Assembly: GCA_030264375.1 (NCBI GenBank)
Contig: JASCQW010000119.1
Span: 8,305,190-8,369,189 of the forward strand
Source of the DNA: Carcharhinus longimanus
Lineage: Eukaryota
Direction of reading: 5' to 3'
Length of the DNA stretch: 64,000 nt
Part shown: positions 1 to 64,000 of the stretch, piece after piece
Layout: every line of letters starts with the position of its first letter
Position numbering within the stretch: the stretch's first letter is position 1
The notes under the pieces: model-generated
Database searches by the model: none
Told to the model about the DNA's origin: nothing
Seen by the model: the letters and a program-made list of their open reading frames with translations, nothing else
Program-made: the position numbers and the translations under genes

Positions 1-29
1 AGAATTTGAAGATACTGCTTAGTCTGATC

Positions 30-290
30 AGGAAAGTGATGAGGAGAAATTTCCGAGATAGTGATTAGCCATTTGCGTTTAGGATACAGGGCGTACTTGA
101 GGCCAAAGCATTGGAGAATTCAATGAACTGTGAGATATGACACTTGAGGCGAAAGGGATCTCAATACATAGATGTAAATTTGGATCATCCTATTGATTTT
201 GATGATCAGTCATGATCATAATTCTTTTCAAAGTTGGATTGAAGGGTTGAATTGTTCGCAACTGTTTTTATTTTTCAATATTTCTATATT
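30..290 (+). mobile_element. Decayed CR1/HER1 LINE 3' end
   Basis: gatgaggagaaatttc...gaggccaaagcattg...gatgatcagtcatgatcata...gaagggttgaa...tttctat, matching the elasmobranch CR1 3' UTR pattern as recalled. Confidence 0.7.
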
Positions 291-599
291 GATTATATTG
301 TCCGTCAAATGTTATCCTGACCAATGGTTTGACTTAAATCATTTTTATAGAAGCATATCCTGTTGAATATAAAAGAGAATAAATGTATACAGTCGTGATA
401 GCATAGTTAAAGTCCATGATATGTTATTCCTGTGGCATGTGACATCTCGAGGAAGATTCTTTTCCTTGTAACCTCGGGTACGTAAAGTGTGCCCAACTGC
501 ACCTTCAAGCAAACTGCATTGCGTGTCGGACTTGAAATTGATTTTTTTTTTGCGTGCAGCATCCACAATCGCTTACAAGATGTGGATAGCACTATAGTT

Positions 600-2935
600 A
601 CTCCGCAGTTGTATATAACAGATAGTGCGGGAAAATGCCACCACGGGGCAGATTAGAATATGGGACGTAGCGCAAGTGCCCACTATGGCAATCCTACTTT
701 TTAACAGCTGTAACATTAGTAGACATTGCATGGAACAATGACGATGCATTTGGAAAGCGGTAAGAACCAACAACATGAGAACACAACCAATCCCGCTGCA
801 CAAGTGTGGAGCAGGATAAACGGCAGGTCTGCAGCGGCAACTGATTCATTTGTATAGGGAACAGGCGTGTATTACTGCGCTGAAAAATATGCTTCACAAT
901 GTTGCCTTCCTTCACGTTGGCATTGCCACTGCTGTCAGTGAATGTGTTCAGGTCATACTGATGAGCAGGTAAATATCAAATATCTGTCGCATATTGACGC
1001 TGAAGATTTTGGTTAAAAAATAACGGACGAGATTCTGCAAGTAATATTTAGGGAGCTAAGAAGCAGATACGACAAGACGTAGAGGTAGGAATCTCTGGAT
1101 TTCTCCTGGTGTGATGTTTTTTCGGAGATTGGATCATTTATGAGGCACAAAGTTTGCAGCTAACCTCAAACAGGATCAACTTCCTTGTAGGGAAATTGGC
1201 TAGCTAGTTTATTTGGGAGGCATCAAGCAAAGTTTTATCTGGGCATAGGGGAGAGTGGTGGGGAAGGGGGTGGGGGGGGTGGCGGGGGGCTGGGGTAAGT
1301 GTTGAAACTGAGCGAAAGACCATCTGGGGAGGAGCACAAGCAGTCTTAGAATAGTCAACAAATGTCCAGCAAGGCATCCAAGTTTAAGATCAGTTAAGGA
1401 AAAAGTGCGTGTCAGAAGTTTGGATGGTAATTCGTTTAATGCAAATAATCTGATGGAATTGACTAATCAGTTCAGGTCACAAGATCAAAATCAAAGGTGT
1501 GCATGACGTAATTGTTGTCACGTTGACTTTGGTGTGAGATAGTAGGATTTTCCGGACTTTATTCTGTGATGTAGGAGTTTAACAAACACAGCGAAGGGTC
1601 TAAAACAGGATGGTGTGTTGTAGCTCTTTACAAAGAGTCTATTACAGCAGGAGGAATGATGGACACTTTAGTCGGCATTTCAAATTATATGAAAGGAGAA
1701 GATCTTAAAAAACAAATCAAGTGCATACACTTAGCTTGGAGTCGTCTGTAGGTCCCTAAATATCCTGAAAGAAATAGAAGAACAGATGTGTGGACAGATC
1801 TCAGAGCAATATAAATGTATTAATGTCGTGAAATAGGGGGACTCAAACTTCGTCAATATTAACTGCGCTGGTCATGGCATAAACGCCTTAGTATTACTAG
1901 AATATTTACTATGTATTAATAGCATTTCTTCTTAGAAGGTACTTTGAAAGTTCGACAAGAGAGGGGCGGTTCTCAACTGAAATTCATGTACTGAGGCAAG
2001 ACGATCAGTTAAACGCTCAATGAGACGGTATTCTCAGACAGCCATCATGAAGCTGGTAGATTGAGGATGCTCGTGAAAAAATGAACAATCTGGCCACGAA
2101 ACAAATGTTTTATCTGGGGGAAGGCCTCATTGCACCAAATCATGTCAATTGACCGGAGTTGACTGGCAAGAGAATACTATACCTGTATAACTGAGAGAAG
2201 AGCAAGGACAATTCAAGAAGGAATTAGGGACCGTCCAGTGCAAAATTGCTATCATAAATAAATGAAATGTGTTACCTGTAAATTCTCCCAACTGTGGATA
2301 TCGATGGATATACAACGTTGAGCGAGACCGTTGAGCGTATGGATACAACTGCTGTCGAGGGTTCAAAAAAGTTGAAGTCAATCGCCAATGCAGTACGTGG
2401 ACGACAAACTTGAACGGAGCATTAGGAGAGCAAAAGGTGCACATGAAGGAAAACTGGGTAATTATTAATTGATGAATTGGGGCAAGTCAAAAAAGTCAGT
2501 GAAATTCATGATGAATAGCAGTAATGTTGTAAGGACCGAGTAGTAGAGACAGGATTGTTCATATGCACCGGTCACACTAGCAAGAAGGCAGGGAAAGCAT
2601 AGATTTAGAGGGCATATCCTATATTTGTCGGTGTTCGCCATGGCATTGAGATTGAAAACAGTGAGTTAGTGCTAATTGTCTATTGCAAATGAATAACGAT
2701 ACCGGGGGATGATCAGATAGAGTTCTGGAAATCACATTACAGGAGAGATGCGATCGTGCTGGAAAGGTCACAAATGAATTTTGCTTGGATGTTACCGGCA
2801 TGAAGGATTGACATTGTGTAAAGTCAGATAGTTTTTATTTCAGCAGGGGAGATGGAGCGGGGGGCATGATTCAGAGGTATGGAATCATGAGTGGCGTGGA
2901 TAGAGCAGAAAGCAAGAAAGTTATCTCCATGCAAG
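600..2935 (+). mobile_element. Old CR1 LINE: ORF1 esterase remnant, ORF2 endonuclease, internal deletion, then RT C-terminus
   Basis: tttagggagcta...aatctctggatt (ORF1); FNA.. / KxGGGVAL-like / GDxNF-like segments at 1430-1870; ttctggaaatcacattacaggagagatg...ctggaaagg (FWSPHYRKD..LERVQ-like) at about 2720-2800; boundaries approximate. Confidence 0.7.
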
Positions 2936-2959
2936 ACGATCATAATGATGTGTAAACGT

Positions 2960-3612
2960 CTCTCCATGGTCGGCGACGTCGGGTCTGTGCCCAGTTTCTC
3001 GCGTCCTGTTATACTAATGGCACCGGAAATACGGGGGGATGAAACTCACGCACAAAAAAGTACAAAACGCCGATCTTAAACTTTAAATGTGTTTTAAAAT
3101 TAGTTCTGACCCCAAAGAAACATTGTTTGAGCTCAGTTGTCGGCATGCCTTTGCCGGGAAAAACTATTCTCTGGCGATGATTACGTTTGGCACCCTGGAA
3201 ATTTGGCACTGACAACCTGGCTTCCTGGCAGTGCCCAGATAGCATTGGGGGCAGTACCAACTGGGCAATGACTTAGTGTGAAGAGGACCAGGGCCAGGCC
3301 GTTATATGAGAGGGTTGGGGCGGGGGGGGGGGGGGGCGCAACCAAAGTTGCCATTATGCAAAATTGAAAAAAGAAGGNNNNNNNNNNNNNNNNNNNNNNN
3401 NNNNNNNNNNNNNNNNNNNNNNNNNNNNNNNNNNNNNNNNNNNNNNNNNNNNNNNNNNNNNNNNNNNNNNNNNNNNNGGTAGGGGGACTTTCAGCCAGGA
3501 ACGCCCCATGCAGCTCGATGAGGCAGTGGCACATTGCAACTGCGTACACTGCTGCTATCAGCGGGCTTTTGGGCCCTTTAGCCCCGGCGTACTCATCCTG
3601 CTGGTGAATTTC
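2960..3612. mobile_element. GC-rich non-autonomous DNA element (Harbinger-type MITE-like), spans a gap
   Basis: Abrupt GC/CpG-rich block with ggcaccctgg/ggcagtgccc motifs; family call from recall only. Confidence 0.4.
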
Positions 3613-4444
3613 ATATGTTGCCACAACTTATTTATTTAAATGCTTCGGTAAGATGTTATTATTAGTTCGTCCGAAATATTCCCTCAAACTTCCCCAATGT
3701 TCACCCTCCTTTGCCAATTCGATTTTTTTTTTTGATAAGATCAATTCAAATTTGTGAGTGGAGAAGTCACCAATGACACTTCTCTGAATAGAATCATGAC
3801 AAGTGCTGCTTCTTCAGACATTACTGATAGTTTCCAACAGGGCCCACTTGATTGCACTCAGTAATAACAGTCAATACAAATATTCTATGCTGGTTCTGAA
3901 GAAATTCAGACAGTTGCTGTGTATCCTATCTAAAGCACACCAACATTTTGCCTGTTAACACAAGTTTATATTTATGTTACTACAGAATTTGACGGCCTGC
4001 AAGAAAAGTATCGTGCATACTGAATCATTCAGCAGTTTTCATGACTTGATGTTTTTTTTTCAATGTTTTCAGTTAGATACCAATTACAGATTTAGAGTTG
4101 ATACGCGATCAGACATGGGCCTCTATTATGTTCAATTGTCACATCCGAAAAAAAAAAACAATATTTATGCATTCTCAGTAAGGTAATGCCAATAAGAAAC
4201 GATAGTTGCGAGTGGATGTTTGATGGAATCCTACTTAGTGGAAATATTGCTATCACAGGAGAAAATGTGTGCTATTGCTAGAGGTTGAGTAATTTATTAA
4301 TGGCACATTGTCGCAGCGATCATCGTGTCAGTGTGTAGTGCTGAACGATCGTATGATGATACTTGTTCCATCAGAATTTCCGAATTCCATGTTCCACCTT
4401 GTTCATTGTTTCTCAATAAAACATGCAGATGTTGCTTACATGCG

Positions 4445-4580
4445 TTGATTAGCATCGATGCCTCACCAGCCCAGGATCGATCCCAGCGTGGGGCACTCTC
4501 ACTGTGTGGAGCTTGCGCCTTCTGTCCCTGCCGCATGGGTGTGATCCATAGGCCAACGATGTGCAATTTTGGTTCATTAG
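4445..4580 (+). mobile_element. HE1-like tRNA-derived SINE fragment
   Basis: ttagcatcgatgcctcac...gatcccagc...ctgtgtggagcttgcgccttct...gcatgggt. Confidence 0.6.
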
Positions 4581-7500
4581 CCTCGTGAATCGCACATTAG
4601 TGGCCCAAAATATGTCGGTTTGTGTGAATTTTGGAGGACATATGTGTGGTTATCGCTGAGGGCGTGGATAACATGCTGCCTCAGAGTTTTGGTCCAGTCT
4701 CCCTGGGCCATATGAGCGACTTCTGCCTTGTTGAAGTTCTATAAAATAATTGTACAACACACATTCTGGGGCGATATTTAGTACATTACATGAGAGTAGA
4801 CTTATCGCCTGATGTCACCATCTACAAGACTGCATTTATGCACTGCACCAGTATGTTTACTGGCATTTCCAGTTTATTTTTTTATAGTTACATATATGAG
4901 TGCATGCTATGAACAGAACTTGACCAATTATCTAAACAAGCAGGATGCAACAGCCAATTGGCGGACAATGCATTTTGTGGTGGTACAACTCTTTCACTTC
5001 ACAAATGTTATCAATTTCAGAAATGTGGTGTATAAGTTAAAATTATCACTGGATTGTGTCAAATTGCATAACTGAATGCAACATCAAGAGCAATTCAACT
5101 TTCACTCCTTCAAGAGTAAAATAAATCATGAGCTTGAAGCGCGCCCACTCTGAATAATTACTGATTGCAATGTCAACCACTGCAGAGCCATGCCATCATG
5201 AATACTTCCTGTATGATTTTTTGAAAACGAATTGCGCATATAGCATTTCCAGGTCATGACGTCCATATATCAGATGCACTGCCACGCATCCAAAGGAACG
5301 CTCCACAGCAAATATAGCAAAATCTTAGATTTACAGTATCCGATGTGACATGGTCAATGTTGGCAAGTGCAATTTTTTTGGAATTCGACGACTAACATTT
5401 CTCTGAGATATCTGTTAATTTGCTTCAGAGGGTTTTTTTTACAGGAGTATATGTGCATTTGTTATTGCTCAGACAATACAAGGGCTGAGGGTTTCCTTCA
5501 TAAAACTAAACTGATGAAAATAGTATACAGAATTCGCTGGGTATTATGATTTTTTAAAAAAAAAACGAGACAATAATTTAAAATCATGATTGTTGCATTC
5601 ATTTCTTGTTCTACCAGCTGTCTTGCGTGAACTCAATGACAATCAAACTACTGATGTTAAGGCTGCAGCATTGTCTGCTCCTTACCATATTGGATGGAGA
5701 CTGGCTACTGGTAAAACTTTAACTTTCCTCTGTCCAAACAGCGTGAACAACGTGTTTTACGCTGATATGCCTACATTAAATGCATGCCCCAGGAACAGAC
5801 AAACAAATCCTGTTGAATTTCAATCTTCTCAGTAAAATACCAAGGGAATTTGTTTCTTTTTTTCTTTCCGGCTGGAGACGCATTCTGATAATCTGGAATC
5901 TGGAACTAGAATATGATTCATTTACTAATCAAGGTCATTTTTTTTTTCGTAATCAGTGACAGGGAGAAACAGTCAGTCGGACACTGATCGATAATTTCCG
6001 CGATTGCCTTTAAATGACCACATGCGTTGAAAAAGGAAATGTTGCTGTCTCATGACATCACTATTCAGCCAATTGTATCAAGGATTGGAATACAACATTT
6101 GCTGTTGCACCAGCAGAAGCACGTCATGATGAATAGTGCATTTTAAACATTAACGTAGGTAAATAGATTAGCAAAATTAATTCGAGAGATGTTTGATTGC
6201 ATGAATTAAACACGGGAAGGTGTTTGGATCGATGTGACATTTTTGAAGGTTTTAGGTTCTGGATATGGAATGGATATTTTTCGCATTTTGTCTTTGATTA
6301 GACGCGATGTGGATGGAACAACAGGCATGTTGTTTGTATAATGGCGTCTTTGCGAGCTGTTTTATATTGATAGCCAGGTGTGACATTCAGATAGATGGCA
6401 GAAGTAGAAATGTTTGAGTGGGAAGTGGATTTATTGAATTTTACTACTAATCAGGTAATCAGCCAAGGGCTTCATGCGATGGCGCATTGTCAGCACTTGC
6501 GAGGAGCTAATTGATTATATGTCAGACTTATGCTCTCAGCTGCTGTAAGCAAAATATTTACAGAAATGTGTCAGTGAGTTCGGCAGTAGCATGAGGCTAG
6601 TTTGGAAAATATCTGGTCTAATAATTATTGGGTAACTGTTCAGGCATGGAATTGCCGACCTGCAATATAAGAATTTCGTCTTGCAGAGAGAGAGAAAAAA
6701 ATCTTTTTGTTTTACTGTGTATGGTAGTCGGGCAAATACCCCGCGGCAGTAGGCACGTTACAGTCACTTCCAATAAAGTTCTGAAGACATTGCATGTTAC
6801 TTTGCTACAGTGTACCTTTCAGTGCTAAATGAGGTAGCACTGGTGACATCATAATTCAGTGGCACAAACTGTACTTCAGGGATTGAATTGAACCATGTGA
6901 GACTGCAGTGGAAATATGAGATTAGAACAGAAAATCGCGCAGATCATGTTGTTTCAGTCCGACTGCAGTCTATTAAATGCCCCAGTACAGAATAATACTC
7001 TGGATGGTGGGACTTTCTGGAGACAGCATATTACATCAGAAATAAACATTCCTGTTAATATTTTAACAACTGGTGCGCCCCAATATCAATTCAACAATAT
7101 AGCGTGCTGACGGGTCTTCAGGGTCGGATAGAAAGCGCCAGACAAACAGCCAGCTCCCAAAAAAAATAATTAACTTATTGTCAGTATAATTTAATGATTA
7201 TGATTTTTCACTGTGTTCTGAGGCACAAATAAGATTGACCATTGTATCTCGCCAGTCGGGATATATGATTCATCTGGCCCAAAAATCTGCTAAGGCCTGT
7301 CAACGTTTTTGCATCATTATTGTTGGCCAGAAAAGATGATCTTCGACATCTCCCCAGTGTTATATAATGCTTGAGCTTGTAACCAAGATCCTTCACGTTA
7401 CCTACGGCGCAATGATTTTTTTTTGTTTTAAGATCCATTTGCCCTAATAATCAGATAAAATAGACCTGATTCTAGAGGTGTGGAATGTTATATCGTTGCC

Positions 7501-7665
7501 ATGTACTTCTGGTCCACATTCGGATCGCACTCGTATTCAAAACCCGGAGGCTCAAGCCTTGCTCAACTTTTATGAAATCTATTGATGGAATTGTTCTCAG
7601 ACGGCAACACTAAGTCAGTATACCACCAGATACATTCAACTCTCTGTTGTTCTGCCAGTATTCAG

Positions 7666-7701
7666 CTAAAAAAAATCTTAGGGAAATATACGCAAATGAA
7701 A
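7666..7701 (+). CDS. Micro-exon E1 (36 nt, phase 1-1) of unidentified coiled-coil gene; xKKNLREIYANE
   Basis: ctgccagtattcag|CTAAAAAAAATCTTAGGGAAATATACGCAAATGAAA|gtaagt; open in phase 1, same size class as the other exons. Confidence 0.65.
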
Positions 7702-7989
7702 GTAAGTATTTTTGAAAAAAAAACCTTGACCATATGTTTCGAACATTCTCTATCACTGAAAAAAGAAATAATTCTCAGAATTGCATATGTTTGGGTATTT
7801 GTGAGTGAATTCTCCTCGATAGTACATGCCGGAAGAAGAACGCCCATATCACCTGTTAAATGCAAGTACAATGCTTGCAAGGCTAATGTAGATATATATG
7901 TGCTCTTCCAGAACTAAATTCAACGTCTAGCATACATTATTCGCTTCGTGATTTGTTTATAAATTTCTGATTTGAACAAATGACGAGAA

Positions 7990-8330
7990 ACACCGAAAGG
8001 AAAGAGAAACGTTTCGTCCTCATCCGTTCATATCCACGTGTAATTAATTCACAACACAAAATGGCCAACGCCGGTTTGCTTGCAAAATGGTACACTGTCA
8101 TAGCAATTTCCCAGCGATCACCTTTTGGAAGGCTGCAAGGAATGTGGGTACCATTTGAAAGGAAGGATGAGTTGGTCTTGGAAACAGTCGAGCGGAGGTA
8201 CAGACGAGTGACACGCACGTGAAAGGCTTGACGTTTTTTGGAGTATTTGAGGACCCTGCGTCTTTTCGACGGAGTTTAATAGAAAATGGCGGTTATAGTG
8301 GAAATCTCATTTATATTTACATAATACTGA
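7990..8330 (+). mobile_element. CR1 RT C-terminal fragment
   Basis: ORF 7980-8222 has MWVPFERKDELVLETVERRYRRV, similar to FWSPYLRKDILALERVQRRFTR. Confidence 0.65.
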
Positions 8331-8388
8331 AAGACCTTAGTGTGCATGCAATGGCCTGGAAAATTTGCCTGCATTGTAAAGATGGACA

Positions 8389-9845
8389 AACTCGAATGAT
8401 ACACGGAATGTGGGAGGAATCTCGAGGAAACGCATGCAGACACGATAGAGAACGCGGAGACGCAACACAGTGACACAGCCTGGGTAATCATACCAAGATT
8501 TCTGGCGCAATGTGGCAGCAGTGCACCCACTGNNNNNNNNNNNNNNNNNNNNNNNNNNNNNNNNNNNNNNNNNNNNNNNNNNNNNNNNNNNNNNNNNNNN
8601 NNNNNNNNNNNNNNNNNNNNNNNNNNNNNNNNATTGATTTGCCCCTGCGTTTGACACTGTGCATTCGGATCATAGTTTTTTTTTCGACGAATCGATGTAC
8701 GTTCCCAAATCATCTAGTCTACTGACGAGCTGAATGAAATCAGGAACGAAAATCGACATGAGGAAATTGATGGAATGAAAGCTGGATAAATATCCATGTC
8801 CTGAAAGTCTTCACTCCGCGTATCTGAGGAATCCGTCATGGGGAAATAAAAAGTAGCTCCATTCGTGTCTAAAATACAAGTTCTGTTCCAAAATTATACA
8901 CATATAAACTTAGAGACTTTAACTCCAGTCCAGCAAGAGTTATTGATAGTTGGTTAGATTAATTTTAATGTGACCTCACTGTTGTTAATTTGGAAGGTTC
9001 TGCGGATAACCTGTGCACAGGAAGATCCAAAGCACCATGACAATTTCAAAATTCAGTTCTGAATATTTGATTTTTTTTTTCCTGTTTGTGTTTCTGATTG
9101 TTAGTGTTGCAATGTTCAAACTGAACTGAAATCTTGATCAGACAGTGTGATTCCTCAAGCAGCAATGTTATGGAATGCCCCGTCAGGCCCTTGCAGAAAG
9201 GTTCAATTCATTTCCTCAGTCCATTTTTTAACGTTTGAGGTTCTTCCATTCAAGTGAGGTGTACCCAATTTGCAGTCCATATGATATTTTAGACACGATT
9301 GGAGCTATTTTTTCCCCCATGACCGATTCCTCAACTACGCGGATTGAAGACTTTCAGGACATGGATATTTATCCAGCTTTCATTCCATCAATTTCCTCAT
9401 GACGATTTTCGTTCGTGATTTCATTCAGCTCGTCAATAACTGGATGATTTGGGAACGTACTTCGATTCGTCGAAAAAAAAACTATGATCCGAATGCACAG
9501 TGTCAAACGAAGGGGCAAATCAATTGGAGAACACACAATGAAGAGTTTCCTCAGCCAGACGGTGGCGAATCTTTGAAATTCATTGCCATAGAAGGCTATT
9601 TGGACCTAGTATTTGAGCGTAGTTAAGATGGAGAACGATTGGTTCTCGACTGGTGAAGATAAAGATCAAATGTGACGAGCAGAAGTCAAAACAATGAAAC
9701 TGTGAATGGCACAGTGGGTGCACTGCTGCCACATTGCGCCAGAAATCTTGGTATGATTACCCAGGCTGTGTCACTGTGTTGCGTCTCCACGTTCTCTATC
9801 GTGTTTTCTCGAGATTCCTCCCACATTCCGTGTATCATTCGAGTT
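8389..9845. repeat. Inverted duplication: arms 8389-8876 (with gap) and 9285-9845, about 410 bp spacer
   Basis: Near-identical reverse-complement sequence; ORF track gives the same peptide MIWERTSIRRKKNYDPNAQCQT on opposite strands. Confidence 0.92.
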
Positions 9846-10304
9846 CGGTTCTTTGGACGTTCCATACTTTGAATGTACCCAAACAGGCGCTGAGGTCTGT
9901 TGATTGCGTTTTATTTTTCTGACTGTAATTAAATTGTAGTGTTAACATAAGCATACTGCTGACTAATAAATAAATCTTAATTTTATTTCACCACTTAGTA
10001 TTGAGTAGCGGCACAGACTCGGTCGACAGACTTGCCAAATTCTGTTCCAAGGCTCATATGATTGTGTTGCCGCTGGACCGGAGATTTTCCACTGAGTGTT
10101 GCAATTTATAGTGGAACGATTCAAATTAATATATGTTGCGCTTCTATCCGAACTTTTAAATATAAGGAGGATGGGCAATAATTGCTTATGTCGCCAGCGG
10201 CTCAACTATTTCAATGGAAAATAAGAAAATCTGGTGTTAATGCTAACTGTGAGTGCGCCACTGGAATTAAGATTTGGATTCTACATGTTGACCTCATCTC
10301 GCAG

Positions 10305-10331
10305 AAAATGAACTCAATCAAAAATCTGAAG
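10305..10331 (+). CDS. Micro-exon E2 (27 nt); KNELNQKSE
   Basis: acctcatctcgcag|AAAATGAACTCAATCAAAAATCTGAAG|gtatga. Confidence 0.7.
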
Positions 10332-10484
10332 GTATGATAGATATGTTGTTGTCAACCAAATGCTGATTTTTGCGTATACTATATCTATGTTTTCTTTCAT
10401 TTGGCCTACGTCGTGAGAAAACTGATTTGACTGATTCTTTTTTAACATCTTGGAACACTGCATCGAATCCTTGAAGACACCAGA

Positions 10485-10600
10485 GATCTCTAGCACCGCC
10501 GGCAGTGCACCCACACCCGAGGTTCCCTGCCGGCATGTGGTGACATCAAACGAAATTCTGATGCACAGCGGGCGGACCAGAGAATCCCGCCTGTAGCAAA
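10485..10600. mobile_element. Short GC-rich MITE-like fragment
   Basis: cgccggcagtgcaccc...cagcgggcggaccagagaatcccgcc in an AT-rich background. Confidence 0.4.
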
Positions 10601-11114
10601 CAAGTCAGCACATTGCGCCAGCGGGAAGCACTCAGTCAGAAGTTGCAAGAATCGCAATCATATCATTGTTGTCTTTTCTCACATCATTATCTTGTGCAAA
10701 ATCGCCAGACTGCCAGAAATAATTGGCAAGTTTGAGACAAATAATCACTCTCGTAGAGTTCAGAACTCAGACTGGGGTTTAAAAAAAAAAGGCAACGTGA
10801 CATATCTGACCTTTCATATTAATGGACAATATCAAACACTATTTTTTTTGCAGTTTTTCGGAGCGTGTGCAAATACAAAGTCGCTGCTGCATTTCCAAAA
10901 AAGAAAACATCAACTGTATTTTTAATTATAGCTGGCATACGTTGGGATGTCGAGAGATTATATTGGGACCATCAAATTTCAACACAAACTAACAATTGCG
11001 AATATGAATATGAAAGTATTGAAGTTGTTAGTTTTGAGGAACAATGATGATAGAAGTCACGATGAGGAGAAATCACTGAAGGAGCAAATGTCGATTCAGA
11101 TATTTGTGTTTCAG

Positions 11115-11150
11115 AAATGGAAAACTTGAAAGACAAAGTCAACGAACTTG
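11115..11150 (+). CDS. Micro-exon E3 (36 nt); EMENLKDKVNEL
   Basis: tatttgtgtttcag|AAATGGAAAACTTGAAAGACAAAGTCAACGAACTTG|gtgagc; heptad-like M..L...V..L. Confidence 0.8.
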
Positions 11151-13370
11151 GTGAGCAGGATATTAACGCAGAACGAACATAAAAATACAACAACAAAAAA
11201 AGAAGACTGCAGAGCTGGTTTATTTGACACATATCTTTTGACAACATCGGTTTTGTAAGCAGGGAAACATATGGCACCTAAATGAGCGTGCGCTTGTCAT
11301 TGCCATGGTAAGGTCATCGTTTACACCAATATTACGATTGTGATGTGATATCGCTGAATTGGCGACACCGTTGGCGTTGGAGACGAGTTATGGTGCTGCA
11401 TAAAGATTGAGATTGTCAATCAGACGTTTAGCTATGAAGTGAGACTCCACTCGATCCTGAGCCACATCAGAAACTCAAAAGTATCTTATGAAGACGGACT
11501 ACATCACAGCTACATTTGTCTTTGGTTTTATTGCGAGTAGAAGGCGTTTCACAAAGGCATGCTTCTATTGATCCAATGCAACGTTTTTTTTGTCAAAATA
11601 ATAGTTGCTTAACAATGTTTGAAACGTTCAGTAAAATAAAGACAATTCGCTGAACATCCCCGCATTGAAATGCTTTAACATGCCTCTGTTAGGTTTTTGC
11701 CGGCAAAGCAGTCAGAAAACAAAAGCGCTTATGTCTTAAATGCGTCTGTGAATCCGGCACACCCTTCAGCCTCCAGAAAACATTTGGATCGTGAAGCTTA
11801 TTTTAAAGCAATTTCCACACTATGAGATGCACATGGAGAGAGACATAGTCTGGTTTATATATATATATATGTATATATCGGTAACCCTATCTTAATCCGT
11901 CAGGTGACTGACTCGCGTCGATCAATTGCATTCAACGTTACCGTCAATCGCCAAGGAGAACCACCGCATCCGCACCATGAGCACAGATGAAAACAAACGT
12001 CTCAAGATGTAGGCTCAATGATTGTTATACATTCTCAGCTTGTCAGGAATGGAAAGACCAGCGTTGATTAAACAGGGAAGAACTTTAACATACCCTTGAG
12101 AAGAATATTGCCCTAAATAGATTCATTTAAAAAAGAACTCAACTCAGATATTCATCCTACATCAGATAACTGTCTTATAATAAATGCACGCCTGTGTGCA
12201 GCAGCATACAATATGGTTGCCCAGGCCAATAATTATCTCAGTAGAGTACAATCACGGACAGATTAAAGACCAAGATGTATACTTATTATTTATTTGTAGA
12301 ATGCTATTCTACACCATCTTACTGCTACACTCACCTAGCCCACAGAGAAAACATATTAGGCATTCTAATTATTCACAGTAACACATCGTGCTGGCATTGA
12401 AATTTCGAAATATGGCATTGAAATTGAAGTTTCGCATACAAATTGATACGTTTATTTTTACGTGACATATTCAGGAGAGTAAGCCATCAGTATTTGAGAC
12501 ACACACTTTCCCAAAGGATCTTTATGGAGTAAATGTGAACAGCGTATTTAATTGTGTAGAAAAATGAAATATTGTATAACACGGTTTGAAAAAAAAAGAT
12601 ATTCATTTAAAACTGTGATTAAAAGGTATTCATTCCTTTGAGCTGTTTGCGACGAAAATCCTAGTTTTCAAAATCTGACGTTGAAGGGAATTCAAACATT
12701 ATCATAAGTAAAGATATCATGCATGTTTGGAAGTGTGAGTATGAAATTCAAGTGGATAGTGCACAGTTAAGCTGAAATTCAGCTTATTGAATTGACTTAA
12801 ATTATTCATCATCGAAGTCACCTCGAAAAATACGCCGTGTGACCTTTTTTGTTTCCGCTTAATTTCTATGCGCTAACGAGATAGAAAATTTGCAGCCAAG
12901 TCTCCATATCGACTATAATAGTTGACAGTGAAGGCGACATCATGTGATTTCAAAATTCTCCCGAAAATGTCGTAATTTTGTGGCCCTTGAGAATTTAAAG
13001 CAGTGTTGGATATGAAATGTTTATGTGCCCATTTCCAATCTTAAAAAAAAAAGTATTTTGTACGTTATGATAGAAAAGCTGAGCAGTTAGTTGGGTCATT
13101 TTCCATTAAGGCCTGAAATTTGCAGTCCAGTAGGCAAATACAACAAACGTGGATGCATCCAGGCAAGGCAATTTTCTTGTTTTCGTTCGGAATAAGTATA
13201 ATTGACAAGGAACTGTTAGGTAAATACATCAGTCATTAGTGGCATTTCTTCAAAGGGTGTGACGGTATGCGTGTATTGACATTGAAACGCTAACAGTGCA
13301 ATTATGCCACAGCTTCAATCAACGCATATTTTCGTTCATAAATGTATTTTGTTTTTTTTCTGCATCACAG

Positions 13371-13385
13371 ACAAAACAGCAAAGC
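13371..13385 (+). CDS. Micro-exon E4 (15 nt); DKTAK
   Basis: long T tract...ctgcatcacag|ACAAAACAGCAAAGC|gtaagt. Confidence 0.7.
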
Positions 13386-13440
13386 GTAAGTCGTTGGTGT
13401 GGCATTTTGCTTCCTGAAATTAAGAGACAATTGATGGTAA

Positions 13441-14075
13441 ACCATTTGCATTCTCTCTATGCTATCCAATTGAGGCCGTTGCTGCACTGTAATAAGAATA
13501 ATTATTGGCAATTGTGCTTATTTTAGAATTCCCAGATTCTGCATAATTTCATTGTAATATTGTTCACCTCTTTTCATTCTGGGATAATCAACTTACTAAA
13601 TATTGGAAACTGAGAAAAATGTATTTCTCAAAAAAACAATTATTTCATTCCATTGCAAAATTAGTTCATTCCAACAACGACTAGTAGCAAATAGCAGCGC
13701 AGGCCATACCTCAGTCTTTTTTTTCAGAATTAAATCATGTATCAACATGCCTATGTTTTTTTTTTCTCTCCACGTAAAACTGACGTATTTGAATGAAAAC
13801 CTGACTTAGTGCCGATGTCTTATATCTATTTCGAAGTAGTAATTTGCTTTATTAATATGAAGAGGTATTGGAGTGTGTTCAATTTGAACACAATTTTGCA
13901 TCTGCAGATTACTTCCGACACTCCATAGACCATGTGCATCCCCTGTATACTATCCAATTGAGGCCATTGCTGCATTGTAATAAGAATAATTATTGGCAAT
14001 TGTACTTATTTTAGAATTTCCAGATTCTGCACTATTTCATTGTAATATGTTCACGTCTTCTCATTCTGGGGTAAT
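13441..14075 (+). repeat. Direct duplication of about 145 bp (13441-13588 and 13929-14075)
   Basis: ctatccaattgaggcc(g/a)ttgctgca(c/t)tgtaataagaataattattggcaattgt...tcattctggg occurs twice. Confidence 0.92.
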
Positions 14076-14094
14076 TTTATTTTACTGCACGTAG

Positions 14095-14130
14095 ATCTAA
14101 AAGACTGGGAAAAATCACTGAATAATTTAG
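14095..14130 (+). CDS. Micro-exon E5 (36 nt); HLKDWEKSLNNL
   Basis: ttttactgcacgtag|ATCTAAAAGACTGGGAAAAATCACTGAATAATTTAG|gtgaga. Confidence 0.78.
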
Positions 14131-14329
14131 GTGAGATGACCAAACGTTTTCCCAGTTTATTTTTTTCAAATCAATTATTTGTTTTCATATCTCAATCGAA
14201 TTTGCTTCACCGAGTTTGAAAAAGCGATTTTTTTTTTTGCAATTTCAGTCGCCATTAGTTGTCTGTTATCAAATGATATTAACATGGTAACACCTAACAT
14301 CTCAAAATTCAAGTCACATTTACTACATG

Positions 14330-16260
14330 TTTACATATCCTTGGCAGTGCTTGCCCTCAAAGCCAAGTACAAACCATTGTATAAATGTTTCGTCGACGCC
14401 AATATCTAAATCACCGATACATTAAATATCCGATTTACCTTCGGTGAGTCTTTTGTACCTCAGGATCCCATCTGAGAAAGCTTACAGTCTGGATCTCTGA
14501 TTCAGATTTGTAAGTCCTGCCTTTCTCGGGCCACATGGTCTTCGCAGATCCAGATGATAAGTTTCCTTTTCCACCGTTCCATTTCTCCAGTGCGCAATGG
14601 ATGTATTCAATTCCACGACAGTATTCAGAGTAGAGAGGAGCCTACTAAGACATATATGTTCTCCTCCACCAGTGGGGCGGTTGATAATTTTGTCAGGGTC
14701 TGCATACATATTTGACGAAGTATAATGTTTCCGCCCACTTCCTATCATTCTATTTGCAACGTGCATGTATCACCTGTCATAATCACATGATCATATCCTT
14801 GCCATCGCAGTTGGAGACTATTATGCTCCAGTCCTACATTTGCAGTGTTAGCGCGAGTGGGCGAACACGACCACTACGGACTCAGGGTGAGGTTCAACAG
14901 CGGTACAGCGTTATCTTGTTTTACGTCGACGGAGGTGCAGTCAGGGCATACAAACCGAACTGTCCCGAAAGCACTCTAAAGATCCGTCTCAATGGGCTAC
15001 AGTTATAACTGAACCTGATACATTGTACAATTCAAATGCTAATGTTGTGTTTACAGTATTCGATTCTGACCACCCTGTTTCGATGTCTTCTAGTATTGTA
15101 ACGATGTTTTTAAGCGTGTGTTAATCGTTTCTGTCTGATGGGCTTATTCATGGTCTAGAATCTCCGAGGTTTGAACAATGGGTGTTTGACTATTCTCAGT
15201 AAGTTTGTGGGGCCAAGGATGCTTCCTTCGTGATGCTAATCCTTAGATGTCTCCATAGAGTTTTGCTTGATTAGATCAGAGATGTTGATTTAGTTGGATG
15301 GGGGTGTATTTTTTAATTTTGTTCCTGTAAGTGACATCCTGTCCGGTTCCGTTTGTGTGCTAGCCCTTATTTGCATTCTAAAAGCACGTGCTTGCCTGCT
15401 CGTCTGTACCTGTTCCCTTGTGACCTTTAGTGGGGAGGCTCTGAATGCAACTTTAGTCTGCTTCCATCTTGTGTCCCCAATTTCATAAAATGTGTTGTCC
15501 GATAACAGCAGTCATCTTCTGGACAAGTTCTGGTATACCCGATTATTAAACTTGCAGTCCGCTCTGCAAATACTGCCCTGGCGATCAGTCTCCAATTTCT
15601 TTCTTTACCCAATATTTCACTCAATTCTTTAAAGTAACTTTGGCTCCTGCATCCACGTGTTACTGCATTTGTTCCCGCTCCTTGATTTCTCATAAGGGAT
15701 TAATCGGCCCTGTATAACGGGTCCAATCCACTGTTTCTTCTTTCCCCATAATAACTAGTAAATATTTCTGTGCTTTGTCATGGGAGTAACAGACTTATAA
15801 AATTCGTTCCCAATTCCCTCTGAGAAAAGGTTGGTGATTGCTAATTTGTTAATGGCATTTCCCGGGTTGTTCTCGACAAACGTAGCACACTGTTTGAAAG
15901 ATGTGCAGTTTTCATTCCCAGTCGTTTCACCACCAGCACCGACCCATCATATCTACCAAATTGATCTGTCTGATATGTCACTTTCTGTAGTGAATGCTCA
16001 GAAATAATATTATGATGCTTCTTGGTGTGACCAACTTCCCTTTGGTCCAATTTTTAATTTCACGCCAGATTATTCCTCTAGTAGTGCGCATATTTAAAAC
16101 TTTTCCTTTAATAAATCTTTGTAAGCACTTCCAAACAATTAAATTTGTCTGTTGGAGAGTGATCGCTTGCATATCAGTTATTTCATATGTAACTCGTGTA
16201 TATTTTAACAGTAGCCCAATATCATGTGAACACGTCCTTGGCCCTCAGGTGACCTGATCA
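14330..16260 (-). mobile_element. Decayed retrovirus-like integrase (plus possible env start), interrupted by a solo LTR
   Basis: Minus-strand translation: H...H..WW...CYVCREQPGK (HHCC zinc finger), HQPFLRGNWERI, KYLLVI, LIPYE, and after the LTR SLQLRWQGYDHVIMTGDTC (PRWxGPxxV-like); stops, frameshifts and a deleted DDE core. Confidence 0.65.
14846..15507 (-). mobile_element. Solo LTR (662 bp) with 4-bp TSD GCAG
   Basis: gcag|TGTTAG...TAACA|gcag; reverse-complement homologue of 22597-23264. Confidence 0.9.
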
Positions 16261-16284
16261 AAATATTTTGAAGTTTTAGAAGAC

Positions 16285-17060
16285 AAGACCGTAAGACATA
16301 GGAACAAAATTTAGCCACTCGGCCCATTGAGTCTGTTCCGCCATTCATTTATGGCAGATACTTTATTATATCCCCATTGCCCTGCTTTATCCCAATAGTC
16401 CTTGATCCTTTTATTAATAAAGAACATTTCTATCTCAATCGTAAATTCACCCAATGACTTGGCCTCCACACCCTTCTGTAACAATAAGTTCACAGAATCA
16501 CCACTCGCTGGTTGAAGACACTGTTCTTCATCACTGTTATAACGTACTGTCCCTTTAGCCTGAGGTTTTGCCGTCTGTTTCTCGTTTTGTTTTCCTCTTA
16601 GTGGAAGCATCCTCTCAACATCCACTCTATCAAGATGTCACAGTATCCTGCAACTTTCAATAAGATCCCCGCTCATCCTTCTAAACTCCAACGAGTACAG
16701 ACCCATATTCCTCAACCGTCATACGACAAATTCATAATTCCAGGGAGCATTTTCTGGAAAATTTTCAAAGCCATCGCATCCTTCCTGAGATATTGGGCCC
16801 GAACTTGCTTACAATACTTCATATGGGATCTCACCAGAGTCTTATATGGCCTCAGTATTACATCCCTGCGCTTGCATACTCGCCCTTTCGATATGAATGC
16901 GTACACTGCATTTGCCTTCCAAATTGCCAGCTGAACTTGTATATTAACCTTAACAGAATCTTGAAAGGTGACTCCAAAGCCCCTTTGTGTTTCTTATTTC
17001 CTAAACATTTTATCATTTAGAAAATAGTCTCTGCCTCCATTCCCTCTTCCACAGTGTACA
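16285..17060 (-). mobile_element. CR1 LINE 3' part
   Basis: ORF 16712-16906 AFISKG..KRRDVILRPYKTLVRSHMKYCKQVRAQYLRKD; 3' tail agaccgtaagacataggaac. Confidence 0.9.
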
Positions 17061-20000
17061 ACTTAGTCACATCGAGTGTTGTTGGTGCACGTGGCACTGT
17101 TGGCGGCCAATGTATCAGATTTTGTTCTCTAAAAATTCACAAATATGAGCACAAATATCATGAAGAAATACCGACCAATTTATCCACCCGTCCATACTTT
17201 GTTTTCACCAGAAAATACATCAGTGTGAAGTCTAAGTATTTCAATGATCTGAATTACAATCAATGTTCTAATTTCCATCTACTTTCGAATTCCTTGTAAC
17301 TTTTTTTTTAATTGCATAATGCCATTCTGCTTGTTTCATAAAAAAAAACAGAAATCATCATTTTATACTTTTGTATGGATGTTAACCTATTTGAATTTGT
17401 CTGCCGTGGAGAATATTATTGTAAATGTAGCTTGCTAAAAAACATATTTATCCTTCATCAGAATTGTCTTAAATATCAAACAACAGCGCTGTGTGCTTTC
17501 AAATCCCCATTAGTTCCTATTTTATCTCTTAAACATATGTGTGCTTAGAACTATCGTTATCAATTTAACTGTCCCATTTTCTTTAAGTCTTCTTTTTGTA
17601 TTTTTTTTCCAATATGGTCGTTCTCATTACGATCAAGTGAATGTCATCAATAATTCCCTTCTACGCGATTCAAATACTGACTACCTTGTTTTTTTGCTCT
17701 CCATTCACACGACTGTTGCACTTTGACCAATAGGGTCACACCAGCTGTCCCATACTATTACTCTGTTCAATTCCAACCATCTCATTTGCACATCATATGT
17801 GTGTTCCTTTCCTTCAATGTTCATCTATCACACTAATTCATTTCCGTTTTGTCTAATTATAAAACGCTGCACTGTTGCTCGCAGTGGCAGGCTTTCCAGT
17901 TGATCGCACCACAAGCCGGTCTGGTATTCGTTTTTCCCGATCTTCAGAATTCACATCGCATTGTGTACTGTGATCAGTTACTTTCCCGTGATTTGAATTG
18001 GTTCACTTAATCTGTCTGCCCATGATGAAACATCCACGGCTTTATTGCAAAAAAAAAACTCAAGTATCTTCAATTTGCAGTTATCAGTCACAAAACTGAC
18101 AATAACAACCAAAAAAGCTTGCAGCAGAATGAATGAGTTCATCTGAACATACCTGACAGTTCACTATCAAAATATTTTAGTTCCAATTCCTGGAAATTTA
18201 AATACATCTTCAGCTGCCTCTGCTCCTCTCAACAGGGATTGAGTCAAATTACTCAAATAAACATCATTACATCATCACTCTTTTAATTTCACACCTAACA
18301 AACAATGGGGACCTAATTCTAGGGTTCTATTTTCATTGCCAATTCTTGCCAACCTGACAAGAAGTTTTGATTCAAGATCAATGCAACATAGAGATTTCAC
18401 AATAACTTCAAATCAATCAAGTTTTAATTAACCCTAACAAATTAAGGGAATCACATTTGTACAGTTGTTTCATATTCCTCCCACCTGCTCACATATCTTG
18501 TCATAATTTCCTTCTCATAAATGTGTCATTATGTGCGAATGAAAGCACGAGTTCCAGAGAGATGTACAATCAGGTCATCTGGTTGCAGAAATTGTTAACT
18601 TTTGTACAAAACTCAAACAGAACTTAGCACGCAATATAATCACAGCCCATATTATTTTATACAAGTCACTCCCAGTTCATAAAGTGACAGCACCATGCAG
18701 CTAAACTTCAGTGCCTGATAAACTTCTTCAGCTTTATTTCCAACACACAGCACAAAGTTACAATTTTAAAGGCAGACGACTCTACTGGAGATGGATATAA
18801 ATCGGTTACATTTCAAGTTTTACTATTCTTATAACTGCAGTGCGGCTTAGTCAAAATGAATAAAGCGCAAGCTGTTTCTCCTCCCCATTCCTCAAAATAT
18901 GCCTTCTGGTTGACGGACTTTATGGCTTTCTGCATTATCGACTTACCGCCTTTTAACATATCACATTTCCTGTTTACTGCCTTTTGCAGCTTACAGCTTT
19001 TTCGGCTTTGCCTTTTTTAGTTTTCTCCGTGGTCCGTTCTCTTTGAACACGCTGCACGCTCATAGCTTATCACGGTTGGATCGACCCCCGAAAACTCCCT
19101 TTGACTGGTTTAATCTGGGCTCGAGTTTCACTCCCTAAATATGTTACTACAGCAGGGTTTGCAATAGTACAGCTCAGAGTGTCAATCAGACGATATATAC
19201 TCACATTTATCCCCAGCTTGCTTGAGTCATATCTTCCTCCAAAATTGTCGTGCGCCGTGATTTCAGCCTTCTAACTGAACACAAATTAGCTCTTCGAGTA
19301 ACTAGGCAAGTGACACATTTCTGTTAGATCAAGTGTTTATATACAATCTATAGAAAGAGCGCTGGGGAGGTACAGTTCAGATCCATGTAGCTAATAAGGC
19401 TGATATATTTCGAATACAAATGCAATAAAACTTTTCAAAATCAATTGCAGGCAATTACAATAAGTCAAACACAATCATTTTATGTTTAATTTCTTATAAT
19501 ATCCAATTAGCGTGAAAACTTCATAGTACAGATCGTTGCGTTATCAGTGGATCTCTCCCATATTCCAGCTACGGATGACAGGTTTATATTCTTTGCCAGA
19601 CTAATGGCCTTGGTCTGTCTGTGAATGATCTTTGAAGAATACCTTGGTCTATGAGCCTGCGTGATTTATAAACTTCGGTGATTATTAACCCTATCATACA
19701 CTATCAGCGTGCTCAGTTATGACATTTATTCGAGGCAATTGCATAAATTTGGTGTATTGCTTTCATTGGTGTTATATTGTATGATATTTATAGGATGAAT
19801 AATCCAGTCGCGTATAATTCCTGGTTGTACTTAAGAATGTGTGTGCAACNNNNNNNNNNNNNNNNNNNNNNNNNNNNNNNNNNNNNNNNNNNNNNNNNNN
19901 NNNNNNNNNNNNNNNNNNNNNNNNNNNNNNNNNNNNNNNNNNNNNNNNNNNNNNNNNNNNNNNNNNNNNNNNNNNNNNNNNNNNNNNNNNNNNNNNNNNN

Positions 20001-20500
20001 NNNNNNNNNNNNNNNNNNNNNNNNNNNNNNNNNNNNNNNNNNNNNNNNNNNNNNNNNNNNNNNNNNNNNNNNNNNNNNNNNNNNNNNNNNNNNNNNNNNN
20101 NNNNNNNNNNNNNNNNNNNNNNNNNNNNNNNNNNNNNNNNNNNNNNNNNNNNNNNAAAGGGCGAGGTTTCATTAACATATTTTAACTATATTTTATTTTT
20201 ATTTTTGTTTGCTCGGTTTGAGCATTGATAAGCCTCGCAGTAATATTCAGTTATGTGCATTTGATTCATACATGTGTTTGCTCCTTAATCGATGCCTGAT
20301 TGCATATTATAAGTATGTACGGTTTATATTATGTTTTTTTTTTATTTGGGGCATCAAAAATAACTGCAGCTGACGTCCATTGTCATGTCAATACAAGTCT
20401 ATCACACTTAATTGATTCATATCTGTTTTGACTAATTGAATCGCTAATGCTACTTTTCTTGTTTTTTATTTCTCTCCCCACCACCGCCCCACCCCATCAG

Positions 20501-20527
20501 AAGAAAAACAGAAAGCTCAACAAAAAG
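20501..20527 (+). CDS. Micro-exon E6 (27 nt); EEKQKAQQK
   Basis: pyrimidine-rich tract...accccatcag|AAGAAAAACAGAAAGCTCAACAAAAAG|gttaat (weaker donor). Confidence 0.6.
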
Positions 20528-21729
20528 GTTAATTTTCACAAATATAAAGTAGCAAATTTTAAAGATGCAGCCAGTGTCATATTGGTCTAAAGTCGCATGG
20601 GCTTTAGAAATTGCCACATGGTTATTTTGTCTGACAAGCCTTCATTTATGCAGTGTTCAACAAATATGTAGGAGTGACATGTTCATCTGTAACGAAGTTA
20701 AACCAACAGCTCTGTCCATTTGAAGCTAAATATACGTCTTCAAATCAAAGGCTAAATTTAAGCCATATATACGCACACGGATAATTGGACATATGCCACA
20801 TTCGTGATGCAAAAAGCTAAAATGCTGGGTTGTAAAAGCGACTGTAAAAAGATGTTAAATAGATATGTCGCAGGAGGAGGATCAAGAGATCAGGGGACTG
20901 ATTCGGATGGAGAGACAGACAATAGGGGAGATTGGAATGTTTGGTATATATTGTGTTATGTTATCTCACTTCTGTTTCCGATTATTTGAAAATTTGGAAC
21001 AAATATTGCGATAATGTCGTCTCAGTTCAGCTCACTTCATTGAATAAGGAAGATTTTTGCGTTTGATGCCCAAATTGCAACACTCACAATATTTATCTCT
21101 AATAAAACGGAAAATTAAACAGAAGATAAGACGTGCGACCATCTGCATGGGACATACGTAGAATTGCTGCCCGACGGTATGCTAAATCTCGTAAATTATA
21201 CTTTGAAATATACAGATATACTCTAAAATTGCAAACAAAAAAACAGATGTTCGGCGGAATATTTGTCAAATGAAAATTCTCAGTGAGCGAAATTAATCAT
21301 GGAAATAAAATATCATGTGTGGTGCCCCAAAAAGTGCAAGCACGAATTACAAAGCTAATATGAAGACAGCATAAATGCCAGGAAGCGCCTTCAACGAAGT
21401 AATTGGAAGACGGAAAAATATGATGCAGCTATAGTTGTCTGGATACATTGGAGTCAGCAATTCAATGTACGTCCACAAAGTGTTGAGTAAATATCATTTC
21501 CATCGTAAAAGATACAGAATTCGATTTCGACAGATAACAAATCATGCGAGGGCTGGAACGAAAATACAGGATTCAGTAACGACAATTCTACACGACAAAG
21601 TGAAATTGATATAACAGTTCTAACAGCTAAGAAGCGCCTGAACGCGAGCCAATGTGTGTTTTACACTCCAATGACGACTGTGGATGAGCAGGGGGTAGAA
21701 TAAGGTGTGCGGCATCATGGCAGATTGAT

Positions 21730-22040
21730 TAGCCATGCTGCTTCTCATCTCGGGGCTCCCGTATTCAATTCCTGCGTAGAGTGACTGGCGTGGAATTCGC
21801 ATTGCCTCCCGTGCATCATGTGGATTGTTCTGGATGCTCCGTTTGCTCCGACAAACCAAACACATGCAAGTTAGGTCGATTACCCACACAATTTCTTTCT
21901 TAGTTTCCCAATATATGTAGACTAGATTGAATAGGGCTGGCGAAAGAATGGGATTGGAGTGATTGCGGGTCAAGGCTTGCGTAAAATATGCTTTCAAATT
22001 ATAGTTGGATACTCGATTGAACGAATGGCCTCATCAGCAC
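21730..22040 (+). mobile_element. HE1-like SINE
   Basis: ttcaattcc...gtggaattcgcattgcctcccgtg...gctccgttt...catgcaagttaggtcgatt...gaatggcctc. Confidence 0.65.
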
Positions 22041-22596
22041 GAAAGGAAATACTTAATTATTTGTAAAGTTTTTTTTTAAGTAAATTATAATGTAATACCA
22101 GACAGCTGAGCCTTGGACATTGAAAGTGTCACTGATGCACGGGCACCAGCTGCACCGGCATGGAGCTTACTCCTGTTCCAGAGATCGACACTGTCGTTCC
22201 AGCATTATCACGAATGAGAGGCTGATGTGAGAATGTCACACATTTAATATGCATGATAATGCTTCAACAAGGTTTTTGTTTTTCTCTGGACAAATCCGGT
22301 ATGACTGGAAAAAGTGCAGTAGATGCTGAGAGGGCAGGTGATTTTTTTTTTGCCATGCAAGCGTTTATTTAGCAGAAAGCTCACCGTGCTTTGATTAAAT
22401 TAAGACGTCGAGTTATTTAGACACGCAGACTAGTGCATTACTAGAAATGGAAGCAGCTAAACTGTTAGTAGATAGAAACAAAACAGTTCTGCTTTTATTT
22501 TTGCTCCGAAGGACATTTGCACAATGTAGTTGGATAACGACAGAAACCTCGAGCCGATCTCTCTGTGTCTCCCTCTCTCTGTCTCTGTCTCTGTCT

Positions 22597-23264
22597 TGTT
22601 AGAGGACAACACATTTCTGAAATTAGGTGTATAATATGAAACAGGCTAAACTGTACTCAGAACTCCTCCATACAAGATCACAAACGAACAGATCAATACA
22701 AGCAGGCAAAATGCACGCTTTTAAAGTGCAAATAAGGTCGAACACACAAAGTGAACCGGACAGGATGGCACCAACGGAAACTAAATAAAAAGTACACCCT
22801 CAACTAATCAAATCAGCACCACTAACCTAATCAAGTGATATCAGGAAGCCTCTATCGAAACACATAAGGAGAGGATTAACATAACTAAGGAAGCCTTCTT
22901 GGCCTCGAAAGACTCCCTGAGATCAGCCAAACACCCATTGTTCAAGAAACCCCCGAGATTCCGGACCATTGATAAACCCATCAGACAGAAAGGATTACAA
23001 CACTTAAAACATCGATACTGTACTTGAACACATCGAAGCACAATGGTCAGAGTCAAACACTGTAAACAAAACATTAACATTTGAGTCATACAACGTGTCA
23101 AAGTTCGAGTATAACTAGTCCATTGCGGTGGGCATGCAGAGTGCTTGAGGGACAGTGTTGTTTGTATGTCCTGATTGCACCTCCGTCGACGTTAAATAAA
23201 GCTGTACCTCTGTGGAAGCTGATTCTGAGTCCGTAGTGGTCGTGTTCGCCCGCTCGCGCTAACA
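22597..23264 (+). mobile_element. Solo LTR (668 bp) with 4-bp TSD GTCT, inserted in a CT-rich microsatellite
   Basis: gtct|TGTTAG...AATAAA...CTAACA|gtct; perfect 6-bp terminal inverted repeat and a polyA signal near the 3' end. Confidence 0.92.
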
Positions 23265-25011
23265 GTCTCTCTCTCTCTTTCGGTCTGTCTCTCTGAAAAC
23301 GCATTCCCGAATGTTCCAAAGTTGATGGTCCAAGTCAAAGACAAAGTCAAGGCAGCGTGTGCCTGAAATCGCTTAGTGGTTTTGTAGTTCGCTTATGTCT
23401 TTGTAATAAGTATTGCGTAACCTGACCTGAATTGTAACCCTCGAAGTTGGGAAATGTTTCCGTTTCATGCATTGTTGAAGTATTAACCATTAAACGGTGC
23501 CATTTCGTTAGTGATATGTTGATAATATGTTATAATGAAAGACAAAAAACGATTGTTAAAAAAAACTTAATTTAGCACGCTGAATTCGAAATATCATTCT
23601 CTCACATTCATGCCAAATTGGGGAAAAAATGTTCCTGTCTGGCATCGTAATACACAGTGGCTTCTTTACGCTGGCGTCCAAACAAATATTGGTGTTTCAA
23701 TTCAGGGCTTTATTTTGCATTGTTGAAAGGAAAAAAATGTGGACGTTAAATAATTCGATTTTTTTTTAGCAATCAGGTCTTACAATTGCGTAGTTTATAC
23801 AGTCATTGCATAGAAAACAATTGAATTCTTCAGTGGCCGAAGATTTCCTGAGTCTCAAAGGTTTCACTGGGAGTTGTTTGTAAAAGGTTATTAAAGCAAA
23901 GTTTTTTTTTAGTTTTGAAATCAGTTGCAATTGTACTTTCTTTTCCTGATAGTGTCAGGAAAGGTAAAGCAATTCGGGTGATAGCTCAGTATTTAAATTT
24001 CCCAGAAACACACATTGAAAAATTGTAATTTGCTGTATCCGATTTAACATAAACTTTATCAAGGATTAGAGGTGTAACACTCTGCGATGCAACTAAAAGG
24101 CAAAAATAAAACAATTTCAGAGAGTAACACAGGAGAGTCGCTGATGAATATAAAGTGTGACATTGGCAGAATCTGAAAAAAAAGCAACACGACATTTATG
24201 AAAGACCAGAAAAAAAGTTGAAAGTTTCAACAGAAAATAAAAAGATAAATAAAACTGGAGACCATTTGTACTTACGAACTGAAAAGACATATCCAAATTT
24301 AAATCGCGGAACAGCACACGCTTGAAACTCGAAGACCTGCAAGGAGAACAGTACCGGATTTTGAAATAACGCAGAAATGAAGATACGCGTCATTCAACAA
24401 TTTCAATCTTTGAAGGACAGGAAATGAGAATGAATGATTTTCCCAGATGGTCAAAGCAATATATATGTCCATATAATCGGAGAGAGTAAGGGCAATTGGA
24501 ACCCGATTTTAACATTTTCATTCCAAATGCCGATTCTAGGCGTAGTACGGATCCGACTTAGAATTCCACTTTCAAGGGCCCCGATACGCCCTCAGCCACC
24601 GCCAGTCGGATTCACGCTGTGGGCGGGTTTTAGCGCTGCCGGAAAGATCAGATCTCCGAACCGTGCATGCACAGTTGAAAAGAAAACACAAGCGCGTCCG
24701 TCACATCACTGCCGGCCGCATAATGCCACCCAAGGCCCAATATCCACTGACACACTGATAGTTGTTTGACACCTCCCCCCTCTCCCCTGTCGCTCAGCAT
24801 TGAGACACTTAACCATCACCACAACCCTGAGCCCCCTCCTCCCCAGCAGCACACCAGCAAGTGTTCACTTGCCTTCCCCTCAATGCTAAGAAGCAAACTA
24901 CATGGAACTTGTTAGAATGTTCTTTCAAACTGCCTGCAGCTGATCTGCCCTAACGAAGGACAACTCCATCAGAAAGTCGAAAAAAAATGGACTGGCAGAC
25001 AGTACAGGGCA

Positions 25012-27365
25012 ATGTTAGCACGGTCAGCTCCCCGATTCTCTAAAGACGACTTGGGAAGGCTGTTGGATGCAACAGAGGCGAGGCGGGCCACATTTTCCCT
25101 CCTAGGAGGACGCAGACACAGGGGGCTGATTGCCATGCGGCTTGGGAGGTAGTCGGCGCTTCGGTCAGGACCAGAATACATCCCCACTCACCACCTCACC
25201 CACCGAACAGCGAGGCAGAGTCGAAAGAAAAACTCAATGACTTCATCTGTGCAGCAAGAGTGAGGGCTGAACCCCATTCAGCATGGTCTCCCATATCTCC
25301 CCCAGAATTAATCAGATAATTCTCCTATTTCCAGTATCCTACATGCTCCATTTCCTGACCCACAAGCACCTCCATCCTTTCCCCCCAATGAAAACCAGTG
25401 TGTTTGCCCTCTGAGGGTCGCGAACTTATTCTCTGCATGAGTCACGCCACCATGTATTTCATCTGTCTCCACAGAGGAAGGCCGAGCGCAACACTCGAGA
25501 GAGGTCGAAGACAGGGGATGGTGAATGGACCTCCATGTCCTCACCCCGTTCGAGGAACGGGCGCTGGAGCTCACCAGAGAAGGAAAGGCGCGGGCTGTCA
25601 CCGACAGCCTGCCGTCCAGATGTGAGCACCTGACATTCCTACACTCACACGAAGGCAACTTGTTGGGGCAAGGGTTCCGGGTGCAAGGGGCAAGGTGTAA
25701 AGGAGACATATTTTATTGACATTTAGGAGGAATTTTATTGACATTTAGAGGATAATCGGCGCTTGGAACTGGCTGCCGGGGAAGTCGTGGAAGCGGAAAC
25801 AATAGGGAGACGTTAGAGGCATGTCTACAGCTATCTGAATGGAATGGAAACAGAGGCATATGCGGGCAAACAAATCAGATGGGCACCTTGGTCCCTACAG
25901 GATTGGATGTCCGAAGGGCCTGTCCCTGTGATGCAATTGTCTGGATTCAATGTTCTATGTTCAAGGCATTCATGTGATTCCTGTGTGTGACATCCCGGAT
26001 TTCTATCGCTGCCTTTCAACTGAACCTCGTCCTGTGCTTCAGGGACAAATCCTGAAATCCCAGGGCCTTCTGGACCACGTGCCCCGGCTACAGCTCCCAC
26101 CCATAATGAGAGCAACAGCTCGGAAAAGTCTCCAGAGGATCTGGGTGAAGGGACAGCTGAGGGTGGCACCATTTATCCGTCAGCCTTCACCTCACAGCTC
26201 AACATCGCAGAAACATACACGTCGGTGGTCCAGTTAGTGTTGAGGCTTCTGGGTCACTCTCTGGAGAGGACAACACGTCTGCTGATGTACCGTGGGCTTA
26301 GGAGGAAAAGTCCAAGCCATTTGGCATGCGGGGGCTTGCTGGAGGTGAAGACACAGCTGGCCCTAGGCTACACGTTGGTCATCTGAGATCACTTCTCCCT
26401 CAGCTGTTGGAGATGCAGCAACAGAGCCAGGGAAATCAGGAGGGGTTAACGGCCACACTGGACCAACTGTGAGGCTGCTGGGAGGAGTCCCAAAGCTTTC
26501 AGATAGAGCAGGTCTTGCGTATCTTGCGTGCTTCGTTTGACAACACTGCATAGATGGCGCCCGCTGTGGAAATCCTATGGCAGGGGTTATTCACCATGGG
26601 TTGCAGGCTCCAAGTAGTGGCCAAGTCATAGCAAACCACAGCGGAGGGACTGAGCAGGTTTCGTGCGATTCTTCGGTCCATGGCTGAGAGGTTTACGAGC
26701 TTGCAGAAGGTCCAGAGGGACAATTCTGAGTCACTGTGGGCAATGACAGCAACCCTTGAAAAGGCGGCCCAGTCTCAGAGGGCCACAGCGAGGGCTTGCA
26801 GAGGATAGTCCAGTCTCAGAGGGCACTTGCTGCGGACATTGAGAGATGGCCCACTGCTCAAATGGACATCGCGAAGGGGTCGACCACGATGGGTAGGATG
26901 CAAATGGTCCTCCAGGACTGGTTGTGACAGGTGACACCTGAGCTTCTGGAGTTCACTGCAGAAGGACCAGTAGCCCATGAAGTGACCCAGGAGCCAGAAA
27001 GTGACCCCGAGAGAGGAGTAAGTGCACAAACCCAGGACTGGGTCTTCCAGCCAGGAGACTGTGGCTATGGCAACATATTCTGACTCTCCCCTTCCTGACA
27101 CTGGGACATCTCAGGGGCAGTGGAATGAAGAGGGTGTCATGGAAACATCCTGGACAGCTGGAAGCCAGCCAGGCCCCTCGGGATCCAGGGCCTCCAGAGG
27201 CCGCCCGCCACGCACATCACAGGCCACGGGATGAAGTCGGCAGCTGACCCCCTCCATCTCTGATGAATATTCTGGAGAGTGCCTGAGGCGTTGTGCCAGG
27301 CAGCGCAAGGCTCGAAGTTGTAGTTGCACTGAGAAGGCACGGAGAAAGAGCTGCCCTGATTATAA
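25012..27365 (+). pseudogene. Harbinger Myb/SANT-like DNA-binding protein pseudogene (exons about 25012-25259, 25475-25621, 26043-27365)
   Basis: MLARSAPRFSKDDLGRLLDATEARR...AWEVV...RTARQSRK..NDF..AAR|RKAERNTRERSKTG..DLHVLTPFEERALEL; GT-AG introns; frameshifts. Confidence 0.8.
25660..25962 (+). mobile_element. CR1 3' fragment inserted in intron 2 of the Myb gene
   Basis: aaggggcaagg..aaaggaga...tggaactggctgccgggg...gaagggcctgtccctgtg...tgttctatgttc. Confidence 0.75.
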
Positions 27366-27899
27366 AGAACCATAAGCAACGTACTGCTTTCTCGTTACAA
27401 GTATGTGAGTTTCACCAGCTTACAGGAACACCTTTATTGTAAATATATGTTTTTTTTTCGCCACAGCTACCTGCAAACAGTTGTCTTGACAATCACCCCA
27501 TGGATGTCTCATGGTGATATCAGATGCTGTGGTCCCTCAATGTGGTGTAACTAAGAAAAGGAAACCATTGGACACTCACACCCCATGAGTGATGACCTCC
27601 CGCCCTGCATCCCATTCGCACCAGGGCCTTGTATGGGGGGTTCGGTACCCTTACCCACTAGACAGTTGTGGACCCAGGTGCTAGCGTGCATGTGGGTCCC
27701 AGGCAACAGTAAGACTGAATGGCGCCAGGGCATTATGAGAATGGTGCTTAGCTCAACGTCAGCATCCTCCTGTCTGGAAAAGATATCACGAGCACCGAGC
27801 ACAAGGGCCCACCACTCTAGTGCGACAATGTAGAGGATAAATGGAAGGTAGTTCCGGGGGTGGCGGGGGTGATGGTATGGAACCCAGAATCGCCATCCT

Positions 27900-29161
27900 C
27901 GAGCGACTGAACCACCCAATGATCAGAGCCTCCCTCGCCGCTCTTCCATGCCTCACCTGAGATCCCAGCCCTGCACCATCTGACAGGCGTTTCAAGGTGT
28001 TTTCATCCTCCTCTTTCTCCTCCTCCCCTTCCTCGTCCTCCTGCCGCACATCATCTCCAGTGACAATCAGCTTATCATTCTCCACGCCCTTTTCCTCCTC
28101 CAAGATGTCACATCGCTGCAAAACTGGATTGTGCAACTTGCAAAAACCACCACTATGCAAGAGGAGATCAGCAGGCTTCACTGGAGGACCTCTCCGGATA
28201 GGTCCAGTCTCCCGAATCTCATCTTGAGGAGCTCAATGCAGCTCTCTACTGTCATGTGGGTGGCTACATGGACTTCATTATAGCCCGTCTCCGCATCAGT
28301 CACTGGCCTCCGCAGAGGCGTCATCGGCCATGTCGGAAGCGAGTAAACCATATCACCCAGAAGCCACCCCCGCAGTCTGGGCTCTCAAATACTTGCGGGA
28401 TGTCTGACCTCCTTACAATGGATTTGTCATGCAAGCTGCCTGGATGTCTCGCGCAGTCGTTCATGATTCTCATATTGTTGTCACACACAATTTGTACATT
28501 CAGGGAGTGGAACCCCTTCCTATTAACAAATTGCCGTGGATTCTGTAGGGGGCCCTGAGGGCGACGTAGGTGCAGCCGACCGCTCACTGTGCATTCAGCA
28601 CCCGCGCAATTGCAACGATCTCCACAGCCCCGGAGTCCAGATGGGCCTTTTCCAGGTTGGATTTGACGTTTTGACCAGCCTGGGCATACAGGTCTTCAGT
28701 GACCTGCTTGACACGGGTGAAGACTGAAGACAAGGATATACCACAGACATCTCCGATCGGGGTTTGGAATGCACCAGTTGCATAAAAGTTGAAAGCAGCC
28801 ATCAATCTGACAGACACTGAGAGCGGGTCCCCCCTGCCCCCGCCCCCAGCTCCGCACTTAGGAGCCTTTTCCTGCAACAGGTTGCATAGGTGTCACATGG
28901 TATCCTTTCAGAGTCAGAGACGTCGGCAGCATATGGTGTCGGACATCTCCTCGAACGGCGTTCGTGCACGAAACTGCCGAGGTTTTTGTCCCGTCCTTCT
29001 CCAAAGCCCCTGCTCTGGATGAATGATGTCCACATCCTGCCTCTAATGGTCGTCTCATTCGACTCCTCGAAATGGTCCGGCCCGCGCCTCCTGTGCCAGC
29101 AATTCTTCCTCCATTTCCTCCTCCTCAGCTCCAGCGGCAATCTGAAGAATAGCAAGATCAA
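27900..29161 (-). pseudogene. HARBI1-like (DDE_Tnp_4) Harbinger transposase pseudogene
   Basis: PLSVSVRLMAAFNFYATGAFQTPIGDVCGISLSS; FVNRKGFHSLNVQIVCD..M..CARHPGSLHD; LHN...acidic tail...GRAAREALI..FS; several stops and frameshifts. Confidence 0.93.
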
Positions 29162-29714
29162 TTAGCCCGTGCTGCCAGACAAACACTGGACATCGAGCGC
29201 AGCAACAGCTCAAGGCTCAACACTCACCTCCCCCCTCCCCCATCCCGCCCACGAAACCCTAACAATCGCAGAACTGCCACCGACCTGAGACTGCGAAATG
29301 GCCACATTAACAGGACACACTTGAGTAGCTGAGAGCTTTCGGATGCCATGCAGCGACTTCCTCGCCAACCCTCACTGAGGAAGCGCCTGATTCAGACTTT
29401 TACTTAGCAGGTCCCTAAAAGCGCTGTTACGGTTTGGTAAACGCGGTGGTAAAAAGGAGGAAATGCTGATAGAGTTGGGCGGCAGTGCATTATTTTAATT
29501 TAAATGCATGCAAATGCTTTTAAATCATCGTAGTGCCCGACTTGGGCCCGGAACGGATTCTCCTATTCGCGGGTCTCACGAAAGTGGCGATCTGGTGGAC
29601 GCGGGTGCAGATCGCGATGAAGACGTTACACCCGACTTAACCACGATTTCACACCCGAAAACGGGCGCAAATCGGTGATAAATTTGGACCGCCTTGTGTC
29701 ATTTTCAAAAGTTC

Positions 29715-30110
29715 ACACATGAGGATGGAAGATAATTTAAGATGTTGAGAGGTATTAAGATGTTGAGATGTATTTATCAAAGGGATAATCGGAAGCTTTT
29801 TTTTTACCACAGCGCTGAAATGGTTGTCACAAGAGGACACAGGTTTACGTTGCTGGGGAGTAGGTACAGTGGAAATGTCAGGGGTAATTTCTGCACACAG
29901 AAAGTGGTGGTTGCGTGGAATGGGCTGTCAGCAACGGTGGTGGAGTTTGATTCGATGGCGTTTTTTTTAAGAGATTTTTAGATCAGTACATGACATTAGT
30001 AAGATAGAGGGTAATAGGTAAGCCTAACAATCGCTAAGGTAGGGAAATGTTCGGCACAAATTTCTGTGCCGAAGGACCTGTATTGTGTTGTAGTTTTTCC
30101 ATGTTTCTAT
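29715..30110 (+). mobile_element. CR1 3' end
   Basis: TRGHRFTLLGSRYSGNVRGNFCTQKVVVAWNGL; tail ttttccatgtttctat. Confidence 0.9.
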
Positions 30111-33100
30111 AATTAGGAATGCATTTGTTTTCATTCTGATAAAGTGGGCCACATTGTTTGTTTCTTGAGAATTGTCCTGACAAAGAGTTGTTTCAAAACA
30201 GGAAAATCCAACGGTGTTCATCATAGTGGCAAAACGAACTTTGGTTTTTAAAAAAAATGAGTTGCAACATAATGCATTGCCTGTTCAGTGCTTGCTTGAC
30301 GAACAACTATCAGATTCATATGAAGATCTTAATTTGATGGTTACGTTTTATTTGTCTGTAGAAGTTGTCTGTAGCAGGAGGCATAGAAGTTACGTTATTA
30401 CAGACAACAGGATCAATTCAATCTTTAATGGTTATATATGAAGAGGTAAGTAGCTTGGAAGAATTATTGCAAAGAAACGTAGAAATATGTGAAAATGATC
30501 GTGAACCTGATTTTCTTCCACTGTGGGAAGGAAGGGTGGAGAGCATGCCGAATCGTGCATGCGATAGGATAATTACAGGAATGTTTTCTTTTCAGCGATA
30601 GATGTATCCTCAGTAGCCATAAAGGTGGATCACAGTTGAGGGAAATGCCTACTATGGTTGAGAAAGGATTTGGAAATAAGATAAGTGGCATGTTGTACGA
30701 AGCATGGGTTGGAACGTTTCCTGGCTCTCTGACAACACGATTACTTAGCGACCGAGAGAGTTCTCGAATAATTTAAACAAAACACATGACACGGTTGAGT
30801 TTCAAAGACCAGAAGCAATCTTTTACTTGATGGCAGATGAACAAAGGAACTTATGGAGGATAAAGCGGATAACTTCAGTTCGGCCATATTGGCAGAATGA
30901 CAGCAGAAAATGCAGAGAAAATGTTTGATTGGAAAACATTCTCAAAAGAAAATGCATGCACATGGGAGTGTTAGTAGGTCGATTATAAAAACTTAATCAA
31001 GAAATGGAGATGTTATATATTCACACAGAGGAAAAAATAAACATGTTGGAATTCATCAAGCTGTTTTAGAAGTGTGTTCTAGAAAGGAGGTGTTTCAAGC
31101 AACACATGAAGCCTGGCATTTCGAAGTAAGAACATCTCACGTGAAATTGCAATGAGTAAAAAAAAAACACACACACAAAAAAACACTCTTTTATTTGCCT
31201 GGGCTGTATCAAGATATAGCTGCCTTTGCTGGATATATTGCACAAACCAGTGAAAAGGAAAGTTTCAAGTGGTAAGCAAATCCATGTCCTCAATATACAT
31301 CCTGGCATTCAAGAAAATTGGTAACAACTGATTATGCAGTACGTTTCTGAAAGTGATTGAGCATTTTTTGAAAATAAGGAATGTTTCCATTATATTTCTG
31401 GGAGCAAGGTGGAGTTTGAGGAGTGGGAACATTTTAATATTCCAGACAGAAAGAAAATATATCACTTTTAATAAGAATGTTTGATCAAACTGTATAAAAT
31501 TCATAATGAACTGCCNNNNNNNNNNNNNNNNNNNNNNNNNNNNNNNNNNNNNNNNNNNNNNNNNNNNNNNNNNNNNNNNNNNNNNNNNNNNNNNNNNNNN
31601 NNNNNNNNNNNNNNNNNNNNNNNNNNNNNNNNNNNNNNNNNNNNNNNNNNNNNNNNNNNNNNNNNNNNNNNNNNNNNNNNNNNNNNNNNNNNNNNNNNNN
31701 NNNNNNNNNNNNNNNNNNNNNNNNNNNNNNNNNNNNNNNNNNNNNNNNNNNNNNNNNNNNNNNNNNNNNNNNNNNNNNNNNNNNNNNNNNNNNNNNNNNN
31801 NNNNNNNNNNNNNNNNNNNNNNNNNNNNNNNNNNNNNNNNNNNNNNNNNNNNNNNNNNNNNNNNNNNNNNNNNNNNNNNNNNNNNNNNNNNNNNNNNNNN
31901 NNNNNNNNNNNNNNNNNNNNNNNNNNNNNNNNNNNNNNNNNNNNNNNNNNNNNNNNNNNNNNNNNNNNNNNNNNNNNNNNNNNNNNNNNNNNNNNNNNNN
32001 NNNNNNNNNNNNNNNNNNNNNNNNNNNNNNNNNNNNNNNNNNNNNNNNNNNNNNNNNNNNNNNNNNNNNNNNNNNNNNNNNNNNNNNNNNNNNNNCCCCC
32101 CCCCCCCCCCCCCCCCCCCCCATACAAAGGTATCAATAACAGCTGTCAAGTAACTTATCATGGTTTATGCAACGACATGCCAGCGCCGTTGGTCGCTGCA
32201 AGAAGAAAAAAAGACAGAAAAGAAATCTTGACAACAAAATAGCCACCCTGCAATATAATTATGTTAAATAAGATTCTGTCAACTATGGTCAAAACGTAGG
32301 GCAAATGAATGAGTTAGGAAGTTAGCTTGGACAACAAACTCGATGATCCAGTTTAAATAATAATCCTTTTTTCATACGATAGCGAAAATACACATGCAAA
32401 CGTTCTAAAGTTGTCATAACTGGAGGCTCACGTGGACTGATATCCCACTCGTCAGAGGCAAAAAAAAAAGTATGGTCAAGAAAACAATAATCTGAAGCCA
32501 AAAGATAGACACCGTGGAAAGATTTTGGAGCGTAAATTTTCATAACAGAAGAGAACCTGACAGGTGAAGTGAGGTCGTTCCTGTTTAAGGAACAGGTTCA
32601 ATGTAACGATTCTGCATGTAGCTGAAGCATATGTGAAGCAAACGAAGGGCGGAATTTCTGAAAATATATCTATACGAAGTGCAAAATGCGAAGGATTAAC
32701 TGGGATTGCCGCTTTCGCGAGTCAAACAATGAAGGTAATTTGGTGAAATCAGCTAAAGAAAATCGAAAGCATATCCGATGATGTCTGTAGAAAATAATTT
32801 TAGTTTTACGCTTTACTCTCCTGATTCTGCCAATCTATCTGACGACTACAGCAGGATTAATTTGCAATCACATCGAAGGAATCTGCCGGAGTCCTAGAAT
32901 CAATGCAGGATCCAGAACAAGAGGAGAGATTTGCAGACAATTAATAAACAGCTGAACAAGAGCATACGCACAACTTAGGAAGGAAGACGTGAATTCTAAA
33001 GTGTTATCCGGACAATGATACAAACTGAGGAGGCAATGATCAGCCCTGGAGAAGAAATGCAAAATCGAAATAGTCTTAAACTTGCACAGATGAAGGAAAT

Positions 33101-33134
33101 CACATTACTTTTATAACTTTTTTTTCTTCATACA

Positions 33135-33480
33135 TGCGTTGAGCATGGGCGACGCTGTGTGGCCAGCATTTAATGCCCATTTTGTGATGGCAGAACTGAC
33201 AATTGACCACATTACTTTGCCTCAGGAGTCGCATTTGGCAAGACCAGATAACTCAGACAAATTTCTTTTTCCTGAAGGACAATTTGCGAACCCGACGTTT
33301 TTTGTATCTTTTTCCCCAACAACTTATAATGACCATCCTTAAGTTCTTAATTCGACTTCTTTTGAGTTGATTTCAGATTACACCAGCTGCAGCGGAGGGA
33401 CTCGATCCTGGGTCCCCAAACATTAGTTGACATGGTCTGCGTCAAGGTTGGAACGATAATAACAGAAGGCGACGACCTGT
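33135..33480 (-). mobile_element. Deu-domain SINE (SacSINE1-like)
   Basis: ggccagcatttaatgccca...accacatt...ggagtcgca...cctgaaggaca...gggactcgatcctgggtcccc. Confidence 0.7.
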
Positions 33481-33824
33481 GATGATACTGCACCATTTAT
33501 ATGTTTTATGATGGGGGTGGGAGCGGGGGGAGGTCGTTTATGAAACAGGTTTATTTTTCTTTTTTTTGCAGAGAGTGAAATTGTCTGATACCAATACATC
33601 AGATATTGAGAAAGCAGAAACTTACTAAGTTTTGTCATGCATGCGTTCGTTGATCAGCTTAATGAGGTGTCGTTCATTTAGACAATATGGGAAGTGCGGT
33701 ATACAAGATTAAAGTATCTTGCTGCGAGAGATTCGAGGACCGCATGTTTTGGAGGAACAATTATTGACGGTATCGGGCAAAGTGCAGAATCTTGGCGTCT
33801 CGTGTGTTCTTTATCTCTGTCTGA

Positions 33825-34050
33825 GGTGGAGATGCTGGTGTTAAACAGGGGTGAGCACCACAAGATTCCTCACAACACCAGATTAAAGTTCAAATGTTTT
33901 ATGTGGAATCACTAGTTGTCAGAGCGATGCTCCTCAGCCGTCTAATGAAAATTAAAATGACTGCAGATCTGAAAGCATCTACGTAAAAAAGTGAACGTTT
34001 TGAGTCAGAATGACCCTTCCTCACAGTGGAACTTTTCAGTATTCTAGATG
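33825..34050 (-). mobile_element. Penelope-like terminal-repeat fragments
   Basis: gtggagatgctggtgttaaacaggggtgagcac...cacaacaccagattaaagt...ggaatcactag; then gaacgttttgagtc...gacccttcctca. Confidence 0.55.
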
Positions 34051-35153
34051 CCTAGTTGCATAAAATATGTGTCTCCTCTAAGGTGATTTCCGAACTTCAG
34101 CGTGATATTTCAAAAAAACGATGATTCAAGACCAGTGGTGATGCGATGCAGCTCAGTGTCTTCCATTACATGTGAAAACACACACTTCCTATGATCTTTC
34201 GAGTGTCAATGCGGGAACGGTGAATGTGGCAGGATATTCATTGATTTATTTCATAAATTTGAATGAAATTGCAGGAGTAAGCAATTATGCATCTGCAAAC
34301 GAAGTTCTTGGTTAATATATATGGATATAAATAGAATCATGGAGAACAGCACCATGCATCTGGAGATATTGGACATAAATTGTAGATTGATGTTTTAAAT
34401 CATGTCACGGGCTTCAGCCAAGTGAAGTGAGATGCACATATCAACTTCAAAATCCGTCACAGCCATTTGGTATCCAATTTTCCTCTGTCTTTGATACAGT
34501 TGCGATGCGTTAACATTTGTCGACGTTTTGGGCAGGATTCGAAAATGTTCCTATATGAAGGAAACTCATTCTAAAATGATAACGCTTTCATCATTTTAAG
34601 GTGGGAAAGAGAGATGCGTGTTGGATTACCATTTTTTTTCACTTAGCCATGCTACTTATTTGGAAAGATGGCAAGTGCAAATTAAAAAAAAGTAAACAAA
34701 AGGGAGAAAATACGAGGAGAGGCAACGTTAAAAAGGGCCAACATTGAGTTATGGTTTATTATTTGACGTTCATTTCAACTCGATGAAAAGTCAGAGCATA
34801 TATGAATGCATTTCGTGAATGAAATAATTTGATAATACAACTGAACTGCAAATCACGTCAATGTAGAGGGGAAGAAAGTCGCATATAGGCGGGGCAATAC
34901 ACGAAGTTGTTTTCAGGTGTTTTAAGAAAGGGGGAAATGAGGCAGAAATAGCTGATTGGATGACGTTAACTATATTGAAAAAAAAATCCTGAGATTATAA
35001 CCGTAATTTTGCCAGTGATAGAAAAGAACAACGAAGAAGAGGAATCATTGATTTCATGATGATCTCGGAAAACTGGGTGTTTTCATGAATAATCTGGGCA
35101 TGTGGGAAATCGTTGAATCAAGTCATCTTTTTCTTCTCTTATTTTCTGCTTAG

Positions 35154-35177
35154 ATAATTATTTATTTAAGAATGATA
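35154..35177 (+). CDS. Micro-exon E7 (24 nt); DNYLFKND
   Basis: ctttttcttctcttattttctgcttag|ATAATTATTTATTTAAGAATGATA|gtaagt. Confidence 0.6.
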
Positions 35178-35424
35178 GTAAGTCACAACAATTTGCTGGA
35201 TGTGGGTCCTTCCGTTGCGGCCACAGAAATGTGTTTTTGAGACTTGCATAATGCGGAAGATTTGCCAGCTCAGTTAAGAACTAGACACCTTCGCAATTGA
35301 AACATGATAGATTTGCAGAAGCTGTAGGTATGTGAATATGGAAAATAAACATTAACTTTCTTCCCGGTGGCAATTTAAGCAGTAGTTAGTTTATTATTTT
35401 TTGTTATCCCTGTTGACATTGCAG

Positions 35425-35460
35425 AACTGAGCGACTGCAAAGAACTTCATTATAAATTTG
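35425..35460 (+). CDS. Micro-exon E8 (36 nt); KLSDCKELHYKF
   Basis: ccctgttgacattgcag|AACTGAGCGACTGCAAAGAACTTCATTATAAATTTG|gtgagt. Confidence 0.78.
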
Positions 35461-37029
35461 GTGAGTAAGCATTATTAATTGCACTATTCAACTTTCACAC
35501 GAATCATATTTATATATATATATATATATATATTACAGTTAAACATATGAAAAACATTTGAGATTACCAAATTGAAGTACAACTTGTTAATAGTGTATGG
35601 TTTTCTGTTCTTGATGTTGGGCATTATGTTAGCAAACGATTCCAAAATGCATATGGTGCTCAGTTCGGATGGGTTAAACCAATCCTCAACACTGTAATGA
35701 AACAAGTCATGATCTGACGCGGTAACAATAGTTTGCTACGTTTTAATAATGGTCAGGCGGAAATTCATTTGGAACATAACAGTAATTAGAATATGACCAA
35801 ATAACCAGCTCTGTGAAATATGCAGATAGAGTCAAAATGACGGAACATGTAGGAGAAGCAGCCCTCAATGTTGCACACTCAAATGCCGTGAGAAATATTG
35901 ACAGTGGAAGAAGCACATTTAGAAAAACTACAATATATTCAATTAATAGTAACATGCTTTTGTCAAAGGGAAATCATGATTGATTGATCAGCTATTTTTT
36001 TTCCTTTCTGATTAATGCAACAGCGTGGAGAGAGGGCAATACATAGTCTTAGGAGTATTTCGATTAAAACAGACATTTGATAACGTGTCACGTTTAGCGT
36101 AACTACAATAGCAAATTTTAAGTGAAGTTCTGAGGTATATAACAGCAAGCTCAAATAACTGATCCTGAACAAAGAACAGAACGAATGAATTGGGAGCAGA
36201 GACAGCATTCTGACCCTTAATAATGCTCTGCCATTAAATAAGTTCAGAGATAAAGTTGGTATTTTGTGGTATGCGCACTACCATTCAGCGTGGTATATTC
36301 GTTATCACATGATAAACACAAATAAATGTACTTAACCTTAAATCTTTATGCTGAACGAAGTTGAAAAACAGTTGGATCACAATAGTGTAAAATAAGTGCT
36401 GGAAATCGTAAATGATTTCGAAATTTGGCCCATAATCAAGAGCTTCTAAACATCTGTGAATATAGAAACGAGGCTAACGATTGCAGCTGGTATTTGCCCT
36501 GTTGAGCACTGGTTACAAGGAGCATGGTTGAATTGGAACTGAGGCATAATTAGATCACTGTCATTATTGTGGATTGGTTGTGGATGTTGGATGTGGCAGA
36601 CATCATCCATCTTATTCCATTTGTTATGTTCGTATATTGTCAGGAAATAGATCACCATTTGTAATTGGGGAAAATGGCTCAGCATCAAAACGTCCACTGC
36701 TCCACTAGATTGTAAAGCATAAATATGTTGGAGTAACCGGTTACATCTCCCAGTATTATTCACGTGTCCTGAACGTAAACAACTGAACTTGAAAAAAGGC
36801 ACGATGAATTGAATAAAAAGAAAGTTGCAAAATTGTTGCACTAAACAGTTAAACTTCCAGCTCTTTTTTTTTTCTGTTTTTGCTAAATATTTGCAATGTG
36901 TTTTCCGACGGAAATGTATCAAGAACTAAACTGCCAGTTTCTGATTGCAAACTATGACTCGTCACGATTGCTGTCAACTTCAGCATGCTGCCACAACAAA
37001 ACTTGTCTTAAAATCCCATTATTCTTCAG

Positions 37030-38060
37030 CGTTTTTGTCCAACTGTGACACCTAGGCCATCACATGTTAAGAATGCATCGGTGTCATTGATTGATAATTC
37101 CATAGCAGGTAATAAGGTCAGTGACGGTTTTCAAAGAGAAAGACTGCAACTAGCCTTTTCCTGCGAGGATCAGTGCTTGGGAACGGCTACTGACAATGCA
37201 TATAAATTGTTTGCATGGCAGAACTAAATGTAACATTTTCAAATATACTGGTGACATTTGGTGGTAATCTGCATCGTGCGGAAAACATTACAATCCAGCA
37301 AAGTAATGTGGATATGTTGAGTGAACAGGCAGACGTAAAAATGATCCATTATAATCAGAATAAATATGATGTTATCCATTTGAAACGGGAGTCAGACGGA
37401 ATTGTTGAAAACATAAAAAAGGGAAAGACAAATATCGGAAGATAAAGGCATCTGGTTGATCTTCGGCAAAAAAAAATCAACGTTTTTGGCAAGCAATGAG
37501 GAAGGCAAGTGTTATGCTTCCTTCGCTGAAAGAGAACACGTGATTTCGGCATTTATGCATAACTATATAGGGAAGAATGCAATTGTCGGATTGGAGATGC
37601 ACCAACGGTTAAAAGTATTATTGGGATTTCCGTATTTTCACATGGGGACAAATTGTGTCGGCTTCCGCATTCACTTGTACATAAATAAGAAAGAGTGGGT
37701 TAAACTCACATTGATGAAATTCGCACTGGAGTCGATTGACTCGATGCAGGAATGCTAATTCATCTGGCCGGCTTAGAGCACGGTGTTGCAGCTGGCGGTA
37801 AAAGGACGTTATTTAGCAATGAGAAAATGTGATTCGAGCCCTCTCGGATGTTCGCCGACTTCTGGAGATCTCTTTCTTCTGAAGCCATTCACGTTGATCG
37901 TTGAGTGTGTTTACACGTTGATGTGGGTAGAGTACTGGATTACACATACATCAGGTGCATGGGGAAAGGTCGGTTGAGTTGAATGGCCGGCCAAGATCAC
38001 ATTTAATGGCAGAACGTAATGACAAATGGAATGGGAATATGAGTCGGCGTTTTGGCACTG
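37030..38060 (+). mobile_element. Decayed CR1 RT to 3' end
   Basis: ORF 37215-37445 TFGG...QQSNVDMLSEQA....YNQNKYDVIHL, similar to LQRDIDRLSEWA..YNVEKCEVIHF. Confidence 0.75.
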
Positions 38061-51290: not shown

Positions 51291-52005
51291 ATTCCCTTCA
51301 AGATTATACTCATGTTCAAAAGTTAAAAGACATTTAAAAGTTTAGCTTGATTCAGCCAATAAACATAATATTAACTACTTCGATGAAATGTATAAAACAT
51401 TCTACAATTTCCATCTTTTATTGGAACAAATGATTCAATTCATTGCAAAACTGTTTTTTAAACCTGGATCTCAATGGACGTTCCCTGAATAATGCGTCAA
51501 ATGTTGTTTGCAATCTCTTGCAGACACGGTGGGCCCTCAGCACATGGCTGTTGCACTAACAGTCTGAAGCTGCTGCACACATCCTTAGTTTTGGTAGAAC
51601 TCCTCAGGCAGCATAAAAATGTTTTGTTTTCTTTTTGCGAAATATACATTTCCGTCAGCGATGGTAAGGTTGGGCCCGATATATTTTTGTTCCACTCAAT
51701 AGTTTACCCAACATATATTTTCTTTTACTGTATGCATTTAATTATGAAAACTCGGGACTGGAAAAAAAAAACAAAAAAAAGTGTTGCTTCTGTCTGATAC
51801 AATTATTCCAATATCGTTATGGTATTTGACTGAACGCAGTTGTGTGGATAGACGACGATGTGGCCTGCAACGGGTGGATGGGGAAATATTAATTCATCTC
51901 CAATATAACGTTTTGTGATTTCGTGAACTTCGTCGGTTAAAAAAAAAGCTGATGTATTTATCAAACGAAGAAAAACAAAACGAACTGATGTTTACATTTC
52001 AATAG

Positions 52006-52032
52006 AGTTGAAAAAACTTCGAGAAAGCAGTG
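52006..52032 (+). CDS. Micro-exon E13 (27 nt); ELKKLRESS
   Basis: tttacatttcaatag|AGTTGAAAAAACTTCGAGAAAGCAGTG|gtaagt. Confidence 0.75.
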
Positions 52033-53087
52033 GTAAGTGGCCAGAGAAACCGGCAGGATCTGTGATACATTGGTTCCAGCTGTTCACAACTACTTCCTGT
52101 GGCAATATTCTGGCGGTGTCCTCTTTCGAATGCAGAAGATTTGGCTAACATTGGTATTTTGCCAACCACCGAAATAATAGATGATGGTTACACATTTAGA
52201 AGCGTTCGCCAATACCTTCAACTTGTAGTCCGGACCGATTTCAGCATTGTTTGCATAAGTGGAAGTAAACAAATTGTGTCTCATTTCAGTGAGCCATTCC
52301 GATATTCAACTGAGCGATCACTGCATTACAACGGTTACTGGATGTAAACATTTGATTCAAAGCGTGTTCCTACTGGTAAATACTGACTTGCGCCATCCTC
52401 TCTTTTGAAACAAATTGCATTGGGAATGCTGAGAGTGAGAGGCGAAGCTTCCAATGCTTCATTGTTCAAATACTGTACACAGATTAATAATCATGTTCAA
52501 ATGTAATTCTCGTAACTGATTACTGATTTGTTTAAGCAAATGTAATGTTACAATCACTTCCTATTTATTTGGTATCTATGATTCGTAGTCGCTGAACACA
52601 CACATAAACAATACTCACTCCGTAGAAGGGAATTGTTGAAACTGGTTGTCTTAATTATAACGAATATAAAAGCAAGAGTATAGAGCATGATTTACAATTC
52701 ACTGGATCTAACATCTGAAAGATTGTATCAAGTTCAGTTTCGGATAACTTTTTGGCACAGGGGTTTTGCAAAGTACGCTTTAATCATGGGCACAGGAGGC
52801 AAAAACAAATAAACAACCAGAACAGCAATTTCAATTACCATCTCAAGCATAATAAGAATTGATAGGAAATTAACATGTAGAAATCATAACATACGTTTCT
52901 CTTAAAAAAATCGTTTCTCTGTGGAGCAAAGAAGCATCACATGAATTTAATGAATGTTTCAATCCTTATTGCGCGCAGTCAATACTAACGTAGCCTCGAC
53001 TTGCGAAGCAGAAGGGTGATTAATGATGACAAGGCGAACTGTTTAACATGTATTATGCAACAAAATTGCGCAATACGTATTCTTGTT

Positions 53088-53237
53088 TTTGATAAGAGAG
53101 GGGATTAAGGGTTATGGGGAGAGGGCATGAATGTGGAACTGAGCCACGACAGATCAGCCATGATCTTATTGAGTGGCGGGGCAGGCTCGAAGGGCTAGAT
53201 GGCCTACTCCTGCTCCTATTTCTTATGTTCTTATGTT
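53088..53237 (+). mobile_element. Young 5'-truncated CR1 3' end
   Basis: gatcagccatgatcttattgagtggcggggcaggctcgaagggctagatggcctactcctgctcctatttcttatgttcttatgtt. Confidence 0.92.
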
Positions 53238-55069
53238 TGTATTTTTTTTTCAAGCCGGAAGCCCATGACCAACGGTGCGCCTCACAGATCAGTGTTGGGT
53301 CCACAGTAGTTTGTCATTTCCATTAATGATTTGGATGAGAATGCAGGAAGCATTGTTAGAAAGTTTTGCTCCAAGGGAGAGAAAGAAGAGCCTCTCTTTC
53401 ACTTTACAGCATGACGCTATTTCGTTTAAGCGAAAGGCTGGATTGTGTAACCTGAGCGTTCTTTTTTAATTGTTGTGAAATATTACTTTGATGTTCACGT
53501 GATTGCCAAGCCTGAGTTTTATATCATTAAAATAAGATTGCTGATTTTGCACAAACATTTAGTAAATCTCACATCTTTGGTGTGTAAAAGGCTAGAGTCT
53601 CTTTAGAAGGATATGACCATAAATCTCTTTGAAAATAAGAAAAGATTGTATAAAGAAGACACAGTGGGGAATCATACTTGAGAGTCCTCTTGGGTTTTTA
53701 TTTTGAGGGTGTTACCAGTCGAAGGTGAAAGAGTGCACTCATGTACGTGTACATCCTTCCAAAAGCTCTTGATGATGCCATGCATATGGGGCTAGTATTA
53801 CATGGAAACTCAACAGAACATTCAGCATCTGTGCAACGAGAATAACGCCACAGCTCCGAGTATGGACAAACCTTCGTCGGCGCTGTAGCTACTATTACTT
53901 CTGATGAATGGTAATCCAAGCTCGCTACTTTGACTGGACTCTGTCTCCAAAGATGTTGTCACTCTTTCAGAGTTTCCAATGCGTTTTCGTTTTTTTTCTT
54001 GTTTCAGAATTCAGCATCTGCCTTGATTTCTATAATCTTGTCAGTTACTTCAAATTCACTGATGTCCACACTTGAATATATAGCATTATTGGAAAATTTT
54101 GAAAACGAACATGGTATTCTGAAGAAGTTTTGTTTTTATCTTACGATTCAATTCATATTTCTAATACTGATACTATGTGAGGAGAGAAAAAAAAGGGGGA
54201 GAAGTCTGTATTCTGGCTTCAACAACTGAAAATCACTACAATGTGCATCTTTATTTTAATTATTATTATTCGAGCAAATATTATCCATGACTACGACCAC
54301 CGATTTAGATATAAGACCCCAATTCAATTTCTAATGATACCCTCACTAGAAAAGCCCTTCTTGCTCAAACATCACATATTTTACGATAACCAATTGATCA
54401 GAAAATCTTCCGTGCCTTATAAATAGTTAAACACTGCAGCACTCCTGTGCAATTGGGATGATCTCATACCCGTATAGCCAGCCCACTTCTTGATTTTCAA
54501 TATGATCACCATTGTAGGTACTTTTTTTTTCATCATCGCTATTGGACCTAGATTGTCAGGTTCTGAAGACATCATTGGAGCATTCTCTAGTATTACTAGG
54601 TGTGCATGTGTGGAAAAGAAGTTCTTCATCCTCCGAATTTCAGACTAACCCTTGGACCATTTGCAGATTTATTTGTAGATTTGAGATTGCTAGTTACCAT
54701 TGCTTTTTTATGTTCCGATATTTTCATTTTCTCTGTCATAGCATTTTGTTTTCGTCCCCTAATCCATTTTAAACCCCTGCTTCGATTACTACCCTTCCCG
54801 TTTGAAGATTCAGCTGGCATGCATGGATGATTCCTTTGATGGCATTATGTACACAACAGTACCTCTAACGAGCCTTGCCATTATTACATCTGTTATGAAA
54901 AGTTGAAAAAGAGCATTGTCTGTAGCTGAAACAATTATGTGTCGACAAACACTTTAGTTTAATTTCCATCATAATTTTAATGCAAACTTCTATATTCAAT
55001 CATCATTATTTTGCTGTCAATTCTTTACCATTATCATTTACGTCATTCATGTTTTGGTCTACTTTACAG

Positions 55070-55084
55070 AAAAAGCATTGAACG
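55070..55084 (+). CDS. Micro-exon E14 (15 nt); EKALN
   Basis: ttttggtctactttacag|AAAAAGCATTGAACG|gtaagt. Confidence 0.72.
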
Positions 55085-58000
55085 GTAAGTGTCTTCCTTT
55101 TATTTCTTTGGCTTATATTATGTTGCAGGGCACAATGAGAGATGAGCAATTATGGCTGTTCCAAGGAAATTGTTACTCTTTGCTTTCAAAGTGGTAGAAA
55201 GTTAACTTATCACCATGGCAACAAAAGAAGACAAAAAAAATGCACGGAGTCTGTTCGTTTTGGCAGCACAACCTAACGTTCAGCAATTTTGATTTCCCAA
55301 TACAATTGTCATTTTATGAATAACATTGTACGGCCTGTTTACAGTTCCATGAATTGTTCTACGTACTTAGGAATAAAATTGAGCCTCTCGTTCCGACTCC
55401 GTTCAGCAGTGCTTAGTTTATGGTTGGGACAATGTTGTCAGTCTCTGATGATACACAAAGGATCTTGCGTCATTAAGATCGGAAGCATGAAGCAAGAAAG
55501 GGGGAATTCCTGGGTTGAGTTGAAGTGATAAATGTTACTGATGGTATCGTCACGATCAGGTACTCACCCCATCTGTACGAAAAAGGCCTACAATACTTTG
55601 TCTGCATGCGGAGACATCTCATTTCCAAATAAATGTGAGGTGACTAATTCTTCAGAGTTGCAATTAACATTTGATTGCTCGTACGTGCCCACACATATGT
55701 GCCACATAACTTCCAAGGCGGCCTTGTCTGGCATTCGATTCCTGACGACTAGGTTCCTAACAGACAGGTGGCTAGATTTAAGTCTTCATTATGTCTAATA
55801 TTTCATGTGATTTTGGTGTGGCTGGTGAGGGAATCCTCACTGTCCATTCGTTGTTGCCTGTTAGAAGGTGACATCGATTTCTCTCTCCCTGTCTCTTTCT
55901 GTGTGTTTGCTGCACTCTATTTGTTGTGCTTACGTCTGCAGAGCTGCAGGGAAGACGTCTGTCGTATGAACGTTTAAGCGGCGATGAAATATTCACCAAT
56001 GAGGATGGATAGGAACCCGGAGAGAAGCGCGAGGTTGTTGTCTTTCAATGCACACACCGTTCTTTTCTGCTGCTGGATGTGCTTGAAAAGCACTGACCAC
56101 AGATACTGATTATCAGATTTATCTGAACTCATGTATTTTAGAAGTGTGTTATCGCTTCCCTTGGAAATAAAACAGAGTGCCTGAGTTAAATGAGCAACAT
56201 TGAAGGAGGGACTCAGTTTTTTTTCCTACAAAGGAGGGTTTGACTCACAATTTGTGGTGAATCAGTGTTAGGTGCACCCGTGCATCCAAATTGATTGATT
56301 AGGACTTTCTCAGATTGCTGCTGACAGGAATGTACTTGCGTTGGTGCGGATGACTGCTTGAAACAAGTCGTGTTGTTCTAATGGAGCTGTGCCTAGTGTT
56401 GTTCGCTGAAGAGATTACAAAACAACATTTTTTTTATCGCCGAATCATTGGAAATTTGAAAAAAAACAATTCAAAGATGAGCTGCTTGGAACCACCGCCA
56501 CCACCACCACCACTACCCCCCCCCCCCCCAACAAAAGAAAAACAACGTAGTGCCATTCTGATCCAGCCAAGTCATGTTTACGAGGAAATAGTATTTCGTT
56601 TTGCAATCCTTCATGTGCTATCGCATAGATCTGCAATCCCAATGATTGACATTTCTTACAATATATACAAATTTACAGGCAGCTAGATCAAAATCACACA
56701 TTCTGCCCTATCCAACAAATTCTTAAAAACTTCGTGATGTGCGGTCCTCGAGTCTTCAAATGTGACCCCTGACATCCTGAAGTCTGAGTGTTTTCATGTT
56801 TAGTAAGGGAAAGTTAACAGACCATTCCGACCGAATTCCGCATACTTGCCTTTGAATCAAAATGAAAGAAGAAATGCAGCTTAATTAGTAGACTGAGCCC
56901 ATTCCTAGCATTGAATCTGACGGTAGAACATATATAGTATTAAATTGTAAATGTGTTCTATTTGATATTTGTAGTGAGGTAAATGGCATTCCATTATGTC
57001 GGGTTAATGGGTGTTATTTGAGCTGGATGCATCGAAGCAAGTTGCCATCATGCCTCATACGTATGGTGTTGATAGCCCTTGAACAAAATAGATTGACAAA
57101 AAAAAAATGTTATTGTCTCAATTCCAAGCATTAGGCACCACGAAAACTGTAACGGTTGAAAAAACCGAATTCATGGTCGGCAGCAAATCCTCGGCTAAAG
57201 GCCATTTAATACAACTTAATTCAATGTTTTGCATAAAACGGTGACATTTTTTACCTTTTTTGGCCAACATTGAACAACATTTCTGAATCGAAACCATATC
57301 TTTCATGAATCTTATAATCGTCTCTAAACTTGTTTCTACCTTCATGTGAATCTGGACGGATTAATTTCCAGCGCAAGTTTGGTGACAGCATTTAATACCC
57401 ATTTGGTACTTTTGAATTAAGTTGTGTTCAAACGGACTCCAGTGAAATTACTTCAAAACGTATGGATCGCGAAGAGAATAGAAATAAAAAAAGATAGTGG
57501 CACGTCACCGAGAATGGGTCGTTCATATCGCGTTTTTGATTAATTACCTTCAGTACATCAGCATCTGAATTGTTTTCTGTCCAATTGTATCCCTACCACC
57601 CACACAAACAATTGCCCATGTGCATACTTGTCCAACATTGTGAGGGTATGTGTGCGAGGGTTTATGTGAGTATGTGTGCACATGCATTCAACTTCATTCC
57701 AAGCAGTTAAGTTAGATGCACGCAGCTTTCAAGATGTAAACATCTTCTGAAAGCGCAATCACACCTTATTCATCATGCACTAAACGCATGATCTTTGTCC
57801 GTGACTTCAGTTGAAAGGAACATAAAATCTTCCTTTATTTTACATTGAAAGATCTCATTATGTTATGCATTTTATTGAAATACCGTGCAGCTTATCAATT
57901 TCAAAGGATGCAACACGAGGCAATACAATATATTCACAACTCATAAATAACGTAACCAAAGCTTTATATTCGAAAAAGAAAATATTTTATTTTCAGCCTG

Positions 58001-59159
58001 ACATTATGTTCTATGTACAACTGCATCTCGGAAGTAACGTGGATTGTTACGTGCTTAATGCAGCACCAGTAAGAAATTCCAAATCTTAGATTTAACATAA
58101 TCGTTTTTAAACATAGATTTAAACATAATCGTTTCTTTTGTTTGTGGCATGCGGGAGTCTCTGTCAAGACTCGCAATTATTGCTCATTCAGAGTTTCCCT
58201 TGAAAGTGTAATTTCGCTTCATGAACCGCTGCAGTTGCCGAATTGCAGATGCATACAACCCAGTGCTTTCAATTTAAGTCAGTTTGTTTTAACATCACTG
58301 CCAAACACTGAAAAAAAATAGTTACATTGGTATCGGACAAAAACATTTGTATATGTTGTTGTTAACTTGTATCTATCATTGTACGTCAATTGTACATCAA
58401 GCGATAATCGCATGTACATTGAGTAAGGGATTGGAGCAGTACAGATTCGCTGCCAAAAATCAATGGCACCTTAACACGTGGAGGTTTGTTTTTCAAGCGT
58501 AAAGACCGCAAGAGGCAACCATAATGTATGCGAAGGGAAAACACAAATTTCGATCAGTACACAATATGTAATAGGGTAACGAAAATGAATGTGTGACCCT
58601 TGGAAGATTGTGGCATTGCGTTAATTTTGTGGAAAGGATAAAGGACTGAGACGTTAAATTAATCGTTTGCAGTTGTTTAAAGATCGTGGTACACTAGTGG
58701 TTACAGAAAATACAGACACTATATAAATGGAGGAATGTCGAGCTTTCATTGTTAATATGGGAAAAATAACATGGACATGTGCTGGAAGTCGCCGTGGCGT
58801 GATGACTTCCATACTTCGTCTTAACGCAAGTAATTTGGGAGATAATGGAAGCATTGTTTTAATTTTTTTTTAAGAAAAGAGCCGGTAAAGAAGTAACGTG
58901 CCGTAGCCATGTCTTTATTCATAAAAGGTGAAAAGCAAAATGGAGGAAGGCATTGGCCACGCTGTGCAACATCTGTCATTGGGAAGTTAGAAGAACCAAC
59001 TAAAGTTGCAATGTTAGAGCACTTTGAATGACACATTGCAAACCATAATTGCTCTAAACGAATGGAGGAAAATTAAAGCTTATAAAAGGAAAAAAAAACT
59101 TTTTTTTTCAAATCCATGCTTGTGCTGATGATTGTAAGTAAACTAAACTAAAAAAAAAA

Positions 59160-61700
59160 ATCTGCCCTTACTTGGTCCATATCCCTCTATTCCTTCCCCA
59201 ATCAGGTGTCCATCCAAATAACTCTATAAAGTTGTTAATTGACCTGCTGCCACCGCATTCTCTGGCACTGCTTTCCAGGCACACACCACTCATTTCATGA
59301 AAGGCTACCTCCACTCATCTCCCTTCAATTGACCCCTCTCACCTTGAATCTGTTCTGCTATGAAATTGATACTTCTACACGTTGAAAATGCCTCTGAATA
59401 TCCACACTCTCCATGCCTCACTTAAATTTATAGTTCTCTTACAATTTTTCCTCTTGTCTTTCTCGTGAAAAATAAATCCTGGTTCGTTCAACCTCTCCTC
59501 ACAGCCAATAATCTCAAGGCCAGGGAACATCCTGGTCAACCTTTTTTGTACTGTCTCCAAATGTATCACTTCGTCACAAAGGTGCAGTGACGAGAACTGC
59601 ATGTAGCACTCAAAATGCGGCCTAAGCAAGTTCTTACGGATCTGCGAAACTATTTCACAGTCCTGCACTCTGTTCCCCGGCTGGCGACTGTTAGAATTCC
59701 AGAGGGCCAGATCATCTTTGCCGGTATCCCCGTTCTTCTGGAACTGCATATCTGCGCACCCACGTTCTTCTTTGTGTTATTGTTCTTCAGTGTTCTGCTA
59801 TTTCGGTTATAATTCAAATCTAAATTTGATCCTGAAAAATGCAGGAACTTGCATTTGCACTGTTCGAAATCTATCTGTCATTTATTTCTCCAATTCTCTT
59901 CTGGCAATCCCAGGCACTATCAACAATTTAACGAATTATCGGTTAATCCTCAAAACTACTAATGAGATCAATTATCTAGATTACAAACTACAGAACTCCC
60001 AGCACTAACACTGTGCTACACAGTACCTACATATTTCCATTTTGAAAAAAAAAATGCTTGTACGCAGTCCCGAGTCTTCGATAAGCAGCCAGTTCTGCAT
60101 ACATTCAGGCAGCACACGCTGATCCCATCTGAGTTTAGTTTGTACATAACTCTGCTACATGGGGGCATGTCTAAAACCATACTAACGTAAAGGCAAACAA
60201 TATTCATGGTCCTTCCCCCATCAATTATCTTTGTCACATCTTGAAAAAAAAATCTCAGTCAACTCTTGGCTACAAAACTTTCCAACACAAAACCATGCTG
60301 CGTATCACAAACGAGTTAATATTCTTTCCAATATGCAAATAGCCGGTCCTCAATATCTTATCCAAAATCCCCTCCCACCCCCACAAACCGCGTATCAATT
60401 TCACGCACCTTCATTTCCCTGCATTATCCCTTTCAAAAAAAGAACAAGAAAAAGCAGTGTGTATTCTCCAGTCGCTTGTGTTCAAAGATGTTATGAAGAT
60501 ATCTGTTATGGCCCAAGCTAATTGTTCCCTTGCCCCCTGCAGTATTCTTTGATGGATCCCATCTGGTCCCAGGAATTTCATTGAATCCCTAATATTAAGA
60601 AGGAAGCGATTGGGCCCATCGGGGCTGCACCGACAATAATCACATCGAGACCTCATATTTAACCTGCTAATCCCTCTAAATGCACATCCCAGAACAGTAG
60701 TCGTCCATTTAGCATGTCCAATGCCTCTCACCTACACGTCCAATGAATGGGCCCACTCTTTATCTTGCTAGCTTCCTAGTCCACCTTTTATGTTTCTTTG
60801 TTTCTATCTTTGGACTGTCAAATGAATCCGCAGCACCCTGCGCAAACCTACGCACATATTTTGAAAATGTGCAGACTCAGCAATAGACAGTGACCCAAGA
60901 GGGGTCTTGTCTATCTTATTGCAATTCAGAACAATCAACAGTTCCTCCTTCAAAATATTGACATTCTGTAGAACATTCACGCACCTACAACTGGTCTCAG
61001 CATCGGCCACTTCACCCTCCTTGGTGAATACCGATGCAAAGTGTTGATTAAGCATCTCACCCACTTGCTGTGGCTCCATTGTTCTTGAATGGGCTTAATT
61101 TTATTTTGCTTTCCTCTTGCTGCTAAGTTAGCATTTAATGTCTTGGGATTCTCCTTGATCCTGTTTGCCAAATTCGTTCTGTGGCCCCTTTTAAACCATT
61201 TAATTGCATATTTATTTTCCTGTCAACGTTAACAGTACTCCTCAAGGGCTTCCTTAGATTTACATACCTTGAGATAGAAATTGTTCCCTTTTTTGTGCTT
61301 ACATTTCAGCCTGTATCCATTGTTCCAGATTCCTGACATTTCTGTCTTTATTTGTGCGTGGTCATGTCTCCCTGGATAAACTATATCGATAGAATAAACC
61401 TGTCATTAAAGCCTCCCACATGCAAGACGAACATTTGCCCTCAAATCACCGATGCCAAACCTCATTTTTCAGTCCCTTTCTAATTTGGATGCAATAGTCA
61501 ATGGGCCAATTAAGTTCTCTCACCGGAGGGCCGCTTCTGCCTTTTCTCTGTCTTACTGAAAATTTGTCAAATTATGGTAGCAAACCCAAAATAATCCCGC
61601 TTGAAATATAGCTCAACTTATCTGACTCATTAACTAACATCACGCCTAATATAATCTAACCCCTCTCTGTTTGAATTACCAATATATGCTCTCAAAAAAA
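59160..61700 (-). mobile_element. Long decayed CR1 ORF2
   Basis: ANRIKENPK; GEMLNQHFASVFTKE; IDKTP/GPDGIHQRIL; LLRPHFECYMQFSS..LETVQKRLTRMFPGL. Confidence 0.92.
60575..60903 (-). mobile_element. HE1-like SINE nested in the CR1
   Basis: ggcccatcggggctgcacc...atttagcatgtccaat...tctttggactg...gtgcagactc..acagtgaccc. Confidence 0.75.
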
Positions 61701-61789
61701 CACTCATGATTGCTTCCAACAAATAGTTGTCTTTCCGAGCCCGGGCAGCACGGCATTCCAAGTCCATACCAACAAATAAATGATGAGCG

Positions 61790-62108
61790 TAGGTGATGAC
61801 GCATTGGTTTCACTGCTCAGTTTCGGGGCAGGAGGGGCGAAGAGGGATTTTCGAATCCTACCAGGGTAGATGGTGGAACTTGGGTTCAATTAAAATGTTT
61901 TGAATTAAGTGTGTACTGAACACTCTGAAACCATTGTTTATCTGGTTCAATAACGTCATTTCAAAATGGAAATCTGCCGTGCTTACCTTGTCAAGCCGTT
62001 TTGTGACTTCAGGACCAGAGCAATGTGGTTGACTGCCGACTTCCCTTGGTCAATTAGGCTTGCACAATCAACGCTGGCCATCTGGTGATTCACAAGTTCC
62101 ATGAATGA
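61790..62108 (+). mobile_element. Deu-domain SINE (SacSINE1-like)
   Basis: ttcgaatccta..agatggtggaa...tctggttca...ggaaatctgccgtgcttacc...gcaatgtggttgact...gctggcc...ccatgaatga. Confidence 0.75.
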
Positions 62109-62199
62109 GTACAAGTGCGAATTGGGGAAGAAGAAGAAAAAAAACACTACATTACGTGAGATTGTTGTTTGTTAAAAAGCAAGATAAATAAGTAGTATC

Positions 62200-62900
62200 C
62201 GTTTAGATATTGTGTTTCTAGTTTCCAGGAGAAATTGGCTCAGATGCCACACAGAAGGCTGGTAGACAATACAATTTCAAATAGGATAAGAGGTATTTTA
62301 TCCATTCAATAGACTACTGACTAAGCATGAAAAGAAAGGATTCGAGAAAAATGCTCTTTTCATTATTCTGGTTGAAACGATATAATAATTAGTATACCTC
62401 GAGATTTGTTCCGCAGGCGCAAATAATTACCATGCATATTACGGATTAGGATGCAGGTTAGATGTTCCCATAGACAAACTTGATAATTACTCTAAAAATT
62501 GTATACGTTTAATTTGCCGCAAAGAAGGAAAATAGAAAAGCAAAGGGGCATAGGTAGGATAAGTTAAGAGGGAATAATGGCAGAACTGTTATTTTTTTTT
62601 CTCCAAAAATTAAAGTTATTCACTTTGGTACAAAATTGTCGAAGGGAAATTATTACCGAAATTAGGAAACAATGTGGATTCCTTGTGAAACACGAATATG
62701 AAAACCGCCTATGAAGCTTGTGAAAAAAAAAATGTTTTGAACATAAGTTGAAGAGGACTACCCAACTCGTTTCAGAGTGGGACTCAAACGTTGCAGGTTC
62801 AGCAAATGTCTATCCTCAACATTCAATAATAATTCGCGTTCCTGACATTGCTTTGAAATGAAAGCATGTTTTAACGATATTTCAGTCAGGGTAACATTTT
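62200..62900 (+). mobile_element. Highly decayed CR1 RT fragment
   Basis: gatgccacacagaaggctggtag (VPHRRLV-like); aagttattcactttggta (EVIHFG-like). Confidence 0.6.
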
Positions 62901-63324
62901 CGGATTCACCCTTAAGTCTGTTAACTGGGACTGGAATATGGGGACCGTTGATCGAATATTCGGGGAATCTATGCACTTAATGCCCATAGAAGCTTTGAAC
63001 TACCTGTCATGCTGAGATCTTGTTCCGTGTAATGAAATTAAAATGACGTTAGGAGCTGAGCGAAATTGACATCACAGAGGAGCAGTATAAAGTCAAATAA
63101 TGTTTCATTCTGTTATTCTACGTGAAGTGCAATCTTATGATTATATGAACTGAGCTCTCTATAAAGACTACATCATGAAATGTACTCTTACTTGGTGAAT
63201 TTCTTGCACAATTATGGCGCTTCGTTACAGATGAATTCTGTATTAACATATATTTATTAAGTATCAAGACAATAAATAACATTTCCAATCATAGAACTAA
63301 AATAGTTATTTATCTGAATTATAG

Positions 63325-63360
63325 AACTGAAAAAATGTGAAGAATCATTCAAAAAGTCAG
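63325..63360 (+). CDS. Micro-exon E15 (36 nt); ELKKCEESFKKS
   Basis: tatttatctgaattatag|AACTGAAAAAATGTGAAGAATCATTCAAAAAGTCAG|gtaaga. Confidence 0.78.
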
Positions 63361-64000
63361 GTAAGATATTGTGCTTTTACATTTCTCCACCTCCCTCTGA
63401 AGATGTTCATGTCAATCTGCAATTGAAAATGATCCAAAACATTATTGTGCTATTTAGCAAGATTGGTGAGGATTTGTAACAATTGGGGGATTTTTTTAAA
63501 TGGCTTGATTACTTTGATCATATTCAGGGACAGAAAATTACATCTCTGACCTGAAAGTTGTTCCAGTGTAAAAAAAAACTTGTTCAATGTTGCAAGGTAG
63601 AAAATAGTTTCTGGCATTTTTAATAGCCAAGCCGTTTAGAAACTGTCTGGCTGGTGTTTTGGGAGTTTACGCGCAAGCACATTTTATTAGTACTTGCCAG
63701 CTCACGGAAACAAAGAATCAAAATATCACAGAGGGAATCCCGTCGATTAATTATACACACAATTCTTCATCTGCCACAATATAACAGAAGTCAAAAACAA
63801 ACAAAAAAAGAAGTTAATTGCACAAATCACGCACAGCGTGCAAAATCTTAACGAGTGAAGATTCATTCCTTGCGGGTGTTCTATTTTGGTTGGCCTGTTC
63901 AACCAGATAATTTAGATTGCTTTCCATGAGAGTAGTCTCATCATCCAATGAATGTATTAGAAATAGATCTGAGGCGAGTAAGATCCAAACTTGCCTTTCA

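Follow-up and report, generated by a model that had tools for sequence, protein, structure and literature searches.

A predicted coiled-coil rod with a C-terminal B30.2 domain, encoded by a micro-exon array of about 1.2 Mb in the shark Carcharhinus longimanus

According to the outline given in PMC4046983, chicken BG molecules combine one Ig-like domain and a transmembrane segment with a tail encoded by 13-36 exons of 21 or 24 nt, and sections of PMC4046983 and PMC12841164 portray the butyrophilins BTN1A1, BTN2A and BTN3A as carrying heptad repeats followed by a B30.2 domain. TRIM proteins with a C-terminal PRY-SPRY region (TRIM39, TRIM69, TRIM21) likewise place a coiled coil before a terminal B30.2 domain. 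Most B30.2 domains are cytosolic. The enterophilins, also cytosolic, are guinea-pig leucine-zipper and B30.2 proteins with an extended heptad rod and neither Ig nor RING domains. Here, we compare with these systems a locus of Carcharhinus longimanus that includes a window of 64,000 nt (the whole stretch of DNA analysed, on contig JASCQW010000119.1). A preliminary description of this window had proposed that symmetric phase-1 micro-exons form a hidden gene for a long coiled coil, taken to be the tail or stalk of a butyrophilin- or BG-like receptor, an interpretation that our results support in part.

Like chicken BG, the window's gene appears to build a long coiled coil from many tiny exons, with 21-nt exons present in both; it differs from BG as outlined in PMC4046983 by the lack of a detected Ig domain, by more than 100 exons spread over about 1.2 Mb, in which 27 and 36 nt dominate instead of the 21 and 24 nt of BG tails, and by a terminal B30.2 domain. 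A single IgV domain with a transmembrane segment, the BG arrangement, was not found in a profile HMM search of 2.06 Mb (11% N, with about 340 kb of the 5′ part lying outside). The likeness to butyrophilins consists of heptad repeats before a C-terminal B30.2 domain, to which the rod exons are presumably spliced, whereas no IgV/IgC exon was detected, the heptads number in the hundreds rather than a few, and the B30.2 domain belongs to a separate clade. No RING or B-box of the TRIM type was detected, and the predicted coiled coil greatly exceeds that of TRIM proteins in length and is split among micro-exons. Enterophilins, which resemble the predicted protein in general description, are much shorter.

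Scans that used the window sequence as their sole input recovered all 15 segments of the preliminary description with AG/GT ends and the proposed lengths, so that their existence is confirmed (Table 1). Their 429-nt join is free of stops in phase 1, whereas the two remaining frames contain 10 and 19, and the phase-1 peptide has neither Pro nor Gly, as had been claimed. The set is incomplete: three further well-scoring segments lie between its members, and the join of all 18 is likewise stop-free in phase 1. With high probability, the 15 segments are genuine exons from the central part of a cartilaginous-fish gene of approximately 1.2 Mb whose product would end in a B30.2 domain.

Table 1. Candidate micro-exons of the window (window coordinates; numbered members are those of the preliminary description) and features of the 3′ end.
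Feature	Position	Strand	Remarks
Micro-exon 1	7666..7701	+	36 nt, phase 1-1, AG/GT scan
Micro-exon 2	10305..10331	+	27 nt; paired with paralogue C exon
Micro-exon 3	11115..11150	+	36 nt; paired with paralogue C exon
Micro-exon 4	13371..13385	+	15 nt; paired with 15-nt exon of paralogue C
Micro-exon 5	14095..14130	+	36 nt; paired with paralogue C exon
Micro-exon 6	20501..20527	+	27 nt; weakest call, donor score 0.6
Micro-exon 7	35154..35177	+	24 nt
Micro-exon 8	35425..35460	+	36 nt
Micro-exon 9	38265..38279	+	15 nt; paired with paralogue C exon
Micro-exon 10	38894..38929	+	36 nt
Additional candidate micro-exon	39666..39680	+	15 nt; score 24
Additional micro-exon	41677..41712	+	36 nt; paralogue C pair, score 31
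Micro-exon 11	43710..43736	+	27 nt
Micro-exon 12	45387..45422	+	36 nt; paralogue C pair, score 28
Additional micro-exon	47708..47734	+	27 nt; paired with paralogue C exon
Micro-exon 13	52006..52032	+	27 nt
Micro-exon 14	55070..55084	+	15 nt
Micro-exon 15	63325..63360	+	36 nt; paired with paralogue C exon
Terminal B30.2 exon	G000:C119:8528663-8529184 (L026:9474-9995)	+	intact, phase-1 acceptor, stop
AATAAA after terminal B30.2 exon	L027:183-188		

A fixed filter (lengths 15/24/27/36 nt, phase 1) gave 16 hits on the plus strand of the window and 2 on the minus strand, while 30 Markov simulations gave a mean of 1.5 and a maximum of 3. In a blind scan of 1.064 Mb, which considered splice signals only, without translation, at all lengths from 10 to 63 nt, counts peaked at 27 nt (42 plus/8 minus) and 36 nt (41/6), with every other length at 1-13; the 24-nt class was small (7/1), and the 15-nt class showed little excess (9/5). 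The minus-strand control that the preliminary description had proposed yields a plus-strand excess. Larger internal exons of 64-420 nt showed no such excess (54 vs 53; 144 vs 140), and none of the repeats shared with the flanks covers any of the 18 window exons.

The array runs on one strand for approximately 1.2 Mb, from about G000:C119:7.32 Mb upstream of the window to the terminal B30.2 exon, 160 kb past the window end. The hidden micro-exon gene of the preliminary description is supported, whereas its scale of 15 exons over 56 kb proves too small, as the exons number well over 100. In the contiguous 723 kb, 114-136 exons encoding 1,140-1,300 aa remain after subtraction of minus-strand calls; the 5′ 485 kb of the array was sampled only, about 340 kb of the 5′ part being unread, and 133 kb sampled upstream gave 17 plus-strand and 2 minus-strand calls. 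By extrapolation, the whole 1.2 Mb would form one gene of about 170-190 exons, encoding 1,600-1,800 aa and a rod of about 250 nm. The median gap between called exons is about 3 kb, and the largest gaps between the window and the B30.2 exon are 21-24 kb; no other B30.2 exon of the subfamily was found in that interval. Among 174 calls, 72 are of 27 nt, 57 of 36 nt, 5 of 21 nt and 5 of 24 nt, with 21-nt exons mainly in 5′ samples from genes A and B (gene B being the window's gene). Of the 36/27/15-nt code proposed earlier, the first two lengths are indeed dominant, but 15 nt is a minor class like 18, 21 and 24 nt.

The predicted rod has a hydrophobic period of 3.5, in support of the symmetric phase-1 coiled-coil gene originally proposed, and 36-nt exons are hydrophobic at positions 1, 4 and 8. 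A 36-nt and a 27-nt exon together encode 21 residues, equal to three heptads. In genes B and C, Cys accounts for 3.4% of exon residues and recurs at fixed places, with 18 of 25 Cys in 36-nt exons at one core position and 21 of 28 in 27-nt exons at two positions. Chondrichthyan rods contain few N-glycosylation sequons (1 in 1120 aa, 2 in 770 aa).

The B30.2 exon that had been anticipated downstream is present and intact, with a profile match to SPRY at E 1.2e-13; the last micro-exons called before it lie at L026:4253 and 5301. Its best PDB sequence match is the B30.2 domain of BTN3A1 (E 1e-27), and by sequence and fold comparison the closest solved structures are the B30.2 domains of BTN3A1, TRIM7 and TRIM21, the AlphaFold model being modest (mean pLDDT 66.7, residues 1-39 under 50). 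A word-based search with this single exon among proteins up to 2000 aa returned distant, mostly TRIM/BTN-type matches (best 43% identity), and the ESM Atlas returned generic SPRY clusters. Readings as a C-type lectin neck or a tetherin-like protein were dropped, the terminal exon being B30.2. Of six sequences listed over L026:4001-10000, the four aligned ones are orthologous DNA from two other organisms, because their contigs cover introns, and were ruled out as RNA evidence.

Six B30.2 exons of the same type are clustered on the contig, and the four tested fall into one clade with chondrichthyan proteins (100/100). The neighbouring paralogue C is collinear with the window's gene over 42 exon pairs, 37 of them equal in length (score 417 vs 145±20 in 100 shuffles, maximum 209). 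Paired exons are 61% identical vs 30% for flanks, and identity per codon position is 0.58/0.71/0.51, or 0.68/0.76/0.62 when pairing uses nucleotides only. In paralogue D, whose B30.2 domain is 76% identical to Scyliorhinus XP_038668997.1, four micro-exons match that protein in order (7/9, 7/8, 8/9 and 8/9 residues); singly these matches are weak (E 0.01-0.13), their weight lying in order and place.

The family is present in databases mostly as mislabelled fragments, and in the literature covered (thin for subscription journals) we found no description or functional study of it. The chondrichthyan relatives are automatic RefSeq models, mostly 3′ fragments: Callorhinchus XP_042192744.1 (1697 aa, automatically named 'nuclear-pore anchor-like'), Scyliorhinus XP_038671249.1 (945 aa) and XP_038668997.1, Leucoraja XP_055510696.1 (295 aa), Narcine XP_069775384-90 and Cetorhinus XP_078422387.1. 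Relatives are named TRIM39/58/69-like or A33-like, yet Pfam finds no RING or B-box in them; the family members found contain SPRY/PRY and coiled coil only, and a Pfam scan of 8 family proteins detected no Ig domain in any of them. In the B30.2 tree, 12 of 31 rows, the window's gene included, lie on one side of a 100/100 branch, and only an unstarred 94/94 branch joins this gene to the two relatives with signal-peptide-like ends. The relatives share its divergent B30.2 clade (XP_038671249.1 being absent from the tree) and a coiled-coil rod, with period 3.5 in XP_038671249.1 and no clear peak in the tested Callorhinchus stretch; as far as DNA evidence goes, the window's gene combines the same two features, its rod being made of phase-1 micro-exons, and its predicted product is about as long as the longest relative model. 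The isoforms that RefSeq lists for relatives are distinguished by 6- and 9-residue blocks. Among proteins up to 2000 aa, a Leucoraja-query word search gave one match, and a profile-query word search added XP_038671249.1 and the teleost Coregonus XP_045061842.1.

Ig, RING and B-box exons were sought with profile HMMs in 49,449 open frames from the 2.06 Mb defined above, which include the presumed 5′ regions of the window's gene and three paralogues. No IgV/IgC match fell below E 0.47 in these sequences (11% N, about 340 kb of the 5′ part outside) and no RING/B-box match below E 1.2, while all four control domains from shark or ray were found (Ig 3/3 at E 1e-11 to 2e-42; RING/B-box at E 8e-27). 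The genome search for V-set domains likewise placed none at C119:6.3-11.3 Mb among the 150 of 928 candidates scored. No convincing transmembrane exon emerged, the best 19-residue hydropathy of relatives being at most 1.6. The 5′ exon was sought by scanning for ATG and hydrophobic stretches, by comparing four 5′ regions and by tblastn queries from the N-termini of relatives, which produced only chance-level candidates, those for a signal peptide lying on both strands with none tied to the window's gene; a candidate 111-nt exon at C119:7257709 has an in-frame Met and no hydrophobic stretch, and N gaps of 1-5 kb interrupt the 5′ region. The N-termini of Leucoraja XP_055510696.1 and Callorhinchus XP_042192744.1 contain a short hydrophobic stretch (11-residue hydropathy 2.9; best 19-residue 1.5-1.6) and by eye read as signal peptides, whereas five of seven relatives tested lack a strongly hydrophobic N-terminus and look truncated. 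The N-terminal 381 aa of the Callorhinchus protein have no match in the Carcharhinus longimanus genome and may therefore be a prediction artefact; this N-terminus gave no usable ESM Atlas match, and its basic run after the hydrophobic stretch would also suit anchoring in a membrane with a cytosolic rod.

The reading that we favour, slightly more likely than not as a whole, takes the window segments as internal exons of a gene of approximately 1.2 Mb that would encode a very long parallel coiled-coil rod with a C-terminal B30.2 domain, probably a secreted, disulfide-linked oligomer. The suggestion that the segments are chance AG...GT stretches chosen by eye draws on the weakness of the exon at 20501 and of each 15-nt call, and single calls could still be wrong; for the whole set, however, it is refuted by the blind length spectrum, strand asymmetry and Markov nulls, together with paralogue collinearity, codon-position pattern and the cross-species exon match. 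It is also conceivable, though quite improbable, that the array comprises several shorter genes or alternative 3′ arms, which need not connect the window exons with the B30.2 exon lying at +223 kb, or would do so within a much shorter protein. Paralogue C copies only the 3′ ~350 kb of the window's gene and yielded no first exon of its own, the longer database relatives measure 295-1697 aa, and the 5′ 485 kb is known from samples only. Against such a division, gaps between called exons stay below 24 kb in the contiguous part of the array vs 50-70 kb after terminal exons, and the collinearity of genes B and C passes through the window toward the 3′ end.

Secretion and disulfide links are suggested because two relatives have signal-peptide-like ends and Cys occupies fixed core positions. 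The same two observations count against a cytosolic rod and B30.2 head, whether unbound or fixed to a membrane by a short N-terminal anchor, that would act as a scaffold or tether (enterophilin-like, or a TRIM protein minus RING/B-box). This alternative is unlikely but the most serious of those considered, as no signal exon was found at the window's gene, sequons are few, the BTN3A1, TRIM7 and TRIM21 B30.2 domains nearest in structure are intracellular, and the 111-nt candidate exon lacks a hydrophobic stretch. A butyrophilin- or BG-type receptor, in which IgV, IgC and transmembrane exons would lie in gaps or unread DNA and the micro-exons would encode a giant cytoplasmic tail, has little probability. 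The heptad-then-B30.2 order of butyrophilins, the many short tail exons of BG in the PMC4046983 account, the 21-nt exons of genes A and B and the N gaps are compatible with it; but neither the HMM search, whose three Ig controls were all detected, nor the Pfam scan of family proteins revealed an Ig domain, and the B30.2 clade stands apart from the butyrophilin rows. The receptor assignment of the preliminary description is therefore not supported, and, because no Ig or RING/B-box exon was detected in the 2.06 Mb (11% N), the gene is neither butyrophilin nor TRIM as tested.

Extended to the family, the secreted rod-and-head proposal falls just short of an even chance: cartilaginous fishes would possess megabase genes that form a cluster spanning at least 5 Mb, consist almost entirely of 100-200 frame-symmetric micro-exons apiece, and encode secreted, disulfide-stapled rods that measure about 250 nm at most and bear a B30.2 head outside the cell. 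Because all micro-exons begin and end in phase 1 and have lengths divisible by 3, any of them could be duplicated, lost or skipped with the frame intact. Such frame symmetry, combined with heptad-sized pairs, suggests that the rod may lengthen by exon duplication and that its length may be tuned by combinatorial skipping, with exons of 15, 18, 21 and 24 nt adding single heptads or register shifts. By analogy with the stalk and head of collectin-type proteins, the rod might determine how far the protein extends and how it oligomerizes, and ligand binding might fall to the B30.2 head.

If this is true, several Mb of shark-type genomes, now mostly annotated as short 'TRIM39-like' fragments, would be exposed, and the genes would constitute an extreme natural test of micro-exon splicing, with more than 100 exons of 15-36 nt in a non-neuronal setting. 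The heptad register would be spelled exon by exon, and exon shuffling and length evolution would therefore be readable from paralogues. A secreted B30.2 domain on a long stalk would also give a novel role to a domain encountered chiefly in cytosolic sensors.

A carp skin-mucus protein reported in PMC12311534 bears the same automatic name as Coregonus XP_045061842.1 ('putative LRR-containing protein DDB_G0290503') and is given no weight here. The Coregonus protein itself (1997 aa) has a signal-peptide-like start, a giant coiled coil of period 3.5 and a C-terminal PRY-SPRY region; its B30.2 domain is 23% identical to that of the Callorhinchus member, and we count it as an analogue.

The 15 symmetric segments picked out by eye between 7666 and 63360 in the preliminary description were all recovered at their given sizes and are all bounded by AG and GT in scans of the window sequence alone, and their phase-1 join is, as claimed, an open reading (429 nt without a stop, Pro or Gly), with 10 and 19 stops in the other two frames. 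Under a fixed filter, the minus strand of the window, which had been proposed as a null, yields two phase-1 matches against 16 on the plus strand, and 30 Markov simulations under the same filter give a mean of 1.5 and a maximum of 3. A blind scan of 1.064 Mb, in which only splice signals were used, translation was ignored and every length from 10 to 63 nt was considered, has its maxima at 27 nt (42 plus, 8 minus) and 36 nt (41 plus, 6 minus), with 1-13 at all other lengths. The micro-exon set is real; individual calls can be wrong, because the 15-nt class (9 plus, 5 minus) shows no clear enrichment and the candidate at 20501 has a poor donor.

The array extends in both directions on the plus strand, with 107 plus against 6 minus calls of 27/36 nt in 1.064 Mb; plus counts from the exon model, which was trained on plus-strand seeds, are partly circular, those of the blind scan not. 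Upstream samples trace it back to about 7.32 Mb on contig JASCQW010000119.1 (C119), and 133 kb sampled upstream hold 17 calls against two on the minus strand. A contiguous 723 kb contains 114-136 exons encoding 1,140-1,300 residues (minus-strand calls subtracted). The predicted downstream B30.2 exon was located about 160 kb past the window, where the array terminates in it; it is assigned by Pfam (SPRY, E 1.2e-13), a PDB search with a three-paralogue profile retrieved BTN3A1 (E 1e-27), and fold comparison pointed to the B30.2 domains of TRIM7 and BTN3A1. We infer that the whole array is one gene (gene B), which, if single, would by extrapolation comprise about 170-190 exons and 1,600-1,800 residues; internal exons of ordinary size showed no excess, and a division into several shorter units appears quite improbable.

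Coordinates of gene B, its paralogues and neighbouring features (bare numbers, window positions; L026, L081, L082 and L129, short stretches of C119; C81, another contig)
Feature	Position	Strand	Remarks
Terminal B30.2 exon	C119:8528663-8529184 (L026:9474-9995)	+	phase-1 acceptor, 172 full codons, stop, AATAAA downstream
Extra candidate micro-exons	39666, 41677, 47708	+	interleave with the 15; no stop introduced
Eight N runs, 1307 bases in total	3378, 8533, 19850, 31516, 38352, 42050, 46352, 51128		could conceal more micro-exons
Gene B model	C119:7805190-8528662		some called exon pairs just 56-138 nt apart; median gap ~3 kb
Tandem 18-nt exons	C119 ~7.809-7.817 Mb (L081-L082)		near-identical, similar acceptors
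21-nt single-heptad exon runs, BG-type size	C119:7.07-7.17 Mb; 7.53-7.74 Mb	-; +	5′ parts of genes A (a paralogue) and B
111-nt exon candidate	C119:7257709-7257819 (L129:2520-2630)	+	phase 1-1, in-frame Met; 64 kb ahead of first clear micro-exon
Divergent-type B30.2 exons (n=6)	C119: 6.33, 8.53, 9.02, 9.09, 10.68, 11.29 Mb	-, +, +, -, +, +	
Weaker divergent-type B30.2	C81: 94.27 Mb		
Paralogue C	C119:8598741-9018716		matches 3′ ~350 kb of gene B only
Dense B30.2 cluster	C81:85-102 Mb		ordinary TRIM/butyrophilin-type exons and a few V-set exons
Micro-exon pattern matches	C81: 90.97, 93.83 Mb		amid the dense cluster
GC-rich insertion	24000-30000		48-55% GC vs 39%; lies in the 14.6-kb interval separating exons 20527 and 35154
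DDE_Tnp_4 transposase fragment (E 2.8e-10)	ORF 28324-28695	-	inside the GC-rich insertion

Five of the six divergent-type B30.2 exons on C119 are preceded, in the upstream DNA examined, by micro-exons arrayed on the same strand as the B30.2 exon; for the sixth, at 11.29 Mb, the array was seen solely through pattern matches and from what is presumed to be its 5′ side. Genes B and C align exon by exon in 42 ordered pairs (37 of equal length), with a score of 417, whereas 100 shuffles of the exon order gave 145±20 and never exceeded 209, and nine window exons have same-length partners in gene C. Exon identity is 61% against 30% in the flanks; by codon position 1/2/3 it is 0.58/0.71/0.51, peaking at 2 with its minimum at 3 (0.68/0.76/0.62 when pairs were picked on nucleotides alone), which is the pattern expected of selection on a protein read in phase 1. 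Paralogue C, for which the preceding 70 kb yielded no first exon, may represent a partial duplication, a gene of shorter length or an alternative 3′ arm.

Relatives occur in other chondrichthyans. When 1.84 billion representative sequences were searched with a profile, eight single-domain matches were prominent among the best 150 of 3713, seven being chondrichthyan RefSeq models (one via a cluster member) and one unnamed. In a 31-row B30.2 tree (midpoint root, limited sampling), a branch with 100/100 support separates four domains from this genome and the eight relatives from the remaining rows, among them those of TRIM proteins and butyrophilins. These automatic models, such as Callorhinchus XP_042192744.1 and Leucoraja XP_055510696.1, bear names including TRIM39/58/69-like, A33-like and nuclear-pore anchor-like, their domains are just SPRY/PRY and coiled coil, and their isoforms vary by 6- and 9-residue blocks. 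The B30.2 of a neighbouring paralogue shares 76% identity with a catshark protein, and the coiled coil of Scyliorhinus XP_038668997.1 contains in-order matches to four micro-exons of paralogue D (7/9, 7/8, 8/9 and 8/9 residues; E-values individually weak), the last immediately preceding the B30.2. The N-terminal part of XP_038668997.1 (residues ~50-120) matches dispersed repeats in the C. longimanus DNA examined, and its start is therefore probably a repeat-derived annotation error.

The proposed coiled coil with 3-4 hydrophobic spacing is borne out by a local period of 3.5. Positions 1, 4 and 8 of 36-nt exons are hydrophobic in 80%, 80% and 88%, position 3 of 27-nt exons carries the heptad on (58% hydrophobic), and most junction codons specify Glu or Asp. 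A 36+27 pair equals three heptads, and the gene would therefore be a set of coiled-coil modules that can be combined without loss of frame. Cys accounts for 3.4% of the residues of genes B and C, lying at position 4 in 36-nt exons (18/25) and positions 5-6 in 27-nt exons (21/28); at core positions it would permit inter-chain disulfides.

The reading of the array as a butyrophilin/BG-like tail was not supported. According to PMC4046983, butyrophilins combine Ig domains and a small number of heptads with a B30.2 domain, and a BG gene has an Ig domain with 13-36 tail exons of 21/24 nt; PMC12841164 reports butyrophilin genes in cartilaginous fishes. Profile HMMs targeting the Ig domains of butyrophilins and the RING/B-box of TRIM proteins, which recovered 4/4 control domains from sharks or rays (E 1e-11 to 2e-42), matched nothing below E 0.47 among 49,449 open frames in 2.06 Mb that took in the presumed 5′ regions of gene B and three paralogues (11% N; ~340 kb of the 5′ part outside), and a receptor with hidden Ig exons is accordingly unlikely. 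Shark and ray Ig + SPRY proteins appeared as separate, distant matches in another protein search.

We lean modestly towards a secreted rod-and-head oligomer, the head being the B30.2 domain, because Cys occupies core positions, a signal-peptide-like stretch opens two clade members, and Coregonus XP_045061842.1 has the same signal-rod-B30.2 layout, albeit with a distant B30.2. Counting against secretion, a search for the first exon of gene B found none, nothing in the C. longimanus genome matches the Callorhinchus N-terminus, sequons are rare and B30.2 domains mostly reside in the cytosol; a rod that is cytosolic or anchored to a membrane is the less likely alternative. Heptad micro-exons and B30.2 are known ingredients, and enterophilins offer an architectural parallel to the coiled coil + B30.2 layout. 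No description of a family of micro-exon coiled coil + B30.2 genes was found in the open-access literature; its scale, 27/36-nt code, lack of detected Ig or RING and probable secretion would set gene B apart from known heptad micro-exon/B30.2 genes.

The 111-nt candidate, which as a query had no second genomic match, is a possible early exon of gene B. The tandem 18-nt exons suggest recent exon duplication, and the GC-rich insertion in the window is likely a decayed PIF/Harbinger-type element.
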